A DNA stretch of 64,000 nt from contig OZ241989.1 in NCBI GenBank assembly GCA_965204495.1, positions 544,312-608,311 on the forward strand. Direction: 5' to 3'. The DNA is from Candidatus Hopanoidivoransaceae bacterium. Its GTDB lineage: Bacteria > Actinomycetota > Acidimicrobiia > Acidimicrobiales > Hopanoidiivorantaceae. Position 1 is the first letter of the stretch. Every line of letters starts with the position of its first letter. Positions 1 through 64,000 of this stretch are shown here, piece after piece. The position numbers and the translations under genes are program-made. A model generated the notes under the pieces. It saw only the letters and a list, made by a program, of their open reading frames with translations. It did not search any database and was not told where the DNA came from.

Positions 1-865
1 CATCCCCCAGTGGCATCCGCTGCGTTTCGCTGAAGACTTCGCCACGATGCACAACCTCTCAGGCGGCAGGGGCGTGCTGGGCGTAGGGCGAGGTACTGTG
101 CCCCGTGAGGCTCAGCCGCTCGGCACTTTCGTAGGCAGCTTTGATAATCCCGACAAAGCAGATGCCGACACGATCAACCGCGAAGTGTTCGACGAGTCCA
201 TGGATATCATCATGCGAGCTTACGAGAGCGACTACTTCTCGTTCCAAGGCAAGCATTTCACTCTCCCTCCGCCGGGCATCCCCGACAGAGGCGGCACCGT
301 GCAAGAGTTGACCTTGGTGCCGAGGCCACTCTACCCGTTCGACACTTGGCAAGCCGTGACCTCCCCGCCGACCTTGGAATATGTCCCCAAACGAGGCTGG
401 GGCGGCGTCTTCTGGCTGAAGAACCACGCCTTCACCAAAGGCTGGTGGGATCGCTTCGCAGAACTATATGAAGAAAATCACGGCCGCGCCTTGGCCCCGG
501 GCGAGAAGCGGATGCTGACCCTGAATGTCCGCACAGAAGACACCCACGAGCAAGCTTGGCAGAAAGCCCGCCCCGGCCACGACGAGTTCTGGAAGTTCCT
601 AGCCCCCTACGGCTGGAGCCGAGGCTATATGGGCAAAGACGGCAAACCCGCCGAACCAGGCCTCACCCCGACACTGGAAGAATCGGTAGAGCAGCGCGTC
701 TGGGTGATAGGCACCCCAGAAGAAGTAGCCGAAGGCATAGCCAAATACCGAGACGAGCTAGGCTTAGCCCACCTAACCATCTTCCCCAACTTCCCCGGCG
801 ACACCTACACTCAAACCGAAGACCAAATCCACCGCTACATGGACCAAGTGGCCCCGCTGCTTTAG
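1..865 (+). CDS. LLM-class (luciferase-like) flavin/F420-dependent oxidoreductase, 5' end outside window
   Basis: The frame is open from the window edge (IPQWHPLRFAEDFAT precedes the first ATG at 47). HPLRFAEDFATMHNLSGGRGVLGVGRG resembles the conserved LLM core (lD.lSgGR..lGlG.G). The remaining length fits the C-terminal ~3/4 of a ~350-aa LLM enzyme. Confidence 0.7.
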   Translation, partial: IPQWHPLRFAEDFATMHNLSGGRGVLGVGRGTVPREAQPLGTFVGSFDNPDKADADTINREVFDESMDIIMRAYESDYFSFQGKHFTLPPPGIPDRGGTVQELTLVPRPLYPFDTWQAVTSPPTLEYVPKRGWGGVFWLKNHAFTKGWWDRFAELYEENHGRALAPGEKRMLTLNVRTEDTHEQAWQKARPGHDEFWKFLAPYGWSRGYMGKDGKPAEPGLTPTLEESVEQRVWVIGTPEEVAEGIAKYRDELGLAHLTIFPNFPGDTYTQTEDQIHRYMDQVAPLL

Positions 866-926
866 AGTTCCGCAAACATGGCATCAGGATGCTCCATCCT
901 TAATGTTGCATAATTACCCCGTTACA

Positions 927-994
927 CGACATTAGGCAGTCCTTAATGTCGCAAAACAGGCTTATTTCACGACATTTAGATGTTATTAATGTCG
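927..994. promoter_or_regulatory. Two copies of a palindromic operator-like site CGACATTW-N9-TAATGTCG upstream of the Fic gene
   Basis: IR1 has arms at 927-934 (cgacatta) and 944-951 (taatgtcg), a perfect 8-bp inverted repeat. IR2 has arms at 970-977 (cgacattt) and 987-994 (taatgtcg), matching 7/8. Both have a 9-nt spacer and their centres are 43 bp apart. There is an extra half-site-like taatgttg at 901-908. All sites lie in the 159-bp gap between the LLM stop (865) and the Fic start (1025). Confidence 0.45.
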
Positions 995-1024
995 TAAAAT
1001 CAGACTTTTTGGATAAAATTAGAT

Positions 1025-2233
1025 ATGTCTTCTGTCTCTGGGGAGCAAAATCCTTTCAGGCCGATGCGCAAGACTGTCGCTGTTTCGGTCAATCCCAGGC
1101 CCGCCGGCGGCACGCTTCGGCGCAGCTTTGAATGCTCTGTCCCTAACCTCATCGCCGATGTCCAACTGGAAGGCAGGCTGTTTCACCCGTTTGAGATCGC
1201 CGATGCCGAGGCTGCTCTGCTGCACCTGAAACACACGGGAAAGTTCGGAGGGTCGCTAGAGGGAGTTTTGCTGAGGACGGAGGCTGTGAGTTCGTCAAAG
1301 ATTGAGGGCATACGCTCAGGAGCGAGAAATTTAGCGAGAGCTGCGGCTGGCGCAGAATCGGATGCGACCACTGAAGAAGTCGCAAACAACCTCACGGCAG
1401 TGCTCAATGCTGTGAAGAACCCGCCGAGGTTCAGCTTGGATTGGATTTGCGACATTCATTCTCAGATCATGCCGAACGAGTCGTTTGCGGGAAAGCCGCG
1501 GACAGATCACATCTTCGTAGGCAGAGGAGACATCGCGACAGCAGATTATGTTGCCCCGCCTGCCGATATGGTTCCAGGCCTCCTAGAAGACCTGCTCGGA
1601 TTTTTGCAAAGAGACGACATCGACCCGATCACGAAAATTGCTGTCGGGCATTCTCAGTTCGAGTGCATCCACCCCTTCGCCGACGGCAACGGACGCACAG
1701 GCAGGGTGATTTCTCTGTCGCTCCTGACGCACAGCGGATTTCCCCCAGTGCCGATGTCTGCTGGAATGCTGGCAGAGACAGAACGCTATTACAAGTCTTT
1801 CAGAGACTACGCGCAAGGCGATCCTGCCCTCTCGGTGCGGATGCATGCATCTGCCATAACAGCAGCAGCCGTGACCCTCACAGAAATCTGGATGCGACAG
1901 ACCGACATCGCCTCAAACTGGAACGACAAACTCCACACAGGCAGAATCGGCCGCCACCAAGCCGCAGCACTGCGCTGGATAGCCGACAACCCAGCCTTCA
2001 CAGTGGCAGGCCTAGCAGAAGCCATCGGCTCCACACACAGAACAGCAGAACGAATAGTCCAAAACCTGAAGAGCCAAGAAATCGCCACCCAATCACCAGC
2101 CAAGATGTCCCGCGACAGCGACAAAACCGGACGCAGCAAGCAAATCTGGGAAATCCCCGAAATCCTAGACCTCTCAGAAGAAGTAGAAGCAACAACCAAA
2201 CGACAAATGCTCAACCAACAACAGCGACTCTGA
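1025..2233 (+). CDS. Fic family protein (AMPylase-type, class II with intramolecular inhibitory helix)
   Basis: HPFADGNGRTGRV is the canonical Fic motif HxFx(D/E)GNGRxxR. The upstream SSSKIEG fits the inhibitory (S/T)xxxE(G/N) motif. The C-terminal segment AALRWIADNPAFTVAGLAEAIGSTHRTAERIVQNL looks like a winged HTH. Confidence 0.85.
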   Translation: MSSVSGEQNPFRPMRKTVAVSVNPRPAGGTLRRSFECSVPNLIADVQLEGRLFHPFEIADAEAALLHLKHTGKFGGSLEGVLLRTEAVSSSKIEGIRSGARNLARAAAGAESDATTEEVANNLTAVLNAVKNPPRFSLDWICDIHSQIMPNESFAGKPRTDHIFVGRGDIATADYVAPPADMVPGLLEDLLGFLQRDDIDPITKIAVGHSQFECIHPFADGNGRTGRVISLSLLTHSGFPPVPMSAGMLAETERYYKSFRDYAQGDPALSVRMHASAITAAAVTLTEIWMRQTDIASNWNDKLHTGRIGRHQAAALRWIADNPAFTVAGLAEAIGSTHRTAERIVQNLKSQEIATQSPAKMSRDSDKTGRSKQIWEIPEILDLSEEVEATTKRQMLNQQQRL

Positions 2234-2369
2234 CAACTAAAGTCACCCCGGCGAAAAGCACAGCGACGTTGGAGATGCTTTGATATCCGGCTACCCTTTG
2301 CCGTCTTCAATGTCATAACTTGAAAAATCCAAAACGAAACCCTGTTCCTCTGCGAACACACAGGAGATT

Positions 2370-3317
2370 CTATTCACTCCACACCTCTGGTGCATGCCCA
2401 CACACCTCTGGCGCATGCCCAGCTACAGAAAATATGGGAGTTTCAGCAAAAACAGACCGCGTGCCATCAGACACAGACACACCAATACGCGCCCGAGACG
2501 ATCCTCGCAGCCACGTAGCAGAAAAACTCTTGCTAGCCGCCTCAGTCATACGAAACATTTTTTTGTAGAACGATCCGCCATTAGTCGAATAAAATACACG
2601 ATAAACCAGATCGTCACCGTCTGCGTCGCTGCCAACCCATGACACACTTATGGTTCCGTCATCATCGAACATATCCCAAGACGGACCAGAAACCGATATG
2701 CTAGGAGCATTCCGCGATCTGGACACACTACCAAGCTCAACACCATCCCTCATAACAGCAAAGCTCTCATACACAGGAGGATCGCTCACAACAAACTCAA
2801 ACACATCGTCGAGCGTACTAAACCGGGTTCCATCGTCTAATAATCCGTCACCTGTGACTGTACGAGCATTAAAGGGCACACTTCTGATCGCCATACCGCT
2901 AGCATCACGCAACTCCAAGACATAATCACCGTCCCCAGAAGCCACAGACGATATTACAGGCTCTCTTACAGGCTTATATACAGAAAATACAGGCCCAAAT
3001 TCAACACTAGCAGCATCAGTCAATGACACAGACCCAACAAATATATCCGAAGACACACTCGCACTTTCCTCAGCAGAACACACATCAACAGCCGACTCAA
3101 TCAACTCCACTTGGGTTGTGGAAGTCGCTTGGGTTGTGGGGCTCGCTTGGGTCGTGGAAGCATCTTGCCGGGAAGTCTCCTGCAACCTCGCTTGGGTTGT
3201 GGGGCTCGCTTGGGTTGTGGGAGCATCTTGCCGGGAAGTCTCCTGAGACGATTCTAGAGCACAGCCGACAGCCAGCAGCATGACAGCTAGCCCGGGCAGA
3301 ATACACTTTAGCAGCAT
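2370..3317 (-). CDS. Secreted lipoprotein, paralog A (Thr/Gln-rich linker plus beta-sandwich-like C-terminal domain)
   Basis: An internal ATG at 3317 gives MLLKCILPGLAVMLLAVGC, a lipobox-like signal. The linker is QETSRQDA-TTQASPTTQA. The C-terminal ~230 aa are roughly 85% identical by eye to the 3810..4817 product (e.g. NAPSISVSGPSWDMFDDDGTISVSWVGSDADGDDLVYRV). The longest ORF extends to 3380. Confidence 0.7.
   Translation of the reverse strand: MLLKCILPGLAVMLLAVGCALESSQETSRQDAPTTQASPTTQARLQETSRQDASTTQASPTTQATSTTQVELIESAVDVCSAEESASVSSDIFVGSVSLTDAASVEFGPVFSVYKPVREPVISSVASGDGDYVLELRDASGMAIRSVPFNARTVTGDGLLDDGTRFSTLDDVFEFVVSDPPVYESFAVMRDGVELGSVSRSRNAPSISVSGPSWDMFDDDGTISVSWVGSDADGDDLVYRVFYSTNGGSFYKKMFRMTEAASKSFSATWLRGSSRARIGVSVSDGTRSVFAETPIFSVAGHAPEVCGHAPEVWSE
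3125..3250. repeat. 63-nt tandem coding repeat x2 in paralog A linker
   Basis: 3125-3187 and 3188-3250 are near-identical (tcgcttgggttgtggggctcgcttgggtYgtggRagcatcttgccgggaagtctcctg...). On the minus strand they encode QETSRQDA(P/S)TTQASPTTQA twice. Confidence 0.85.
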
Positions 3318-3366
3318 AACTGAATGTCCTTGAATACTCGTTTTGTCAAATGGGTTTCCATGCGTC

Positions 3367-3768
3367 TTATCGAATAGCATTTTCTATCACATTATCCGAC
3401 GGCGAGTTCCCGAGCACAGCGTCGCTGCCCGCCCCTGGGTATATCGTGTCTGTCCCGGCGTTGCCTCTGATGGTGTCGTCCCCCGTTCTGCCTGCCACTA
3501 CATCTTCCCCGAAGCCTGCGTATATGAGATCGTTGCCGGCTTTGCCGTCAATGAAATCATCGCCGTCCAAGCCGCATATGACATCATCGCCCGGGGTGCC
3601 AATGAGGTTGTCGCTGTCTCGGGTGCCGGTGATCGTACAGTCAGGGAACACCACAGCAACTTCAGCGGAGTCGCATCTGTAGAGACCATCGCAAATGTAA
3701 TACGAGAAGCTGTCCTCGCCGCCGGTAAACAGTGAATATTCAATCACGGGTCGACCCATCTCTGTCAT
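3367..3768 (-). CDS. Small RTX-type (hemolysin-type calcium-binding repeat) protein
   Basis: GTPGDDVICGLDGDDFIDGKAGNDLIYAGFGEDVVAGRTGDDTIRGNAGTDTIYPGAGSD is a run of GxxGxD nonapeptide-like repeats. No N-terminal signal peptide is evident. The gene sits between the two paralogous lipoprotein genes. Confidence 0.65.
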   Translation of the reverse strand: MTEMGRPVIEYSLFTGGEDSFSYYICDGLYRCDSAEVAVVFPDCTITGTRDSDNLIGTPGDDVICGLDGDDFIDGKAGNDLIYAGFGEDVVAGRTGDDTIRGNAGTDTIYPGAGSDAVLGNSPSDNVIENAIR

Positions 3769-3809
3769 CGCGACTTCGGCTATGCCAAATCTGGGATAGC
3801 GATCAATTG

Positions 3810-4817
3810 TCAGCGTGGAGGCTCATGCCCAGCTACAGAAAACACAGGCGTTTCAGCAAAAACAGACCTTGTGCCGTCAGACACAGACACACCAATACGC
3901 GCCCGAGACGATCCTCGCAGCCGCGTAGCAGGAAAACTCTTGCTAGTATCCTTAATCTTATAATGAAACATTGTTCTGTAGGTCGATCCGCCATTAGTCG
4001 AATAATATACACGATAAACCAGATCGTCACCGTCAGCGTCACTGCCAACCCATGACACACTTATGGTTCCGTCATCATTGAACATATCCCAAGACGGACC
4101 AGAAACCGATATGCTAGGAGCATTCCGCGATCTGGACACACTACCAAGCTCAACACCATCCCTCATAACAGCAAAGCTCTCATACACAGGAGGATCGCTC
4201 ACAACAAACTCAAACGAATCGCTGAGACCACTAAACCGGGTTCCATCGTCTAATACTCCGTCACCTGTGACTGTAAGAACGTTAAAGGGCACACTTCTGA
4301 TCGCCATACCTCTAGCATCACGCAACTCCAAGACATAACCATCGACATGATCACCGCCTCCAGAAGCCACAGGCGATATGCACAGCCGACAGCCAACAAC
4401 ATGTCTGTTCAAAGAAAACACAGGCTCAAACTCAACATCAGCAGTATCAGTCAATGACGTCCATAACACAGATCCTTCAAATACATCCGAAGACACACTC
4501 GCAATTTCCTCTTCCGCATCCGCCTGTCCGCTCGTGGAAGTCGCTTGGGTCGTGGGATTCGCTTGAGTGGTGGAAGTCGCTTGGATCATGGGACTCGCTT
4601 GGGTCGTGGAAGTCGCTTGGGTTGTGGGACTCGCTTGGGTCGTGGGACTCGCTTGGGTTGTGGATGCATCTTGCCGGGAAGTCTCCTGAGACGATTCTTG
4701 GGCACAGCCGATAGCCAGCAACGCGACAGCCAACCCAGCCAGCAACAGTGGAGAAGCTAGACTATCAAAGCACCTTGAGGCTGTGTTGCTGCCCATGCCA
4801 GTACTATATAACAACAA
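3810..4817 (-). CDS. Secreted lipoprotein, paralog B
   Basis: LLLAGLAVALLAIGC is a lipobox-like signal. The linker is a longer pentapeptide array (TTQASPTTQASPTTQATSTTQASPMIQATSTTQANPTTQATS). The C-terminal domain is near-identical to paralog A. The true start may be the ATG at 4796. Confidence 0.7.
   Translation of the reverse strand: MLLYSTGMGSNTASRCFDSLASPLLLAGLAVALLAIGCAQESSQETSRQDASTTQASPTTQASPTTQATSTTQASPMIQATSTTQANPTTQATSTSGQADAEEEIASVSSDVFEGSVLWTSLTDTADVEFEPVFSLNRHVVGCRLCISPVASGGGDHVDGYVLELRDARGMAIRSVPFNVLTVTGDGVLDDGTRFSGLSDSFEFVVSDPPVYESFAVMRDGVELGSVSRSRNAPSISVSGPSWDMFNDDGTISVSWVGSDADGDDLVYRVYYSTNGGSTYRTMFHYKIKDTSKSFPATRLRGSSRARIGVSVSDGTRSVFAETPVFSVAGHEPPR
4541..4663. repeat. 15-nt tandem coding repeat (~8 units) in paralog B linker
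   Basis: tcgcttgggtcgtgg-type units with a 15-nt period encode the (TTQA[ST]P)n pentapeptide array on the minus strand. Confidence 0.85.
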
Positions 4818-4843
4818 AATATCAAATGCCGCCGAATGCCTGC

Positions 4844-6082
4844 TCAGGTCACACCGGTGAAAAACACGGCGGCGTTGGTTATGGGCTGGGATTCGGCTGT
4901 TTTGGTCAGGCCCGCCAAGCCTGAGACACCGGTGGGGCCTGCGGGGATGACGGTGTGCTTGCGGGCCAGCTTTAGGGCATTGCTGATTTGCTTGTCTGAG
5001 ACTACGGGGGTGTGGCCGCCGCTTTCTATTATTCCCCAGGCTATGGGGAGCCAGTCGTATGTTTCATCGTCTAGGATGCCGCTGGCTATGCTGCGGGGTT
5101 CTTGCTCCCAGGGCCACATGTATTCTTCTGGGTGAGAAACTGCTTGGGCGAAGGCTTCTTGAGTGCTGGATTCTGCGATTTTTTCTTGGATTAGGTTTAT
5201 GGCACGGGCTAAGGGGGCACATCCTTGAGTCTGGACAGCGCAGATGCAGGGCAAGTGGTTTAACATCTTGAAATCGCAGGCTTCTTGCAGACCTTGGACG
5301 ACGGAGCTTGCCAAGGCTCCGCCTCCTACTTGCACGAAGAGCCAACTGGGGGGATCATTTTCAGACTTGGCGAATGCTTCTGCTAGCTCCCAGCCCAAAG
5401 TTCTTCCGCCGTCCAGTGTCCAGATGTTCTCCGGGCCTTGAACGCTGAAAGCTACCGCCCCATCTGTTAAAGCCTCTTTGAAGCGCAGGAAAGCGGGATC
5501 TCCGGCTTCGTCTCGCTGTCTTTTGCAGACATTCACTTGCGCTCCCAGACGGTCTAGCTCCGAATGGATTTCCCTTTCAATGCTGATTGGCGCAAAGACT
5601 TCCAACGGCCTGTCGGTGGCTTTGGCAACTATTGCAGCCCCTAATGCGGCATTGCCGCAACTAGCGATAGCGAGCGGCTGCGACTTCGGAACTTCGTCTA
5701 TTGCCAAGTGAAGGACTAAGCCGAACAGATGGCGGGCTTTGTGGGAACTTCCTACATTCGCCGTCTCGTCTTTCACCCACAACTCTGCTGCTCCTGCAGA
5801 CGCTGCCAAATCAGGATATGAATCAAAAGGAGTTACAGAAAAGCCCCTGCCGTCCACCTCCTGAACCGCCTCGTCCAAGCGCAAGACAAGACTCACGAAG
5901 TCTTCGTCGCTCCAGCCTCGCTCTTTTGCCTTGTGGTATGACCAGAGGAGCTTTCTGTAGCGTATGAACGGGTTTTGGCTGGAGGCATCAATCAGCGCGG
6001 AAGTGGCTTCTTCAGCCAAGGCTGCTGCCGCTGGCGGCGCACCTAACCAACCTGATTCCCTCTGAAGCCTTCGCGATGTCAT
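4844..6082 (-). CDS. PLP-dependent enzyme, fold type II (tryptophan synthase beta / threonine synthase-like superfamily)
   Basis: VKDETANVGSSHKARHL is a candidate PLP-lysine motif (GSHK-type). A Gly-rich loop VQVGGGALASS is typical of the phosphate-binding loop. Substrate specificity cannot be determined from sequence alone. Confidence 0.6.
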   Translation of the reverse strand: MTSRRLQRESGWLGAPPAAAALAEEATSALIDASSQNPFIRYRKLLWSYHKAKERGWSDEDFVSLVLRLDEAVQEVDGRGFSVTPFDSYPDLAASAGAAELWVKDETANVGSSHKARHLFGLVLHLAIDEVPKSQPLAIASCGNAALGAAIVAKATDRPLEVFAPISIEREIHSELDRLGAQVNVCKRQRDEAGDPAFLRFKEALTDGAVAFSVQGPENIWTLDGGRTLGWELAEAFAKSENDPPSWLFVQVGGGALASSVVQGLQEACDFKMLNHLPCICAVQTQGCAPLARAINLIQEKIAESSTQEAFAQAVSHPEEYMWPWEQEPRSIASGILDDETYDWLPIAWGIIESGGHTPVVSDKQISNALKLARKHTVIPAGPTGVSGLAGLTKTAESQPITNAAVFFTGVT

Positions 6083-6179
6083 AAGAAACAGCTAACTATC
6101 AAGGGGATTCCAAGGATAGCAAAAACCATCAAAGAAAAGCCAAAAGATAAGCCTTCGCCCGCCGTTGAGTTAGCAACCA

Positions 6180-7727
6180 CTATCCAACCCTGGCAGTGCG
6201 AGCGTTGAACTCAGAAATCGCTTCATCCCACTCGTCATCCAAGAAATGCAAGCGATCCCAGAAAGCTTGCTCTTTCCTCGCCACAAAGTCGTCTATTTCC
6301 ACACCCTGCTGTTCCACCCAAGTGAAATAACCCAAGTTGAAAATGCGATCACGGCCTACTTCCTCCAGAACTTCGGTGTGTTCAGTGTCGGCACCCCAAA
6401 GATGCCGTTCCAGAGCATCGGCAGCATCGCGGGCTGTGAATTCTCCGCCGTAGCGCAAGTCGGCTAGCCTCGGCCGTTCGCTGGCGTAAAGCTCCGAGCC
6501 GTCTGTGGCGACTGTCACTATTACATCTTCGGGGCCCAAGTCCAACTGCTTGGAAGTTTTGATAGCGGCCAAGAGATTGCAGATGCTGGAGAGACCGAAA
6601 TGCGGCAAAGCATCTATCACATTGTCTGCCACTCCCCTGTCGCTCAGCAGCCTTTTGCCTTCATCTGAGCCGAAAGCCATGAACAGGCTATCGGTGGCGG
6701 CATCTGAAACCCCTACCGCCACATCTGTGTTCATGACATTGTGAATGAGAGGGATGTGCTTGTCGCCTATGCCTTGGATGTTGTGCTCGCCGAAGCCGTT
6801 GTAGAGCATCGTGGGGCACTCCAAGGCTTCCACTGCCACTATGCGGCAGTCGCTGTGCCGTTCTTTTAGCCAGTCGCCCGCTCCCAAGGTGCCGGCCGAG
6901 CCAGAGGCTGAGACGAAAGCTGCCAGCTTCAAGCCCGACGCCGCGCCAGACGAGTTGCCAGCACCCTCAGCCATGTTCAGAAACACCCGCTCCAATGCCC
7001 GGCTCGTCACTTCATAGTGCCCCAGATGGTTTGGGAACTCGGCGAACTGATTGAAGATGATGTTTTCGGGGTCGGCATCAAGCTCGGCGCATTTGTCGTA
7101 GATTTCTTTCACATTGCTTTCCGACCCCGGGGTGCGGATGATGTCTTCTTCGGGGTTCGCCACCCAACGCTCCAGCCAAGCGAACCGCTCACGGCTCATG
7201 TTCTCAGGCAGCACGGCCACTCCCCGACAGCCCATGATGCGACTGATGGCAACGCCGCCACGAGCGTAGTTGCCCGTAGAAGGCCAGACCGCCCGGTGGT
7301 GCGTGGGATCAAAAACGCCAGTCACGACCCTAGGCGCCAGGCAGGAATACGCCGCCAAGACCTTGTGCGCCCCGATCATCGGAAAACGGTTGCCGAACAA
7401 AACCGCAATAGGAGACTCCACCCCGGAAAGCTCAGGCGGCACCACCACATGCTCAGGCAGCGGCGCAAACGCAGCATCGTCGCCGAGCTGATTGTGCCAA
7501 TGCACTCGCCAGAGATTGCGGGCATCGGGAATGTTCCTGTCGGCATCAAACAGACCGATCTCGTTCAGCGTCTCGGCAGGAATGTCCAACGGATTAGCCA
7601 GCTCAGAAAATGTAGGCAGACGGATCCCCCTCTCGGCAAACCGTCTGACCGCCCCCTCCAACACCCCAGCATCAACAATCTCGGTAGTAGGCAGCAACGC
7701 CTCACCCTTTAGCTCTTGAGAGTTCAT
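6180..7727 (-). CDS. PLP-dependent enzyme, fold type II, long form (515 aa) with N- and C-terminal extensions
   Basis: [17 protein letters not shown] is a TrpB-like GAHK lysine motif. [12 protein letters not shown] is a Gly-rich phosphate loop. About 100 extra aa at the N-terminus and about 90 at the C-terminus are unassigned. Confidence 0.6.
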
Positions 7728-7748
7728 ATATCAATTGTGCCAAACCCA

Positions 7749-8546
7749 TCACAAATTCCCCGTCAAACTCCCCAGATAAAGCCTGCCTATCTTCTCGTCA
7801 TCCAAAATACTCTCCCCCGACCCCTCAAAAACATTGCGCCCCTGATCCAGCACATAGCCCCGGTCGCATATTTGCAGACACGCACGAGCATTCTGCTCCA
7901 CCATCACCACCGACACGCCCGACTCGTTCACCCGCACGATGTTCTCAAACACGGCAGCCTGATTGCCGGGCGACAGCCCCGCAGACGGCTCGTCCAGCAG
8001 CACCACATTCGGGCCGGCTATCAAAGCCCGAGCCATCGCCACCATCTGCCGCTCGCCGCCCGACATCTGGAAGACCCTCTGCTCCCAGCGTTCCCGCAGC
8101 TTCGGGAAAAGCGTGAAAATCGCCTCTTGACGCTCTTTGTTGATCACTTCTTTGTCTGTCTTCTTCTTGACCCACGAACCCATCCACATGTTTTCTTGCA
8201 CCGTGAGAGGCAGGAAGGTGTTGTCGCGCTGAGGCACATAGCCTACGCCTCGGCGCACCAGCTGGTGGGGAGACAGACCTGTGATGTCGCCGCCTCGGAA
8301 GCTCACCGAGCCTTTGCGGATGTCCACCAAGCCGAACATGGCTTTGAGCAGCGTGGATTTGCCTGCCCCATTGGGGCCGACTATTCCTACGATTTCGCCT
8401 TCGTTGAGCTTGAAGGAGCAGTCGTTGAGGATGTCTACACCAGAGACATAGCCTGCTACCAAGCTATGCGACTCCAAGATGGGTGCGGGCTGAGCTTCAG
8501 CCGAACCCTGGGCGTTATCGCCTGTCGATGCTGCCTGCGAAGACAT
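7749..8546 (-). CDS. livF: Branched-chain amino acid ABC transporter ATP-binding protein (LivF-type)
   Basis: Walker A is GPNGAGKSTLLK, the signature is MSGGERQM, and Walker B is VVLLDEPS. The start is chosen at the ATG at 8546, which is preceded by GAGGAG. The longest ORF reaches 8633 and would overlap livG. Confidence 0.8.
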   Translation of the reverse strand: MSSQAASTGDNAQGSAEAQPAPILESHSLVAGYVSGVDILNDCSFKLNEGEIVGIVGPNGAGKSTLLKAMFGLVDIRKGSVSFRGGDITGLSPHQLVRRGVGYVPQRDNTFLPLTVQENMWMGSWVKKKTDKEVINKERQEAIFTLFPKLRERWEQRVFQMSGGERQMVAMARALIAGPNVVLLDEPSAGLSPGNQAAVFENIVRVNESGVSVVMVEQNARACLQICDRGYVLDQGRNVFEGSGESILDDEKIGRLYLGSLTGNL

Positions 8547-8556
8547 CGTCTGCTCC

Positions 8557-9471
8557 TCACTCTTCATCGCTCGAACCGCCTTGCATATCCCCTTGCGCTG
8601 CCATGCCCCCTTGCGTGCTTCCGAGATAGGCATCCAACACGAGCTGGTTTTGCCCGACTTCTGCGTGGGTTCCCTCGGCTATGACCCGCCCTTCGGCCAT
8701 GCAGATCACCCAGTCGCTGACCTTCCGCACAGCCGACATGTCGTGTTCTATGAACAGCACAGTAGTGCCGCTTTCCTTGAGAGTAACGATGTGTTCCAAG
8801 ATGGTCTCGCCCAAAGCGGGATTGACGCCAGCCAAAGGCTCGTCCAGCAGCACCATAGTCGGCTCGGCCATCAGCGCACGGGCCATTTCAAGCAGCTTGC
8901 GCTGTCCGCCCGACAGAGTGCCGGCGAACTCGTCGGCCATGTGGGCGAGCGCAAAACGATCCAGCAGCTCCTCGGCTCTCTTTTTCTCGCTTTTCTCTTT
9001 GCGCCGCCATCTCGTTACATACACTCGGTGCAGCCGCTCGCCGAACTGCCGCTGCGATGCGAACAGCATGTTTTCCATCACGGTGAGACGGGTGAGCGCG
9101 CGGGTGTTCTGGAATGTCCGCACCGCCCCCAAGCGGGCTATCTGGTAGTTGTGCATGCCGGTGATGCGCTGGCTTTGGAACCAGCACGAGCCTTCGTCGG
9201 TGTCGTCAAAGCCGGTGGCGAGGTTGAAGAAAGTCGTCTTGCCTGCTCCGTTAGGCCCGATGAGCGCGGTGATGATGCCTCGCTGGATTTCTATGCTCTC
9301 AATGTCCACAGCCTTGAACGCGCCGAAGGAACGCACCAGCCTGTCGGCGGTGAGAATCGGGTCTGGCTTCGGCGCACCCGGTCGGGATTCCACTGCGAGC
9401 ACGGCATCGGCAGACACGGCATCAGTGGCAGCAGCTTCAGGCATCGCAGCAGACACAGCTTCAGGAGCCAT
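8557..9471 (-). CDS. livG: Branched-chain amino acid ABC transporter ATP-binding protein (LivG-type)
   Basis: Walker A is GPNGAGKTTFFN, the signature is LSGGQRKLLE, and Walker B is MVLLDEPLAG. It overlaps the upstream permease stop, consistent with an operon. Confidence 0.85.
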   Translation of the reverse strand: MAPEAVSAAMPEAAATDAVSADAVLAVESRPGAPKPDPILTADRLVRSFGAFKAVDIESIEIQRGIITALIGPNGAGKTTFFNLATGFDDTDEGSCWFQSQRITGMHNYQIARLGAVRTFQNTRALTRLTVMENMLFASQRQFGERLHRVYVTRWRRKEKSEKKRAEELLDRFALAHMADEFAGTLSGGQRKLLEMARALMAEPTMVLLDEPLAGVNPALGETILEHIVTLKESGTTVLFIEHDMSAVRKVSDWVICMAEGRVIAEGTHAEVGQNQLVLDAYLGSTQGGMAAQGDMQGGSSDEE

Positions 9472-10444
9472 CCAACAACGCCTCCTCCTTGTCGCCGAAG
9501 AACCCTTGCGGGCGGAAGACCACCAGCAGCATCAAAATCAAGCCAAACAGCATAAACCTGAACGGCCCGGCATCGGTGTCCTGCAGCAAGCTGCCATACC
9601 AGCCTTCCTCTATTGACGACCGCATGAACCCTTCAAACCATTGGAACAAGAACCAGAAAACCACCGCTCCCGCCACCGGCCCTAGAACTCTACCCATCCC
9701 TCCGATAAGCAAAGCCGTATAGACCCAGAATGTCAGAATGAGATTGTAGAACTCAGGATTGACATTGTTGGCGAACGCCAGCAGCACCCCGGCGAAAGCC
9801 CCGAAGACGCTGCCGATCATGAAACTCTGCAACCTGATGAAGAAGACATTCTTGCCTAGACTGCGAGCGGCTTGCTCGTCTTCGCGGATGGCTCGCACCG
9901 CCCTTCCCCAAGGGCTGTGAACGAGCAGATACATCACCAAAACGCCGATGGCGATGAGAGTCCAGCCCACTATCATGATCCAGAGCGAGCGATAGTCGTA
10001 GCTGAAACCTCCCCAGCCGTATCTGCCTTTGTTGATGGGATTGAGATTGAAGAAGTCGTTTGCGAACTGCTGAATGCCGAACACTCCGCCAGTAACAGGC
10101 TCGGCCCAGTTGCTGCGCACCACTTGACGAAAAATCTCGGCGAAGGCAATTGTAGCTATGGCCAGATAGTCCAGCCGCAGCCGCAACGCGGCAACCCCCA
10201 AAAACAAGCTCACCACAAGGGCTGCCGCCACGCCGCACAAAACGCCGACCGCCAAGGTCGCACCCGCTTCCATAGGAATGGCAGCGCCGTAAGCCCCCGC
10301 CGCCACAGCCACGACATGGCCGTAGTTCCACAAGCCCGCATAGCCGAACTGAAGGTTCAGGCCCAGCCCTGCCAGAGCGTATGCCACAGCCGGAACCCCC
10401 ACGCTGGCCCGCAATGCATCTACTGTGATGTCAACCCAGTCCAT
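9461..10444 (-). CDS. livM: Branched-chain amino acid ABC transporter permease (LivM-type)
   Basis: The protein is polytopic and hydrophobic, with segments typical of LivM permeases (GYAGLWNYGHV, AIREDEQAARSLGKNVF). It is in an operon with livGF. Confidence 0.8.
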   Translation of the reverse strand: MDWVDITVDALRASVGVPAVAYALAGLGLNLQFGYAGLWNYGHVVAVAAGAYGAAIPMEAGATLAVGVLCGVAAALVVSLFLGVAALRLRLDYLAIATIAFAEIFRQVVRSNWAEPVTGGVFGIQQFANDFFNLNPINKGRYGWGGFSYDYRSLWIMIVGWTLIAIGVLVMYLLVHSPWGRAVRAIREDEQAARSLGKNVFFIRLQSFMIGSVFGAFAGVLLAFANNVNPEFYNLILTFWVYTALLIGGMGRVLGPVAGAVVFWFLFQWFEGFMRSSIEEGWYGSLLQDTDAGPFRFMLFGLILMLLVVFRPQGFFGDKEEALLDGS

Positions 10445-10506
10445 GGCTCATCGCTCTCTTTTGCAAGGCTTGAAGGGCGCGAATATCCTGATAGAAGCTC
10501 TGTGCG

Positions 10507-11967
10507 TCATGCCGTTCGCTCCCTGTAGCCGAGCAGACCTTTCGGCCGTACGAACAGCATCAAAATCAGCACGATGAAGCCGATGACCAGCTTGAATTCG
10601 TTGTCTATCCAATAGGTGCTGACTTCCACGATCAGCCCGATCAGAAAGCCGCCCAGCATCGCCCCGAAAGCTGTGCCCAGCCCGCCGAGCACTATCGCCG
10701 CGAACATCAGCAGCAGCAGCCGCAGCCCCATGCGCCAGTCGAGCCGCTCGGAAATGCCCAAGAAGATGCCGCCCAGAGCGGTGGAAGCCGTGCCCATGAT
10801 CCACACCCCCATGATGACCCGATCCACATTGATGCCCGACACCGAAGCCAGATCGCGATTGGATGCCACCGCCCTGATGCCCACGCCCGTGCGAGTGAGC
10901 ATCAAGAACAGACCGAAAGCCGCCAGCAGCATCACCGACACGATCAGGATGAGCATGCTCTTGGGCGCGATGGAAACCCAGCCGAAATCCACAGGTTCTT
11001 GGACGCTGTAATCGCTGTAAGAGCGGAATTCCACGCCGAAGACGATGGCAAAGATATAGCGCAGCACGAATCCCAGGCCGATGGACACGAGCGACAGGGC
11101 GATGAGACTGGTGTGGCGCTTCCGCAGCGGTTTCCAGATGCCTTTCTCCATGCCAGCCCCGAACAGGCCGCAGATGATCAAGGTCGGAACGATGGCTAAT
11201 AGCAGGCTCATCTGCGGCCCGGCGGGAGATGCGTGGAGGAAGTATGCCACGAGCGCGCCCAGCGTCACGAGTTCGCCGTGGGCGAAATTCACAAGCCCTG
11301 TAACCCCGTAGATGAGCGACAGCCCCACCGAGCACATGGCGATGATGGCGCCGAAGCGCAGCCCGGAGAACACCAAGTTGGAAATTCGCTCCAGTCGGCT
11401 GACCGTGTCTCGTGCGCCCGAGCCGAAATTGAATCTGACGGTTTTGGACTGGCCTTCGTCTACGATCACATTCGGCAGTTCTACTCTTTCCGCATCGGTG
11501 AGCGCCACTCCCTGGGGCAGCGTGTCGGTGTGAATTCTCACTTGGTAGGTGCCTCTTGACGGGAGATCCACCGACCATTCGCCGTTGGCATCCGATGTGG
11601 CGGTGCCGATTTCTGCGCCGTCTTGGGAGACGGTGATGCGAACATCGCTGATGGGCGTGAATACTCTGCGGGGGCCTTCGGCTTCGGTGTCTTCTATTTC
11701 AAGGCGGCCTTTGACGGATTCTCCTGCTTCTTGCCCGGAGGCTTCGGAGCCGGGGAAGCCTGAGAAAATCGCTCCGAGGAATACGGCGCACAGAATGATC
11801 AGATAGACGCTCCAGACGAAACGCTTGGCCGAGCTTCGGTTTGCTCGGCTGGGGCTGCCATTGGGGCTGCCTAGCGAAGCGAGTTTGGGGGCTGGCTGCC
11901 TCGGATAAGGGTTGCCAAGGTTGGCTCTAACCAGCGAGTCCCTGAGAACCTGAAAAAAATTTCCCAT
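10507..11967 (-). CDS. livH: LivH-type permease fused to an N-terminal extracytoplasmic beta-sandwich (carboxypeptidase-regulatory / SdrD-B-like) domain
   Basis: The C-terminal ~290 aa are LivH-like (GVTGLVNFAHGELVTLGA, AVASNRDLASVSGINVD). The N-terminus has one TM (FVWSVYLIILCAVFLGAIF). This is followed by VKGRLEIED...VRITVSQDGAEIGTATSDANGEWSVDLPSRGTYQVRIHTDTLPQGV, the usual pattern of CarboxypepD_reg-like domains. Confidence 0.75.
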   Translation of the reverse strand: MGNFFQVLRDSLVRANLGNPYPRQPAPKLASLGSPNGSPSRANRSSAKRFVWSVYLIILCAVFLGAIFSGFPGSEASGQEAGESVKGRLEIEDTEAEGPRRVFTPISDVRITVSQDGAEIGTATSDANGEWSVDLPSRGTYQVRIHTDTLPQGVALTDAERVELPNVIVDEGQSKTVRFNFGSGARDTVSRLERISNLVFSGLRFGAIIAMCSVGLSLIYGVTGLVNFAHGELVTLGALVAYFLHASPAGPQMSLLLAIVPTLIICGLFGAGMEKGIWKPLRKRHTSLIALSLVSIGLGFVLRYIFAIVFGVEFRSYSDYSVQEPVDFGWVSIAPKSMLILIVSVMLLAAFGLFLMLTRTGVGIRAVASNRDLASVSGINVDRVIMGVWIMGTASTALGGIFLGISERLDWRMGLRLLLLMFAAIVLGGLGTAFGAMLGGFLIGLIVEVSTYWIDNEFKLVIGFIVLILMLFVRPKGLLGYRERTA

Positions 11968-12020
11968 GCTGGCACAAAGTTTAATTCAGTTGAGCTCGCC
12001 AAGTCTGCAAGCAACTGCTA

Positions 12021-13097
12021 TTGCATGGCAAGATTAAGCCTGTGCCGACACACAAGCTCGCTTCCACTAATGCCTTTGTCGTCTTCGACTTGGAAGACGC
12101 CGAGACTTCTTCGGGGCTGGTGCGCTGCGCCCCGAAAATCCTGCCTAGCTCTGCTGCAGAGCTGGCACGGTCGGCCACTTACACCTTTGCTGCTCACGGC
12201 TGCAGGCGAGGCGGGGCATCGGCTGGAATAAATGCCAAAGGCGATGAGCGAGACGAAGCTGTGCGAGCTTTCACAGAAGAGATCGCAGAGATGGCGACGA
12301 CAGCTAAGTTTCTGCCCGATGCCGGCAAGGGAATGACAGAAGACGACTTGCAGCTGCTGCGAGCTGCCGACATGCGCGGCGATGCCCTGTTTGCTGAGCA
12401 TGAAGGGATGCCGCTGGCGACATACTTGCAGGGTGTCGGCGCGGTAGCTGCTGCAGGGGCGGCTCTAGGCGGGCTGGAAGGGCGGACGGTGGCGGTGGAA
12501 GGTTTTGGCTTGGCAGGGCAGGCGGCAGCAAAAGAGCTTGAGGCGCAGGGGGCGAAGGTGGTGGCTGTCTCCACAGGGGCTGGAGTAGCTATGGCTTCGG
12601 CAGGCTTTTCTCATGCCGAGCTGTCGGAGGCATTTGCGGAGCACGGCGAAGAAATGGTGAAACATCTGGGAAAAGGCGAAGGATCAAGATCTGGCGGAGA
12701 TGCCGACCCCATCTGGAGCGCGGAAGCTGATGTGTTTTTTGCAGGTTCAAAGATCGGAGCGGTGGATCACAATGTGGCTGAACTTTTTGCGCCGATGGTG
12801 TTGGCATCGCTTACGCCCCTGGCATTCACCACAAAGGCATTGGTGGCTCTGGAACGCAAAGGCGCAAAAGTGCTGTCTGATTTTGTCTGCTTGGGGGGGC
12901 CGCTTTATGCCGAAGCCAGCGGCGGGCAAACCGCTCCCTCCGAAGCTATCGCCACCACGCGAACCAACACAGCAGCTTTGGTAGAAGAAGCCTCGCAGCA
13001 CCCTGAAGGCATTTTCCTAGGTGCGTGCGCTATAGCCGAGCAGTTTTTACTGACTTGGCGAAGCGAATTGCCTTTCGGCCGCCCGCTCGCGCCTTGA
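12021..13097 (+). CDS. Leu/Val/Phe dehydrogenase-family protein, apparently lacking both catalytic lysines
   Basis: GRTVAVEGFGLAGQAAAKELEAQGAKVVAVS is the Rossmann dinucleotide fold of Glu/Leu/Phe/Val dehydrogenases. LARSATYTFAAHGCRRGGASAGINAKGDE aligns by eye to the LeuDH block [27 protein letters not shown], with K to T and K to S substitutions. Confidence 0.6.
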   Translation: MHGKIKPVPTHKLASTNAFVVFDLEDAETSSGLVRCAPKILPSSAAELARSATYTFAAHGCRRGGASAGINAKGDERDEAVRAFTEEIAEMATTAKFLPDAGKGMTEDDLQLLRAADMRGDALFAEHEGMPLATYLQGVGAVAAAGAALGGLEGRTVAVEGFGLAGQAAAKELEAQGAKVVAVSTGAGVAMASAGFSHAELSEAFAEHGEEMVKHLGKGEGSRSGGDADPIWSAEADVFFAGSKIGAVDHNVAELFAPMVLASLTPLAFTTKALVALERKGAKVLSDFVCLGGPLYAEASGGQTAPSEAIATTRTNTAALVEEASQHPEGIFLGACAIAEQFLLTWRSELPFGRPLAP

Positions 13098-13164
13098 AGT
13101 TGCTCTGGTGTCTTGTGTCCGTTCTGCCTTCTTGATGCCGCTCTTTAGTCTCGCGACCGTCCGC

Positions 13165-14175
13165 CTACCCGCCCGAGAACGCATCAATCATCTGACGGAC
13201 ATCGTCTCCCAAGGGATACAGCACGGGAACTGTCGCGCCCGAGCTGAGATACTGATCCACTTTTTCGCGGCATTCGTCTGGTGTGCCGGCGGCGCAGATC
13301 ATCTGCACTATGTCATCAGGCACCAGCTTGGACGCTTCTTTTACCTGCTCCAAGGTGGCAGGCCAAGTCATCACCTTTCCGACATCTTCCAACAGAGAGG
13401 TCGGCACGCCCGAGGCTTTCATAATGTGAGGCTGCTGGCCTAGGTATTGCGTCACCAGCATACGGGCGTTGTCAAGCGCGCTCTGGCGGTCGTCAGCCAG
13501 AGAACACACCACTAGCTGGGGGCGGTCTATGTCGTCCACCGAGCGACCGGCTTTGGCCGCGCCTGCTTCCAGAGCTTCCATGGCTCGGCGGTTGTAATCG
13601 GGCGAGACGAGATAGTTGAGCACCACGCCGTCGGCGATCTCGCCCGTGAGTTCCATCATCTTCATGCCAGTGGCTCCGATGTAGATCGGCACATCCTTGG
13701 GGCGGCGTTCTTGAAGCACATAATCAAGCTCCACGCCGTCCATATGCACATAGTCGCCGTGGAAGGTAACCGTCTGGTCGGCTAGCAAGCCGCGCACGGA
13801 TTCCACCACCTCGCGCATTGCCTGAAGCGGCCGAGTGCGCTGAACGCCGACTTTGGCCGCCAGCGGATCCCACCAAGCCCCTATCCCCAAGATGATCCGC
13901 CCCGGAGCAAGATCGTCCAAAGTAGAAAAAGTGGAAGCCAGCCGTGCAGGATTGCGCGTCCAGCAATCGACCACCCCCGAGCCGATCTTGATGCGATCCG
14001 TAACAGCAGCAAAAGCCGCCATCGGCACGCAAGCCTCTCTAACCAAGCGAGAATCAGCCTGCCAAGCCGCCTCAAACCCCCGCTCCTCGGCGTATTGCAC
14101 ATATTCCATAGCCTCCCGCACCGGATGCGCATCCTGCAGGTAAAGGGCAAGTCTTCTGGTTTGGCTTTGTGTCAT
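13165..14175 (-). CDS. LLM-class F420-dependent oxidoreductase
   Basis: The N-terminus [34 protein letters not shown] and the core [12 protein letters not shown] are typical of luciferase-like monooxygenase/F420 oxidoreductases of ~335 aa. Confidence 0.8.
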
Positions 14176-14214
14176 ATCGGCAATCCTACCATTATCAGCA
14201 ATGCAGGATAGAGG

Positions 14215-14757
14215 TTAGGCTCTGTCGGCTACTTCTGCGATAAACGGCAGATTGAAATTCTCATGAATTTCGGCTGGGAATGCCTTTTTCATCGCATGCA
14301 CTAATCCGTCATAATTTCTCATACCAGTTCTTCTAGCCAAAATTACAGCATCGTGCCGATCCTGAGGACGAGCAGCCAGTAATTTCATAAGCAAAACATA
14401 TTTAGGATCAGCGATGAAAGCCGTCAGTCTGTTCTCCCCTTCGAATATCTGCTCAGGAACTATAGGAAGCTGCGGCTGCGGCATCAATGTAGCTGTAGCG
14501 TTCAGCCATCCTGGCGGCAAGTCGTGCCGAGCTGCGACTGAACGGGCAGCGGCGATCAATTCTTCAGGCAACTCGCTAGGGACTATAACATCCACATCCT
14601 TAGTCCCCCCGCGTTTTTCGTTCCAGAACAACATTGCCGCCCCGCCTGCCAGCGTTATATGTATAGGCTCGCCCTCAGACAATTCTTTGTCGGTTTCCTC
14701 CAAAAGACCCACAATGTCATAGCGGCTAAGAGTAACATCCGACCCGGAAACGCTCAT
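14215..14757 (-). CDS. Nucleotidyltransferase-fold protein (AbiEii/DUF6036-like), putative TA toxin
   Basis: PIHITLAGGAAMLFWNEKRGGTKDVDVIV resembles the GG..(x)n..TkDiD minimal nucleotidyltransferase signature. The gene is small (180 aa) and has a 4-nt ATGA overlap with the upstream ORF. Confidence 0.45.
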   Translation of the reverse strand: MSVSGSDVTLSRYDIVGLLEETDKELSEGEPIHITLAGGAAMLFWNEKRGGTKDVDVIVPSELPEELIAAARSVAARHDLPPGWLNATATLMPQPQLPIVPEQIFEGENRLTAFIADPKYVLLMKLLAARPQDRHDAVILARRTGMRNYDGLVHAMKKAFPAEIHENFNLPFIAEVADRA

Positions 14758-15254
14758 CGCTTATCCAGCGTGTCGGCAGTGAAGAAAACTCTGTGCTGCC
14801 AGCACACATCCACAGCCTCCGAGCGGATACGCTTCCCGTATTCGCTGTCGGCGGTGTCAAGCGAAATAAGGATATCCTCAGATGCTTTCCTGTTCGCTAA
14901 ACCAGCAGGCATCAGGTAGTTGTCTCTGCTGCACAAACCGTGCACAACCGCAGCGATAGCAGCAGCATAATTCTCGTCGCAGTCTTCCGGCAGAGAACCC
15001 GACAACATAGAATCCCTCCTGTCAGGGAAATTGTTCCAATCAGCAACGAATTGCAGCAAAGGGCGAGTTTTCATCGCCTCGCCGCCGATTTCGTCAAAAG
15101 CCGCAGGCAGAGCACCTAACCCGATGACACCATTCCTCGATCGGGCATCTGAGCCCACACACACTTCTATACCGGTGTCGGTGCATCCACCAGTCGTGTC
15201 CGCAACATCAGACACATCGGGAAAAGTCCCATTCCTTGCTAGTATACCAACCAT
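14754..15254 (-). CDS. Hypothetical protein, translationally coupled partner of the NTase-like gene
   Basis: The ORF stop overlaps the downstream start. No motif is recognised. The true start may be the internal ATG that gives MKTRPLLQFVADW (~15071). Confidence 0.35.
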   Translation of the reverse strand: MVGILARNGTFPDVSDVADTTGGCTDTGIEVCVGSDARSRNGVIGLGALPAAFDEIGGEAMKTRPLLQFVADWNNFPDRRDSMLSGSLPEDCDENYAAAIAAVVHGLCSRDNYLMPAGLANRKASEDILISLDTADSEYGKRIRSEAVDVCWQHRVFFTADTLDKR

Positions 15255-16015
15255 AGCATGCAGTCTACACGCCCGGCTGTGGCGCCGACATAGGGCTGGT
15301 AGTTTCCGATGTATCGGAGGTATATGGATAGCTCTTCCAGTTTCGCTTGGAGGTCGAGGGGGCCTTGGTCGTTTATCTGGGAGTAGATGTTGATGTCCGC
15401 CAGACCCGGAACATAGCGGTCGCGTGGGGTACTGGCGGGCAGGGGCAGCTGTATGTCGTTGCGCTGTCGGGGGCGCAAACTAGAAGCTCGTGCGGGCGGG
15501 CGCAGAGAACCGCCGAGGTCGTCTGCGGAAGGAATAGTGGTTGTTGTCGTCGTCGTTGTCGTGTTTGTAGTGGTAGTGGAGGTTGTGGTTGTTGTCGTAG
15601 AGGAAGTGGTAGTGGTGGTTGTGGTCGTGCTAGTAGAAGCGGTCGCGGCAGTAGTGGTTGTGGTGGTGCTGCTCGGAGGTTCGGAAGTCTCTGGCGGCAA
15701 AGAACCCGAAGACGATGCCGAAGGCACAGCCTCAGTGGAACCAGAAGTTGGGGGAGCAGGCTCATCAGAACCCGCAGTCCCAACGCTCGGCACAGGCTCT
15801 GCCTGCCCAGTGTCAGGAGCGGCAGGTGCGGAAGTCGTTGTCGTGGTGGTCTCGGGCCGCGCAACGGTCTCGGTGGTCGCAACGCTCCCAACCGCAGCTT
15901 CAGTCGTAGCCGTCTCAGGGCTGCTGTCGCCGCCCGAAGAACAAGCCGAACCGACCAGCCCCAAAACAGCCGCAAAAGCAGCCGCAAAAACCCACTTTGC
16001 ATGTCTCATACCCAA
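15239..16015 (-). CDS. Thr-rich lipoprotein, apparently C-terminally truncated paralog of the 33460..35340 product
   Basis: The signal/lipobox is AAVLGLVGSAC. There is a poly-Thr tract. SLRPRQRNDIQLPLPASTPRDRYVPGLADINIY nearly matches GLRPRQRNDVQLPLPDSVPRDRYVPGLAAVNIY in the island lipoprotein. The ORF ends ~45 aa after the motif, whereas the paralog continues for ~290 aa. Confidence 0.6.
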   Translation of the reverse strand: MGMRHAKWVFAAAFAAVLGLVGSACSSGGDSSPETATTEAAVGSVATTETVARPETTTTTTSAPAAPDTGQAEPVPSVGTAGSDEPAPPTSGSTEAVPSASSSGSLPPETSEPPSSTTTTTTAATASTSTTTTTTTTSSTTTTTTSTTTTNTTTTTTTTTIPSADDLGGSLRPPARASSLRPRQRNDIQLPLPASTPRDRYVPGLADINIYSQINDQGPLDLQAKLEELSIYLRYIGNYQPYVGATAGRVDCMLWLVY

Positions 16016-16051
16016 GAAACCTCATATCGGAGAATAGTGGCTTCATGCTTC

Positions 16052-16462
16052 TTAGAAATAGTCTTTAGGGTTCAGGTATATGACATGCTCTGCGAGGAAA
16101 TCGTATCGTATGAAATCCGAATCACAAGTCACAATCACAAGACTGCGCTGCATCGCGAGTGACGCGATCCACTTGTCGTTCGCATCCAGCGTCGGCTTTC
16201 TCCACCAGATTTTGTCAGCGAAAAGCTTAGCTGTTGCCGAAGTGATATTCAGATATGTCATCTCAGACAAGAACTCGCGCAAGACAGCTCTGCGTTTATT
16301 GCCGAAATCGCTCCGAAGCGCGCCCTCCAATGTTTCAGCTTCTACAATCGGGCATGTGTAAAGCTGCTTGCCCTTTATATTGTCAGCTATGGCATCAGCC
16401 AAGTCTCCGTGTTTTTCGTTGGTGGAGAGATAGAAGTTGACTGCTGAACTGTCAAGTAGCAT
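16052..16462 (-). CDS. vapC: PIN-domain toxin (VapC-type)
   Basis: The acidic PIN residues are in the expected places (MLLDSS, IVEAE, DANDKWIAS, TCDSDF). It is 136 aa and lies 12 nt downstream of a small partner ORF. Confidence 0.75.
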   Translation of the reverse strand: MLLDSSAVNFYLSTNEKHGDLADAIADNIKGKQLYTCPIVEAETLEGALRSDFGNKRRAVLREFLSEMTYLNITSATAKLFADKIWWRKPTLDANDKWIASLAMQRSLVIVTCDSDFIRYDFLAEHVIYLNPKDYF

Positions 16463-16474
16463 AGTTGTTCCGGT

Positions 16475-16714
16475 TCAGGATATGACATCTAGCAGAATTT
16501 CTGCCTCCTCGCCTTCGAAAACGGCGTAGCGGTGGGCGCGATCTATCTCCAGTTTCGGCAGAGGCCGCAAGTCTATAGCCGAGAAATAGCGGCCTCGTTT
16601 GTCTATCAGCGTTCGTCCGTTGCGGTGCACGGTGTATTCTCGCCCGTCTTGGGCTGTCCATTTCTCGCCTGGCGGCACTCTGGGGAGATTGGCAAGGGGA
16701 TCCCGTTTGCTCAT
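16475..16714 (-). CDS. Putative antitoxin of the VapC module
   Basis: It is a 79-aa ORF immediately upstream of vapC on the same strand, with GGAAAGGAG 6 nt before the ATG. I do not recognise the family. Confidence 0.45.
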   Translation of the reverse strand: MSKRDPLANLPRVPPGEKWTAQDGREYTVHRNGRTLIDKRGRYFSAIDLRPLPKLEIDRAHRYAVFEGEEAEILLDVIS

Positions 16715-16720
16715 TTTTTA

Positions 16721-16747
16721 CTCCTTTCCGTGTCTTTTATTACTATA
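16721..16747 (-). promoter_or_regulatory. Candidate -10 (TATAGT) and RBS for the antitoxin-vapC operon
   Basis: On the minus strand the sequence reads gcTATAGTaataaaagacacGGAAAGGAGtaaaaaATG. Confidence 0.35.
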
Positions 16748-16788
16748 GCATGAGCCGCAAGTTTTTCTGATGCAGCGCGTCGATCTGA

Positions 16789-17913
16789 TCACGCCAAGCG
16801 GGCGAAGAGCCTTTGGGCTTGTTGGGCGGCTTGAGCTCGGATTTCGGCGGGGTCTGCTTTGGTTGGGGTGCCGTTTGCCCAGATTACCTCGCCGTTCACC
16901 TTTACGCTTAGGGGGGAGACTCCTGGGGTGAAGGCTAGGCTCCATGGGTCTGTGTGTTCGTAGCTCCAGCGGACTTCGTCTTGGCGGACTTCTGGGAAAA
17001 GCTGCTCGCCTTGCTTTAGCCATTGCCAAGGGGTCTCTGGGGTGGCGGAGACATCGGCGGCTCGCAGGCAGGCATAGGCTAGGCGGAACTCTTCTAGCAT
17101 GTCGGCTCCTATGCCGTCTGTGCCTAGGGCTACTGGGTTGGCGAAGCGGGCGGGGCGGGCATAGCCCACGCTGTTGTTCATGTTGGAACGGGGGTTGTGG
17201 ACGACGGTGCCAGCTAGGGGATGGTCGTCTTCCAGCAGGACGCCGTGCACTAGCAGCCAATCTTCGGCGGCGTAGGGGGCGAGCGTCTTGGCAGCGTCTG
17301 CATCGGGCGGGCCTTCTCCTACATGGATGTGAACTCCTATGCCGAACTTCTTGGCCATCTCTGCTGCTGCCGCTAGGGTGTCGGGTTCGCAGGTGAAGGC
17401 GGCGTGCACCCCCACCATCCCTCGGCCGCCTGCCTGCAGATAACGCTCGTTTTCGCGCAGACCTTTGCTGGCACCTTCTGAGCCGTGTCGGTCGGTTACG
17501 CCGTAGGCGCAGCTCACTCGCACTCCTACTTCGGCGCACGCTTCGGCGATTATGCTGAGCGAGCCGTCTATGGCATTTGGGGATTCGTGATGATCGATGA
17601 TGGCCGTGCAGCCCCGCTCCAAGGCTTCCAGTGCGCCTAGACGGGCTGAGGCGCGCAGCATTTCTTCGTCTAGGGCGCAATCCAGTCGCCACCAGATTAG
17701 CTCTAGGATTTCTCGGAAATTCCCTGGTGTGGCCGGCGGCGGGGGCATCCCTCTGGCCAGCGAAGAATAGAGATGGTGATGAGCGCAGACGAGTCCGTGG
17801 GTTGTGCCTGCTGTGTCGCCTGTGGCAGGAGTATCGCCAGCCGCAACCCCCGCCTCGCCAGCCGAAGTCGCAGCAGGAGGCTCAGTGTTTGAAGAATTAT
17901 CGGCTGAAGACAC
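16789..17913 (-). CDS. Amidohydrolase-superfamily protein, SsnA-like aminohydrolase
   Basis: GLVCAHHHLYSSLARGMP resembles the SsnA/chlorohydrolase HxH metal motif region (..nAHtHlYsaLaRGm). The length is 374 aa. It lies adjacent to an XdhD-like gene, as in the E. coli ssnA-ygfM-xdhD neighbourhood. Confidence 0.65.
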   Translation of the reverse strand: MSSADNSSNTEPPAATSAGEAGVAAGDTPATGDTAGTTHGLVCAHHHLYSSLARGMPPPPATPGNFREILELIWWRLDCALDEEMLRASARLGALEALERGCTAIIDHHESPNAIDGSLSIIAEACAEVGVRVSCAYGVTDRHGSEGASKGLRENERYLQAGGRGMVGVHAAFTCEPDTLAAAAEMAKKFGIGVHIHVGEGPPDADAAKTLAPYAAEDWLLVHGVLLEDDHPLAGTVVHNPRSNMNNSVGYARPARFANPVALGTDGIGADMLEEFRLAYACLRAADVSATPETPWQWLKQGEQLFPEVRQDEVRWSYEHTDPWSLAFTPGVSPLSVKVNGEVIWANGTPTKADPAEIRAQAAQQAQRLFARLA

Positions 17914-17934
17914 TGGGGCAGTGCTGTGTCAGTG

Positions 17935-20556
17935 TCAGGCTCCGACTGCTACAAGGTCGGGATGGCTGGGCGACGCCCACTCTTCTTGCTGTTCCAGAGC
18001 GCGCATCGGCAAACTTGAACGCCACTGGGCATCGTGATCGTGCAGGGCGGCAGCCACTGCGCCTGCGGTCGGCACCAGCCCTATCTCGCCTACGCCTTTG
18101 ATGCCGTAGGGGGCGTTGGGCTGCGGACATTCCACCAGCACCACATCCACTTGGGGCATGTCTTTGGGGCGGATTATGCCGAGCGGTCGCAAGGCGGCAT
18201 GGCGGGGGCGGCTGCTTTCATCCACGGGGAACCCTTCGCTCAGGGCGTAGCCCAAGCCCATGTGCACAGCCCCTTCCACCTGCCCTTCGCAAAGCTGCGG
18301 ATTGACAGCTCGCCCCACATCGTGAACGGCCAGCACTCGCTCAACATTGCCTGAGTCGGGGTCTAGCACCACAAGCTGGGCAGCGTATCCGAAGGCGGAA
18401 TGGATGATAGGGTTCTCCGCGCCTTCGCTGAGAGAATTCGTCCAATCCACCACATAGCTGCCTTCGTAATCCACATCCGGCTTGCAGCCGTCTGCCAGCG
18501 CGGCGCGGCAGGCTTCGGCCACCGAACCTGCGCCCATAAGGGTGCCTCGGCTGCCTGTGGTCTGCCCTGCGCCAAGCTCGCGAGTGGTGTCTACGATCAC
18601 TTTGACCTTGCCGGGATCCACGCCTAGCTCTTCCACGGCCACTTGCAGGGCGACGGTGTGGATGCCTTGGCCCATTTCCGTCCAGCAGTGTCGCACTTCC
18701 ACCGTGCCGTCTGCGGCGAAGCGAACGACTGCCCTAGCGACCTCGTTGAAGCCGTTGCCTAGACCTGAGTTCTTTAGACCCAGACCGAGGCCGACCGGTT
18801 TGCCTGCGGCGCGGGCGGCTTCAAATTCGTCTTTCACGGCGTCTAGACAGGCTCTGGCCCCTAGGCAGCCGTCGTCCATTATCTGGCCGGGGCCCCAGAC
18901 TTTGCCGGGTTCAATGACATTGCGCGAGCGCATCTCCCAGCCCGAAATGCCTGCTTTTTCGGCGAGGCGGTCTATCACGCCCTCCATGGCGAACTGCGCT
19001 TGGTTGGCGCCGAAGCCTCGGAAAGCCCCGCAGACGGGATTGTTGGTGCGCACAGCAATAGCGGCCACATCTATGGCGGGCAGATGATAGGGGCCGCTGG
19101 CGTGGCCGGCCGCCCGCTCCAAGACTTTCATGCCGACTGAGGCGTAGGGGCCTGAATCGCCGACCATGCGGGCACGCAGAGCAGTGAGCTTGCCTTCTTC
19201 GCTGCAGCCTGCCCAGTATTCCAAGCGGATGGGGTGGCGCTTGGGATGCAGCAGCAGCGACTCTTCCCTTGAAAGCGTGCACTTGACGGGGCGTTGGAGC
19301 TTCCAAGCAGCCAGGGCTGTCTGAGCTTGGTTTGACATGTCTTCCTTGCCGCCGAAAGCCCCGCCGTTGGAGACGAGTTCAACGGTGATGAGCGACGGGT
19401 CTATGTCTAGCACTGCTGCGATCTGGTCGCGGTCGTCCCAGACGCCTTGACCGCCTGAATAAACCTTCATTGTGCCGTCTTCGTGGGGGACGGCGAGGGT
19501 GGATTCTGGCTCTACGAAAGCGTGCTCCACTCGCTGAGTGTGGAAGACTTCATGGACGGTGTGGGCTGAGGAAACAAGAGCGGCATCCGCATCGCCTCGT
19601 GCATACACTGAGCGCGACAAGATGTTGCCGTCCAGCTGCCAGACGGCGTCTTCTGTGCTGCCGTTGGCAGTGAGACCGGCTGCCACTACCGGGTCGGAAA
19701 ACGGCACGAGCGGGTCGTAGTCTATTTCAATCAGCTGAGCAGCGTGGCGGGCGGTTTCCACATTTTCGGCTACGACCAAAGCCATGATGTCGCCCAGATA
19801 CGATGTGCGGCCGCCTTCTGGGATGAAAACAGGCCAGTCTTTGTGGATCAAGCCAACTCTGAGGTCGCCCGGCACATCTGCGGCTGTGAACACGGCAACC
19901 ACGCCGGGCACGGCTTCGGCAGGCGAGGTATTGATGCTGAGCACATCGGCGCGGGCGTGGTCTGCTAAGCGGACTGCCGCGTGAAGCATTTCGGGCAGGA
20001 AAATGTCGTCTATATAGGGGCGTTCGCCGGCGGCTAACTCGGTTGCTTCGTATTTCACGCCAGAGCTGCCTACCCCGCCGGGCACGACAGGTTCAGGGGA
20101 ATCGCCTTGCGCCAGCGACATCACGGCATCAAGAATTTTCACATAGCCGGTGCAGCGGCAGAGGTGTCCGCCTAGGTGTCGCGAGGCTTCGTCGCGGGTG
20201 AGAGCTGCGCCTTTGCGGTCTATGAGCGACTTGGCCCGCACTACGATGCCGGGGGTGCAGAAGCCGCATTGGAGCGCGCCGTGCGAGGCGAAAGCCGCTG
20301 TGAATCTGTGGCGTTCGGAATCGCCGATACCTTCCAAAGTCACCACATCGGCTTCGGCGACTTTCTCCAGAGAGGTTTGGCAGGCGACACGGGCTTTGCC
20401 GTCCACCAGCACAGTGCAGCAACCGCATTGGCCTGTGGGCGAACAGCCGTCTTTAGGCGAGATGACATGCAGCTCTTCCCGCAAGGCTGCGAGAAGGTGG
20501 GGATGGTCGCGATGGACTGCGACCTGCTCGCCGTTCAAAGTGAAGCTAGTGGTCAT
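17935..20556 (-). CDS. Molybdopterin-dependent hydroxylase with fused N-terminal 2x[2Fe-2S] domain (XdhD / aldehyde oxidoreductase-like)
   Basis: CSPTGQCGCCTV, QCGFCTPG and CRCTGY are the two [2Fe-2S] cluster motifs of xanthine-oxidase-family enzymes. They are followed by an ~700-aa Mo-pterin-binding body (GGFGGK-like GGAFGGKE). No FAD-subunit gene is adjacent. Confidence 0.85.
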   Translation of the reverse strand: MTTSFTLNGEQVAVHRDHPHLLAALREELHVISPKDGCSPTGQCGCCTVLVDGKARVACQTSLEKVAEADVVTLEGIGDSERHRFTAAFASHGALQCGFCTPGIVVRAKSLIDRKGAALTRDEASRHLGGHLCRCTGYVKILDAVMSLAQGDSPEPVVPGGVGSSGVKYEATELAAGERPYIDDIFLPEMLHAAVRLADHARADVLSINTSPAEAVPGVVAVFTAADVPGDLRVGLIHKDWPVFIPEGGRTSYLGDIMALVVAENVETARHAAQLIEIDYDPLVPFSDPVVAAGLTANGSTEDAVWQLDGNILSRSVYARGDADAALVSSAHTVHEVFHTQRVEHAFVEPESTLAVPHEDGTMKVYSGGQGVWDDRDQIAAVLDIDPSLITVELVSNGGAFGGKEDMSNQAQTALAAWKLQRPVKCTLSREESLLLHPKRHPIRLEYWAGCSEEGKLTALRARMVGDSGPYASVGMKVLERAAGHASGPYHLPAIDVAAIAVRTNNPVCGAFRGFGANQAQFAMEGVIDRLAEKAGISGWEMRSRNVIEPGKVWGPGQIMDDGCLGARACLDAVKDEFEAARAAGKPVGLGLGLKNSGLGNGFNEVARAVVRFAADGTVEVRHCWTEMGQGIHTVALQVAVEELGVDPGKVKVIVDTTRELGAGQTTGSRGTLMGAGSVAEACRAALADGCKPDVDYEGSYVVDWTNSLSEGAENPIIHSAFGYAAQLVVLDPDSGNVERVLAVHDVGRAVNPQLCEGQVEGAVHMGLGYALSEGFPVDESSRPRHAALRPLGIIRPKDMPQVDVVLVECPQPNAPYGIKGVGEIGLVPTAGAVAAALHDHDAQWRSSLPMRALEQQEEWASPSHPDLVAVGA

Positions 20557-20600
20557 GGTGCTTTTGTTGATGTGTTCTGTCAGTGGGTTCTCTTGGCGGG

Positions 20601-20723
20601 TTCTGTCTGTGCTTTCTCTTGGTGTTTTCTCACAATGTGCTTTCTGTCTGTGCTTTCCAACCCTGCCACGATTTTACTTCATTTGAGATGCCGTGTCAAA
20701 CTAAGTGTCATAATGCCGTGTCA
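20601..20723. repeat. Direct repeats in the 164-nt leader upstream of the XdhD-like gene
   Basis: ttctgtctgtgctttc occurs at 20601-20616 and again at 20642-20657. atgccgtgtca occurs at 20688-20698 and again at 20713-20723; the second copy overlaps the stop of the upstream gene. Confidence 0.6.
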
Positions 20724-21659
20724 TTCCGGCGGCGGAATCGGCCCTTTTCGTTCGATGATCTGGCGGTACGCTTCGGGGCGACGATAGCGGGCGAAGTCGA
20801 ACAAAGTCTCCTTGTAGTTGGCGCACATGTCCAGATCTATGCATGCTCGGATCAGCTCGTCTCCGTTGGTGACTGCTTGGGCAACGATCTGCCCGGATGG
20901 GGCAATGATGCAGCTATGTGCCAGCAGCTCGCAGCCTTCTTCCGTGCCGCCTTTGGCAGCCCCGACCACCCACATGCCGTTCTGATACGCGCCCGACTGC
21001 ATCACGAGATGATTGTGGAATGCCTGCAGAGGATCTTGCGTGGGATCGGGCGGATAGTGGAGCGGGGTGTTGTAGCCGATCAGCACCAGCTCTGCGCCGT
21101 TCAGCCCCATGACCCTATAGGTCTCCGGCCAGCGGCGGTCGTTGCAGATGGCCATGCCCACGATGCCGCCGAATGCCCGCCAGACTTGGAAACCTTCTTG
21201 GCTTTCTTCAAAGTATCGCCGCTCTAGGTGCTGGAACCTTCTGTGAGGTTCGTGGTCTTCGTGGCCGGGGATATGCACTTTGCGGAATTTGCCGACCAGC
21301 GAGCCGTCTCGCTCGGTGAGCATGGCTGTGTTGTAGCGGTGCCGGTCGGCTGTAAGCTCCGCATAGCCGAGGTGGATGCCGATGCCGAGTTCTGCTGCCG
21401 TTGCGAAAAGCTTCTCAGTGGCTGTGCCAGCGGAACCGGGGTCTTCGGTTTCGTAGAAGCTGTCGAGTTCTGCTTCGTCTTCAAACCACCAGCGAGGGAA
21501 AAATGTAGTGAGGGCCAGCTCTGGATAGACCAGCAGCTCCACTCTCTGGTCGTGAGCTTTGTGCAGCAAGGCGAAAAGACGGTCTACGACTTCGGCACGG
21601 CTTTCGCTGCGGGCTATAGGCCCGAGCTGGGCGACACCGACTGTCAGCTCACGAGACAT
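20721..21659 (-). CDS. Carbon-nitrogen hydrolase, N-carbamoyl-D-amino-acid hydrolase / beta-ureidopropionase-like
   Basis: LTVGVAQLGPI...VELLVYPELALTTFFPRWWF, FRKVHIPG and GMAICNDRRWPE provide the nitrilase-superfamily Glu-Lys-Cys triad context seen in N-carbamoylases. Confidence 0.8.
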   Translation of the reverse strand: MSRELTVGVAQLGPIARSESRAEVVDRLFALLHKAHDQRVELLVYPELALTTFFPRWWFEDEAELDSFYETEDPGSAGTATEKLFATAAELGIGIHLGYAELTADRHRYNTAMLTERDGSLVGKFRKVHIPGHEDHEPHRRFQHLERRYFEESQEGFQVWRAFGGIVGMAICNDRRWPETYRVMGLNGAELVLIGYNTPLHYPPDPTQDPLQAFHNHLVMQSGAYQNGMWVVGAAKGGTEEGCELLAHSCIIAPSGQIVAQAVTNGDELIRACIDLDMCANYKETLFDFARYRRPEAYRQIIERKGPIPPPE

Positions 21660-21763
21660 ATCGCTAGTTTAGACGGTTTGCGAACACCATTTTGTTAACT
21701 CTTCTAGCAATCTCATTCTTCTTGCGATTTCGCTCTTTTAGCGATCTCACCTTTCTTGCAGCC

Positions 21764-22543
21764 TCACTCGCCGCAAACCAAGGTGCCGATCGTCTCTCCG
21801 GCTAGCAAGGCATGAGCGTTGCCTTTGGTCATCAAATCAAACATCACAATCGGCAAGTCGTTTTCCATGCATAGAGTGATGGCGGTGGTGTCCATCGCCC
21901 GCAGCCCTTTGTTGATGACATCAATGTAGGAAAGCTGACCGAACTTGGTGGCGCTTTGGTTGAGCCTGGGGTCGTCCGAATAGATGCCGTCTGTGCCTGA
22001 ATGAGTGCCTTTGAGCAGCACTTCTGCTTCAATTTCTATGGCTCGCAGGGCGGCTGCCGTGTCGGTGGTGAAAAAAGGATTGCCTGTGCCTGCTGCGAGG
22101 ATGACCACACGGCCTTTTTCCAAGTGGCGCATGGCTCGGCGGCGGATGTACGGCTCGGCGATTTGCGCCATTTGGATGGCGGTCTGCACTCTGGTGGGCT
22201 GGCCGAGGTGTTCCAGCACATCTTGGAGAGCAAGAGCGTTGATGACGGTGGCGAGCATTCCCATGTAGTCGGCTTGGGATTGATCTATGCCCATGCCGAC
22301 ACCGGTTTCGCCGCGCCAGATGTTGCCGCCGCCCACTACCACTGCTATATCCACTGCGAAACTCTGGCGCAGCTCGCAGATTTCCTCGGCTATGGCCTCC
22401 ACAGTGGGTCCGTCTATGCCCACATCGTTCGGGTCAGCATTGTTAGCATCGTTTTTGCCGGCGAAGGCTTCGCCGGAAATTTTCAACAAAATGCGAGACC
22501 ACCTAGGCTCAGCCTTTGCGGAGGCGGAGTTGCCGGCAGTCAT
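21764..22543 (-). CDS. pyrH: UMP kinase
   Basis: [36 protein letters not shown] and [21 protein letters not shown] are hallmark PyrH blocks. The start is set at the internal ATG (MTAGNSA...). The longest ORF reaches 22633 and would overlap tsf. Confidence 0.9.
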
Positions 22544-22610
22544 GCTTGTCTCAGCCTTTGCTCGGAGCTGCTGCGGGCGGCAGAAAATTTGGCGACTTCG
22601 GCATGGACGA

Positions 22611-23399
22611 TCACCCGATGGCAAACATCTCAAAAGCTACGATGTCGCCGTTGCCGATGCTTTGGGCGACTGTGGTTTTGTCGCCGTGCAGACCTTGCTC
22701 CAAAAGCACTGTTTCTTTGAACCAGCCTGAGAGCCGGCCTTCTACGATTTTGTCCCAAGCAGCTTCTGGTTTGCCTTCTTCCTTGGTGCGCTCCAAGGCT
22801 TTGGCTCGCTCTTTTTCCACGAGTTCGGGATCCACCTGCTCGCGATTCAGATGGGAAGGGCGGGCGAACGCCACATGAAGGCTGACTTGGTGGAGATCTT
22901 CAGGCGAAACACCGTTGCCTTTCACTATGACGCCGATCACTCCCCTGCCGTCTTGCTTGTGGAGGTAGGTGTCAATGAGTTCGCCGTCTGCGGCTTGACA
23001 TCTCACGACTCTGCCGATAGAGATGTTTTCTTTCTTGGAGATCTTGAGATTGTCTACCTGCTCGGCGAAGTTCTCGGTTGCTGCTTCGCCATCAGCTAGG
23101 ACAGCATCGGCAATGGCTTGGCAGATATCTAGGAAATCTTCTGCCTTGGCGGAAAAGTCCGTCTCGGCGTTGAGCTGCGCCATGGCTGCTGCGCTGCCGT
23201 TGGTCGCCAAGGCGACTGCCCCTTGCGTAGCTTCACGCGAAGCGCGCTCGGCAGCTTTTGCAAGACCTTTGCGCTTGAGGAACTCTGCGGCCTCTTCAAA
23301 GTCTCCGTTAGATTCTTGCAGGGCTCGCTTGGCATCCATCATGCCTGCGCCAGTGAGGTCACGAAGTTCTTTGACCTGTTTTGCGGTTACTTCAGCCAC
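22611..23399 (-). CDS. tsf: Translation elongation factor Ts
   Basis: The N-terminus [22 protein letters not shown] is the conserved EF-Ts UBA-like domain. The gene has a GTG start and lies directly downstream of rpsB. Confidence 0.9.
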
Positions 23400-24567
23400 C
23401 TTTTCCTCCTGTCTCTTCTTGGCTATCAGTTGCTTCGTCGCTCGCAGACTCAGCTTCGTCTTCTTTGTTTTCTGCGATCCATGCTTCTAAATCAGACGAT
23501 GTCTCGGTTGCGGCAGTGGTCTCGGCTGCGGCATCGGTTGCTTCAGATTCAGCGGTTTCTTCGCTGTCTGTCTCTTCTGTCTCTTCGGCAGTTGCAACCT
23601 CAGAAGCCATGCGGGCTTCTCTGGCGGCGGCTTCACGGGCAGCTTCATCCCTTGCTTTGTCTTGCTGCTTTTTGAACTCTGCTTCCTCTTTGGGAGTGCG
23701 AACCTCTGCTCTGGTGATACCGCGAGCGGAGGCAACCTGCTTGCCTTCTATGACAGCATCGCAGATGATGCGACACATCAGATCGCCGGCACGGATGGCA
23801 TCGTCATTGCCGGGGATGACATATTGGATCACATCGGGGTCGCAGTTGGTGTCTACTACGGCGATGATAGGAATTTGGAGCTTGTTGGCTTCGGTTACTG
23901 CTATGTGCTCCTTCTTCACATCAAACACGAACACGGCATCCGGCACTTTGGTGATCATGCCGATGCCGCTGAGGTTGCGCTCTAGCTTGGCAAGTTCTCG
24001 TTGGATGCGAAGAGCCTCTTTCTTGGGCATTCCGGAGAACTCGTCCGACTCGCGCATTCGCTGGTATTCACGCATTTTGTCTACTCTTTTGCTGATGGTG
24101 GCGAAGTTGGTGAGAGTGCCGCCCAGCCAACGCTCGTTCACATAGGGCATACCGCACTTTTCGGCGTAGGAGCGGACGGTCTTCTGCACCTGCTTCTTGG
24201 TGCCGACCATGAGGACAGTGCCGCCCTGCGCCACGGTTTCGCGCACGAACTTGTAGGCAGCCTCTATGCCTCGCATGGTGGTTTTGAGGTCGAGAATATA
24301 GATGCCCGACATTTCGCCGTGAATGAACCTGCGCATCCGTGGGTTCCAACGGCGAGTCTGATGCCCGAAATGCACGCCTGCATCAAGCAGCTGGCGCATG
24401 GTCACCACCGGCTCGGTGCCTGCTGTTGGCTCGGCATCAAACCCTGGTTCAGTTCCTGCCGCAGCCGACTCCACGCCAGCTGCTGTATCGGTTTCTGTTG
24501 CCGCTGTGTCTTCTGTCGCCGCTGTGTCGTCGGCTGTTGTTGTTTGTGTCATTTGGATTTCTCCCAT
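23392..24567 (-). CDS. rpsB: 30S ribosomal protein S2 with long acidic N- and C-terminal extensions
   Basis: MRQLLDAGVHFGHQTRRWNPRM and the core ILFVGTKKQ-like VLMVGTKKQ are S2 signatures. The ORF is 391 aa. By my recollection S2 is ~240 aa in E. coli and ~280 aa in typical actinobacteria. Confidence 0.9.
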   Translation of the reverse strand: MGEIQMTQTTTADDTAATEDTAATETDTAAGVESAAAGTEPGFDAEPTAGTEPVVTMRQLLDAGVHFGHQTRRWNPRMRRFIHGEMSGIYILDLKTTMRGIEAAYKFVRETVAQGGTVLMVGTKKQVQKTVRSYAEKCGMPYVNERWLGGTLTNFATISKRVDKMREYQRMRESDEFSGMPKKEALRIQRELAKLERNLSGIGMITKVPDAVFVFDVKKEHIAVTEANKLQIPIIAVVDTNCDPDVIQYVIPGNDDAIRAGDLMCRIICDAVIEGKQVASARGITRAEVRTPKEEAEFKKQQDKARDEAAREAAAREARMASEVATAEETEETDSEETAESEATDAAAETTAATETSSDLEAWIAENKEDEAESASDEATDSQEETGGKGG

Positions 24568-24784
24568 CGGTTCAGCTAGGCCCGCGCCTTACGCCCGAAG
24601 GCGACCGTGGGGTCGGCGCAGGTGAGATTACGCTGCTCTGGAACTTCTGCGCCATAAGGCACATCAGCACCTGCCTAGTAACCGCGATGCATTTCAGCGC
24701 CGCTGTCGCTGTGTCAAGCAGCCTTCTTCAGTGTATCTGACTAACCGCTTTATCCGACACTCGCCATATCTCACCTCCTCAATC

Positions 24785-25543
24785 TCATCGGAACTCACCC
24801 TCATCGGAACCCAGAGACCCAGAACTTCCGATACCCGAAAGGATGCCTCCTCTGGGTACCAGACGAGCCGACTTGGGCCCGACTTGCCCCATCAGCTCTG
24901 CTGGATCAATATAGTCGCCGTCTCTGATGGCTCCGAAATGAAAAGATCTGCCTTTTGTGCTGGCGAGCACGCTGCCTTGCTCCACGAAGTCGCCTTTCTT
25001 GACTGCGATGTCTTTCACATACGAATATGTGGTGCGAACACCATCTGGATGGTTGATGCTCACATAGAGCGACCCGCCGACTTGGCCAGCAAAGCGGACA
25101 TGGCCTGCTCCGGCTGCCACCACCGGGGAATCTGGTTGAGTCTCATATTCCCAGCCACGGTTGCCTGGAGCACCGATGTGTACTGGGCGGCGAAACCAAT
25201 CAACCACCCTTCCCGCTACCGGCGCGATATAGCCTGCGCCCTCCTCGCCCAGATTTACCCCACCCTGATTTACCCCGTTCTGATCTACCCCATTCTGATT
25301 GCCTCCGCCCCTCCCGCTGCCATCGCCAAGATCGCTTGCCAGATTGCCGGCATCTGAGAAAACAATCGGCATCGGCGCAACAACAAGCGTGGCAGTAGGA
25401 GGCGGGCTGAACTGCTGCGGCAAATTGCCATTTCCCACAGTGCTCCCGCCAGCCCCGGAACAGCCCGCCACCGCTATCAGTCCAATAACAGCTAGCCCGA
25501 TAGCTGAAACGGCCCCGCTTTTTCGGAGATTTGGTTTTTTCAG
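24785..25543 (-). CDS. M23-family (LytM-type) metallopeptidase lipoprotein
   Basis: The C-terminal block is GWEYETQPDSPVVAAGAGHVRFAGQVGGSLYVSINHPDGVRTTYSYV...GDFVEQGSVLA...FHFGAIRDGDYIDP. The putative signal/lipobox is AIGLAVIGLIAVAGC. The start is uncertain. The only start-like codon that preserves the signal peptide is the CTG at 25543, which overlaps the xerC stop; the next ATG (MPIVF) lies after the lipobox. Confidence 0.7.
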   Translation of the reverse strand: MKKPNLRKSGAVSAIGLAVIGLIAVAGCSGAGGSTVGNGNLPQQFSPPPTATLVVAPMPIVFSDAGNLASDLGDGSGRGGGNQNGVDQNGVNQGGVNLGEEGAGYIAPVAGRVVDWFRRPVHIGAPGNRGWEYETQPDSPVVAAGAGHVRFAGQVGGSLYVSINHPDGVRTTYSYVKDIAVKKGDFVEQGSVLASTKGRSFHFGAIRDGDYIDPAELMGQVGPKSARLVPRGGILSGIGSSGSLGSDEGEFR

Positions 25544-26442
25544 GCTCTGGGGTGGGTTTCTTCCAGCACTTTTCGCAGCCTCTCGCGGCTCACATGAGTG
25601 TAAATCTGGGTGGTGGAGAGGCTGGAGTGCCCCAGAAGCTCTTGGACAGATCTCAAATCGGCCCCGCCGTCTAGAAGGTGCGTGGCATAAGTGTGGCGGA
25701 GAGCGTGAGGGTGGGTGTGTGCTCTGCGCTCCACTATCCGCCGCAAGTCGCGTGTGGTGAGCGGATTGCCTGCGAGATTGAAGAACAGAGAAGCCGAACC
25801 TGTTGCAGAACTGCCGGCAAACACCTTCCAAGACTTGGCCAAGTAGTCTTCCAACTTGACCGCACAGGGCATGGAAAGCGGCACTATGCGCTCTTTGCTG
25901 CCTTTGCCGACCACTCGAACCGAGCGATCTTCCAGCTGCAGTGACTCCAGCGTCAGCCCGCACACTTCGCTTGCCCTCAGACCGCTGCCGTAGAGCAGCT
26001 CTGCTATGGCGTCGTCTCTGCGGCGGCGATGCTCGTCGTCTTGCTCCAATGCCGCTCGCCTTCCGTCCAATAGCTCTCCTAGCTCTTTGTTCGGCAGCAC
26101 CTTCGGCAGATGACGAGGAATGGATGGAGTCGACAGTCCCAGAGTCGGGTCGGCCGTACAGAGCTTCTGCTTGCAGGCCCAAGCGAAGTAGCGACGCAAC
26201 ACTGAAACCTTGCGGGCTATGGTGGTGCGAGCGTAATCTTCCCCAGCCAGATGAGCCAGATAGAGGCGCAGCGTCTGCCGAGTGACTCTGCTGGGAGAGT
26301 CCACGCCTTCGCCAGCAGCCCAGCCGATGAACGCCTTTAGGTCGCGGTCGTACACCGCCGCAGTTGAATCCGCCACTGATGTCAGCCCGCGGAGAAATCT
26401 GGCGTCGTTCCAGTTGTCCTGGTTCAAGCTTGTGCGGCTCAT
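25540..26442 (-). CDS. xerC: Tyrosine recombinase XerC
   Basis: LRHTYATHLLDGGADLRSVQELLGHSSLSTTQIYTHV is the R-H-R-Y catalytic box of Xer recombinases. The position between dprA and the M23 peptidase/rpsB matches the arrangement in mycobacteria. Confidence 0.85.
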   Translation of the reverse strand: MSRTSLNQDNWNDARFLRGLTSVADSTAAVYDRDLKAFIGWAAGEGVDSPSRVTRQTLRLYLAHLAGEDYARTTIARKVSVLRRYFAWACKQKLCTADPTLGLSTPSIPRHLPKVLPNKELGELLDGRRAALEQDDEHRRRRDDAIAELLYGSGLRASEVCGLTLESLQLEDRSVRVVGKGSKERIVPLSMPCAVKLEDYLAKSWKVFAGSSATGSASLFFNLAGNPLTTRDLRRIVERRAHTHPHALRHTYATHLLDGGADLRSVQELLGHSSLSTTQIYTHVSRERLRKVLEETHPRA

Positions 26443-26675
26443 GGTCGCCTAGCCCCTGCCAGCTTTCTTCAGAACCACTTCGCTCTTGTCCGGCACAGCC
26501 TCGGTTGTCAAGATCCAGTCCACCGAGTTTCGGCAGGTTTGTTCTTGTTTTTCGTTCATTGCTACCCACGATAGTTTTGCCTTTCTGTCTTGTCACCTGA
26601 TATTTCGCTTCGGCCGCTCGATTTCACAGATACCAACCGCTCAACTTGACAGCCCAGCCCAGACTGTCAGTGCGC

Positions 26676-27950
26676 CTAAGCCTTTCGCTCATACCAAAGC
26701 CCTCGTCTCACGACCAAATCTTCGGCTTGGAGTTCCTCTATGTGATACGCCACATCGCTGAGCGACATCCCAGTGCGAGATGTGAGCTGGTCTAGACCAG
26801 CGGGCTGCCAGCCGAGGGCGTCAAGCAGGGCTTGCTTTTGGGGCTCTAACACCTGGGGCATAGCCCCTTCACTCACTCTTCCCTCCGAACCTGAAATCGG
26901 GATTCCAAGCGCGACGAGCAAGTCGTTGATGTCGCACATCGGCAGGCAGCCTTCAGAGAGCAAGCGATTGGTGCCTTGCGAGGCAGGGCTGCGAATCGGC
27001 CCCGGAACAGCAAACACTGGGACATCTCGCTGGGCTGCTTCTTCTGCTGTGAACAGCGCGCCCCCTTGTTCCAAAGACTCCACTATCAAAACCACATCGG
27101 CAAGCGCAGCGATAATCCGATTGCGGGAAGGAAACCGCCAAGGTTCGGGATTTATGCCGAGCGGAGTCTCCGACAACATCACGCCCCTGTCTGCCACTTC
27201 TTCCCAGAGTTTGCGATTTGCCTTGGGATAGACAATGTCGATGCCGCAGCCCACAACCGCCACAGGGGGAGCACCGTCAACAGACAATGCCCCCTTGTGA
27301 GCAGCGGCGTCAATGCCCAAAGCCAAACCAGACACCACCGAGATGCCAGCCTCAGCTAAATCCCTCCCCGCTTCAAATGCAACCTCATAGCCATAGTTGG
27401 TGCAGGTGCGAGTGCCCACGATGGCCACAGTCGCATCAGCTTCCAAAATGCCGATGTCGCCTTTCCAAAACAGCACTTCAGGCGGTTCTATGTCGTTCGC
27501 CAGCCTTCTCGGATAGCCGGAGGATCCCAAGCGAGCCACTTGCACCCCCTGCTCGCCGTATTCCTCCAGCACTCCCTCGGGCTGCATTTGGGCTGCCATG
27601 TGGCACCAGCGGCTGCTCAGCTTCTCTGCAACTTTGGCAGTTTTCCCCACAGCCTCGATGTCGCCGCCTGCGATTAGCCTCCAAGCAGCTTCAGCAGTAT
27701 GGCTCTCCAACATATTGCGAAGGCGACTAGGCCCCATTCCCGGCAAAGCCAGCAATGCCATTAAATATGGAAGATCTGCAGCCCTGTTTGAATCTGCATC
27801 CCCGTCAGCAAAATTCACTGCCTCCATGTGCTGCACTGCGGCTTGGTTTGCGCCTGCGAGAGACTCGCCGTTTGCCAAAGGTTCGGGCGACTCAAGCAGC
27901 GACTCGCCTTCCAAAGGCACAAAGGCATCATTCGTTTTTTCATCCGACAT
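26676..27950 (-). CDS. dprA: DNA processing protein DprA
   Basis: IVGTRTCTNYGYEVA, SGLALGIDAAAHKGAL, VVGCGIDIVYP and FPSRNRIIAAL are DprA Rossmann-domain blocks. There is a C-terminal wHTH-like tail. The start could be the ATG at 27950 or 27965, or the longest-ORF start at 28013. Confidence 0.85.
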   Translation of the reverse strand: MSDEKTNDAFVPLEGESLLESPEPLANGESLAGANQAAVQHMEAVNFADGDADSNRAADLPYLMALLALPGMGPSRLRNMLESHTAEAAWRLIAGGDIEAVGKTAKVAEKLSSRWCHMAAQMQPEGVLEEYGEQGVQVARLGSSGYPRRLANDIEPPEVLFWKGDIGILEADATVAIVGTRTCTNYGYEVAFEAGRDLAEAGISVVSGLALGIDAAAHKGALSVDGAPPVAVVGCGIDIVYPKANRKLWEEVADRGVMLSETPLGINPEPWRFPSRNRIIAALADVVLIVESLEQGGALFTAEEAAQRDVPVFAVPGPIRSPASQGTNRLLSEGCLPMCDINDLLVALGIPISGSEGRVSEGAMPQVLEPQKQALLDALGWQPAGLDQLTSRTGMSLSDVAYHIEELQAEDLVVRRGLWYERKA

Positions 27951-29451
27951 AAGACAGACTTTCATAGGGTTCGGCTCTGAGGGCCAGAGCGTGCGAAATG
28001 GTTTTTGCGTCAAGCGGGCCGCATTTGCCAGCGAGATCGTTGATGGTCAATGCCACGCAGCGCACCCTGCGATAGCCTCTGGCGCTAAGCCGTTGTTTCT
28101 TGAAGGCTTCTGCTATTTTCTTTTTGGCTTCCTCCGTGAGTTCAGCCTCCTCGTCCAACTGGGAATCGGAGAGTTCGGCATTGCAAGAAACCCCTCTGGC
28201 TGCAGCAATTTCCCGAGCCTTCACAACTCGTTCCTGCGCCAGCTCTGTGGGCTCTCCCGGCGGAGCGTCCATTAGCTCTTGCATTGAAGGACGAGACACC
28301 AGCACCCGCAGATCAAAACGATCCAGCAACGGCCCTGAAACCCGCCTCGCATATCTAGCGCGCAAGGTAGTGGAACAGCGGCAAGCACCAGGGCCGCCGA
28401 GCTCTCCGCAAGGACACGGATTCATGGCAGCCACCAAGATGATGCGAGCCGGAAACACAAGCGTGCCGCTGGCTCGTGAAACCCTGATCACTCCTTCCTC
28501 AATCGGCTGGCGCAGCGTGTCCAGAAGCGAGGTTTGGAACTCCCCCAGTTCGTCCAAGAACAGCACGCCTCCGTGCGCTGCGCTTATCTCGCCAGGTCGC
28601 ACCAAGCCAGAACCTCCCCCCACCAGCGAAGCCAGCGACATAGTGTGATGCGGCGACCGCAGCGGCGGATAGTGGACTATCCCGGAGTCGGGCAAAGGCA
28701 AACCGGCGGCCGAGTGCACTCTCGTGGTTTCCAAGGCTGTCTCATGGTCGAGCTGCGGCAGCAGACCGACCATCCGCTTAGCAAGCATTGTCTTGCCCGC
28801 CCCTGGCGCGCCCACCATCAGCATGTGATGCCCTCCTGCCGCTGCGATCTCCAGAGCTTCACGGACTGCTTTCTGCCCTTTGATGTCGGACATGTCATCC
28901 ACATCGGGCGGCTTGGGCGGAGGTGGATCTGGCAAGTCGGGGAAAACCGCTTCACCATTGAGACACGCAATCAGCTCTGAAAGATCGCTGGCAATCCTCA
29001 CATCGCAGTGCTTCACGAGGCTGGCTTCCGGGTATGCGGATGGGGCCACTACCACTTTGGAGCACTTAGCAGCCTCCACGAGATTGAGCGTGCCCGGCAC
29101 CCGTCGCAGCGAGCCGTCAAGCCCAAGCTCGGCTATGAACCCCCAGCCCTCAACCGCTTCAGGAGAAATCTTGCCCTCCAGCACCAGCAGCCCGATGGCT
29201 ATCGCCAAATCCAGCCCAGCCCCTTCCTTGCGTTCGCCAGAAGGAGCCAGATTGACAGTGATGCGACCCAAAGGCCAAGGCACATCGCTTGACTGCAAAG
29301 CAGCCCTGACCCGATCCTGCGACTCACGGCAAGCAGCCCCAGGCAACCCAACCACCGAAAACGCGCTTATCCCAGGCGATATATGCACCTCCACCGTGAC
29401 CGGATACCCAAGCACTCCCCGCAATGTTGCTGACGGTATAACTGAAAGCAT
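27940..29451 (-). CDS. comM: YifB/ComM-family Mg-chelatase-like AAA+ ATPase
   Basis: Walker A is MLMVGAPGAGKTMLAKR, Walker B is GVLFLDELGEF, and the Lon-protease-like N-domain is ITVNLAPSGERKEGAGLDLAIAIG. The start is taken at the internal ATG (MLSVIPSATL). The longest ORF starts at 29487. Confidence 0.85.
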   Translation of the reverse strand: MLSVIPSATLRGVLGYPVTVEVHISPGISAFSVVGLPGAACRESQDRVRAALQSSDVPWPLGRITVNLAPSGERKEGAGLDLAIAIGLLVLEGKISPEAVEGWGFIAELGLDGSLRRVPGTLNLVEAAKCSKVVVAPSAYPEASLVKHCDVRIASDLSELIACLNGEAVFPDLPDPPPPKPPDVDDMSDIKGQKAVREALEIAAAGGHHMLMVGAPGAGKTMLAKRMVGLLPQLDHETALETTRVHSAAGLPLPDSGIVHYPPLRSPHHTMSLASLVGGGSGLVRPGEISAAHGGVLFLDELGEFQTSLLDTLRQPIEEGVIRVSRASGTLVFPARIILVAAMNPCPCGELGGPGACRCSTTLRARYARRVSGPLLDRFDLRVLVSRPSMQELMDAPPGEPTELAQERVVKAREIAAARGVSCNAELSDSQLDEEAELTEEAKKKIAEAFKKQRLSARGYRRVRCVALTINDLAGKCGPLDAKTISHALALRAEPYESLSYVG

Positions 29452-29631
29452 GTTGCCTCCATTTCTCTCTGAAGTGCCAAAACTCATCCTTCAGTCACCA
29501 AACAATCGCCGCTTATGCACCATCGCAGGCACACCATCGCAGGCAACCATATAAAGTCGTTCTGGCCTTGATTAGAGGACGGAACAAGCCGACAACGAGG
29601 AAAACCCTCAAGCGCAAAGCGAAACCAGCCA

Positions 29632-29733
29632 CCCCGACAAACCCCAGCCCCCTCTTGCCCCCAGCCCCCGCAGTCACCCCACTCTCACCCCCCTACCCCT
29701 ATCGCCACAGTCCCCTGTCAAACCCCCAGCCCC
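29632..29733 (-). other. G-run tract (11 runs of G4-G6 on the minus strand), potential G-quadruplex/i-motif DNA
   Basis: The plus strand has C-runs of at least 4 nt at 29632, 29642, 29648, 29658, 29665, 29677, 29688, 29696, 29712, 29723 and 29730. They are separated by 1-12 nt. The tract lies ~150 nt upstream of comM at the left island border. Confidence 0.6.
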
Positions 29734-29897
29734 TCAGCAGTTTGAGCTTACCCTATAGGTGTTGTTTTTTTCAATTCAACTTTCTTGCACCACTATACAC
29801 AGGGGGTGTGACAAGCATGCAGGAGCCCTGCCTGCCGTTTGAAGTTCCCTGTTTGATGAGCACGAGGCACACAGGCACACTGCTAGAATAGAGATAT

Positions 29898-30272
29898 ATG
29901 GCAAAAGACGCAAACAGCCTGCAGACAGACCTGTGCGGTCAGCTAAAAGACCGCATTGAACCTGAACTCAGCCGCATCAGTTCATTTCAGCACGCCCTAC
30001 TGATAGGAGAGCACATATCAGATGCCAACAAAACTGATGATGAAATCTGCCAACAGACTTTCAGGCGGCTGAGTCTGCTGCTAGTGCACGATGGCACACT
30101 CACCTACAGCCAACTGCAAAGAACATTCTCAGACGCCCTTGATGTCACCGACGAGATGAACATGACTGGCGACATCGTGTTTTACTCTGAAGAGGAAATG
30201 CACGATGCCGGCGGTTTGGAAGAATTCCTGCAACGAGAAGACTGCAAAGAGCTTGCTTCGGCTACGGCATAA
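29898..30272 (+). CDS. Hypothetical small acidic protein
   Basis: It is a 124-aa ORF with codon usage like the host. No motif is recognised. Confidence 0.35.
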   Translation: MAKDANSLQTDLCGQLKDRIEPELSRISSFQHALLIGEHISDANKTDDEICQQTFRRLSLLLVHDGTLTYSQLQRTFSDALDVTDEMNMTGDIVFYSEEEMHDAGGLEEFLQREDCKELASATA

Positions 30273-30313
30273 CAGCTGACGGCAACCAGCGAAGCGCGGC
30301 GTGGGTTTCGCGT

Positions 30314-30763
30314 TTGGAAGAAGTCCTAGAAGACATTCTCTTCCTCCAGAACACCGCACGCAAGAGGCTGCTCTGCCAGCAGTGCGCTTTATTGCACGAG
30401 ATCGCAGGAAAGTTCCTGCTGTCCTTGGGAGACCAAGAGGATTCTGCGATCAGAGGGCAGAATCACAATATCGGCGACATCTACCATGCAGCAGAGCGCA
30501 TCCTTCCTCAACACGCCAGCAGACTAGAAGCCATTGTGCCTAGCACCAAATTCTTCCGCAGATTCCGCCAAGCGTCATACCGATACACAGACTATGATCA
30601 CACCGCCATCTACGGGGAATACGACAGACCTCTGCCGCCCACAGAAGACTTAGAGCAACAAATACTAGACGAGCACATAAACCACGCGCTCAGAACATAC
30701 AAGGAAATCCGAGAGATCGCTCGCGAGCATGGCATAAGACTAAAAGATGCTCTTGGCGGTTGA
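30314..30763 (+). CDS. Hypothetical protein
   Basis: It is a 149-aa ORF, 41 nt after the previous ORF and convergent with the Fic gene. No motif is recognised. Confidence 0.35.
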   Translation: MEEVLEDILFLQNTARKRLLCQQCALLHEIAGKFLLSLGDQEDSAIRGQNHNIGDIYHAAERILPQHASRLEAIVPSTKFFRRFRQASYRYTDYDHTAIYGEYDRPLPPTEDLEQQILDEHINHALRTYKEIREIAREHGIRLKDALGG

Positions 30764-30817
30764 TAAGATATTCTCCTCGCATTTCCTTACATTTAATCGG
30801 TCAAGGCTGAACATGGA

Positions 30818-31882
30818 CTACTTGAGCCTGGGCTGGAAATCTAGGTCTGGCCAGCGTTTGTAGCGGCTTGCTATGTAGTCGTCTACCCATTCTTTGGTGC
30901 TTAGCCATTGGCCTTCTGGAGTTTTGAGGGCGCGCAGTCTGCCTCTTTTGGCGGCTACTCGCAGAGCGTTGAATTTGATGTCTTTTCTTCTGAGCGAAGC
31001 TAGCGGGATCAGCTCGTCCTCGTCTGTGATGGCGGGGATGACGAATCTGTAGAGATTGTCCAGCACAGCTCTGGCTAGCAGCTCTCCCAGACTGCCGAAA
31101 TCGCCTTCGTCGGCCAGTCGCAAGGCTCGCAGATACCTGTCTCTGTTGCGGTTCAAAATGAGCGCAGGGGGATATCCCAGTCTCACCAGCACGAGATTCA
31201 GCAGAAGCCTGCCCGCACGACCGTTGCCGTCTGGGAAAGGATGTATCTGCTCAAACCTGCAGTGAATGCGAGCCAAGTCTTCTGGCAAATCAGGCGAAAG
31301 AGCTTGCAGGGCATTCACCTGCTTTAGCCAAGTGTCCATCTCGGCGTGAATGAGCGGCCAAGACACAGGGGTCATGCCCTCCAAGAATGTGGCAATATCA
31401 TGCTCGCGAAAACTTCCAGCAGCTTCTCTGCCCGACACCATTTTGTGCGGACGCTCCTCCCACACACGCGCCATCGCCAAGCGATGCACTTGGCGAACTT
31501 CTGTCATTGACACCAGTGCTTTGGTGATGTCGCCGCTGTCGGGATTGGTGCGTGCTTGATGATACACCCAGTCGGCAGCCTCGGCATAGCCCGTGACTTC
31601 CAAATACATCCAAAGAGGCTGCTCGCCCTTTGTCTTTCCTGTCCGCAGCAACTCCTCCACCATGCTCAAAGCCAAGGTGTTGCCCTCAATGGCTGTGGAG
31701 TTGTGAACCTCTAGATACCAGATGCCGTCCCATATCTCAGAAGCCTGCTCGGGGGCCGGAAGTCCGCCCAGACGCTGCCGCATAGCATCCACTTCGCTCG
31801 CCAACCGCTCATAGATGCTGTTGCGGGAAGGTCTGCCTCGCTGAATTTGTGCACTCACAGCAATTATTATTGCACAAAACAA
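30818..31882 (-). CDS. Fic family protein (second copy, class II)
   Basis: [16 protein letters not shown] is the Fic motif. NSTAIEGN fits the inhibitory (S/T)xxxE(G/N) motif. The N-terminal MFCAIIIAV may lie upstream of the true start. Confidence 0.85.
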
Positions 31883-32145
31883 ATTTGATTTCTCAGAAAT
31901 TGCTCAAATCAGCGTGCTCAGATTGGTAAATAGGGCTTATTCTTGGGAACTACATACAAAACTTGCGAAATCTGCTGAGTTCCCATTCAGGGCAAGGGCT
32001 CTAGCGGTTTTGCTGAGGCCTGGCTGTGCTGGGCCAGGTGGGGAGGAAATGTCCGCTGCGTGGATTGCGGCAGCGAGAAAACCGAAGCGAGCGACAGTCG
32101 TGCGGCTACCCGCATCGCCGCTGAATGGCTGCGCCTCCGCCGCAA

Positions 32146-32207
32146 GGAGCGGTATAGACTAGAAGCCGGCCAGCACCACTCCGCAACTCTGCACTCTAGG
32201 AAAGCCC
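32146..32207 (+). repeat. Copy A of a repeated noncoding motif (37-nt core at 32171-32207)
   Basis: The core cagcaccactccgcaactctgcactctaggaaagccc matches 33284-33320 at 32/37 positions. Weaker similarity extends upstream (gagcgg..tagact..agccg). Confidence 0.6.
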
Positions 32208-32375
32208 TACCGTTCGCTGGCGGAGAACACCCACTCACCGAAACTGACAGATGGCATGCGACTACAGGGATTCGCGTGGCTGCGTACCGTGGCTCCAACG
32301 AAACATCCTACCCCGTCGCTGTCTGCTGGGTGAAATGAGGCTGAATTGTGACCTGACGGCATCTGACCCAAAATG

Positions 32376-32405
32376 TTGACATCAGCCTCAAGATGCTGTT
32401 ATACT
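32376..32405 (+). promoter_or_regulatory. Near-consensus sigma-A-type promoter (TTGACA-N18-TATACT)
   Basis: TTGACA is at 32376-32381 and TATACT at 32400-32405. The promoter lies ~90 nt upstream of the 32498 ORF. Confidence 0.5.
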
Positions 32406-32497
32406 TGCAGTCCATGACGATACAACCAACAGCCTGTGAACTGAAGAGCCGTTACGTCACGCGGCATCACTATCGCAAGACCTGCTAGACTTATTTC

Positions 32498-32857
32498 ATG
32501 GCAACCTTACTAGCGCAAACCGTCTCATCGGGAGAATGGGATGACGGATGGTGGATACTCATCGCAGGAGTATCCCTCGCAGTGATAGGCTGGTTGCTAC
32601 GGGTGATGTACAACGGGCTGAAAGAGACCATCCTCCAAACCAAGGAAGACTTGGAGAACCGCTGTAAGACTATAGAAACCAGCCTCTCTGAGTTGCGGAG
32701 CACGCTTTTTAAAGATGCTCTTGAACGCGCGAGACAGCAACCACAGTCACCCACGGGGACACATTCTGGTGACTCCCCTACGCCGACACCAGCAGCCTCG
32801 CAGGAGATCCCAGCAGGTGTGGGGTTCGCTACCGCATCAACGAAGAGAGATGAGTGA
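32498..32857 (+). CDS. Hypothetical single-pass membrane protein with a coiled-coil segment
   Basis: The TM is WWILIAGVSLAVIGWLL. It is followed by a heptad-like KETILQTKEDLENRCKTIETSLSELRSTLFKDALE and a Pro/Thr-rich tail. A promoter lies upstream. Confidence 0.45.
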   Translation: MATLLAQTVSSGEWDDGWWILIAGVSLAVIGWLLRVMYNGLKETILQTKEDLENRCKTIETSLSELRSTLFKDALERARQQPQSPTGTHSGDSPTPTPAASQEIPAGVGFATASTKRDE

Positions 32858-33283
32858 TTTCTGCCTGAAATCTCACCACCGCTAATGTTGGCTGTTCCAC
32901 CGGGCAAAGGACATTGACCGAATGAAAAGGCCGATGTGCCTATTAGCAGAGCAACACACCACCACTTCCCTGCCCAGAGCTACCAGGGCGAAGAGAAACC
33001 AAGAGGTCACCGTTGAGTATGTCCTCCTCACGCACAGATCGACACAAGCGACCTAGAACTCCTCGAGCACTACAAGCAGATATTCACTGTGGAGTCCAAA
33101 AAATCCGCCTTCTGACACCCAATCTCTGAAGCTTCAGCGAACATCGGCTGTTTCGACTGGCAACTCGGATGTGCCGCAGCCGAACAGCTCCGACAACGAG
33201 CGGCTGCCATGCTCTCTAGACTCTGGTCTTAGCCGCAAAGCCGCAGACGAGCCGCCAGGTGCGGCGCAGACCAGATACCGCGC

Positions 33284-33320
33284 CAGCATCACCCCGCAAC
33301 TCTACCCTCTAGGAAACCCC
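33284..33320 (+). repeat. Copy B of the repeated noncoding motif
   Basis: cagcatcaccccgcaactctaccctctaggaaacccc ends 140 nt upstream of the lipoprotein ATG at 33460. Confidence 0.6.
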
Positions 33321-33446
33321 TGTGAAATCAAGGTTTTTCATCGCTAAACCGCTGTCGGCGGCAGGAAATTGGGTTTGTCGTCAAATGGATGTGCGGGTTG
33401 TGCTATGGTTATATTCAGAATTTTTTACCGGCCTCCAAAAACAGCA

Positions 33447-33452
33447 TATAAT
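33447..33452 (+). promoter_or_regulatory. TATAAT box 7 nt upstream of the ATG, candidate leaderless transcript
   Basis: The sequence reads agcaTATAATatatactATG. The spacing would place the transcription start at or next to the start codon, which is common in Actinomycetota. Confidence 0.35.
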
Positions 33453-33459
33453 ATATACT

Positions 33460-35340
33460 ATGAAAACAAAATTTTACATAGCGATAGCGTTATCAGCTGT
33501 TTTGCTGGCAGCGTCGTGCTCTTCGGGCAGCGACAGCGAATCTGGCACATCAACATCCGCACCTGAAACTATTGCGGACACTGCGGCTGCTGTGCCGTCT
33601 GAAACTGTTACAACGACATCTGCGCCATCGGGCAATGTCGAAGAAGAAACTTCGCTAGTTGTGCCGTTCACAGCAGCCAACGGTTCTGGCACTGTTGCGG
33701 TTTTTGGTGATGGTTCGCCTTTGGTGGCTTGGTTTGGCGGTCTTCCTGGCGAGGTTTCGCTGGATTTGTTGGATGCGGATGTGGGCGATGCTGCGAGCGT
33801 GGTGGAAGAGCTTGTGAGTTTCTGGTTTTTCCAGGATGATGATAGCGGTGATGTGCCGCCGAGTATTTTCGAGTCTGCTAGCGGCGATATTAGCGATAGT
33901 GTTGGCACACGCTATGTTGTGGAAGCGCAAGGTTTGCCGCCAGCACCTGTGGCTGAGACGACAACTACAACTAGCAGCACAAGCACGACTTCGACTTCTT
34001 CTGTTCCTGAAACATCTGAACCTTCTAGCGCGGCGACATCTTCAACCACAACGACAACCTCATCTACGACAACCACGACAACGACTACTGTTGTTGAATC
34101 TCCTGCGGTTTTACAAGTTCAGGTGTTGAACGGAAGCGGTGTCGCTGGTGCTGCTGGAAGGATTACAGATAAGTTGTCAGAAGCAGGATATGTGGTTTTG
34201 TCGCCAGCGAACGCTCCGCAGAGATATAGTTCTTCGGCGGTGTATTTCGCTGAAGGCTGGCAGGATAAAGCTGAAGAGATACTGCAAGCAGCAGACATAG
34301 AAGAGATAGACGCTCCGACAGCTATGCCGCAGCAGTTCGCTACAGAAGAAGCAGCCGTTATAGTTTTGCTAGGAACAGATACCGCTCCTGCGGTTGCTAG
34401 AGAGCAAGCTGGTTTGCGGCCGAGACAGCGAAACGATGTGCAGCTTCCTCTGCCAGATAGTGTGCCCCGCGACAGGTATGTGCCAGGGTTGGCTGCTGTG
34501 AATATTTACACGCCGCAAACAGACAGCGACGAGTACACTTTCGCCCTGGCTCATACTCTCCAAGGATGGCTGCGATTTTTAGGAAACCATGCTCACAACT
34601 ACATTTTCGGTGTGATTCCAGAAGAACGCGGAACACGCGAGCAGGTGCTTCAAGCTTATGAAACGATAGAAGGTATCCTCTCCGATCTTGGTTTCACTCC
34701 GCAGAATGTGTGCGGAGCGCCAGCAGGTTATAGTTTTACTGATTTGCTGCAACCGACACGAGAGTGGGACGAAAGCTTGAAAACCTACAGTGGTGACGCT
34801 ATTTTCACTACTGATCGGCTGTTGGAGTTGCATGGCGGCGAGCGGATAAACCCTGAAGGCAATCTTGATTTCTATATTCGCCAAGCCGTGCAGACAGCGC
34901 ACGATGCTCTACGGCTTCCTGAGCTTTCGGCTGAGACTGAAGCTATGCAGCTTGTCTTGTGTGGGGCTTTCTTGACTCCTTCTGGCGAAGTGCCAGAAAT
35001 GGCTAACAGTTTATGGTACGCGAATCTCACACCTGGGATACAGCCGCGTGAAAGCCTGCTGTCGCAAGGCACATACCATCTCAAAGAAATATCGCGAAGC
35101 GGGAACATGGCTTATATTCTTGTTTGCCATCCGACGCTTGGATCTAGATATATTGATTTAGCTTGGCGAGACGGAGGGTATCGCGGTGAAGCTGTAGGAA
35201 ACCTATTGAACATAGGCTGTCAAGCTGACTTCGAAGACAGGGGGTATATCGCCGACTATGAACCTGAAGAAACAATCAAGTTCTCTTTCGGTGAGCGTGT
35301 TTTTTCTGTTGGAGACCTGCAAGGTTTTCCTAGAGGTTAA
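33460..35340 (+). CDS. Lipoprotein with poly-Thr linker, LytR_C-type domain and an unassigned ~290-aa C-terminal domain
   Basis: MKTKFYIAIALSAVLLAASC is a lipobox. VLQVQVLNGSGVAGAAGRITDKLSEAGYVVLSPANAPQRYSSSAVYF matches the LytR cell-envelope-related C-terminal domain pattern. The RPRQRNDVQLPLP..PRDRYVPGL motif is shared with 15239..16015. The longest ORF starts at 33322. Confidence 0.7.
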   Translation: MKTKFYIAIALSAVLLAASCSSGSDSESGTSTSAPETIADTAAAVPSETVTTTSAPSGNVEEETSLVVPFTAANGSGTVAVFGDGSPLVAWFGGLPGEVSLDLLDADVGDAASVVEELVSFWFFQDDDSGDVPPSIFESASGDISDSVGTRYVVEAQGLPPAPVAETTTTTSSTSTTSTSSVPETSEPSSAATSSTTTTTSSTTTTTTTTVVESPAVLQVQVLNGSGVAGAAGRITDKLSEAGYVVLSPANAPQRYSSSAVYFAEGWQDKAEEILQAADIEEIDAPTAMPQQFATEEAAVIVLLGTDTAPAVAREQAGLRPRQRNDVQLPLPDSVPRDRYVPGLAAVNIYTPQTDSDEYTFALAHTLQGWLRFLGNHAHNYIFGVIPEERGTREQVLQAYETIEGILSDLGFTPQNVCGAPAGYSFTDLLQPTREWDESLKTYSGDAIFTTDRLLELHGGERINPEGNLDFYIRQAVQTAHDALRLPELSAETEAMQLVLCGAFLTPSGEVPEMANSLWYANLTPGIQPRESLLSQGTYHLKEISRSGNMAYILVCHPTLGSRYIDLAWRDGGYRGEAVGNLLNIGCQADFEDRGYIADYEPEETIKFSFGERVFSVGDLQGFPRG

Positions 35341-35405
35341 AAAATTGGCGAAGAAATAGCCGTTTTGTAAATTGGGGCTGTTGGCGACATTAAACTAGCT
35401 AGGTT

Positions 35406-38400
35406 ATGGGGAAACCTTGCTTTTCTAAGCTAACTAAATTTTTCGCGTTTGCTTTGCTCGGCGTAGCGACAGCTATAGCAGCTGTCGTTGTGCTGTCATC
35501 GCCAGTCGCGGCAGACAGCCATACTCGCGGCGGCGGGGGTGGTTTCGATGATTATCCGTGGGATACGGATAATTTGCGCTATGGGAGCTATAACGCTAAG
35601 AGTTTCAATATCCCTTTCCATAAATATGGCGGCTATAGCGGTGTGGCTGCTTGTCAGTCGGGTGTGGCTGACGGGTTTTTCCAGACCGATAACAGCGTGG
35701 TTAACGATTTCCCGGTGCTCGTTTCGTCTGGTAGCGGGGACAGCATTACATGGAGCATAGCTGCGGGTTCGGCGGGCAATAACGCGGGCTGTGATACTTT
35801 TGTCGCCCAGCAGGACAAACTAGCAGCGCAGGTAGCTTCAGGTTTGACCTATGGTTTGTCTGAAGACGGCAAAGTTTATCCAGTCAGCGGGATTGAGTTC
35901 ACTACTGGGAGGTCTGTTTCGGATTTGAACTATGTTGCTTGGACTGCTAAAGCGTCTTCAGATTACACTATTGTGGGAAGCCACGGCGCGACTAGGGATA
36001 GCCGCTATCTGAGGCGAGTGGACGGACACTTGAATCGTTTGGCGATATCACCTCAGTCTGCAGGCAATACCATAACGGTGCCTTCGGGTGATTCTATTTC
36101 TCCGCCAACAGGAGATTTCGGGGCTTCATGGCACAGCAGCCGATCAAACCAATTGGTTGGCGGGGTTTACTACTACCGTTATAAAGCGGCTCTGTATCCT
36201 AGTCTGGCTCGGCATTTGACGAAAACCAAATCAGACGAATTGTGCCGCTACAGATTTCATCCCAGAGGGGAGGACTCTCACGAGAGGATAGGCCGCAGCA
36301 CCGGTAGGTCTCTCTCAAGTCTCAGCCACGCAGACGCTCAGATAGCGGACAGGTTCTGGTGTCGTTCGGATGTGCGCTATGAGCGCAGGTTCGCAGTAGA
36401 AGTTCACGATCTGCCCGACGGTATCATCGCATATGCTGGCGCGCCTGCTTCTGGCACATTCACCGCCTACGGCAGGCTGGGCTGCTATTACACATCCCAA
36501 GGGGCATCGCTAAGATCGGGATCAACGCTATCCCAATGCGGTTACAGGTTTCCTCTGCCGCAGTGTGATCCGAATCCTGGCAACGGCTCTGACAGCGATT
36601 GGCGGAATTACACCAACAGAGAAATACAATCCTCTGGGTTACACGGAAAGGTGTTCACCAAAGCAGACGGAGACTACTGCGCGCCTCAATGCACGCACAA
36701 CGGCAGCAAACGCGACATGACCAACGCGGAGATCAGTGAATACACAAAAGACGATCCGTTCTTCGCGCCGAACACTGACGGCACAACCCCATGCGTCAAA
36801 TCAGACGGCCCGCCGCAGCAGGCTGGTTTCACAGCAGACCCTTGCGTCACAGCAAGTCTGGTGATAGACGAGAACAGGATAGCCGGCAGCGCAGCAGAAC
36901 CTGGCGTGCCAGCTTCGGACAGGACGCTAGTCGCGGCTGCTGACAGAACAGCTTGGGATCTGGATATAACCTCTCCGCATCACAACACGGCAAGCCCGCC
37001 GAGGAATGTAGCAAGCACGCCAGCAGATGCGACTGGCTGCGCTGACGGCTCAGAGAGCAGAGCAGACCACAGCAGCGATGCTGGTTCTGCTGTTCGCAAA
37101 AACACAGCCGCAGGTGCTGACTTGGTTTTGCCTGTTTCTTCTGCCGCTGCCCAGAGCACGCATCCGCCGCACAGCAAAGGCTTCGACTCTGCCGGCACAG
37201 ACTACACAGGCGCGGTCAAAAATATCGCTCATCGCTATGCGAGTAATGTGGCGGAGAATACTTGTGCTGCTAAGCTGGCTGAGGCTGAGATGGTGCTTTC
37301 TGAGATGAAAGCTCGGCGTTTAGCTTTTCAGAGGTATATTGACAGCTATCAAAGCCGCATCGATGCTGCTCTATCAACCTCCGCCACAGCACCTTTGAGT
37401 TTCGGCAATTACTCGACGAACACGCAGCCCGGCTCGGATCTTGGGGTGGATGTTCTGCGCTACAACGCTATAGAAGCTAACCATTCGGCTTATGTGAACG
37501 CACGCAAAGACCATCTTGAGTTTTTAGAAACAGCAGTCGATAAAGCAGAAACCCAATACGGGACAGACACTAGCGGGCTGTCTGTGCCATCGGCGGTTCC
37601 GAATAACGGCTGTGTCGCCAGATACGACAGCGCAATAACCGCTCTTCGTGACAAGATAGACGACGCTGAAACCGATTTCGCTACCGTGGCTAGAACCGCA
37701 GGCAGGAAAAGCGTGTCTGGGCATCTCTCAGATTTCAAGGGTGTGAAATTAGCAAAGAATCCTGACGCAGCGAGAGTTGTTGTGCCGACTGTATCCAGAC
37801 CTGCTTATACATGGAATAACGGCAGCAGTTCTACAGCGTATTCATGTCCTAGCGGCGGAAGACTGAACAGCAACAAAAGCAAATGCACACCGTCAATATC
37901 ACAATCGCAAGCCGCTGCTGCCAGCACTAGTACGGTGACGACAACAGATCAAGAGTGTCTGGATAACCCGCCGGACGACCCTGAAAATCTATGGTTCTTA
38001 GCCTGCTATGGAACCGAGACTGTGACGACTTACAGTTGTCCGTCTCCAGCAGTACCAGCATGGACTCTAAGCGGAAGTTCTTGTTCCAGAATGGTTGACG
38101 GCACTCCTTACACATCTACTGTGACAGTCACTACTTCGCAGTCCTATTCTGTTACCGAAACAGGAACCGTGAAAGGCTATTTCCCGCCCGCAAATTCTTC
38201 GCCAGACAAATCTCAGACATTCACAGTGACTTTCACAGGAACGAGAACCAAAACCGTAGTCAACAGCGGAACGCCGACATATTCAAACAGAACCGACAGC
38301 AACAACTACGCAACCAAATCCAAAGAAGCCGAAAATATCGTCAAAGGATCGCCGCCGACAAGCCAATCCGCTCTGCCGGGTTTCGCCGAGCCGTCAATAA

Positions 38401-40616
38401 CGGCACACACCGACATATCGAACCTGTCGCTGCTAGGCAAATACCATCCGCAGCACACCGACAGAACCAACCTGAAAGCCGCATCCGCTTCCGACCGTAA
38501 CACAGCCGCCGCAAACCTAGGGTCGCTGTCGGCTGGCAACATCACCACAGCAGCAACCGGGGCGATAACGACACCGCAGAACATAGCCAACACAAATGTT
38601 CCGACAAGCTGGGGCGGAACCGGCACCACAGCCGCCAGCAGACGCTCAGACCTGCAAACAGAAACCAACGACTACAAAACCGCCTACACCAGAGCGTATA
38701 ACACCGCTTACAGAGCAGCTCTGTCGGACATGGGAACCACAGCCACAACAACCACATGGAACAACTTCGACTGGCGATACCAACAATCCACACTGGCATG
38801 GGGCAACTACCAAGAAGACCCAGCCACAACATACTCCGCTTCCACAGCCACGCCAAGAGACGGCACAGGCTGCGACCTTGTATCTGTTGCTTCTGACGGC
38901 ACGGTTTCTGTGGAAGCCACACGGCTGGACTACGAAACATCCAGCTACGGCAAAAGCTCCGTCTACAGCACACGAACAGACGCTCAGCGCACATGCAAAA
39001 TACGCAGAACACGCACACCAGAACTGATACTCAAATACCAGCCGTCTCGCCCATCAGGAACAGACACATCCAAAGCAGCGAGTTCCTTCTATGTCAACTA
39101 CCAGCCCCCAGTCGCCGCCGGACAACCTGCATCGGAGCGGTTCAAGCTCTACGACGAAGCAGAAGTATTCGCAGTCAAAACATCTCTAGCCGACAGCCCG
39201 CCAGTGCTGTGCTACCAGCCAGGCGAAGCACTAGTAGCGCATGTCGCAGCCAAAGGCATAGACGCTGTAAACAAAGCGGTATTCAGACACGCATCAGGAT
39301 TCGCAGGCGGCAACAAGAAGCACTGCTACAGGCATCCTTCATTGGCGCAGCTGGTGTCTAACGGAAAATCGCAGCCGGCGTTTGTGTTCTTTGACGACAC
39401 AGCACACTCGGCTATGGCTTCGGTGAATGTCGTGTGGCAGCAGCCGACACCGAAGATAGTGTCCAAGCTAGGATCGGCAGACGATCTGAAAATGATGGCG
39501 AACACCGTCGCTCTTGTCGCTAGCTCTCCTGTGGCTTATGCGGATGCGACACGAACTTCCAGCTTCTACGGCACCTACTACACATTCCCCACAGACAACA
39601 GCGTGAAGTCTCCTAGCGGATGGGACATCACAGGACACCCCAGCTTGACGCTCGCATCAACATTCGAACAGCATCAAGTGCAAGCCAAAGACACAGCCGC
39701 CAAAACACCGACAACACACACGATGGTGTTCAAATTCATAGACTGCGTGTTCGGAATAGAAGATGTCGCATTCGTAGACAACATCGCAAGCCCCTACGCG
39801 CTGCTGTCTGATGAGAACGGAGTAGTGCCGTCTGGATGGAAGCAAACCTATGACAGAGACCCGCACAACAGCCCCACATGGTACTATCCTGCGTTCTCCA
39901 CCTATGAAGGCGCGCTGCGGCTGGACGGCAGACGAGACAGCAACGGCGACCCTATAACCTACGGGCGCAACACCCAGGGCGGATTCGCTCATCCGTCATA
40001 TGCTTTGGAGAACACCGCATCAGACGGAATAGGCTGGGGCGTCGTCTATGAAGACAAAGTAGGCAAACAACAGCCAGTCTGGGCGATACACGCACCGCCA
40101 GTGCCAGGCGACAACACATTGACAGCTATAGAGGTTTGTGGAGTGAATAATCTAGGTGCAGGCGGCAGGAATCCGATGCCAACAGCAACCAGACGAATCG
40201 GCACCCCAGCGACACCGCCGCCAGCTTCTGGGGTGTGGTCATGGAAAGCGTCAGGCTGGGATTATCACGATAATCCTGTCATGCTGTGGAGCGTAGATGA
40301 CGACCCTGACAGAGAAGACAAATGGGAGACAAGAACATCAGACTCTTCTGCGAAACTGCCGCGCAAACCTCACTGCAATATGGATTACGCCACAGAAGAA
40401 TCCAATGTCGCCGAACTGGATGTGTTCACAGACCCTGACAATGCCGCTCCAGCAGGTCAATCGCGATTAGAAGACCAAGACATGGTGCTTGCTAACTTCC
40501 AGCCTCTAGCAGTCAGCAAATCCGCCAGAGCCCAACTGAGTGGTTATTCACTTCTGGCGCGATCCCAGTCTTTCGTCGTGCCCGCGCGCCCTTCTTCTTC
40601 TACCTTGACGCCCTAG
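35406..40616 (+). CDS. Giant (1,736 aa) secreted or cell-surface protein with no recognisable domain
   Basis: It is an uninterrupted 5.2-kb ORF. The N-terminal signal/anchor is FFAFALLGVATAIAAVVVLSSPVAAD. I count about 28 Cys, several of them in close pairs. One coiled-coil-like stretch is present. I could see no internal tandem repeats and no sortase signal. Confidence 0.75.
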   Translation: MGKPCFSKLTKFFAFALLGVATAIAAVVVLSSPVAADSHTRGGGGGFDDYPWDTDNLRYGSYNAKSFNIPFHKYGGYSGVAACQSGVADGFFQTDNSVVNDFPVLVSSGSGDSITWSIAAGSAGNNAGCDTFVAQQDKLAAQVASGLTYGLSEDGKVYPVSGIEFTTGRSVSDLNYVAWTAKASSDYTIVGSHGATRDSRYLRRVDGHLNRLAISPQSAGNTITVPSGDSISPPTGDFGASWHSSRSNQLVGGVYYYRYKAALYPSLARHLTKTKSDELCRYRFHPRGEDSHERIGRSTGRSLSSLSHADAQIADRFWCRSDVRYERRFAVEVHDLPDGIIAYAGAPASGTFTAYGRLGCYYTSQGASLRSGSTLSQCGYRFPLPQCDPNPGNGSDSDWRNYTNREIQSSGLHGKVFTKADGDYCAPQCTHNGSKRDMTNAEISEYTKDDPFFAPNTDGTTPCVKSDGPPQQAGFTADPCVTASLVIDENRIAGSAAEPGVPASDRTLVAAADRTAWDLDITSPHHNTASPPRNVASTPADATGCADGSESRADHSSDAGSAVRKNTAAGADLVLPVSSAAAQSTHPPHSKGFDSAGTDYTGAVKNIAHRYASNVAENTCAAKLAEAEMVLSEMKARRLAFQRYIDSYQSRIDAALSTSATAPLSFGNYSTNTQPGSDLGVDVLRYNAIEANHSAYVNARKDHLEFLETAVDKAETQYGTDTSGLSVPSAVPNNGCVARYDSAITALRDKIDDAETDFATVARTAGRKSVSGHLSDFKGVKLAKNPDAARVVVPTVSRPAYTWNNGSSSTAYSCPSGGRLNSNKSKCTPSISQSQAAAASTSTVTTTDQECLDNPPDDPENLWFLACYGTETVTTYSCPSPAVPAWTLSGSSCSRMVDGTPYTSTVTVTTSQSYSVTETGTVKGYFPPANSSPDKSQTFTVTFTGTRTKTVVNSGTPTYSNRTDSNNYATKSKEAENIVKGSPPTSQSALPGFAEPSITAHTDISNLSLLGKYHPQHTDRTNLKAASASDRNTAAANLGSLSAGNITTAATGAITTPQNIANTNVPTSWGGTGTTAASRRSDLQTETNDYKTAYTRAYNTAYRAALSDMGTTATTTTWNNFDWRYQQSTLAWGNYQEDPATTYSASTATPRDGTGCDLVSVASDGTVSVEATRLDYETSSYGKSSVYSTRTDAQRTCKIRRTRTPELILKYQPSRPSGTDTSKAASSFYVNYQPPVAAGQPASERFKLYDEAEVFAVKTSLADSPPVLCYQPGEALVAHVAAKGIDAVNKAVFRHASGFAGGNKKHCYRHPSLAQLVSNGKSQPAFVFFDDTAHSAMASVNVVWQQPTPKIVSKLGSADDLKMMANTVALVASSPVAYADATRTSSFYGTYYTFPTDNSVKSPSGWDITGHPSLTLASTFEQHQVQAKDTAAKTPTTHTMVFKFIDCVFGIEDVAFVDNIASPYALLSDENGVVPSGWKQTYDRDPHNSPTWYYPAFSTYEGALRLDGRRDSNGDPITYGRNTQGGFAHPSYALENTASDGIGWGVVYEDKVGKQQPVWAIHAPPVPGDNTLTAIEVCGVNNLGAGGRNPMPTATRRIGTPATPPPASGVWSWKASGWDYHDNPVMLWSVDDDPDREDKWETRTSDSSAKLPRKPHCNMDYATEESNVAELDVFTDPDNAAPAGQSRLEDQDMVLANFQPLAVSKSARAQLSGYSLLARSQSFVVPARPSSSTLTP

Positions 40617-41345
40617 ACCAAGATATGACCATCACCGAATTCTTAGAAGAGTTCGATGGAACAACCAAGGAGCACATAGACACTTTTTGGGAACTCTCAC
40701 TGGCTAGCACACAAACCTAGCCAGCAATGAGCGAGAGACTGACCGGGGCCGTGTCTCCGCCCGCTCCTACCACCGCGCTGTCTCCTCCCCACCCAACTGG
40801 AAAAGATACCCAAGAATGGTTGCCTCGTTTGCAACAACTGCTGCTATAGTGAATTCACATGAGGGCAGCATCAGCCACTTTCAATCGTGAGACAGGCCAA
40901 TTCGCCCACGTAGTGGATGGGAACAGCACTTTTGCGATGTCTCAAAGAGCAGCGAGGTCTATGCAAACCAGCTCAGGCCATAAGCGCGGCGCGGCTGATA
41001 TTTCTGATAGGATTGTCGGCATGTTGAAGCTAGACAAGATAACGGCTCTTCACGAGCCGCCGACCAACCGACGCCGCCTCTTCCACCTGCCCCTGAGGAT
41101 GCCGAGCCTCAAGGCCAGTACACTGGCTGCTTGGACCTCATCCGCAGTGGCGATGATCCAAAGGGAGGCATACCCACAGCACCAGTTGACGGTTGAGCTT
41201 GATAAGCCCTTTAGCCAGAGAGCAAACCCGTCCAACCCCTGATCCAGCCGTAGTCCCTTCCACTGAAGGAGGAGCAGAAGAAATTCCTCTGAGCAACAAC
41301 ATATCCAATTATTATAACAACCACACAAAAAGGAGATAAACCCAA

Positions 41346-41993
41346 ATGAGTGCAAACATATGGATAGACACACACCACAACAACCTACATGCTTCGAACA
41401 AGCTTCTCTCCGAAGTCTTAGAAGAGAGAAGGGAGGATGCCCAAAAGAGCGTTTTGGCAATTCCTGAAAAGGATTTCCTAAAGCAAAATAATAGTGAGAT
41501 TGAAAAACCTCTCACTTGTCAGTTCACCATAGGTCTAGTAACTTTTGAAGACCCAAAAATAAAGAGACCTGAACCAGAAGGTGGAAATTATGTGATCCAT
41601 CAAACAATCCCCTTCAAAGGCGACCCGGTTTTACTTGAGTACTCGCCGTTTGCAACTGGCCCCATACCGCCAATTGCTTCTACTAAGAAGCAGACTCCCG
41701 CTAGAGGACCAATTGGCAAAATAATAAAATTAAAAAACAGCAGTAACTGCAGAGAAATTGAGGTGAAGCTGGTATTCAAAGGCGATATCATGAATGAAGA
41801 GAACACTCCTCAAAATATAAAAAAAATACTCAAAAACAACTATATAGAAATTATGGAATGGACTGATTCTGCTAACCAGGATGCCGCACAATTCAACAAA
41901 CACTTACCATATTACATTTCAGTATCTATTCAAGACAGGAGGAATAGCTTGCAGATGATCGAAAATGTTTGTAAGCAGATCCAAGACAAGTAG
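41346..41993 (+). CDS. Hypothetical protein on an AT-rich segment
   Basis: It is a 215-aa ORF preceded by AAAAGGAGATAAACCCAA-ATG. It is Lys/Asn/Ile-rich, and the AT-rich composition begins at ~41280. No motif is recognised. Confidence 0.5.
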   Translation: MSANIWIDTHHNNLHASNKLLSEVLEERREDAQKSVLAIPEKDFLKQNNSEIEKPLTCQFTIGLVTFEDPKIKRPEPEGGNYVIHQTIPFKGDPVLLEYSPFATGPIPPIASTKKQTPARGPIGKIIKLKNSSNCREIEVKLVFKGDIMNEENTPQNIKKILKNNYIEIMEWTDSANQDAAQFNKHLPYYISVSIQDRRNSLQMIENVCKQIQDK

Positions 41994-42022
41994 AAAAAAA
42001 TTGATCCAACAAGTTCAGCGAT

Positions 42023-42770
42023 CTAAAGGTAATAATATAATAAACTTATCCGTGAGTTGATATCTTTGGGGTGGATAGGTGGGCGTTCCGGGGTGTTTGC
42101 TAGGTTGTTCTTCGCTGTGGAGAGAGCGGTTTTAGGGGTTTGGCATGGACGGATGTTGTGCTTTTCGGCGAACTCGTTGACATAGCGGGCTAGGTGTTTG
42201 CTGCTGAGGTGATGGTGGGTGCTGTGCATGCTTCTTGTGAGCAAAGGACAGAAGGATTCCACGCTGTTGATGTGGGCGTGGCCTCTCACATATTGCCCCC
42301 GGCGTTGGGTAACTTGTTGAGTGATCGTATTCGAAGTCCGCGTCAAAGCTGGCGTAGACTCTGTTGTCGTCTGTTATAGCCCCACGAGCCTTCAGCCACG
42401 CTGCCGACCACGAAACCCTGCAAGTTGGCCTTGTCCGAGCGGCTCAAGGACTCAGCTATCACACCGCCTCCCCGCAGCAATGCTCCAGCAACAGCCGTCT
42501 TGCCCGCGGTTCTCCTGCAAGCCCGGCTTGTAAGACTCAATCACAGCGCCTTTCTTCACCTTGAAAAATCCACGACAGCCACGGCATCTGAACTTCATCT
42601 GCCTATGGCGAAACAACCCCCATATTGCCGCTGCCGCAATCAGGGCACCCGATATCGCCCTTCCATCTTACCCAGCACAGCCAATCTTCGGCGTGACAAT
42701 CATCGGGAAAAGCTCCAGTAACTCCAAAATACTAACATCCTCTCGCCTCTTCAGAGTCACCATCGTCCAT
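42023..42770 (-). mobile_element. IS1595-family (ISXO2-like) transposase pseudogene
   Basis: The pieces lie in three frames on the minus strand. The first is FPDDCHAEDWLCWVRWKGDIGCPDCGS (Zn-ribbon) followed by a TAG. The second is KFRCRGCRGFFKVKKGAVIES. The third is GKTAVAGALLRGGGVIAESL..LQGFVVGSVAEGS. The fourth is HINSVESF...HHHLSSKHLARYVNEFAEKHNIR (C-terminal DDE region). In-frame stops occur at 42732-42734 and after VVSP, and there are at least 2 frameshifts. Confidence 0.75.
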
Positions 42771-42915
42771 TTCGGTGTTCGGTTGTTCACCTGCTTCATG
42801 TCGCTGTAAGTCGTCCAGAGCGATACATGGATTCCTCTATCTGGAAGAAGGTAATAGCTTATTGGCGGACTAGGCGGTTGCGAAGATATTGCTGGCGGGT
42901 CGATGTCTCAAATGC

Positions 42916-43080
42916 TTAATTCAGGTCGGCAACGACTGCCTCGACTGTATCTAAGACTTGCTGGAGCGAGGTATCCAAGACGACAGGTGGATCGGGTGGC
43001 AAGTGGTTGGGCACGAAGGCTCGAACGCTTTCGCCTGCGATTCGGATTGTCTCGTAGCGGCCGATTTCGCCACGCTTCAT
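42916..43080 (-). pseudogene. Fic-family N-terminal fragment (54 codons)
   Basis: The minus-strand translation is MKRGEIGRYETIRIAGESVRAFVPNHLPPDPPVVLDTSLQQVLDTVEAVVADLN*. It matches the Fic_N pattern G.Y......GGe.vrAFvP.pLPP.ppl. No Fic core follows in any frame. Confidence 0.6.
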
Positions 43081-43230
43081 GGCTGCTCCTTGGTGTGGGA
43101 GTTATTTTCAGACAAGGTTTGAAGCCTTGCTAGGCCAGTCAGCTGGCTAGAGTGTGCTATCGCACTGAACAATGGGAGCACTTCTGCCCGAACCCTCACT
43201 CCCTTGTAAGTCTTCAGGCTATTTAATTAT

Positions 43231-43248
43231 ATGCCAGAGTTCTGGCAT
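43231..43248 (-). terminator. Hairpin just downstream of the GmrSD-like stop
   Basis: atgccaga-gt-tctggcat has perfect 8-bp arms and lies 24 nt after the stop at 43272. The flanks are A/T-rich, but there is no clean U-run. Confidence 0.25.
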
Positions 43249-43271
43249 TATATCCACATTGAACTAAATAT

Positions 43272-45128
43272 TCAATCACTCTTCAGATTGTCTGGACTCC
43301 ATATTTTCTCAGCAACTCTAAGGTAAAGATCTTGACGCTGATCAAGTTCTGATTTTTCAAATTTAGAATAAGCCTTCAAGTTAAGTCCAGTGGAACGAAT
43401 AAAGTCTTTGAATGCAGGATTATTTGAATAAGTACTGTGATGGAGACTAGAAGCTAATAATTCATTCTTTTGATAATGCTCAACCTTTTCATTATATGGC
43501 TTGTCAGAGTAACTTGCGTTGCTCTTTTTTGGCAATAAAAGAAGTCCGCCTATGCGATTACGATATTCAAAAAACTCATGCTCAGTATTAAAATCTTTTT
43601 TGTGACCATGCTCAATGTACTTGTTTGCCCAGATATGCTCTATCTCATAGGGGTTTTCTTTGCGCTCAGTATACTCAACATAGCGTGGCTCGCTGCCATC
43701 TGACATTTGTATATAATCTGTAATCCTAGCTAAAATTCGGTGAATTTTTTTTCTATTCTGTTTGTTTAATTGCAAAGAATTATTTGAATTAAACTGCTCA
43801 CTTTCTTGCTTGAGTTCGTTAGTGAAAAACTCTATTAGTTCATTATAGCTCATGTTTCTTATTGGCAAAATTATTGATTTATACATATTATGCTTCATTG
43901 TAGCATAGTCAATTGCTCTGTTATTCCAAATTCTTCTAGCTAATACAATATCCAAATAAATAGATGTAACTTTGATTTTATTAAAAATATCATCTTCAGT
44001 ATCCTTTTGAATATTATCGTGATTCAATGGTGCTAATATTACAGGGTATTGCAAAGAAAAGTTATTTTGTGCGTTATAATACACGTTAGGAAAGTCATTG
44101 GAGAAATTTTTTGCTTTATCTATCAAAAACATATACCACTTTGTATAAAATTTAAAATTCTCTGAAATAAAATTAAAATAGCTCTGACTGTTTTTGTCAA
44201 TAAGTCCGAGTTTATTAGCGTTATCTTTTACCCATCGATGACTCTGAGAGGCAATTAATTCAAAATCTTGATCCTCAGAGTCTCGTTTTCTTTCCCTCAC
44301 TGTAGTGGCATACTGGCTGCGTAACCATGCTTTAATGGCATCAGAGTCTTCTTCCTTTCCAATATTTCGCAACTCATTGACACGTTCTCTCCATATTTCG
44401 TTTGCTTTATTTCTTGATTCTTGTTCAGTTATATTGGTTAGAAGATATCCTTTTAGCATGTCTGTTGATGTAAGAGACAAACCTCTATCATTCATAGTTT
44501 CAAATATTGTATAGGCATCGCTATCAGACGAAGTATCTATGATAATCACATCAACATTATAAATCAACCAAGCTGAAAAATGCTCAATTGCATTATCAGT
44601 AATTTCATTTGGGAAGTTATCAACAATATCTTGATAACGTGACATTATGTTCTGTATTGACTCATTTTCTTGTGACGTATCAAAATTGCTAGTTTCATTA
44701 AAAAGTGCTTCCATACATTGTTCACGTTCGTCAACATCCAAGACAAACGCCTGTCGTGGCGGGATATACTTAGAAATTAATGATTCGACATGTGAAGATT
44801 CATAATTTTTTTCCTTCAATTGATGCATAATGTATATTAGAAGAAGAGTCAAAGTTGTTAATCTTTGTTGACCATCAACTATATAGTACTTGCCATCTAC
44901 AGATGAAATAATTATGGATCCAAAAAAATATCCTTCGTATTCTGATCTAACACTTTCTAGATCATTATTTTGATCATGGCTGTTTAAAAACCTATCGCCA
45001 AGATCAGTCAGCATGTCAACAACCTGCTTTGTTCCCCACCTATATTCGCGCTGATAGTAATCTATATTGAATCTTTGCCCATCCAATACTTCTTGAAGGC
45101 ACTTTGATTCTGCTTGAATTGTTTTCAT
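43272..45128 (-). CDS. GmrSD-like type IV restriction endonuclease (DUF262 + DUF1524)
   Basis: The N-terminal YQREYRWGTKQV and DGQQRLTTLTLLLIY are the DUF262/ParB-like DGQQR motif. The C-terminal YEIEHIWA...IGGLLLLPKKSNAS is a DUF1524 His-Me finger pattern. By eye the gene is about 30-35% GC, against a much GC-richer flank. Confidence 0.8.
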   Translation of the reverse strand: MKTIQAESKCLQEVLDGQRFNIDYYQREYRWGTKQVVDMLTDLGDRFLNSHDQNNDLESVRSEYEGYFFGSIIISSVDGKYYIVDGQQRLTTLTLLLIYIMHQLKEKNYESSHVESLISKYIPPRQAFVLDVDEREQCMEALFNETSNFDTSQENESIQNIMSRYQDIVDNFPNEITDNAIEHFSAWLIYNVDVIIIDTSSDSDAYTIFETMNDRGLSLTSTDMLKGYLLTNITEQESRNKANEIWRERVNELRNIGKEEDSDAIKAWLRSQYATTVRERKRDSEDQDFELIASQSHRWVKDNANKLGLIDKNSQSYFNFISENFKFYTKWYMFLIDKAKNFSNDFPNVYYNAQNNFSLQYPVILAPLNHDNIQKDTEDDIFNKIKVTSIYLDIVLARRIWNNRAIDYATMKHNMYKSIILPIRNMSYNELIEFFTNELKQESEQFNSNNSLQLNKQNRKKIHRILARITDYIQMSDGSEPRYVEYTERKENPYEIEHIWANKYIEHGHKKDFNTEHEFFEYRNRIGGLLLLPKKSNASYSDKPYNEKVEHYQKNELLASSLHHSTYSNNPAFKDFIRSTGLNLKAYSKFEKSELDQRQDLYLRVAEKIWSPDNLKSD

Positions 45129-45148
45129 GGTATTCTCCTTTTAATCTG

Positions 45149-45856
45149 CTAATTCCGGCACTTTACCATAATATCCCGAAAAAGCGCGTTTGCGCAATTT
45201 TTATTCATACTGCTCCCACAACCCCAAGATCCTAGCCCCGTCCTCTCTGTCTCCTTCTCTATAACTAGAATGTCTCCTCGGTTTTCTTCTAAAGGGCGTA
45301 TGGTGGTCGGGTTGCAGAAGTAGCGGGCAAAGCTGATCTCGTAGCCGACTTTGACGCTTTCATGGACATACCAGGCATCGGGGGCGTAGGGTAGGACTTC
45401 TCGGCGGGTGGAGACTTCTATGCCGCCTCCTTCTAGGAGGGAGACTTGCTCGGTGCCGCGGAGGGTGGGGAGCGGAGCTTCGTGAATTTTCTTGATGAGA
45501 TGTAGACTCATACTCCTACTATATCAGCATCTTGGCAAAATGTGTGGTTTTTTTGTGAATTTTTTGATGAGCACGGCAAGCCCTAGATGAGGGATCTGTC
45601 TTTGATAACAGCGTGTTTGCCTCGACACCCCCCTGCTCCATGTATTGTCTGGTGCCAGCGGTGGATGTTGCTCTCGCCTTGGCCCTCGTCGCCGGTGAAG
45701 AGGGAACTGCCGTTGTGGTCTTCTGCGAGGGTGAGCATTCCACCTGTGCCGCAAGCGCCGTCGTAGATGAGATATGCCTCTGTCGTCTAGGATTCGCTTT
45801 TGCGCCATGACATCTTCTTTGGTGGCTTCCAGCACGGCGTCTAGGCAGCGGAGCAT
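45149..45856 (-). pseudogene. hsdM: Type I R-M methyltransferase (HsdM) remnant, frameshifted and internally deleted
   Basis: LRCLDAVLEATKEDVMAQKRILD is the HsdM N-domain. IYDGACGTGGML is SAM motif I and lies in a second frame. KVGYEISFARYFCNPTTIRPLEE is the HsdM C-terminal tail, in 45149..45511. The total is under 240 codons, against ~500 for intact HsdM. I saw no NPPF motif. Confidence 0.7.
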
Positions 45857-46356
45857 GTCATCGGCAGGATCGGATCTTTGTCTGGGGCTTCTAAGTCAAT
45901 GGGAGCATTGAGAGCAATCAGGCCATCATGGTCGGTGGCGAGGCAGTGCGAAAACGCTTCAACGCTTCCGCAGAGGTTGTTTTCATCCATGCCATGGAAG
46001 TGGGCGATGAGGAAATCTAGCAGAGCTTGCTCGCCCTCGGTTAGGACATTGCTGTCGAGGGCGGCACTTGGCGAGGGCTCTACTACAGAGGCTTCGGAGA
46101 CTGTTATGTCTCCTGCGCAGACGAGGCTGTCTATGGCTTCGCAAAAAGCTTCGGGGACTATGCCTTCAGCCTCGGTGAAGCGATAGGAATCGCCGGTGAC
46201 GGACACCCCGTGCCTGTGGCAATGGTAGTTGTCAAGAGCGAACAGGGCATAGCGCAGTTGAGTCAGGCTGAAGCTGGGCGAAGCCGAAGCAGCGAATGCC
46301 AGAACAGCCTGCCTGTATTTCGTCAGGCTGATGGTCGGCGATGCTGTCAGTGCCAT
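45841..46356 (-). CDS. Hypothetical protein, weak resemblance to the Panacea/SocA (DUF4065) antitoxin domain
   Basis: SLTQLRYALFALDNYHCHRHGVSVTGDSYRFTEAEGIVPEAF and LTEGEQALLDFLIAHFHGMDENNL loosely follow the DUF4065 pattern (kLqKLlY....g.pl....f.a...GPv ; l...e..lld.v...yg..s...L). The assignment is not secure. Confidence 0.3.
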   Translation of the reverse strand: MALTASPTISLTKYRQAVLAFAASASPSFSLTQLRYALFALDNYHCHRHGVSVTGDSYRFTEAEGIVPEAFCEAIDSLVCAGDITVSEASVVEPSPSAALDSNVLTEGEQALLDFLIAHFHGMDENNLCGSVEAFSHCLATDHDGLIALNAPIDLEAPDKDPILPMTCSAA

Positions 46357-46424
46357 GTTCAGGATTATATCAGGCTTGCTGCACAGTGACTTCCGAGTTG
46401 GATAGCTCGCCCTCTAGTGCTCTA

Positions 46425-46490
46425 AATCTATGCAGCCGCCAGAAACCCAGCCACAACACACACGATGGTGTTCAAATTCGTAGACAACTA
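46425..46490 (+). pseudogene. Relic of a diverged homolog of the giant-protein gene
   Basis: 46431-46487 translates in frame as YAAARNPATTHTMVFKFVDN*. The giant ORF at ~39682-39741 reads DTAAKTP-TTHTMVFKFIDC. The 29-nt stretch acaacacacacgatggtgttcaaattc..tagac is almost identical. The flanks differ by an in-frame 3-nt indel and by conservative changes. Confidence 0.6.
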
Positions 46491-46509
46491 AGTATTGTAT
46501 GCAATTCGC

Positions 46510-48282
46510 TTATTCTTCGCTTAGCGTAGTCGCCTCGTCAAGCCTCTCGCGCAGGGCGTTGGCGGCTGATTGCAGATCTTCTGATGGGTCGCTGGCGTCT
46601 ATCGCATCTAGGTCGGAGCGGGCTTCTTCTAGGCGTTGGGCGGAGCTGACTAGGGCTTGGGCGCGCAGCAGACGGACGGAGGAATTATCTGGAGCTAGTT
46701 GCACTGCTCTGTCTAGGTCGGCTAAGCCTCGGCTGAAGACTTCGGCGGATTCTATGAAATCAGGCAGGGTGAAGAGATAGCCTCTGCCCGACAGCGCGGT
46801 GAGGTTATCGGGGTTTCGCGCCAGCAGATGGGTGAAGACTGTGGCTGCGGCTTGCACACGCTCTGCTGCCAGCACTTGGCCTGGCGTAATCAGCGAAAGC
46901 CCTGCTGTGCTGAGCTGCGTTTCGGTGAATTCTTGCAGGGCATCTGACACTTCTTCTTCCGTTAGCGGCTCCGTTGCGCTTGAGACTAGGGCGAGTATTG
47001 CCGTGACAGCTTCTTGCGCCATGCCAGCATCAATGTCTGCTCGCAGGTTTGAGCTGTCGACAAGCCCTCGGAGGTCGGCTGCGGGGTTCAGGGAATCGAA
47101 GACAGCCAGGTTTGCTTGAGCCATGCGCCAGCGGCTGGTGCTGGCGAAGATGATGGTGCGAAACACTCTGGCATCGGGATAGTCGGGGTCGAGAGCGACA
47201 GCTTCGGCTAGCAGCTGCTCTGATTCCAAAGTGATTGCTCTGTTTTGTTCTGAGTTTTCTTCAGGCGAGACTGCTTCTGATCCAGCAGAGGGACTTTCAA
47301 TGGAATCTGCTTCGGAGGAACTTGCGCCAGAGGAATTTTCGCTGTCCTCGCTAGCCGAGGAGCCGTCTCCTGAAGCTTGTTCTGCCACTTTGTCGCGATC
47401 TTCTGTGAGCCATGTGAGCCAGCCTTTGTAAGTCAAAGCCACCACATTGCTGGGTTCTGACGACAGCACTTCGTCATAGACATCAATCGCAGCTTCAAAA
47501 TCGCCTTGGCCAGTTAACTCTCCCGCTCTCACTATCAAGCCTCTGGAAGTTTGGCGGATGTCGCCAGTCGCCTCGTCCGTTGAAGACCTGAAACCGACCG
47601 TCCTCGCCAGCAGCACTCCAGCCACAACTGCGGCAACCAGAGCCACAGCTACAATGCCGACTACAGACCATCGGCGCTTGCTGTTTCGGATGATAGGAGG
47701 CTGGGATCTGGCACCTGCTGATCCAGCTTCGGCGAGCTCGGGGGCGGGATGTTCGATGTCGGGAGGTTCAGCGGCGAAACCGTCACCACTATCTGTGTTT
47801 GTTTTGCTATCAACGGCGGATTTGCCGAGTTCAGAGGCATCAACCACTCCAGCTTCGCTTTCTTCTTCAATCCGCTGTCGCAGCACCCTCTGCCGCCACG
47901 CGATCCCCAGCACCGCAGCCCCCACCACCACCGCAACAATAGGTATGACCCAAAGCACGCTTCCGAAGCCTTCGCCGGGCGGGGTGAGCAGCACCGAGTC
48001 GCCATAGAGATCGGCATAGACCTGCCTTATCTCGGTGTCGCCTTGGCCTTGATCCACGCGCTCGCGAATATCGGCTCTGATAGCGGCGGCTATGGCGACA
48101 TTGGATTCAGCCGCTGTCTCGCCTTGGCATTGCGGGCAGCGAATTGTGCGAGCCAGAGCCGTGGCTCGTTCGGCTGCTGTGGGGGGATCGTCGGCATCCA
48201 CGATCCCGACTGCCAAAGCAGCAGCCAGAGCAATGCCCATCAACGCCCAGGGCAGCCATCTTGGCAGCCGCATCGCTTTCAT
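46510..48282 (-). CDS. ccmH: Cytochrome c-type biogenesis protein CcmH fused to a TPR-rich CcmI-like region
   Basis: LARTIRCPQCQGETAAESNVAIAAAIRADIRERV is the CcmH/NrfF CxxC heme-handling motif. It is followed by a TM and a long C-terminal region with TPR-like helices, interrupted by an acidic Ser-rich insert. Confidence 0.8.
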   Translation of the reverse strand: MKAMRLPRWLPWALMGIALAAALAVGIVDADDPPTAAERATALARTIRCPQCQGETAAESNVAIAAAIRADIRERVDQGQGDTEIRQVYADLYGDSVLLTPPGEGFGSVLWVIPIVAVVVGAAVLGIAWRQRVLRQRIEEESEAGVVDASELGKSAVDSKTNTDSGDGFAAEPPDIEHPAPELAEAGSAGARSQPPIIRNSKRRWSVVGIVAVALVAAVVAGVLLARTVGFRSSTDEATGDIRQTSRGLIVRAGELTGQGDFEAAIDVYDEVLSSEPSNVVALTYKGWLTWLTEDRDKVAEQASGDGSSASEDSENSSGASSSEADSIESPSAGSEAVSPEENSEQNRAITLESEQLLAEAVALDPDYPDARVFRTIIFASTSRWRMAQANLAVFDSLNPAADLRGLVDSSNLRADIDAGMAQEAVTAILALVSSATEPLTEEEVSDALQEFTETQLSTAGLSLITPGQVLAAERVQAAATVFTHLLARNPDNLTALSGRGYLFTLPDFIESAEVFSRGLADLDRAVQLAPDNSSVRLLRAQALVSSAQRLEEARSDLDAIDASDPSEDLQSAANALRERLDEATTLSEE

Positions 48283-48326
48283 CTCGCTGTCTGCTCTTTC
48301 AGACTGGCGGCTCAGACTGCTACGGC

Positions 48327-48965
48327 TCAGCTTGACAGATCTGCGTCAGCCTGCTGCTCGGCCGCCCTTGCCAGAGCTGCGCTCTCTCGTGCTATTACGA
48401 AGTCGAGAGAGTCAGCAGTCACCCCGCTGGCGCCCACAAGTTTCTCAACCACCACACCCGATGGGGAGACCACATAAGTTTCCGGCAGGGCTGTGACGCT
48501 GTAATCCACCGCGATCCTGCCGGTGTCGTCGCGATTCTCCCCATAGATCACAGGCCAGTCGGCATCGCCCATCACCGACTGCAGCACCCGCTCGCGTGTG
48601 TCGTTGAAAACGACCGTGACAACGATGGCATCCCCTCTCTGGTGTCTCTGATTGAACTCCTCCAGCTCGGGATACTCCTCAATGCACCCCACGCACCAAG
48701 AAGCAAAGAAATTCACAACCATCCATTTGCCGAGATGATGGTCGGAGTTGAAAGTGCCGCCGTCTATCGTTTCGCCTTCAATGAGCGGAGCGGGCTGGCC
48801 AACGATTCCTCGTCCGACTAGAAAACTCTGCTGCGAGTCGCGCGTCGCTAGCAAAAACACGAACAAGCCGACCACAGCCGCAACGAGCAAACTCGTGATT
48901 ACCACAACCCATTTGGTTGAGACTTGACGCTGCGCGATGCTTTGCGCAACTTCTTCTTCTGTCAC
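48327..48965 (-). CDS. ccmG: Thiol:disulfide oxidoreductase CcmG/DsbE (TlpA-like thioredoxin)
   Basis: There is an N-terminal TM anchor. NFFASWCVGCIEEYPEL contains the CxxC thioredoxin motif. The gene lies between ccmF and ccmH. Confidence 0.8.
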   Translation of the reverse strand: MTEEEVAQSIAQRQVSTKWVVVITSLLVAAVVGLFVFLLATRDSQQSFLVGRGIVGQPAPLIEGETIDGGTFNSDHHLGKWMVVNFFASWCVGCIEEYPELEEFNQRHQRGDAIVVTVVFNDTRERVLQSVMGDADWPVIYGENRDDTGRIAVDYSVTALPETYVVSPSGVVVEKLVGASGVTADSLDFVIARESAALARAAEQQADADLSS

Positions 48966-51094
48966 ACCTTTACCTCTAAATCTTCGCGCTCAGCCGCTAA
49001 AACCCTCTGTCGCAAAGCCTTCTCCCCCGCAGCCCTGTTCTGCCTCGCCCGCTTCTTCGGCCACAGGCACAGCACCACCCCGATACCGATTATCCCGCCG
49101 CCGACCCAGAGCCACAGCACCATCGGCTGGACTGTCACCCGCAGCACAGTTTCGGGATTGTCGCCTTCTGGCAAGCTCACTATTGACACCTGCACATCTC
49201 GCAGCGGGGAAGACGCAGTGTCGGGATTGCCGACTATGCGCCCGCGTGCGATGAACCGATCCACAGCGGGGGCGAGCCGCTGGCCGGCAACTCGCACCAC
49301 AGCCCTTTGCTCCAGCCGCTCAGGGTGGGAGATTTCTTGAAACTCCACTAGCTCTATCTCATAGCCGGCAGCCCTGCCCGAATCGCCCACTGCCAGCGTT
49401 ATTTCGTCTTGCTGCAAAAAATTGCCGCTGGCTACCAATGCCAAAGCCATGATCGCCAAGCCGATGTGCGCGACCATTCCGCCGCCGGCCCGCTGCGTCA
49501 GCCCTCGTGCCCCTCTCTTGCTGCAAGCCGTCCAGAGCCTGCGAACCGCTGTGGCGATAACGGCGGCCGCCAAACCGAACGCCAACAGCACCGCCCAGCC
49601 TCGCACGCCCGCCAACACTGCTATCACTATCGTGGCTGTGGCAGCCCAAGCCGAAAGCTGCAATCGGGAATTAAGCTCTGTGGTGCTCGTCTTGCCCCAA
49701 GGCAGCATCGGGGAAACCGCCATCAGAAACAGCAGCAGCAGCCCCAGAGGCGTCGTCATCTGGTTGAAATAAGGCGCGCCGACCGACACCTGATCGCCAG
49801 TCACTGCCTCCGACAACAGCGGAAACATCGTGCCCAGCAGCACCACGAGCGTAAAAGCCGCGAACACGAAGTTGTTGGCGATGAGCGACCCTGTGCGGTT
49901 GAAAGCCGACTGCAGCCGGCTGCCGCCCCTGATGCTTCCGGCCCGCCAAGCCACTAGCCCCACGCACGCCGCGCAGCTGAAACCGAAGAACCCGAGCAGC
50001 GCGGGCCCGATTGCCGACTCGGTAAAGGAATGCACCGAGACCAGCACTCCGGAACGGGTCAAAAAAGTGCCGAGAATAGTCAGGTTGAAAGCCGCGCAGA
50101 TGAGCGACAGGTTCCAAACCGCCAGAATGCCTCGGCTCTCTTGCGCCATCGCCGAGTGCAGAAATGCCGTGCCGCAGAGCCAAGGCAAGAGCGAAGCGTT
50201 CTCCACCGGATCCCAGCCCCAATAGCCGCCCCAGCCCAGCGTGTCGTACGACCACCAAGCCCCCAGCACGATCCCGACTGTCAAGAACCCCCAAGCCACG
50301 AGCGTGAAGGTGCGGCAGTCCTTCAGCCACTGGCGGTCGTAGCGGCCAGAGACGAGCGCGCCGATGGCGAAAGCGAACGGAACAGTGAAGCCGACATAGC
50401 CGAGATACAGCATCGGCGGGTGAAACGCCATCAGCACATTGCTCTGCAGGAGCGGGTCGGGGCCGGGGCCGTCATAGCCTGCGGGCGGAGAGAAAGACGA
50501 AAACGGATCGGCAGGCCCGACGAGCAGCCCGATGAAAAACGCCGTGACGATGCCCATGACCACGAAAGCCCACACTGCTGTGGTGTCGCGTGAAGAGCTG
50601 CTTCGGATTAAAGTGCTGCGGGTGGAAACTTGGCTGGAAGAAGCATCAGAATTCGTGGAATTTGAGAGGGGAACTCGGCTGGTAGAAGCATCAACCGCTC
50701 CGACTTCGGAAACTGCTTCAGAAGCCGACCCCAACTCCAAAATCTTGTTACGAAACTTATAAGCCACAACCCCCCAAAATCCCACGAGCACCAGTGCCCA
50801 AAGCAATATTGAGCCTTCCAGCCCCGACCACAGCGAAGTGAAGTTGAACAAAGGCGAGGTTCTGCTGCTGCCGTATTCGGCCACGAACCTGACAGTGAAA
50901 TCCCTGGTGATGAGCGCCCGCTCCAGAATCACAAAAGAAAAGACGAGACCGGCAACGGCCAGATAAACCAACCGAAGCCCCGCCCGCAGCGGAGCGACTT
51001 CGCGGCGAACCATCCCGAAGAGAACCAGTGCAACGCTCGCAAGCGTCGCCGCCCCTGCCAAAGCGATGCCGAAATCGCCCAGAATGTTGTTCAT
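48962..51094 (-). CDS. ccmF: Cytochrome c heme lyase subunit CcmF
   Basis: The protein is 710 aa and polytopic. WGGYWGWDPVENASLLPWL is the WWD heme-handling motif. Confidence 0.9.
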   Translation of the reverse strand: MNNILGDFGIALAGAATLASVALVLFGMVRREVAPLRAGLRLVYLAVAGLVFSFVILERALITRDFTVRFVAEYGSSRTSPLFNFTSLWSGLEGSILLWALVLVGFWGVVAYKFRNKILELGSASEAVSEVGAVDASTSRVPLSNSTNSDASSSQVSTRSTLIRSSSSRDTTAVWAFVVMGIVTAFFIGLLVGPADPFSSFSPPAGYDGPGPDPLLQSNVLMAFHPPMLYLGYVGFTVPFAFAIGALVSGRYDRQWLKDCRTFTLVAWGFLTVGIVLGAWWSYDTLGWGGYWGWDPVENASLLPWLCGTAFLHSAMAQESRGILAVWNLSLICAAFNLTILGTFLTRSGVLVSVHSFTESAIGPALLGFFGFSCAACVGLVAWRAGSIRGGSRLQSAFNRTGSLIANNFVFAAFTLVVLLGTMFPLLSEAVTGDQVSVGAPYFNQMTTPLGLLLLFLMAVSPMLPWGKTSTTELNSRLQLSAWAATATIVIAVLAGVRGWAVLLAFGLAAAVIATAVRRLWTACSKRGARGLTQRAGGGMVAHIGLAIMALALVASGNFLQQDEITLAVGDSGRAAGYEIELVEFQEISHPERLEQRAVVRVAGQRLAPAVDRFIARGRIVGNPDTASSPLRDVQVSIVSLPEGDNPETVLRVTVQPMVLWLWVGGGIIGIGVVLCLWPKKRARQNRAAGEKALRQRVLAAEREDLEVKV

Positions 51095-51101
51095 CTAATG
51101 C

Positions 51102-51803
51102 TCACTTATTCGGGCAGCCGCTCAGCCGAGACAGAACATCGTCGCCATGGGAAGAATCGTCTGGGTCGGCTGCGCCGAGGGAGGATTCATCGTCTGGCAG
51201 GGTGTAGTCGTTGTCGTGCTTGACGAGAATTCTGTCGGACGCGAAGTAATAGCCGTCCGCAAATGTTGTGGTTCTCAAAAGGCCTCTGTCTTCAGGGCGT
51301 ATCTGGTTTATGGTTTGGCTCTGAACATCTTCCCAGTTTCCTTGAAGAACCACAGGCACGCAGGGCTGAAACAGATCGGGCGGGTCGCCTGTGTGAAGAA
51401 TCCATGCTGCATTTTCTTCGCCTTCACCGGCCAGAGCGAACCGGACCACAGTCTGGCCTTGAGAATTCGCTTGGTCGATCGTGGCAGGCACGGGGGTGCC
51501 GTGAAGCTGAAATCGCCTGCTGCCCAGATCGTCACGCTGCGCCACAGCCCTGTCCACGCTCAAAAAGAACAGAGAGGCATCGTCCAGAGTGCGAAACAAA
51601 AGGTATCCCGAGCCAGCCAACACCGCCAAAATCACACCCCAAGCAGTCACTCTCACCCGCAGCGGGCGTTTTCGGTATGGTCCACTTTCTGTGGCTCCGC
51701 TTTCAGAATCTGCGCCGTCATCTGAGCCAGCGGAATCGATTTGAGCCTGCTGTTCGCTCGGATCAGCCTCGCTCGCGTCAGCCTCCATCTGCTCAGTCTT
51801 CAT
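51102..51803 (-). CDS. ccmE: Heme chaperone CcmE with an acidic N-terminal extension
   Basis: It has a TM anchor followed by an OB-fold region (FQLHGTPV..VRFAL). The C-terminal ILVKHDNDY matches the CcmE heme-binding HxxxY motif. Confidence 0.8.
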   Translation of the reverse strand: MKTEQMEADASEADPSEQQAQIDSAGSDDGADSESGATESGPYRKRPLRVRVTAWGVILAVLAGSGYLLFRTLDDASLFFLSVDRAVAQRDDLGSRRFQLHGTPVPATIDQANSQGQTVVRFALAGEGEENAAWILHTGDPPDLFQPCVPVVLQGNWEDVQSQTINQIRPEDRGLLRTTTFADGYYFASDRILVKHDNDYTLPDDESSLGAADPDDSSHGDDVLSRLSGCPNK

Positions 51804-51942
51804 CTGATGTCATCCATCTGCGTCGCTCTGGCGAAACTTGCGAAGACAGCTTGCGGCCGCGCAGCACAACGCTGAGCGCATAAGCCCCGAGCGCGCCGAG
51901 GCCGATAGACCAGCCTGCTATCAGATAGCCGAGGTGAGTCAT
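51793..51942 (-). CDS. ccmD: Heme exporter protein CcmD (49 aa, not in the ORF track)
   Basis: The minus-strand translation is MTHLGYLIAGWSIGLGALGAYALSVVLRGRKLSSQVSPERRRWMTSDED*. It has a single TM. Its ATG overlaps the ccmC stop (ATGA) and its 3' end overlaps the ccmE start. The position is canonical for ccmD. Confidence 0.6.
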   Translation of the reverse strand: MTHLGYLIAGWSIGLGALGAYALSVVLRGRKLSSQVSPERRRWMTSDED

Positions 51943-52811
51943 ACTTTTGCCTCGGCCCTTCGCTCGGCTAAAGCCTTTTCCAATCCTGTTTCGGCAGCTT
52001 CATTAGCTAGCCATGCCACTCGGAACCGATGTATGAGCAGCCACAAAAACATCACCGAAAATACGGCAAAGCCAATCATAAGCGTCAAAAGGGTCTCGTC
52101 TTCAATTTTCAAATCGGCGAGGGTGGACTGCTGGTGCAGGGTGCGGTTTTCCCACCATTCCACAGACCGATTAACCACAGGAATATTCAGCGCGCCCACG
52201 ATGGCCAAGATGCTGGCGTTGCGGGCTTGACGATGAGGCTCGTTGGGAACAGCCCTAAAAGCCAGATAGCCCACGAAAATCAGAAACAGCAGCAAAGTGG
52301 TGACGAGCCGCACATCTCCCCACTCCCACCAAGTGTTCCACACCGGTCGCCCCCAGATGATGCCGGTCAGCAGGGTGATGCCGCAGAACACCACGCCTAT
52401 CTCCGCGCTGGCATGGGCCACATGATCCCACCACCTTGAACGCCGCCAGAGATAGACGATGCTCCCCAGCCCAGTCAAGCTGAACGAGACATAGGCGAAA
52501 ACTGCCGATGGCACATGAATATACATGAGCCGCACGGCGTCAAACTGGCCGATGATCTCGCCGTCCGCTGTGCGGCGGGAATCCTCCGGGCTCACGAAAA
52601 AAGCGAACACCACGAGCAGCGCCAATCCCGCCAGAGTCGCCCAGCCGAGAATTCGGGTGGTGGGCGAACTTGTGCTGGGTGGAGCGGAGCTTTGGAAAGG
52701 ATTTTGAGATTGGCCTTGGCTAGAGCTTGGAAGGCCAAGGCTGGAAGAGTCCGTATCTGAGATTGCGGAGTCCGCCTTGACAGTTGCCACAGCTTCAGAA
52801 TTCGCTGTCAT
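51939..52811 (-). CDS. ccmC: Heme exporter protein CcmC
   Basis: WGRPVWNTWWEWGDVRLVTTLLLF is a WWD-type motif. There are six predicted TM segments and an extended Ser-rich N-terminus. Confidence 0.85.
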   Translation of the reverse strand: MTANSEAVATVKADSAISDTDSSSLGLPSSSQGQSQNPFQSSAPPSTSSPTTRILGWATLAGLALLVVFAFFVSPEDSRRTADGEIIGQFDAVRLMYIHVPSAVFAYVSFSLTGLGSIVYLWRRSRWWDHVAHASAEIGVVFCGITLLTGIIWGRPVWNTWWEWGDVRLVTTLLLFLIFVGYLAFRAVPNEPHRQARNASILAIVGALNIPVVNRSVEWWENRTLHQQSTLADLKIEDETLLTLMIGFAVFSVMFLWLLIHRFRVAWLANEAAETGLEKALAERRAEAKV

Positions 52812-52814
52812 GCT

Positions 52815-53492
52815 TTACCCCTCCTCCAGCAGATGCCCGAAGACCAACGCACCGAATGTGGCATAAACAGCGGCGAACGCGCCCAGCAGCCCCAGCCACG
52901 ACCAGCCGTTTACTGCGACTGTTCCGAAAGCATCGCCGAATGCCCTGGTCGCTCCGATAAGAACAGGCGCAAGCACAGGCAGCAAAAGCAAAGGAAGTAT
53001 CGTTTCGCGTACTGAAAGTTGAGATGCCACTACCCCATACAGCGTACCTGCAGATGCTATGCCTGCTGCCGCGAGCAGCCCTGCAGCCACAAGCAGACCC
53101 GGCTCCGAAAGCGATGCTCCGTAGAAGATGAAAATCCCCGCCCCCAGCACCGCTTCCAATGCCACAAGCTGCAAAAAGACGGCCAGAGCCTTGCCTGCGA
53201 AAACGGCAGCCGGGCTTATTTCGGATAATCGGAAGCTGTCGAGCGCGCCGTCGGCTCGCTCCAAGGCAAACGATCTTCCAACGGCGAGCAATGCTGCCAG
53301 CAGCACCGCCACCCAGAAAAGACCAGGAGCGAACGACCGAAGCGCTTCGCTGTCGGCATCTAAAGCGAATCCGAAGAGGATCAGAACAAGCACGGCGAAA
53401 GGCAGCACATGGTTGAGCAATACCCGAGACCTCAGCTCTATTCGCAGGTCTTTTCGGGCCACGAGCGCAGCCAATCTCAAGCCGTCTAGCAT
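52815..53492 (-). CDS. ccmB: Heme exporter permease CcmB
   Basis: It is a 225-aa polytopic membrane protein between ccmA and ccmC. The N-terminus ARKDLRIELRSR is typical of CcmB. Confidence 0.8.
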   Translation of the reverse strand: MLDGLRLAALVARKDLRIELRSRVLLNHVLPFAVLVLILFGFALDADSEALRSFAPGLFWVAVLLAALLAVGRSFALERADGALDSFRLSEISPAAVFAGKALAVFLQLVALEAVLGAGIFIFYGASLSEPGLLVAAGLLAAAGIASAGTLYGVVASQLSVRETILPLLLLPVLAPVLIGATRAFGDAFGTVAVNGWSWLGLLGAFAAVYATFGALVFGHLLEEG

Positions 53493-53549
53493 CGCCCTGT
53501 CTCCTTTGCTTTTCTCATAAGACCATTATCCAGAGTGGTGCGATGAGCA

Positions 53550-54230
53550 TTAAACCACTCTGCCGCCAGCGAGTGCGACTGTGCGGAGGGCCGATGCCCC
53601 GTCGAAAACTCCGCCGTGCTCGTGGGTCACCGCAATCACCGCAGCCCCAGCCGATGCGACTTCCGCGATAACAGCGTCTATGCACTTTCGGCCTTCGGCG
53701 TCCAAGCTGGCGTGGGGTTCATCTAGCAGCCAGAGTTCAGGGCGGCGCACCATCACGCAAGCAAAAGCGACTCTGCGCTGCTGGCCGGCCGACAGACGGC
53801 TGACCCGCTCATGATGCAAGCGCGCCGGCAATTCCATCTGCTTTAGCGCAGCTTCGCCAGCAACTTCGTCTCCCACTTCTCGCCTTTCTCGCCTTCTCAA
53901 CCCGCAAAGCGCATGGGCGAACTCCACATTTTCTTTAGCTGTCAAATCGCCGTAGAGCCTGCTTTCATGCCCCAAAAAGCCGACCCTGCTGCGCCAAGCC
54001 CCAGCCCCGGCAGCCTTTGCGCCGGCGAGACTGCTCCCGAGCACTTCTCCTTCCCCGCGATAAAGGCGCACAAGACCAGCGCAAAGACGCAACAAGGTGG
54101 TTTTGCCTGCGCCGTTCGCCCCTCGCACGACTACGATTTCACCTCGCTCAACCGAGAGGTCGACACCGCTGAGTGCTGGAAAACGCCCCAACAACACCAC
54201 CGCAGAGCGGAGCGAAACAGCGTAATCCAT
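53550..54230 (-). CDS. ccmA: Heme ABC exporter ATP-binding protein CcmA
   Basis: Walker A is GANGAGKTTLLR, the signature is LSAGQQRRVA, and Walker B is LWLLDEPHASLD. The start is taken at the internal ATG (MDYAVSLRS). The longest ORF reaches 54479 and would overlap the divergent sortase gene. Confidence 0.8.
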   Translation of the reverse strand: MDYAVSLRSAVVLLGRFPALSGVDLSVERGEIVVVRGANGAGKTTLLRLCAGLVRLYRGEGEVLGSSLAGAKAAGAGAWRSRVGFLGHESRLYGDLTAKENVEFAHALCGLRRRERREVGDEVAGEAALKQMELPARLHHERVSRLSAGQQRRVAFACVMVRRPELWLLDEPHASLDAEGRKCIDAVIAEVASAGAAVIAVTHEHGGVFDGASALRTVALAGGRVV

Positions 54231-54320
54231 GACAAATCTCAGGCTATCAAGTCCTGCGAGCGACAAGCCTGGCAAATGCTCCGCGCCCTCAGTTTGGAAT
54301 AATGCCTCTAATGTTTCTTT

Positions 54321-55991
54321 ATGAGGCTTTCGCGCAGCCTGAAATACGGGGGGCGCACCATAGCAGTACTGGGCGGGGTGCTTCTGCTGTTCGTGGCTTA
54401 TCAGCTTTGGGGCACTTCTCTGCAATACGCACGAGCGCAATCGGAGTTGAGAGACGACTTCAGCGACATTCTTTCGCAAACTGCTGCCTTCAGAGACGGG
54501 ACAGACAGCACTGTCGGCCTTGGCGGTTCAACGGAGACAGTCGCCTCATCCGGAAGCTCCAGCGGCATCGCAATTCTCTCTTCGGACGCAACTGCCGAGG
54601 ATGCCTCCAATGGAATAGCGAGCCTCTCTTCCGCCACGGCGACTCTGTCTGACGGAACCGCGACGCTTTCCGCCGGCACAGCCGACTCCAGCGGTGCGGC
54701 GACCGAAGCGGGTGTTTCGGAAGCGTCTGCCGCGGAAGCGCAAACTGCCGAAGCTCTGCCGTCAGCGTCTTCTGCTGCCGAAACCCCCCAAGGGGCGGCA
54801 ACTCAGTCAAGCGCGTCACAATCAAACGCATCGCCAGCCGAAACAACCCGCCAGACTCTTCTGGTCAGCCCCAGCACGCGCCTGCCCCGTGAAGAGATAG
54901 AAAACGCCGATCTCGTCTACACACCCGGTTCTGAGGAAATTCTGCCCCTTCTGTATCCCGAAGGCGGCGAGGCTGTGGCGCGCATTGTCATCCCCGCCAT
55001 CAAAATGGACGAGATAGTGGTGGAAGGCACGGATGTGGATGCCCTCAGAAAAGGCCCGGGGCACTACTCTTGGACACCGATGCCCGGACAGCCCGGCAAC
55101 GCCTCCATCGCCGGACACCGCACCACCTACGGCGCGCCCTTCGCCAACATAGGCAACCTGCGCCCCGGCGACAGAATAACAGTGCAGACCGCTCAAGGAG
55201 AATTCGTCTATGAAGTGCTGGCCCAAGACAGCCCCACCAAGGGCTATCTGATCGTCTCGCCCGACAGGGTTGATCTGCTGCGAGACAAAGGCAACAATCT
55301 GCTGACGCTCACATCCTGCCATCCGAGATTTTCCAACCGACAGCGAATAGTGGTGCAAGCGAAACTGCTAGGCGACCCCGTAGTGCCTATGCGAGATGTG
55401 AATGCAAGACAAGACGCGCCGCAACAACTTGCCTCAGAGGATTTGACAGGCGTGTCAGGTGCTGAAGGGTCGGCTGCTTCAGAAAGCAACGCTCTCCAAG
55501 CAGGCAACGCTGCTGGGGTTGCAGGAGTTGGCGAGGCGGGGGCGACAGACAGGGCAACGGCAGAGAACACGGCCAGTGGCGAAGCAGGAGCATCTGGCAA
55601 CGCAAATTCATCCGGGCTCACGAGCACCCAACAGGCAGGCAGCGCGGCTGGGCAAGAAGGCACCGCCGGCCAAACACAAGCAGGAGCAGTCGCTGGCGAC
55701 TCTGAAACCTCCGACTCTGCTGCAGCTTCGCGGGATGCCCTGTCTGCCTCTAGCGGTTCAGCTTCGCAACCTGCGGTCGGTACCAGCTTCGGCAGCGGAC
55801 TCAGCGGAGAACGCTCGGCTATCCCTTCGGCTGCGCTCTGGTTTGTCGCCACCGCTATCTTGTGGGGAGCAGTTTGGCTCGTCGGCACGAGGTGGCGAAG
55901 GTGGCCATCCACAGCAATCGGAATCTTGCCCGTGCTGGGATGCTTATTCGTGGCATTCTCTTACCTAGATCGTGCGCTGCCTTCCTACTAG
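54321..55991 (+). CDS. Class E sortase with large low-complexity inserts and a C-terminal membrane segment
   Basis: The N-terminal anchor is TIAVLGGVLLLFVAYQLWGT. The catalytic blocks are IAGHRTTYGAPF, LTLTSCHP and RIVVQAKL. About 130 aa of Ala/Ser-rich sequence precede the catalytic domain and about 140 aa of Ala/Gly/Ser-rich sequence follow it. The protein ends with two hydrophobic segments. Confidence 0.8.
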   Translation: MRLSRSLKYGGRTIAVLGGVLLLFVAYQLWGTSLQYARAQSELRDDFSDILSQTAAFRDGTDSTVGLGGSTETVASSGSSSGIAILSSDATAEDASNGIASLSSATATLSDGTATLSAGTADSSGAATEAGVSEASAAEAQTAEALPSASSAAETPQGAATQSSASQSNASPAETTRQTLLVSPSTRLPREEIENADLVYTPGSEEILPLLYPEGGEAVARIVIPAIKMDEIVVEGTDVDALRKGPGHYSWTPMPGQPGNASIAGHRTTYGAPFANIGNLRPGDRITVQTAQGEFVYEVLAQDSPTKGYLIVSPDRVDLLRDKGNNLLTLTSCHPRFSNRQRIVVQAKLLGDPVVPMRDVNARQDAPQQLASEDLTGVSGAEGSAASESNALQAGNAAGVAGVGEAGATDRATAENTASGEAGASGNANSSGLTSTQQAGSAAGQEGTAGQTQAGAVAGDSETSDSAAASRDALSASSGSASQPAVGTSFGSGLSGERSAIPSAALWFVATAILWGAVWLVGTRWRRWPSTAIGILPVLGCLFVAFSYLDRALPSY

Positions 55992-56001
55992 GGCATGATC
56001 G

Positions 56002-56709
56002 GTGACTAATCCGCAATTTTTTTCTCCGTTGGCACTCCTGCACTCGTTCGGCCGCTCATCTCGCAAGAGAAAGCCTGCCAAATCAAGAGATGCTGCCCTA
56101 AAGCCATCTACAAAACTGCTAGCCTCACCGCTGCTGCCCCTTCTGCTGCTTCTTGTCGCCCTCATATCTGCCGGCTGCGTCCAGTCGTCGCAGCGTTCCC
56201 GAGGCACTCAACCCCTCCCCCCCGAAAGCGTGCCCTCCGAACAAGGGGACACCCCGACTGTGCTCACCGACACCACCTCAACCACCACGACTCTTCCGCC
56301 CGAAGGTCTTATCTCCGACATCGCCAGCGTGGAAGTCGGTCAGTGCTTCAACAACTACCGCTTTGAGAACAAGCGTACCGGTGCTTCGGAAAACCTTTTT
56401 ACTCTCATAGATTGTCGCCGCCCCCATGAAGGCGAGGTCTACCACCAGATCATCCATCCTGCTGTCCCCGATGCTGAATACCCCGGCGACAGAGCCATGG
56501 AAAACTGGGAGCAGGAGGAGTGCTACGCGAATTTCGAAGACTGGGTCGGCCAGGAATATGTGATCTCAGAGTTGTATTTCTCATCCCTCCGCCCCGATGA
56601 TCAGCTTTGGAAGAACACTAGCGATCCCTCGTCCCGTCGCCTCAGCTGCTACCTCCGCAGCGCAGACGGATCGCCCCTCACCGGATCGCATCGGAATTCA
56701 CGCATTTGA
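56002..56709 (+). CDS. Septum-formation-domain lipoprotein
   Basis: The lipobox is LLLLVALISAGC. VEVGQCFNNY...LIDCRRPHEGEVYHQI...EECYANFEDWVG...LSCYL follows the actinobacterial septum-formation (PF13845-like) Cys/His pattern. Confidence 0.65.
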   Translation: MTNPQFFSPLALLHSFGRSSRKRKPAKSRDAALKPSTKLLASPLLPLLLLLVALISAGCVQSSQRSRGTQPLPPESVPSEQGDTPTVLTDTTSTTTTLPPEGLISDIASVEVGQCFNNYRFENKRTGASENLFTLIDCRRPHEGEVYHQIIHPAVPDAEYPGDRAMENWEQEECYANFEDWVGQEYVISELYFSSLRPDDQLWKNTSDPSSRRLSCYLRSADGSPLTGSHRNSRI

Positions 56710-56744
56710 GCACGCAAGGCACCCTTAAGCAAAACTCTGAGCAA

Positions 56745-56806
56745 GGTGCAGTGCACCGCCCAAAGCTTTTGCACTATAATCGTCAATCACCCGTATCAAA
56801 AAGGAG
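56745..56806 (+). promoter_or_regulatory. Candidate promoter/operator and RBS for the second Liv-type operon
   Basis: The palindrome GGTGCAgTGCACC is at 56745-56757. TATAAT is at 56775-56780. AAGGAG is at 56801-56806, 9 nt before the ATG at 56816. Confidence 0.4.
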
Positions 56807-56815
56807 ACATCAGAA

Positions 56816-58450
56816 ATGACTCAAAGACAACCCCAAGCCCCTAGACACCATCGGAGGCGAACGAAGTTGGCAATGTCCGCTGTTGCGGCAGTGGCAGCCC
56901 TAGCCCTGTTCGCAGCAGCCTGCGGCAGCGACGACGATGACGACGCCAGCGACGATCCCGTAACCACAACCCAAGCACCAGCGAGTGGAGTAACATCCAC
57001 AACGCAGGCTCCAGCGAGTGAGGCAACAACCACCACCGAGGCACCAGAGGAAGACCTCGGCCTAGGACTTGAGCCCACCACAACCATGGCCGACAACGGA
57101 GCCGCCCCCACCACGACCATGATGGATCCCTGCGAAGCCGAACCGCCTGAAGCCACAGAGATCGGCGTTACCGAAGACACCATCAAGGTGCTCGTGATGG
57201 CCGATGTGGGTTCGCCGCTAGCTCCCGGTCTGTTCCAAGGCTCCATAGACGGCACCAAAGCTTGGGTCGATTATGTGAATGCCAACGGCGGACTGGCTTG
57301 TCGTCAAATTGAACTCATAGAGCACGACTCGCAGATACGCCCCGACCTCACGACCAACGGTTTCTTGATTGCTTGCGAGGAAGCTCTGGCACTTGTAGGA
57401 TCCACCGCTCTTTTCGTGAATGATGTGACAGCCCTCAATAGTTGCGAAGACGGCGAAGGCAACGAGATCGGAATTCCGGACATTCCAGAGCGAGTTGTAG
57501 AAAGCGAACATGCGTGCTCGCCTAATGCATTTGCGGTGACCAACGCAGAGTGCCCGTTTGAAGGCTGGCCTCGGACTTTCTTCAATGTCATGGGGCCTCA
57601 TAGGTGGCTGCTTGATGATGCAGGCGGGCCAGGCTCATATAACGGCGTCTTCTTGATCGCATCAGATTTGGCATCCGCCATCAATAGCAGCATGCCTGGC
57701 ATCCGTGCCCACATGGAGTTCGGAGTAACCAACGACGGCGAATTCGATGTAAGCGGCGGAGCGACTCAGGCTCAATACGGTCAGTATCTGGAGAGAATGC
57801 GCGAAGCAGATTCCAACTACGCCTACACCGGTTCCAACGACCAATCCATGCTTAAGTGGAAGCGTGAAGCTGTGGCACAAGGCATGGACTTGGACTCCAT
57901 CACATGGGTCTGCTCTCTGGCCTGCTACACCTCCGACTTCATTGAAGACGAAGTGTCCAACGGCACCTACCTCTGGATGCAGTTCCTGCCCTATGAAGAG
58001 GCGGATGCCAATGCAGAGTTGGCAATCTTCATGGAAAACATCGGCCAAGAAACTCCAGCTGCATGGTCAGCAGGCGCATGGGCAGCCGGCAGGCTCTTTG
58101 AGCAAGCCATCAACAACATCGTGGAGGAAGACGGCATCAACGGCATCACCCGTCAAGCCCTGTTCGAGCAGCTCCGCTCAACTGAAAGCTATGATGTGAA
58201 CGGCTGGTATTCGCCATTCAACTTCACGACAAAGATTAACGCCCCTTGCTATGTGCTGTTGCAAGTGCAAAACCAAGAATTCGTGAGGGTCTTCCCTGAA
58301 GAGCGCGGCACCTTCAACTGCGACCCAGAGAACCACTGGATCAACACCGTCGACTCCCCTGGAGAGCACAATGCAGGACCAGACGGCTACCTAGAGGAGC
58401 GTCTAGGCATCAACGACAAAGGCGGTGAAAGCGAGCCGATTGACTACTAA
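56816..58450 (+). CDS. ABC transporter substrate-binding lipoprotein (type I periplasmic binding protein, Liv/amide family)
   Basis: The lipobox is LALFAAACGSDDDDD. The body has Thr-rich linker repeats (TTTQAPAS x2). It is the first gene of an operon with LivHM/G/F-type genes. The family call rests mainly on context and overall architecture. Confidence 0.65.
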   Translation: MTQRQPQAPRHHRRRTKLAMSAVAAVAALALFAAACGSDDDDDASDDPVTTTQAPASGVTSTTQAPASEATTTTEAPEEDLGLGLEPTTTMADNGAAPTTTMMDPCEAEPPEATEIGVTEDTIKVLVMADVGSPLAPGLFQGSIDGTKAWVDYVNANGGLACRQIELIEHDSQIRPDLTTNGFLIACEEALALVGSTALFVNDVTALNSCEDGEGNEIGIPDIPERVVESEHACSPNAFAVTNAECPFEGWPRTFFNVMGPHRWLLDDAGGPGSYNGVFLIASDLASAINSSMPGIRAHMEFGVTNDGEFDVSGGATQAQYGQYLERMREADSNYAYTGSNDQSMLKWKREAVAQGMDLDSITWVCSLACYTSDFIEDEVSNGTYLWMQFLPYEEADANAELAIFMENIGQETPAAWSAGAWAAGRLFEQAINNIVEEDGINGITRQALFEQLRSTESYDVNGWYSPFNFTTKINAPCYVLLQVQNQEFVRVFPEERGTFNCDPENHWINTVDSPGEHNAGPDGYLEERLGINDKGGESEPIDY

Positions 58451-58493
58451 GGCTGCGGAACAAAAATAGTAGCAACAAGCTCAGGAACCGCTT

Positions 58494-60944
58494 ATGGAAC
58501 CTGAATCCCAGGAGACTCCGTCCGAGACTCCACCCCCCGCGCCTTCGGATGAATCCCGCGAATGGGAGCGTCCGAAGGCTATGCGGGGAGTTCTGCCCAC
58601 TCCTCCTCTGCCGTCCGCCTTGCGCAACCCTGTTGTGCTGATGACGGCAGTGGGGGTAGCAATAGTAGTCGTCTTCTTCTGGCGCTACTGGGCCGGCAAT
58701 TCTGTAACCAGCTCCACTTTTATCAACGCCACTTTCATCGGCATAGCAGTGGGGGCGCTTTATGCTATGTATGCAACCGGGCTAGTTGTGGTCTATACCA
58801 CTACGGGAATTTTCAATTTCGCTCAAGGGGCCATCGGGGTGTTCTGCGCTTTCCTGTTTTGGGAGCTGCATGTGAACAGGGGCTGGCATACGCTTTTGGC
58901 TCTCTTCTTCGTAGTCATCATATTCGCCCCAGCTCTTGGGATCGTCCTAGATGTGATCCTCATGCGACAGCTTCGGACTGCCCCTTTGGTGGTGCAGCTC
59001 ATGGCAACAGTGGCGCTTATGGTGCTCTTCCTTTCGCTCGCCGGCGAAATCTGGGAGCAAGACACTATTCGCCGTGTGGATTTCTTTTTTGGTCTGCGCA
59101 GCGGAATTGAAATCTTCGGCGTCAACATCCTCTGGCATCGCCTCATCACCATACTCACTGCCATAGCCCTGGCTCTCGGCCTGAGCCTGTTGCTTTTCAA
59201 ATCTCGGCTGGGGGTGGCCATGCGAGCCGTTGTGGACAACAGAGAACTGGCTGCGCTCAACGGCGTGCGGCCCGGGCTGGTTTCGTCCAGCGCTTGGGCT
59301 ATCGGTTGTTCGCTTGCAGCTTTGGGGGGCATCCTCATCGCCCCCGAGGTTGAGCTGGATCCCGCGAACCTCAACATCATTATCATCACGGCTTTTGCGG
59401 CAGCCGCATTCGGAGCCTTGCGCAGCCTTCCTCTCACGGTCGTGGGCGCGCTGATTATCGGGCTTCTCGCGCAGCATGTCGAGACTTGGCTGAAGCTCGG
59501 CACTGATCTGCGTTTTGCGGCAGAGGCGGTTGCGCCAGTCGTGCTGTTTATCGTGGTTCTGGCATTGCCCAGGGCACAGCTGACTGTGGGGCGCATCGCC
59601 ACCAACCTCAAGCAGAGAGAACGACTGACGAAACCTTGGGAAGCCATTTTCGGCTTGGCGGTGCTCATTTTCCTAGCACTGGTTTTCAGCAAGGGCTGGC
59701 TCAACTTCGGCTTCTGGGATCCGGGCGAGTGGGGCAATGCTCCGCTCAACAGCATAAATGTCACGATGGGGCTAGCCATAGTCGGGCTTTCTCTGGTGCC
59801 GTTGACAGGCTGGGCAGGCCAGATCAACTTCGCTCCGCTGGCTTTTGCGGGCTTTGGGGCATTCTTGTATTTGAAACTTGCCGGCGGAGGCGAAACGACA
59901 AACGGCTATTGGATCCTCTTGGTGGCAGTGCTGGCTGCGCCTTTGGGTGCTCTGGTAGCCATTCCTGCTAGTCGATTACGGGGGCTCTATCTGGCTTTGG
60001 CTTCTATGGCGTTCGCCTTGGGCATGGCAAAACTTTTCTTCCCTCACTCGGCGATTCTGCCTCTCACGACAGGCGGCGTGCTCTTCGGGCCGATTGACCT
60101 CTTTGGCATCACTTTCAGCGAGCGAGAGTCTTATTTCATGCTGCTCGTGAGCGTGTTCGCGGTTATAGTCTTGGGTCTCGTTCTGTTGCGAAGATCCCGC
60201 TACGGACGAAGATGGACGGCGTTGAACGACAGTCTTGCCGCCTCGGCCACAGTCGGAGTGAATGTGTACATGACCAAGGTGGTCGTCTATGCGTTTTCGG
60301 CTTCTATCGCGGCAGTGGGCGGAGCATTCTGGGCTACCTCTAACGCCTCTTTGGACGGCGTGCGCAGCTTTGATGTGATCAACGGGCTGGAGATAGTGCT
60401 GTTGATGGCTGCTGCTGGGGTGTCCATACCTCTAGCTGGGATTTTCCTCATCTTCCGCACTGTTTTTGAAGGTCTCACAGACCGGCTTTACGACCTCGGC
60501 AATGTGGACTGGCTGGCGCAGTTCTTTGATATTATGACCACCTTCGGGCCGGGGCTTTTGGCTTTGGGCATGGTCATCAATCAGCGTGGAGCGATTTACG
60601 AGATGGGGCGGGGGTTTGCGCCTATCTTGCCTTGGCGCAAGGATGCCCGTGAGGAGATCGCCAAGGAGCGAGCCCAGAAGAGAGACACCGAATTCGGCGA
60701 GATGGGCATCTCCAGGCCGTTCACGGCTAACGAGGTCATGGCTTTGGACAGGCGTTTGCGCATCACCGATGAGGTGACTCCGCCGGGTGGGTATGGCTCT
60801 GGGAGCAATGGCTCTGGCGGCAGCGGCTCTGAGGGTAACGGCACAGGGGGGACGACGGGAGATAACGGATCCGCAAGTGCTGCTGTCGGCGATGCTGCGG
60901 GAGATTTCTCGGATAACTCTGCTTCGGGGGGCAATTCGTCATGA
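58494..60944 (+). CDS. Fused LivH-LivM-type ABC permease with a Gly/Ser-rich C-terminal tail
   Basis: The N-terminal half has GIFNFAQGAIGVF and AVVDNRELAALNGV (LivH-like). The C-terminal half has GQINFAPLAFAGFGAF and a LivM-like core. The tail is GYGSGSNGSGGSGSEGNGTGGTTGDNGS. Confidence 0.75.
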   Translation: MEPESQETPSETPPPAPSDESREWERPKAMRGVLPTPPLPSALRNPVVLMTAVGVAIVVVFFWRYWAGNSVTSSTFINATFIGIAVGALYAMYATGLVVVYTTTGIFNFAQGAIGVFCAFLFWELHVNRGWHTLLALFFVVIIFAPALGIVLDVILMRQLRTAPLVVQLMATVALMVLFLSLAGEIWEQDTIRRVDFFFGLRSGIEIFGVNILWHRLITILTAIALALGLSLLLFKSRLGVAMRAVVDNRELAALNGVRPGLVSSSAWAIGCSLAALGGILIAPEVELDPANLNIIIITAFAAAAFGALRSLPLTVVGALIIGLLAQHVETWLKLGTDLRFAAEAVAPVVLFIVVLALPRAQLTVGRIATNLKQRERLTKPWEAIFGLAVLIFLALVFSKGWLNFGFWDPGEWGNAPLNSINVTMGLAIVGLSLVPLTGWAGQINFAPLAFAGFGAFLYLKLAGGGETTNGYWILLVAVLAAPLGALVAIPASRLRGLYLALASMAFALGMAKLFFPHSAILPLTTGGVLFGPIDLFGITFSERESYFMLLVSVFAVIVLGLVLLRRSRYGRRWTALNDSLAASATVGVNVYMTKVVVYAFSASIAAVGGAFWATSNASLDGVRSFDVINGLEIVLLMAAAGVSIPLAGIFLIFRTVFEGLTDRLYDLGNVDWLAQFFDIMTTFGPGLLALGMVINQRGAIYEMGRGFAPILPWRKDAREEIAKERAQKRDTEFGEMGISRPFTANEVMALDRRLRITDEVTPPGGYGSGSNGSGGSGSEGNGTGGTTGDNGSASAAVGDAAGDFSDNSASGGNSS

Positions 60945-61669
60945 CTTCTTTGCTGGCGGTGGAATCTGTGGACATGCGCTTCGGCGGCGTGCAGGCTTTG
61001 TCGGACACCAATCTCAAGGTCGACACAGGCAAGATCACCAGCCTTATCGGGCCTAACGGGGCGGGCAAGACTACCTTGTTCAATGTGATCACAGGGCTGC
61101 TGGCACCCACCTCGGGGCGGGTTTATTTCAAAGGCTGGGACATCACTGGGCTTTCGGTGACTCGTCGCTCTCGCTTGGGCATCGCCCGCACTTTCCAAAA
61201 GCTTGAGGCGTTCAACTCGCTGAGCGCACGCGACAACATCTTGGTGGCGGCCGAGAGGCGCAGACGGCGCGACCACCAAGACCATCGCCACCCTGCCGAC
61301 ATAGCCGACGAGCTGCTGGAAATGATCGGGCTGGAAGATGTGGCCGACATCACTGTCGGCACGCTTCCGACTGGAACTGCTCGCCTCGTGGAATTGGCAC
61401 GGGCACTCGCTCTTACGCCCACTCTGCTGCTGCTGGACGAGCCCTCTTCCGGCTTGAACGAAGAAGAGACCCAAGCAGTGGCGAGACTTCTGGAAAGAAT
61501 TGTCTCCGACGACTTGGCGGTGTTCTTGGTGGAGCACGACATGAGCCTCGTGATGGACATCAGCCATGAGATTTATGTGCTGGATTTCGGCGAGCTCATC
61601 GCACACGGCAACCCTGAAGAGACGCAGAACGACCCGAAAGTTCGGGCTGCTTATCTGGGAGGCCACTAG
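60941..61669 (+). CDS. livG: ABC transporter ATP-binding protein (LivG-type)
   Basis: Walker A is GPNGAGKTTLFN, the signature is LPTGTARLVE, and Walker B is LLLLDEPSSG. There is a 4-nt overlap with the permease stop. Confidence 0.8.
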   Translation: MTSLLAVESVDMRFGGVQALSDTNLKVDTGKITSLIGPNGAGKTTLFNVITGLLAPTSGRVYFKGWDITGLSVTRRSRLGIARTFQKLEAFNSLSARDNILVAAERRRRRDHQDHRHPADIADELLEMIGLEDVADITVGTLPTGTARLVELARALALTPTLLLLDEPSSGLNEEETQAVARLLERIVSDDLAVFLVEHDMSLVMDISHEIYVLDFGELIAHGNPEETQNDPKVRAAYLGGH

Positions 61670-61682
61670 GAGCGATACTGCT

Positions 61683-62441
61683 ATGGAAGAAGCTGCTGAA
61701 CATATTGAGACCGGGCGCATTGAGATCCCGCTGGATCATGAGCATGCCCTGCTGGATTTGGTGGGCATCCACGCGGGCTATGGCACGATAGATGTGCTCC
61801 ACGGGGTGGATTTGGCTGTGCTGCTGGGGCAGGTGTTCGCGCTGCTGGGGCCGAACGGCGCAGGCAAATCTACCACTTTGGGGGTTGCTAGCGGTCAAAT
61901 CGTGCCTTCTACGGGCAGCCTCTTGCTGATGGGCAAAGAAGTCACAGGCGCGGCTCCTTCGGCTTTGGCTCGCGCTGGTGTCTGTCTTATCCCTGAGGGG
62001 CGAGGTATCTTTCCTAACCTTACGGTCACGGAGAATCTGCGGATGATCACTTTCGCTGGAGTTTCGTTCTCGGAAGTGCTAGAGCGCGCCTTTCAGCAGT
62101 TTCCCCGCTTGGGAGAACGGCGCAAGCAGCTGGCTGGCACTCTTTCGGGCGGCGAGCAGCAGATGCTGGCCATGTCGCGGGCTTTGGCTTGCGACCCTGC
62201 CGTGCTGATGCTGGACGAGCTTTCCATGGGGCTGGCGCCGATCATCGTGGAAGAGCTGTACGAGCAAGTGGGGCAGTTGGCGGGGTCGGGGCTGTCTATT
62301 TTGATCGTGGAGCAGTTTGCCCAGTCGGTGCTGGGGGTGGCTGATGTGGCTGCGATTATGACCGGCGGAGTGATCCAACGAGTCGGCAACCCCGAAGAAA
62401 TCGCCGAAGAACTGACCGAGGCGTATCTGGGGATCTCGTGA
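61683..62441 (+). CDS. livF: ABC transporter ATP-binding protein (LivF-type)
   Basis: Walker A is GPNGAGKSTTLG, the signature is LSGGEQQMLA, and Walker B is VLMLDELSMG. The start is set at the ATG at 61683, just after the upstream stop. Confidence 0.8.
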   Translation: MEEAAEHIETGRIEIPLDHEHALLDLVGIHAGYGTIDVLHGVDLAVLLGQVFALLGPNGAGKSTTLGVASGQIVPSTGSLLLMGKEVTGAAPSALARAGVCLIPEGRGIFPNLTVTENLRMITFAGVSFSEVLERAFQQFPRLGERRKQLAGTLSGGEQQMLAMSRALACDPAVLMLDELSMGLAPIIVEELYEQVGQLAGSGLSILIVEQFAQSVLGVADVAAIMTGGVIQRVGNPEEIAEELTEAYLGIS

Positions 62442-62514
62442 GAGCTTTGCGATATGAGAGCCTCCATCGCACCCTTCACAAATCTCAACTAAAATCTCAG
62501 CCAAAGGAGCACAA

Positions 62515-62958
62515 ATGAGCCAGACAACCCATCACGACGAAACTTCAGAAGCCGCCGAATCTTCGCCGCGCCTCGCGGAATTCCAAGAGGAAGTCGACAA
62601 GCTAGGCGTGACAGGAGGCAAAGCCAACCCCGAGCGCAAGCTTTTGCGCCTAGGCATGTTTTTGATCATTGCGGGTATAGTGCTGGAGATAGTGGCGCTT
62701 ATCCTGTCGCTCAATACTTCCAGCACGACTTCCGAGATACCTGACTCTTTAGGTCAAGCCGAAAAAATTGAAGTTGGTCTTGAGCAGGTGGCATCTGGCT
62801 TTGATTCTGCTCGGGATCAAGGACACGCGATTATCATCGCTCTGTGCGGCTTGGGCGCCATTCTCGCAGGCGGGTTTTTCTACATCGCCAACTCTGTCAC
62901 CCGATTCTTGCGCTACTGGCTAGTGCGCCTCATCTACGAAATCCGCGAGAACGGCTAG
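62515..62958 (+). CDS. Hypothetical membrane protein (2 TM)
   Basis: The hydrophobic segments are LGMFLIIAGIVLEIVALIL and IIALCGLGAILAGGFFYI. An AAAGGAG-like RBS precedes the ATG. Confidence 0.45.
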   Translation: MSQTTHHDETSEAAESSPRLAEFQEEVDKLGVTGGKANPERKLLRLGMFLIIAGIVLEIVALILSLNTSSTTSEIPDSLGQAEKIEVGLEQVASGFDSARDQGHAIIIALCGLGAILAGGFFYIANSVTRFLRYWLVRLIYEIRENG

Positions 62959-63014
62959 GCAGCGAGGGCAGTCTGAGGGAACAAATCTGCGGGAGGGAAT
63001 CTGGGGGAGTAAAT

Positions 63015-63509
63015 CTAAGAGAGGGGCGGGCTGATATCCAAGGGGTTTTCTGGCAACACCCCTTTCGCCACATCTGGCAGGAACTCGCGCAAGCGGGCAG
63101 GCAGCACCGGCTCTGGGCTGGCCATTAGTTCGCCTATCTCCCACCATTTGGCGCTTTCAAACGCTGCGGCTTCTAGGGCTTCAAGACGCTTCGGCTGCCA
63201 CTGAGCGGGGGCGTCTGTCCAGCCTATGAAGATGGACTCGTCGGATTCAAAGCGCATTCCTGCGAACTCAAACTCCACATATTGCGTCCAAATGCATGGG
63301 CCGAGCGTGACATCGGCGAAGCCCGTCTCTTCGTAGAGCTCACGACGGGCCGCTATGGCGAGGGCTTCGTTGCGGTCTGCGCCGCCGCCGGGGATTTCCC
63401 ACCATGAGGGCTTGTAGGGATCCATCGGGTCGCTGGCCCTCAGCATGAAGATGCGACTTTCGCCGTCCAGCAGAACCACTCGTGCCGCCGGACGGCGCAG
63501 TGTCCACAT
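63015..63509 (-). CDS. NUDIX hydrolase
   Basis: GGGADRNEALAIAARRELYEETG matches the Nudix box Gx5Ex7REUxEExGU. Confidence 0.8.
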   Translation of the reverse strand: MWTLRRPAARVVLLDGESRIFMLRASDPMDPYKPSWWEIPGGGADRNEALAIAARRELYEETGFADVTLGPCIWTQYVEFEFAGMRFESDESIFIGWTDAPAQWQPKRLEALEAAAFESAKWWEIGELMASPEPVLPARLREFLPDVAKGVLPENPLDISPPLS

Positions 63510-63578
63510 TTGATGCGGTGTCTTGCTTTGCTGCGCTCAGATTTGCTGCGACAAGAGCCTGTCTTAGGACTTGAGACT

Positions 63579-64000
63579 TTATCGCGGAACCAAGCCGCCG
63601 TCGTAGTTGATGGTGCAGCCCGTCATAAAGCTGGATGCTTCGGTCGCCATGAATAAAGCCAGGCCGATGAGCTCGTCCGGCACGGCTGCTCGCCCGAGGA
63701 GCGAGGCTTTGGCCATAGACTGCTGGCGTTCTTCGGTTTGGGCGCGAACCATGTCGGTGTCTATCGTGCCGGGGGCCATGCAATTCACTCTGATGCCGTG
63801 CGGGGCGAGGTCGGCGGCCAGTGAGCGGGTGTAGGAGATCAAGCCTGCTTTGGCAGCGGCATATATATGGGTGAATGCGGAAAAAAGATAGCCGCCCGCG
63901 CTGGAGACATTGATGACCGAGGCGTGCTCGCTGGCTTTGAGATACGGCAGGGCTTCTTGGACGAGGAAAACAGGCCCGCGCAGGTTCACATCAAAAGACT
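63579..64000 (-). CDS. SDR-family oxidoreductase, 5' end outside window
   Basis: The catalytic motif is YAAAKAGL (YxxxK). VINVSSAGG and IRVNCMAPGTIDTDM are classical-SDR blocks. The frame stays open to the window edge (..SFDVNLRGP). Confidence 0.8.
   Translation of the reverse strand, partial: SFDVNLRGPVFLVQEALPYLKASEHASVINVSSAGGYLFSAFTHIYAAAKAGLISYTRSLAADLAPHGIRVNCMAPGTIDTDMVRAQTEERQQSMAKASLLGRAAVPDELIGLALFMATEASSFMTGCTINYDGGLVPR

Follow-up and report, generated by a model that had tools for sequence, protein, structure and literature searches.

A strain-variable, probably replacement-type genomic island between comM and ccmH in an uncultured Acidimicrobiales species

Gene content between comM and ccmH

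The window (the whole 64-kb stretch of DNA that was analysed) carries an interval of 17,022 bp between comM and a ccmH-TPR fusion gene, beyond which lie ccmG and ccmF. Pfam searches of the ORFs in this interval returned no housekeeping gene, in agreement with the preliminary description, which had placed a ~17-kb interval free of such genes between comM and the ccm operon. The recombinase gene xerC (25540–26442) is a member of the conserved core block and not of the island. The features of the locus are as follows (window coordinates, strand, description):

26676–28013, minus: dprA (Pfam DNA_processg_A, 8.6e-64)
27940–29487, minus: comM, left anchor, intact, 515 aa (Mg_chelatase/ChlI Pfam match, E 8e-82)
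29488–29895, no strand: comM-upstream spacer with a C-rich tract and a GGGTGTGACAnGCAT core, kept in all conspecific strains
29898–30272, plus: 124-aa ORF of unassigned function, conserved left arm of the island
30314–30763, plus: 149-aa ORF, member of the Fic module, 164 aa in relatives
30818–31882, minus: SoFic-like Fic/DOC gene (Pfam Fic 3.7e-15; PADLOC SoFic 1.2e-21)
32194–32243, minus: relic A, last ~17 codons and 3' flank of a lost lipoprotein gene
32498–32857, plus: 119-aa ORF with a single predicted transmembrane helix and paralogues in the window's own genome (G000)
33262–33322, minus: relic B, last 6 codons and 3' flank of a second lost lipoprotein gene
33460–35340, plus: LytR_C lipoprotein gene, 626 aa, real start at 33460 (Pfam LytR_C 1.1e-12; lipobox LAASC)
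35406–40616, plus: secreted giant, 1,736 aa, with a signal peptide and no Pfam match
40859–41242, plus: 127-aa ORF only, family searches without a match
41346–41993, plus: AT-rich 215-aa ORF, candidate defence gene fragment (PADLOC PDC-S54 9e-13, partial)
42137–42754, minus: IS1595-family transposase pseudogene with stops and an internal deletion (Pfam DDE_Tnp_IS1595 1.3e-09)
42835–43244, minus: Fic_N stub relic and upstream DNA, homologous to a defence locus at genome 2.52 Mb
43272–45128, minus: GmrSD-type gene (GmrSD_N 4.3e-34, GmrSD_C 5e-11; PADLOC HEC-06 9e-41)
45245–45856, minus: decayed hsdM, four collinear fragments (aa 49–77, 233–251, 388–412 and 633–709 of 718)
45841–46356, minus: 171-aa ORF of unassigned function, core of the conserved right arm 45866–46509
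46433–46485, plus: relic, internal piece of a giant gene
46510–48282, minus: ccmH-TPR fusion, right anchor (Pfam CcmH-TPR, E 2.5e-27)

On the left side, the ~400 bp at 29488–29895 are probably an ancestral spacer, because they align loosely with the 337-bp comM–ccmH spacer of the empty site in a congeneric species (G002), and ORF 29568–29891 is probably not a gene. The 124-aa ORF was found in every conspecific and sister-species contig examined and has 52 members in its 90%-identity cluster, and the 149/164-aa ORF, for which family searches with the 149-aa form gave no match, is present as gene calls in L014, L015 and L047. The preliminary description had listed two orphan ORFs and a Fic gene; the Fic gene stands, its HxFx(D/E)GNGR motif being intact (HPFPDGNGR at residue 214) as in Fic/DOC family members, while the ORF count does not, three ORFs lying before Fic. 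Strains without Fic lack 30304–31830 and still hold the first 17 Fic codons, and Fic appears from these alignments to be an older island layer that was deleted in some strains. The membrane ORF described earlier is the 119-aa ORF, which has a 77% nucleotide match in G002 that adjoins a lipoprotein gene there.

The lipoprotein and the giant, both recognised in the preliminary description, were supported by the LytR_C match, the lipobox and the signal peptide. The pair is one copy of a ~25-copy genomic family, which the first reading had missed: the window's genome holds 25 copies of the lipoprotein family and at least 10 giants. The lipoprotein C-terminus is a genus-restricted Cys/His domain of ~300 aa; 151 genomes of the order yielded it in 2 cases, and 1.84 billion representatives in 33. 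A PDB profile search with the lipoprotein matched the LytR_C domain alone (2m5y), and an AlphaFold2 model on a 25-row alignment reached a pLDDT of 51 and a pTM of 0.27. The giant is a mosaic, with segments 82–91% identical to different paralogous giants.

Relics of the same family are scattered around the pair. Read on its reverse complement, relic A gives SVSFGEWVFSASER*GFPR, to be compared with FSFGERVFSVGDLQGFPRG* at the C-terminus of the family (asterisks, stop codons). For relic B, matching 3' ends of family members, genes or relics, lie at genome 1.6977, 1.7047 and 1.7077 Mb. The earlier suggestion that a second giant gene had left a relic is borne out at 46433–46485, which has 85–95% nucleotide identity to giants at 99.8 kb, 1.15 Mb and 1.80 Mb and also matches 39706–39743. 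An invertible lipoprotein gene, considered because of the inverted repeats 33303–33322 and 35320–35339, was rejected, as the upstream arm is the 3'-end relic of another gene; no pair of strains carries the same allele in both orientations. A candidate boundary motif for cassette insertion, AGGGGGTGTGACAnGCAT, was also discarded, its ~10 genomic occurrences not lying consistently at cassette ends.

The right part of the island contains two AT-rich blocks, as had been noted before, with 38.6% GC at 41280–42020 and 33.0% at 43201–45150 against 56.7% for the genome. The compositional check proposed in the preliminary description singled out only part of the island: the GmrSD block at 42.7–45.7 kb is the sole extreme stretch (GC below the 1st percentile, tetranucleotide distance above the 99th), while the island as a whole falls only within the 5th–20th genome percentile for GC. 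The GmrSD-type gene, expected from the first reading and now found to hold both Pfam domains, has the domain make-up of a DUF262 plus DUF1524/HNH type IV restriction-like enzyme as judged from its sequence (DGQQR at residue 85, EIEH at residue 495). With 33% GC and relatives that are ~50% identical and spread over many phyla, it is a recent acquisition; at the paralogous 2.52-Mb locus two genes stand in its place, the flanks being common to both.

Around this gene the debris named earlier was located more closely. Comparison by tblastn with an intact 321-aa copy at genome 150 kb delimited the IS1595 pseudogene and corrected its span to 42137–42754(-), which puts the plus-strand ORF 42425–42721 on its antisense strand. 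The Fic N-terminal stub is present and small, with only ~22 codons including a stop (42835–42900(-), tblastn E 0.007), within a stretch (42835–43244) that has 83% nucleotide identity over 413 nt to genome 2519601–2520013. The decayed hsdM was likewise recovered, as four collinear tblastn fragments of the intact 718-aa HsdM copy at genome 2.52 Mb. The 215-aa ORF is the single member of its cluster. The island interior is best described as a scar field.

Island versions among strains and species

Nine conspecific contigs with flanks 94–100% identical carry six island variants of 10.7, ~11, 12.3, 15.9, 17.0 and 18.5 kb, and in all nine the island (10.7–18.5 kb) lies at the same position between comM and ccmH. 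These contigs come from metagenome assemblies at coverages of 2–14x; complete islands were pieced together from loci of one record that overlap, with exact agreement in the overlaps. Four variants occur together in assembly ERZ25070167 and two in ERZ26167708. Each variant encodes a single LytR_C lipoprotein together with a single giant secreted protein, in either orientation and 57–90% identical or less between variants, and the defence genes change around them. The versions thus differ in gene content, and the membership of their pairs in one family suggests an equivalent function. The 171-aa ORF is 96–100% identical in the seven conspecific contigs that cover the right arm (variants A–E). 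In variants D and E the middle has been replaced, and the segments to its left and right are 97% identical. Cassette alleles of other strains best match other loci of the window's genome (87.8% amino acid identity to the giant at 157–161 kb), and the middle of the window's island (32,060–38,930) has no ~100% identical copy in any independent contig. One strain contig has comM in two pieces, perhaps through a sequencing error.

The corresponding site is short in three other congeneric species (337 bp in G002, ~1.2 kb in G003 and ~0.5 kb in G001, adjoining comM), with no homologues of the island proteins at any of the three. With comM and ccmH as anchors, the gene content is not common to relatives, so the flexible character proposed for the interval in the preliminary description holds. 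A scan of metagenomes with comM as query gave a single distant locus (55% identity), and exact sequence look-ups of comM, ccmH and the 626-aa lipoprotein found no record. In the sister species Fic directly abuts ccmH, with a Fic–ccmH spacer of 75–83 bp, and one of these species carries a Type ISP enzyme at the site. The idea that a lipoprotein–giant pair sits in every island holds for the species and fails in two sister lineages (flanks 82–93% identical). Across species the sizes are nested, from 2.9 kb to 7.9 kb to 10.7–18.5 kb, with new DNA entering a short spacer each time. Aligned sequences show a layered island, in which an older 124-aa/164-aa/Fic module is common to the sister species and the younger hypervariable part occupies the position of their 75–83 bp spacer.

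Homologous exchange and alternative explanations

Three strain comparisons show turnover by homologous recombination rather than by one integrative element, as the preliminary description had argued. The window's genome and ERZ26167708 have flanks that are 100.0% identical outside window ~27,220–48,260, a clonal frame judged on only ~15 kb of flank, and unrelated islands inside. Conversely, ERZ26167708 and ERZ25068388 have flanks 94–96% identical and share 16.4 kb that differs at one position and includes the entire 15.9-kb island, itself 100% identical. Between the window's genome and L021, the GmrSD-bearing right part of the island (39955–46500) is 99.9–100% identical and the ccm genes are 86–96% identical. 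The same island is thus found in divergent frames and different islands in the same frame.

The borders of the exchanged tract are marked by a peak of mostly synonymous substitutions. Between the window's genome and ERZ26167708, comM has 41 synonymous and 0 non-synonymous codon differences, dprA has 12 and 6, only in the comM-proximal codons 67–263, and ccmH has 24 and 15, with 0 in ccmG beyond. These patterns place the left crossover zone near dprA codon 263 (~27,220), with comM exchanged along with the island, and the right one in ccmH. Beside its island ERZ26167708 has stretches of ~1.3 kb and ~2.2 kb unlike both comparison genomes, and therefore more than one event, or a third parent, was involved.

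In our view the interval is very probably a flexible genomic island of the replacement type, belonging to a single uncultured Acidimicrobiales species; it fits the description of López-Pérez et al. 2014 (PMC4033161) and is a clear instance of an island class already known. Every strain examined carries one version, namely a predicted cell-surface pair of LytR_C lipoprotein and giant drawn from a genus-restricted family pool, with a changing anti-phage set around it (SoFic-like Fic, GmrSD, methylase-HNH and R-M relics). Co-occurring lineages swap versions by double-crossover homologous recombination, with the left crossover in dprA/comM and the right one in ccmH, over a tract of ~20 kb, as the strain comparisons show; internal segments are exchanged too, deletion decay leaves the gene-end relics and single foreign genes enter. 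Natural transformation may provide the DNA uptake for this exchange, and phage selection on exposed proteins and defence genes may keep many versions in one population. The lipobox and signal peptide are present in the predicted proteins, and together with the family names they suggest surface exposure and such selection.

A single integrative element (genomic island, ICE or prophage remnant) that entered site-specifically and has since lost its integrase could account for the empty site in G002, the GC content below the genome mean throughout the island and the mobile-DNA debris in the form of the IS1595 pseudogene. We regard this as highly improbable and already largely refuted. As the preliminary description had stated, tRNA, Rfam, domain and repeat searches revealed no integrase, tRNA or att repeat at the borders: the whole 64 kb gave zero tRNA or Rfam matches, no integrase or recombinase domain was found among the island ORFs, and border repeats did not rise above chance level. 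Moreover, the composition is heterogeneous (33% GC in one gene against 50–55% elsewhere), the content is layered across species, and most of it has paralogues in the same genome. An unlikely but somewhat better candidate is an additive island, like those linked to tRNA genes, into which an enzyme encoded elsewhere inserted cassettes one after another in a site-specific manner, homologous recombination being secondary; this would fit the nested growth across species and the gene-end relics as remains of lost cassettes. Such islands leave copies of the target gene end between cassettes, but blastn-short searches of the island with the ccmH 3', comM 5' and Fic 5' ends returned self matches only, without stacked copies. 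No boundary repeat common to different modules was found, the relics are inverted lipoprotein gene ends rather than att-like repeats, and the only exchanges caught are flank-to-flank homologous replacements.

Chimeric assembly joins in repeated lipoprotein and giant genes might also mimic variability, given that both genes are multi-copy and that some contigs break within the giant (L021 ends at 39955, L022 at 38932), but this is the least credible explanation. Where loci of one record overlap they are identical, contigs of 0.8–2.6 Mb carry several of the variants, and independent assemblies yielded the same variants: variant D came from ERZ26167708 and ERZ25068388, variant C from both ERZ25070167 and ERZ25068325, and the right part of variant A from three sources, one a Logan assembly. 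A further, doubtful though not negligible reading is that the ~25 lipoprotein–giant cassettes form a genome-wide pool that reshuffles between loci and strains as a protein-based system of surface variation. The 82–91% mosaic patches, the alleles of other strains that best match other loci and the inverted gene-end relics speak for it; no within-genome paralogue pair exceeds ~91.5% identity, so no recent conversion between loci is seen.

Relation to known islands and significance

Replacement flexible genomic islands hold gene versions of equivalent function at the same locus in all strains, encode exposed structures targeted by phages and are under-recruited by metagenomic reads (PMC4033161), and the concept has also been applied to 'Ca. 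Actinomarinales' (PMC7771536). The replacement-type island proposed here resembles them in having differing versions with an equivalent predicted role in exposed structures at one locus, islands that are identical across divergent frames or differ within an identical one, a mostly synonymous border peak and no mobility gene (PMC4033161). Unlike their glycan (O-chain/glycotype) clusters, however, its cargo is a protein pair with defence genes, and it also has additive layering and many deletion scars; because the pair family has ~25 copies in the genome, its replacement alleles resemble paralogues at other loci.

As in defence islands or hot spots, Fic, GmrSD-type, methylase-HNH and R-M relic genes gather at one core-gene site and vary between strains, but here the constant component in the species is a surface-protein pair and no mobile element borders the site. 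In Acinetobacter baumannii, the AbaR islands are Tn7-like transposons; they bring their own transposition genes and disrupt comM. Our island also adjoins comM, whereas here comM is intact (515 aa) and the island lies upstream of it, without a transposition module.

At sequence level the locus documents with unusual clarity how whole islands are replaced in an uncultured actinobacterium, with several versions coexisting in a single sample, and the interval in any single MAG should not be annotated as representative of the species. The case widens the replacement-island concept beyond glycan clusters, to a surface module that consists of proteins and is combined with defence genes, and it points to a massively expanded gene family, restricted to the genus, on which phages are likely to drive diversification. 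Were the reshuffling pool real, comM–ccmH would be one of the most actively swapped slots in a free-living actinobacterium, and the system would stand closer to the antigen-gene families of pathogens than to the glycan islands of aquatic bacteria.

The comM–ccmH interval in the window

As the preliminary description had held, no housekeeping gene lies in the 17,022 bp that separate comM from ccmH, and Pfam confirmed the identity of the border genes. Pfam, motif and relic comparisons recovered all of the contents that it had listed for this island.

26676–28013, minus strand: dprA (Pfam)
27940–29487, minus strand: comM (Pfam)
30818–31882, minus strand: Fic gene, HPFPDGNGR motif intact (Pfam and motif)
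within the island: small TM ORF
32194–32243 and 33262–33322: inverted lipoprotein gene-end relics
33460–35340: LytR_C lipoprotein, real start at 33460, lipobox LAASC
35406–40616: 1,736-aa giant with signal peptide, matching no known domain
within the island: AT-rich 215-aa ORF
42137–42754, minus strand: IS1595 pseudogene
within the island: AT-rich GmrSD-type gene, 618 aa
within the island: hsdM remains, four collinear fragments
46433–46485: giant-gene relic of 53 nt, beside ccmH
46510–48282, minus strand: CcmH–TPR fusion (Pfam), followed by ccmG and ccmF

Some details required amendment. The IS1595 transposase pseudogene is present, but a plus-strand ORF at 42425–42721 is antisense to it; the Fic N-terminal stub also exists, but measures only ~22 codons (42835–42900, minus strand). 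The island had been drawn from 29488, but its first part (29488–29895) is probably ancestral, because it aligns loosely to the comM–ccmH spacer of G002, the genome of the closest species, where the site is empty. PADLOC called the Fic gene as SoFic, the GmrSD-type gene as HEC-06 and the 215-aa ORF as PDC-S54, and ARAGORN and Rfam returned zero matches over the whole 64 kb. The motif AGGGGGTGTGACAnGCAT occurs at window 29797–29819 and at nine other sites in the genome (e.g. 329913, 1118804, 1836551 and 1858762; genome-wide count ~10). It is kept in the comM-upstream spacer of G002, with similar cores in the congeners G001 and G003, and could act as a promoter or operator specific to the lineage.

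The GC content of the island is 50.3% (genome 56.7%). In 2-kb windows, the island lies at the 5th–20th genome percentile for GC and the 65th–93rd for tetranucleotide distance; the compositional deviation is extreme only at 42.7–45.7 kb (the GmrSD gene, 33% GC), with GC below the 1st percentile and tetranucleotide distance above the 99th. Taken alone, composition would thus have supported an island only weakly.

The same site in other species and conspecific strains

The genome holding the window (G000) is a single contig of 2.62 Mb. Anchoring on comM and ccmH, as had been proposed, revealed different content in all three congeners compared and between conspecific strains. The comM–ccmH distance is 337 bp in G002 (flanks ~80% identical) and ~1.2 kb, of unrelated sequence, in G003, while in G001 comM abuts ccmF; no homologues of island proteins were found at these three sites. 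In G001, ccmH and ccmG lie on a separate 6.5-kb contig, away from comM/ccmF (loci L003, L004), reflecting either ccm operon rearrangement or an assembly break.

Two sister lineages were also found. In one (flanks 82–88% identical) the site holds only 124, 85 and Fic in 2.9 kb, with Fic abutting ccmH; in the other (84–93%) it spans 7.9 kb, and Fic is preceded by an inserted Type ISP restriction enzyme. Both carry the Fic module, which is therefore the older layer of the island, and have only a 75–83 bp spacer at the position of the window's hypervariable 14.6 kb. The Type ISP restriction-modification enzyme (1,801 aa; L047:10935–16340, L048:3943–9348) lies between the 164-aa ORF and Fic, with Mrr_cat, ResIII, Helicase_C, ISP_coupler, N6_Mtase and Type_ISP_C domains. 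The Fic sequences of L045 and L047 are 91.5–92.6% identical to that of the window (compared over 30797–31933) and the flanking core genes 82–89%, which may reflect between-species exchange or stronger constraint.

Cluster look-ups, which returned many near-identical relatives of the flanking and some island genes, located nine conspecific contigs with flanks 94–100% identical to the window. These present six island versions, four of which co-occur in one metagenome assembly and two in another.

Island versions, with genes in the order comM to ccmH
A: 17.0 kb; content as in the window; window
B: ~11 kb; 124, 164, Fic, lipoprotein, giant, 146, 166; ERZ25068389, ERZ25068392
C: 12.3 kb; without Fic, lipoprotein and giant separated by two extra ORFs; ERZ25070167, ERZ25068325
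C2: 10.7 kb; like C minus the two extra ORFs; ERZ25070167
D: 15.9 kb; methylase-HNH, inverted lipoprotein, HsdM_N stub; ERZ26167708, ERZ25068388
E: 18.5 kb; Fic, 646-aa gene, inverted lipoprotein; ERZ25070167

All versions share a left arm (to 30303, plus 31831–32059) and a right arm (from 45866). The absence of Fic is a deletion, because its first 17 codons persist in versions without it. The version B giant, intact (1,542 aa) in ERZ25068392, is represented in ERZ25068389 by two ORFs of 445 and 1,048 aa (L015:14405–18955); the break may mark a pseudogene or be due to sequencing error. In ERZ26167708 (L011:8068–9580, 6x coverage) comM was called as two ORFs of 114 and 365 aa, through either a strain frameshift or long-read error.

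Sources of island content within the genome

The ~300-aa C-terminal domain of the lipoprotein has 25 copies in G000, at least 10 of them adjoined by giants. In G002 there are three lipoproteins and a single giant, and G001, G003 and G004 have none. Of 151 genomes from the order, 2 contain the domain, as do only 33 among 1.84 billion representative proteins; the family is therefore genus-restricted, with a large species-specific expansion. Cassette sites in G000 include 93–100 kb, 152–161 kb, 768–775 kb, 826–832 kb, 1.143–1.151 Mb, 1.795–1.802 Mb and 1.851–1.857 Mb. The island giant is a mosaic of stretches 82–91% identical to differing paralogues, and the best matches of other strains' island alleles are other G000 loci; for instance, the giant of version D shares 87.8% identity with that at 157–161 kb, a locus at which lipoprotein and giant are likewise divergently oriented. 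The structure model of the lipoprotein was of poor quality. Both proteins may be surface-exposed.

The two lipoprotein gene-end relics and the giant relic record earlier tenants. Elsewhere, G000 1697728–1707779 holds three lipoprotein 3′-end relics within 10 kb, with the same 3′ flank as the island relics, and may be another cassette graveyard; a distant paralogue of the island 124-aa ORF (24% identity) lies at 1707201–1707494. An intact IS1595-family transposase (321 aa; G000 149998–150963, L020:2998–3963) adjoins the divergently oriented lipoprotein–giant cassette at 152–161 kb and likely represents the source family of the island pseudogene.

A defence locus at 2.52 Mb (Fic_N stub, RNase_T-like, 378-aa, 718-aa HsdM, DUF1828, DUF6978 and 700-aa GmrSD genes) has a collinear copy, reduced by heavy deletion, at window 42834–45937. 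Between shared flanks, the island GmrSD replaces two genes of that locus; its relatives are ~50% identical and spread over many phyla. An AAA_15 ATPase and an HNH protein also lie in the 2.52-Mb cluster (2516000–2531000, L019).

Exchange of the island by homologous recombination

Over the outer ~7 kb of either flank, ERZ26167708 matches the window at 100.0% identity; a divergent tract from dprA (~27,220) to the ccmH start (~48,260) encloses unrelated islands. Within this tract, comM carries 41 synonymous codon differences and no non-synonymous ones; the corresponding counts for ccmH are 24 and 15, and ccmG, directly past the tract, is identical. Conversely, ERZ26167708 and ERZ25068388 differ by 4–6% in their flanks and at one position over 16.4 kb, including the whole 15.9-kb island. 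Contig L021 carries window 39955–46500 at 99.9–100% identity beside ccm genes just 86–96% identical, and this segment recurs at 100% in two further sources. Exchange also occurs inside the island, as versions D and E share left and right segments (97% identical) around a replaced middle.

That assembly artefacts produced this variability is unlikely: overlapping loci are in exact agreement, and versions turn up again in assemblies independent of each other. The content, layered and heterogeneous, together with the absence from the island of integrase, tRNA and att repeats, none of which the preliminary description had seen either, excludes a single integrative element. Construction by site-specific cassette stacking would have left repeated gene-end copies, which were not found in the island.

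The different islands on one backbone, the same island on divergent backbones, the border substitutions and the L021 mosaic directly show turnover by homologous recombination, as had been claimed. These are the signatures that define replacement flexible genomic islands and their double-crossover exchange (PMC4033161). DNA uptake for the exchange may occur through natural transformation, and phage selection may act on the island, which is exchanged among strains as a replacement flexible genomic island via double crossover.

What the first reader, a model, noticed from the sequence alone, without database searches (positions are those of the whole stretch)
33460..40616. Orphan surface module: a LytR_C-domain lipoprotein followed by a 1,736-aa cysteine-containing secreted giant with no recognisable domain
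The first gene encodes a lipoprotein (MKTKFYIAIALSAVLLAASC) with an acidic N-domain and a poly-Thr linker. It has a LytR_C-type domain (VLQVQVLNGSGVAGAAGRITDKLSEAGYVV..AVYF) and a ~290-aa C-terminal region I cannot assign.

The second gene starts 66 nt later as an uninterrupted 5.2-kb ORF. Its product has a signal/anchor sequence and about 28 Cys by my count. Several Cys are in close pairs, e.g. YSCPSGGRLNSNKSKC and YSCPSPAVPAWTLSGSSC. One coiled-coil-like stretch is present (AKLAEAEMVLSEMKARRLAFQRYIDSYQSRID).

Unlike most bacterial giant proteins, I could not find tandem Ig/cadherin/RTX/RHS-type repeats. There is no LPXTG/LAXTG sorting signal and no obvious toxin tip. LytR_C domains are normally attached to LCP wall-teichoic/arabinogalactan ligases, so a stand-alone LytR_C lipoprotein paired with a giant exoprotein is an unusual architecture. 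It could be an anchoring or assembly partner.
Basis: partly seen in the sequence, partly recalled or inferred. Interest (0 to 1): 0.7.

Follow-up and report, generated by a model that had tools for sequence, protein, structure and literature searches.

The report
Multicopy lipoprotein–giant exoprotein surface cassette
The two genes are real and have no known relatives, but they are one of at least seven recombining copies per genome of a cassette (wall-associated lipoprotein plus large secreted cysteine-rich protein) found only in a narrow group of uncultured Acidimicrobiales, most likely a variable cell-surface module of unknown biochemical function.

Summary
A lipoprotein (33460-35340, LytR_C domain) is followed after 65 nt by a 1,736-aa secreted protein (35406-40616) with 28 Cys, no repeats, no sorting signal, and no match by Pfam, NCBIfam, PHROGs, PADLOC, PDB sequence profiles, an exhaustive HMM scan of 1.84 billion proteins, or Foldseek.

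"Orphan" is wrong in one sense: this is a two-gene cassette family. About 570 lipoprotein and 105-162 giant homologs exist, nearly all in metagenome assemblies, and the only named genome is an uncultured Acidimicrobiales MAG. There are at least 7 lipoprotein paralogs per 2.1-2.6 Mb genome. A giant followed the lipoprotein in every distinct locus inspected except L003.

The giant has a moderately conserved N-module, a hypervariable core (aa ~640-1000) and a strongly conserved C-module and tail. dS varies more than 50-fold along one pairwise comparison. A 6.45-kb block is 99.8% identical in an unrelated context, so cassettes recombine segmentally. Conserved parts are under purifying selection (dN/dS 0.15-0.3).

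Cassettes sit in defence/TA islands and are flanked by cassette debris. The best reading is a lineage-specific variable envelope module; the biochemical function is unknown. A stand-alone LytR_C domain is not unusual (VirR, Cei).

The parts
33320..33459 (+). Conserved cassette leader with a promoter-like site (TTTACC-17 nt-TATAAT, 33424-33452) ending about 9 nt before the ATG, so the transcript is probably leaderless. Its left edge is the left boundary of cassette homology.
   Evidence: It is 96% identical in L001 and 90% in L060/L061, where the lipoprotein is only 60% identical. The promoter scan found the site at 10/12 matches. The 99.8% block shared with L001 starts at 33318. A ~70-nt piece is repeated in L061 (3 copies), and the adjacent 71 nt (33251-33321) recur at 32139-32208.
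33460..35340 (+). Lipoprotein gene (626 aa). Signal plus lipobox aa 1-20; conserved acidic N-domain aa ~60-170; poly-Thr/Ser linker aa ~171-217; LytR_C aa 218-307 (34111-34380); unassigned C-domain aa 310-626 with four invariant Cys.
   Evidence: dN/dS against L063 is 0.17. About 570 homologs at 49-100% identity. The AlphaFold model of the C-domain is poor (pLDDT 57) and has no Foldseek hit at E<=0.001.
34492..34659 (+). Lipoprotein hypervariable patch 1 (aa 345-400).
   Evidence: Mean pairwise p-distance is 0.65, against 0.15-0.22 for flanking segments. The truncated paralog at 15239-16015 breaks off in this patch.
35122..35289 (+). Lipoprotein hypervariable patch 2 (aa 555-610).
   Evidence: Mean p-distance 0.44. 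dN is 0.37 against L063, while patch 1 is identical in that pair.
35406..40616 (+). Giant secreted protein gene (1,736 aa), co-oriented and 65 nt downstream, with no promoter-like or terminator-like site in the gap.
   Evidence: 105 homologs. Only 162 hits among 1.84 billion representative proteins.
35643..36815 (+). Giant N-module, globular alpha/beta domain (aa ~80-470), with invariant Cys and motifs such as FHPRGED and FWCRSDxRYxRxF.
   Evidence: Alignment A4 invariant columns. AlphaFold pLDDT is mostly 75-94 in this part. No PDB or BFVD fold match at E<=0.001.
36816..37205 (+). Giant aa ~471-600: highly conserved in sequence but predicted with low confidence.
   Evidence: Many invariant columns. 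pLDDT is 28-45.
37206..37682 (+).
   Evidence: AlphaFold helices at tile residues 572-627, 652-693 and 707-730. Only weak, non-specific helical-bundle Foldseek hits.
37323..38405 (+). Hypervariable core (aa ~640-1000), rich in indels but with a conserved Cys scaffold (C736, C814, C827, C878).
   Evidence: Identity to the window residue is 0.26-0.42 and occupancy drops to 0.3. Mean p-distance 0.70. dS is above 1 or saturated and dN is 0.49-0.89 against L063. Cys conservation.
38763..39725 (+). Strongly conserved C-module (aa ~1120-1440).
   Evidence: 70-89% identity across the family. dN/dS 0.26-0.31. No PDB sequence match.
39726..40613 (+). Canonical C-terminal tail (aa 1441-1736), starting at the motif HTMVFKF(I/V)DCVFGIEDVAFVDNIASPYALLS.
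   Evidence: Present in about half of the members, and full-length in P0013, P0016 and P0227. Absent from the L001 copy, whose homology ends at 39770.
39694..39743 (+). Left copy of a ~50-nt direct repeat inside the giant gene.
   Evidence: the repeat finder D3 and alignment A1.
46433..46485 (+). Right copy of the repeat. It reads AAARNPATTHTMVFKFVDN* and is an orphaned giant 3' end next to CcmH. Together the two copies bracket the giant's tail plus a low-GC defence segment.
   Evidence: GC is 0.42-0.49 between the copies. The segment holds GmrSD/HEC-06 and a PDC-S54-like gene.
32194..32243 (-). Decayed, inverted remnant of a lipoprotein 3' end (SFGEWVFSASER*GFPR).
   Evidence: Inverted repeat I2, 50 nt at 72% with 35286-35335. 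By my own estimate about 5e-4 such pairs would be expected by chance in the 16-kb region. Translation.
15239..16015 (-). Truncated lipoprotein paralog elsewhere in the window (lipobox, poly-Thr linker, start of the C-domain, then a break), next to a DUF6036 nucleotidyltransferase pair.
   Evidence: tblastn 57% to the query and 92% to P0278. Translation. Neighbours.
32498..32857 (+). Small single-TM protein ORF (119 aa), a possible occasional accessory gene.
   Evidence: 70% aa and 76.5% nt identity to an ORF immediately next to the L003 lipoprotein, in inverted orientation. Absent from the other loci.

Best explanation
This is one copy of a lineage-specific, multicopy two-gene envelope cassette of uncultured Acidimicrobiales.

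Shown: a near-consensus promoter-like site lies in a conserved leader. It precedes a lipoprotein gene followed, with no terminator-like site in between, by a Sec-signal-bearing 1,200-1,800-aa protein built on about 20 invariant cysteines. The lipoprotein and the giant's N- and C-modules are under purifying selection. The giant's central ~360 aa and two patches of the lipoprotein are hypervariable. Cassettes are dispersed around the chromosome, often in defence/TA islands. They exchange segments by homologous recombination so thoroughly that adjacent segments have nearly independent histories.

Inferred: the lipoprotein is tethered to the membrane by its lipid, crosses the wall zone with its probably glycosylated poly-Thr linker, and uses LytR_C to engage the wall-assembly zone, as VirR and Cei do. 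Its C-domain, or its conserved N-domain, would then hold or help fold the disulfide-rich giant. The giant would be displayed non-covalently with its conserved ends inward and its hypervariable core exposed. Carrying several differently shuffled copies would diversify the exposed surface against phages, grazers or a host. This parallels the recombining giant-protein and S-layer islands of aquatic prokaryotes and the multigene surface-variation families of pathogens. The conserved cassette ends also provide repeated homology at which flexible (defence) DNA is inserted or swapped.
For: Gene structure and secretion signals. LytR_C. LytR_C-solo proteins act at nascent wall through protein-protein contacts: PMC11832169. 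Operon layout. Pair conservation: window, L001, L002, L060/L061, L062 (same locus as L065), L063 and L064, plus at least 57 of 86 contig co-occurrences. Multicopy: at least 7 lipoprotein clusters attributed to the 2.62-Mb contig and 6-7 to two other megabase contigs. Conserved-variable-conserved layout. Invariant Cys scaffold, which fits an oxidising extracytoplasmic location. Purifying selection in the conserved parts. Recombination: dS runs 0.03, 0.12, 0.59, saturated, 0.27 along a single pair; a 6,453-nt block is 99.83% identical in an unrelated context; segment distances among 38 cassettes have rho <= 0.34; paralogs are DNA mosaics. Island context and cassette debris. Concept of recombining giant-protein islands tied to phage pressure: PMC4033161 and PMC3698932.
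Against: There is no direct evidence of surface location, expression, or contact between the two proteins. The lipoprotein patches do not co-vary with the giant's core (rho about 0). They co-vary only weakly with its N-module (0.22-0.25), so cognate specificity is unproven. No known wall-binding or display domain occurs in the giant. The AlphaFold models are only moderate (67.7) and poor (57.4), so 'novel fold' is not established. About 15% of public homologs are frameshifted, so some copies may be decaying. dN/dS in the core could not be measured properly because dS is saturated. Proximity to defence genes may simply reflect shared residence in flexible islands.
Confidence: 0.5

Rival explanations
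1. Secreted enzyme or substrate-capture protein with a private lipoprotein foldase. The giant's N-module is a catalytic or binding domain acting on an extracellular polymer. The lipoprotein is a dedicated membrane-tethered chaperone (in the manner of PrsA or lipase-specific foldases, from my own knowledge) that folds the disulfide-rich product. Multiple copies would give different substrate specificities, loosely like SusC/SusD pairs.
For: The N-module has invariant charged and His motifs (FHPRGED, WCRSDxR, AHRYA) that could form an active site. The gene pairing is strictly 1:1. Weak co-variation of lipoprotein patch 1 with the giant's N-module, rho 0.22-0.25.
Against: No enzyme family or fold is detected by any method. 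No transporters, glycosidases or regulators are consistently linked to the cassettes; the flanks are unrelated housekeeping or defence genes. The most variable part is a central, indel-rich region rather than a defined binding pocket.
Confidence: 0.17
2. Envelope-level anti-phage or exclusion factor. The cassette is itself a defence module: a surface shield or receptor mask that blocks adsorption or DNA entry. That would explain why it sits among defence genes.
For: Cassettes lie in or next to defence/TA clusters. In the window: SoFic-type Fic, GmrSD/HEC-06 and a PDC-S54-like gene. In L060/L061: AbiU2, Schlafen/AlbA, ThsB-TIR, a methyltransferase and ApeA. In L062-L064: Fic, DUF2442/DUF4160, NTP_transf_2 and SocA. 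Hypervariability fits an arms race.
Against: No PADLOC model matches either protein. Several cassettes are flanked mainly by housekeeping genes. Cassette debris and 50-nt repeats suggest that defence DNA is inserted into or beside cassettes, not that it functions with them. This rival overlaps the best explanation, since surface variation against phages is part of it.
Confidence: 0.12
3. S-layer-type lattice protein with its anchor. The giants are alternative S-layer subunits, and the lipoprotein ties the lattice to the wall.
For: The giant is a large, acidic (pI 5.9), Ser/Thr/Ala-rich secreted protein. Multiple variant copies are known for S-layer genes in other bacteria (my own knowledge). 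S-layer clusters are among the recombining surface islands described in PMC4033161.
Against: No SLH or other S-layer anchoring domain is found. The giant has 28 Cys, about 20 of them invariant, whereas S-layer proteins are typically Cys-poor (my own knowledge). Each copy has its own promoter-like leader rather than forming a silent-cassette system.
Confidence: 0.08
4. Polymorphic toxin or contact-dependent competition system. The giant delivers a C-terminal toxin, and downstream small ORFs are immunity genes.
For: It is a large secreted protein. Recurrent alternative C-termini and an orphan 3' fragment downstream (46433-46490) at first resembled CdiA/Rhs orphan modules. Small unannotated ORFs follow the giant (40859-41242, 41346-41993).
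Against: The C-module and tail are the most conserved parts of the family, and the variable part is central. The alternative ends are truncations, locus-specific junctions or frameshifts, not swapped domains. No toxin, Rhs/YD, filamentous-haemagglutinin or pre-toxin domain is found. The downstream small ORFs are not conserved at other cassettes.
Confidence: 0.04
5. Non-functional or selfish DNA. The long ORFs are decaying relics, or cargo of an unrecognised mobile element, with no cellular role.
For: About 15 of 105 homologs are frameshifted, many fragments occur in the databases, and truncated copies are common. A near-identical block occurs in different genomic contexts.
Against: dN/dS is 0.15-0.31 in the conserved modules, and the Cys and other motifs are invariant over 35-99% identity. 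No integrase or transposase sits with the cassettes. The family is absent from viral contigs, phages and plasmids. The window copy is intact.
Confidence: 0.04

Closest known systems
LytR_C 'solo' envelope proteins of Mycobacterium tuberculosis (VirR/Rv0431, Cei/Rv2700)
   Same: Membrane-tethered, non-catalytic proteins with a Pro/Thr-rich linker and a LytR_C domain and no LCP ligase domain. Pfam LytR_C matches above threshold. The PDB profile hit is to Rv0431 (2m5y, E 5.9e-6). There is a weak partial hit to the Cei model. In M. tuberculosis the domain mediates protein-protein contacts at sites of new wall (PMC11832169).
   Different: Here the anchor is a lipobox rather than a TM helix. The protein has an extra conserved acidic N-domain and a ~316-aa C-domain with hypervariable patches. 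It is multicopy and always paired with a giant gene. The Cei model scores 24 bits against a cutoff of 150, so it is not a Cei orthologue.
Giant-protein and other 'replacement' flexible genomic islands of aquatic prokaryotes (Alteromonas, Vibrio; PMC4033161, PMC3698932)
   Same: Large exposed proteins whose genes are exchanged by homologous recombination. Near-identical versions occur in different genomic backgrounds, divergence peaks in a variable internal region, and the proposed driver is phage pressure. Compare.
   Different: Those giants are single-copy, repeat-rich (VBCS/Ig-like) and 5,000+ aa, and they sit at one fixed locus. Here there are at least 7 dispersed copies per small genome, no repeats, a Cys scaffold, an obligate lipoprotein partner, and the same cassette type at different loci.
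Multigene surface-variation families that diversify by segmental recombination (e.g. Campylobacter fetus sap S-layer genes, Neisseria pilE/pilS, Borrelia vls; from my own knowledge)
   Same: Several paralogs have conserved ends and a variable interior. Segment shuffling between copies gives mosaic genes. The 5' leader is conserved.
   Different: There is no evidence of one expression site with silent donors, because each copy carries its own promoter-like leader, signal peptide and partner gene. No invertase or dedicated recombinase is present. The organism appears to be an environmental, not pathogenic, actinobacterium.
Polymorphic toxin systems (CdiA, Rhs, with orphan C-terminal modules)
   Same: A large secreted protein with a displaced 3' gene fragment downstream, sharing a short conserved junction sequence.
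   Different: The C-terminus is conserved, not polymorphic. There are no toxin or immunity pairs and no repeats. The fragment is debris from recombination or insertion.

Membership tests
LytR_C domain (Pfam PF13399) | Profile match above the curated gathering score | tested here: met
   47.1 bits against a cutoff of 22.2, E 4.6e-12, aa 218-307, covering profile positions 2-85 of 86. The PDB profile search hits the LytR_C protein Rv0431, 2m5y.
LCP (LytR-CpsA-Psr) glycopolymer ligases | Catalytic LCP domain N-terminal to LytR_C | tested here: not met
   No LCP-domain hit at E<=1 in Pfam or NCBIfam. The region N-terminal to LytR_C is a ~110-aa acidic domain plus a poly-Thr linker.
Cei (envelope integrity protein, NCBIfam NF035953) | Equivalog score at or above 150 bits | tested here: not met
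   24 bits, covering only aa 177-251.
Bacterial lipoproteins | Signal peptide ending in a lipobox [LVI][ASTVI][GAS]C | tested here: met
   MKTKFYIAIALSAVLLAAS|C read directly. The Cys and lipobox are conserved in full-length homologs. No dedicated predictor was available.
Sortase-anchored surface proteins | C-terminal LPXTG/LAXTG motif followed by a hydrophobic segment and a charged tail | tested here: not met
   No L[PA]xT[GAS] motif anywhere, and no hydrophobic window above 1.6 after aa 60.
Repeat-type giant adhesins (Ig-like, cadherin, RTX, VBCS, Rhs/YD) | Tandem domain repeats detectable by profile or self-comparison | tested here: not met
   No Pfam repeat family. No self-BLAST hit at E<=10.
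Polymorphic toxins (CdiA/Rhs-like) | Conserved body with a hypervariable C-terminal toxin domain and an adjacent immunity gene | tested here: not met
   The C-module and tail are 70-89% conserved and the variable region is central. No toxin domain. The downstream ORFs are not conserved at other cassettes.
S-layer proteins | SLH or another S-layer anchoring domain, and lattice formation | tested here: not met
   No SLH or other S-layer domain hit. 28 Cys is atypical for this class (typical Cys content is from my own knowledge). Lattice formation cannot be tested with these tools.
Known anti-phage defence systems (PADLOC-DB v2) | Match to a defence protein model | tested here: not met
   No hit for the lipoprotein or the giant at E<=0.01. 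The neighbours Fic, GmrSD and ORF 41346-41993 do hit.
Phage or plasmid genes | Relatives on viral contigs, phage genomes or plasmids | tested here: not met
   No relatives in IMG/VR, INPHARED phages (N-module query only) or PLSDB plasmids (C-module and tail query only). No PHROG hit.
Replacement flexible genomic islands (giant-protein type) | Near-identical version in divergent genomic backgrounds, exchanged by homologous recombination at conserved borders | tested here: inconclusive
   A 99.83% block of 6,453 nt is shared with L001 and has sharp borders, and dS is mosaic. However, the two copies sit at different loci, and the core-genome divergence of the two hosts could not be measured.
Replacement flexible genomic islands (giant-protein type) | Same chromosomal position in all strains, carrying different versions | not testable with these tools
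   The source genome and its close relatives could not be retrieved around the ComM-CcmH position.

The most novel reading that the evidence does not exclude
A previously undescribed surface-variation system of small-genome, uncultured environmental Actinobacteria. It would consist of at least 7 dispersed, independently promoted lipoprotein-plus-giant cassettes built from new protein folds. The cassettes continually reshuffle segments among themselves and between strains. Their conserved ends would double as recombination landing pads that seed or move defence islands, giving a combined 'variable coat plus flexible-island scaffold' that takes up about 2% of the genome.
Probability: 0.3. Interest if true: 0.75.

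Novelty: new variant of a known kind. Interest (0 to 1): 0.55.

Why it matters
If the reading is right, a small-genome, uncultured Acidimicrobiales lineage spends about 2% of its DNA on a private family of secreted proteins that no current domain or structure library recognises. It diversifies them with a recombination regime usually discussed for pathogens' antigen families or for single-copy giant-protein islands.

That would give three things. First, a tractable case, since many long-read MAGs already exist, for measuring how surface variation and defence-island turnover are coupled in free-living bacteria. Second, a new role for LytR_C-solo proteins as partners of specific exoproteins. Third, two or three new protein domains worth solving.

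Practically, the family should be given profile models. Annotators should note that the giant's start codon is often called 79 codons too late, which hides the signal peptide.

Tried and rejected
1. 'Conserved junction plus swappable toxin tip'. This was suggested by the homology break at 39770 and the repeated THTMVFKF motif. I rejected it because the sequence after the motif is conserved in most members, and short forms are truncations, locus junctions or frameshifts.

2. Phage or plasmid origin. No relatives in IMG/VR, INPHARED, PLSDB or PHROGs.

3. Known defence system. No PADLOC hit.

4. Fold recognition. The AlphaFold model of the giant N-tile (pLDDT 67.7) and of the lipoprotein C-domain (pLDDT 57.4) gave no Foldseek hit at E<=0.001 in PDB, and the giant N-tile model gave none in BFVD (the lipoprotein model was not searched there). 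The best hits were generic helical bundles or small beta-sheets.

5. PDB sequence profiles for the N-tile, the full-length family and the C-tile gave nothing.

6. Distant family members were scanned for informative extra domains. None was found.

7. Retrieving other loci of the source genome and the same chromosomal position in relatives failed. The NCBI genome is not in the gene-position index, and the ComM protein had no exact match.

8. The first genome scan found nothing. Both JGI metagenome scans found nothing.

9. The co-variation test for cognate lipoprotein-giant matching was essentially negative or inconclusive.

10. Literature search for the source assemblies gave no paper.

11. Rfam and tRNA scans of the window found nothing relevant.
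Full report
**1. What is there.**
ORF listing and translation confirm a 626-aa lipoprotein gene at 33460-35340 and an uninterrupted 1,736-aa ORF at 35406-40616 on the same strand, 65 nt apart. The lipoprotein has these parts:
- a lipobox (LLAAS|C)
- a conserved acidic N-domain
- a poly-Thr/Ser linker
- a LytR_C domain (PF13399, aa 218-307, E 4.6e-12, above the curated cutoff)
- a ~316-aa C-terminal region with no family assignment

The giant has one N-terminal hydrophobic signal segment and 28 Cys. It has no later hydrophobic segment, no sortase motif, no HExxH and no internal repeat. Pfam, NCBIfam, PHROGs and PADLOC give nothing for it.

**2. Setting in the window.**
The pair lies in a 17-kb island between a ComM-like gene (27940-29487) and a System I cytochrome c maturation cluster (CcmH 46510-48282, a thioredoxin-like gene, CcmF). 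rpsB, an M23 peptidase and DprA lie further upstream. The island contains, in order:
- three small ORFs
- a SoFic-type Fic gene (30818-31882, minus strand)
- a small single-TM ORF (32498-32857)
- the cassette
- two small ORFs, one resembling the PADLOC candidate PDC-S54
- a GmrSD/HEC-06 type IV restriction gene (43272-45128, minus strand)
- three small minus-strand ORFs

GC falls from about 0.57 to 0.42-0.49 over 40-46 kb.

Cassette debris marks both sides. An inverted, decayed lipoprotein 3' end lies at 32194-32243. An orphaned giant 3' end at 46433-46490 reads ...THTMVFKFVDN*. It forms a ~50-nt direct repeat with 39694-39743 inside the intact giant. A truncated lipoprotein paralog lies 18 kb away at 15239-16015, next to a DUF6036 nucleotidyltransferase pair.

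**3. It is a family, not an orphan.**
The giant has 105 homologs at 35-99% identity. The lipoprotein has about 570 hits at E<=0.001, and the 191 listed full-length relatives are 49-100% identical. Almost all come from ENA metagenome assemblies. An exhaustive HMMER scan of 1.84 billion representative proteins with a family profile found only 162 hits, many of them fragments. Distant full-length members carry no Pfam domain either.

Among GTDB species representatives, only one genome encodes the lipoprotein beyond its LytR_C domain: an uncultured Acidimicrobiales MAG chromosome, OY282367.1. The family is absent from viral contigs, phage genomes and plasmids.

Several homologs report the same megabase contig. 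At least 7 lipoprotein clusters are attributed to the 2.62-Mb NCBI contig, which also holds proteins identical to the window's (P0106, P0227). Two other 2.1-2.6-Mb contigs carry 6-7 each. Seven cassettes of about 7.3 kb equal about 2% of such a genome.

**4. The pairing is conserved.**

| Locus | Arrangement |
|---|---|
| L001 | lipoprotein then giant, in a different neighbourhood from the window |
| L060/L061 | lipoprotein then giant, inside a defence island |
| L062 (same locus as L065) | lipoprotein then giant, between housekeeping genes |
| L063 | lipoprotein then giant |
| L064 | lipoprotein, two inserted small genes, then giant |
| L002 (distant MAG) | two tandem lipoproteins (58-60% identical) then a 787-aa homolog of the giant's N-module (34%) |
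| L003 | lipoprotein alone |

At least 57 of 86 giants on contigs of 12 kb or more share a contig with one of the 191 listed lipoprotein homologs. This is a lower bound. There is no promoter-like or terminator-like site in the 65-nt gap.

A promoter-like site, TTTACC-17-TATAAT, ends about 9 nt before the lipoprotein ATG. That leader (33320-33459) is 90-96% identical between cassettes whose lipoproteins are only 60% identical.

**5. Architecture and variability.**
The lipoprotein is highly conserved, with mean p-distance 0.15-0.22. The exceptions are two patches: aa 345-400 (0.65) and aa 555-610 (0.44).

| Giant region (aa) | Character | Evidence |
|---|---|---|
| ~80-470 | globular alpha/beta N-domain; pLDDT mostly 75-94; ten invariant Cys; motifs such as FHPRGED and FWCRSDxRYxRxF | |
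| ~471-600 | very conserved in sequence, but low model confidence | |
| ~601-759 | three long helices | |
| ~640-1000 | hypervariable, indel-rich core that keeps a Cys scaffold (overlaps the last two helices) | |
| ~1120-1440 | strongly conserved C-module (70-89% identity) | |
| 1441-1736 | conserved tail | |

The window's 292-aa tail is the canonical full-length form. Many shorter homologs are truncations at locus-specific junctions. L001's '...EDVATAADIAAALAKG' ending is one example: it abuts a convergent thioesterase gene and recurs in the divergent giants P0038 and P0055. Other short forms are frameshifts, since about 15 of 105 C-termini are alternative-frame translations of giant-gene sequence. 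This removed my early idea of swappable toxin tips.

**6. Selection and recombination.**
Against L063, the lipoprotein has dN/dS 0.17. The giant's conserved parts have dN/dS 0.15-0.31, so both are functional genes.

In that same pairwise comparison the giant's dS changes sharply along the gene:

| Giant residues | dS |
|---|---|
| 80-280 | 0.03 |
| 280-470 | 0.12 |
| 470-640 | 0.59 |
| 640-1120 | >1 or saturated |
| 1120-1480 | 0.27-0.29 |

A single divergence time cannot produce such a mosaic. The lipoprotein shows a similar step.

A 6,453-nt block (33318-39770) is 99.83% identical to L001, where it sits between entirely different genes. The 11 differences comprise 5 clustered in the leader, 6 in the giant (5 of them nonsynonymous) and none in the lipoprotein.

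Across 38 cassettes, distances in different segments are almost uncorrelated, with rho <= 0.34 between lipoprotein and giant segments and 0-0.5 within the lipoprotein. Paralogs within one genome are DNA mosaics of 84-91% blocks and 70-76% blocks.

**7. Structure and remote homology.**
The AlphaFold model of giant aa 30-760, built from a 78-sequence alignment, reached pLDDT 67.7. Foldseek gave no match at E<=0.001 against PDB or BFVD, only weak helical-bundle hits. The lipoprotein C-domain model was poor (pLDDT 57.4) and also unmatched against PDB. Profile searches of PDB sequences found only the LytR_C protein Rv0431. 'No recognisable domain' therefore stands. 'Novel fold' is plausible for the N-domain but not proven.

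**8. Interpretation.**
What is shown:
- It is a secreted, disulfide-scaffolded protein with a lipoprotein partner carrying a wall-zone domain.
- The family is multicopy.
- The layout is conserved-variable-conserved.
- Segmental recombination is pervasive.
- The conserved parts are under purifying selection.
- The cassettes reside in flexible or defence islands.

The most economical reading is a lineage-specific variable cell-envelope module. LytR_C-solo proteins (VirR, Cei) act at nascent wall through protein-protein contacts (PMC11832169). So the lipoprotein is plausibly the wall-zone tether or folding partner of the giant. This step is inferred, not shown, and the co-variation test gave no real support.

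The nearest conceptual relatives are the recombining giant-protein and S-layer 'replacement' islands of aquatic prokaryotes, which are thought to be driven by phage pressure (PMC4033161, PMC3698932). Multigene surface-variation families are a second comparator. This system differs from both. It is multicopy and dispersed, repeat-free and Cys-rich, obligately paired with a lipoprotein, and independently promoted.

The 50-nt repeat bracketing the giant's tail plus the low-GC defence genes is one sign of how flexible DNA enters at these sites. The truncated lipoprotein next to a TA-like pair, and the two-gene insertion in L064, are others. Together they suggest that the conserved cassette sequences also act as homology sites where flexible DNA is inserted. 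This is an inference from three loci.

**9. Rivals.**
- Private foldase plus secreted enzyme cannot be excluded. There are invariant charged motifs, but no enzyme signal and no linked catabolic genes.
- A direct anti-phage role overlaps the main reading and has no PADLOC support.
- An S-layer is unlikely, given the many Cys and the lack of an anchoring domain.
- A polymorphic toxin is largely refuted.
- Non-functional DNA is contradicted by the purifying selection.

**10. Verdict.**
It is also less singular than claimed, since it is not an orphan and stand-alone LytR_C is ordinary. Function remains unknown at the biochemical level. I rate it a new variant of a known kind (variable surface-protein systems), built from an uncharacterised protein family.

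Noticed in passing
window 15239-16015 (-), with 14754-15254 and 14215-14757: A truncated lipoprotein paralog (lipobox, long poly-Thr linker, start of the C-domain, no LytR_C). It breaks off inside hypervariable patch 1 and abuts a two-gene unit that includes a DUF6036 nucleotidyltransferase. This looks like a second example of flexible or TA-type DNA replacing part of a cassette.
   Followed up: partly
window 39694-39743 and 46433-46485: A ~50-nt direct repeat (about 88-92% identical) brackets 6.7 kb holding the giant's tail and low-GC defence genes (a PDC-S54-like ORF, GmrSD/HEC-06). The right copy is an orphaned giant 3' end (…THTMVFKFVDN*) directly next to CcmH. This is compatible with a recombination-mediated insertion that used giant-gene homology. 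No integrase is present.
   Followed up: partly
window 32139-32243 (-) and 33251-33321: An inverted, decayed copy of the lipoprotein C-terminus (SFGEWVFSASER*GFPR) lies 1.2 kb upstream of the intact gene. A 71-nt direct repeat of the sequence just left of the cassette boundary is also present. These look like remnants of an earlier, oppositely oriented cassette now occupied by Fic and small ORFs.
   Followed up: partly
window 32498-32857 (+): A 119-aa single-TM protein with a coiled-coil-like tail and its own strong promoter-like site (32376-32405, 11/12 matches). A 70% identical ORF sits immediately next to the solo lipoprotein in the distant L003 locus, in inverted orientation. It is absent from the other cassettes.
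   Followed up: partly
L064 5933-9004 and L002 4907-6346: Domain-less ~480-500-aa proteins lie directly upstream of the lipoprotein in two loci (a tandem pair in L064; 27% identity between genomes, E about 1e-40). They are absent from the window and may be an optional third cassette component.
   Followed up: no
window 46510-51094 (-): System I cytochrome c maturation genes (CcmH with TPR repeats, a thioredoxin-like gene, CcmF) in what appears to be an actinobacterium. From my own knowledge, System II is the usual actinobacterial pathway, so this is worth a note for the lineage's physiology.
   Followed up: no
window 35406-35645: Public gene calls (NCBI P0227 and several ENA homologs) start the giant at codon 80 (GTG), which removes the signal peptide. 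Residues 1-79 are conserved among paralogs, so the family is probably being mis-annotated systematically as non-secreted.
   Followed up: yes
window 33331-33350: Five of the 11 differences between the window and the 99.83% identical L001 block cluster within 20 nt of the conserved leader, just inside the left homology boundary. This resembles the SNP peaks described at borders of recombined islands.
   Followed up: no
public homologs P0010, P0020, P0043, P0056, P0061, P0062, P0065, P0069, P0092, P0105 and others: About 15 of 105 giant homologs end in alternative-frame translations of giant-gene sequence, meaning frameshifted genes. I could not tell whether these are real pseudogenes or long-read assembly errors.
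   Followed up: partly
window 1025-2233 (+), match at 1649-1822: A second Fic-like sequence in the window (40% identity over 58 aa to the island's Fic protein).
   Followed up: no
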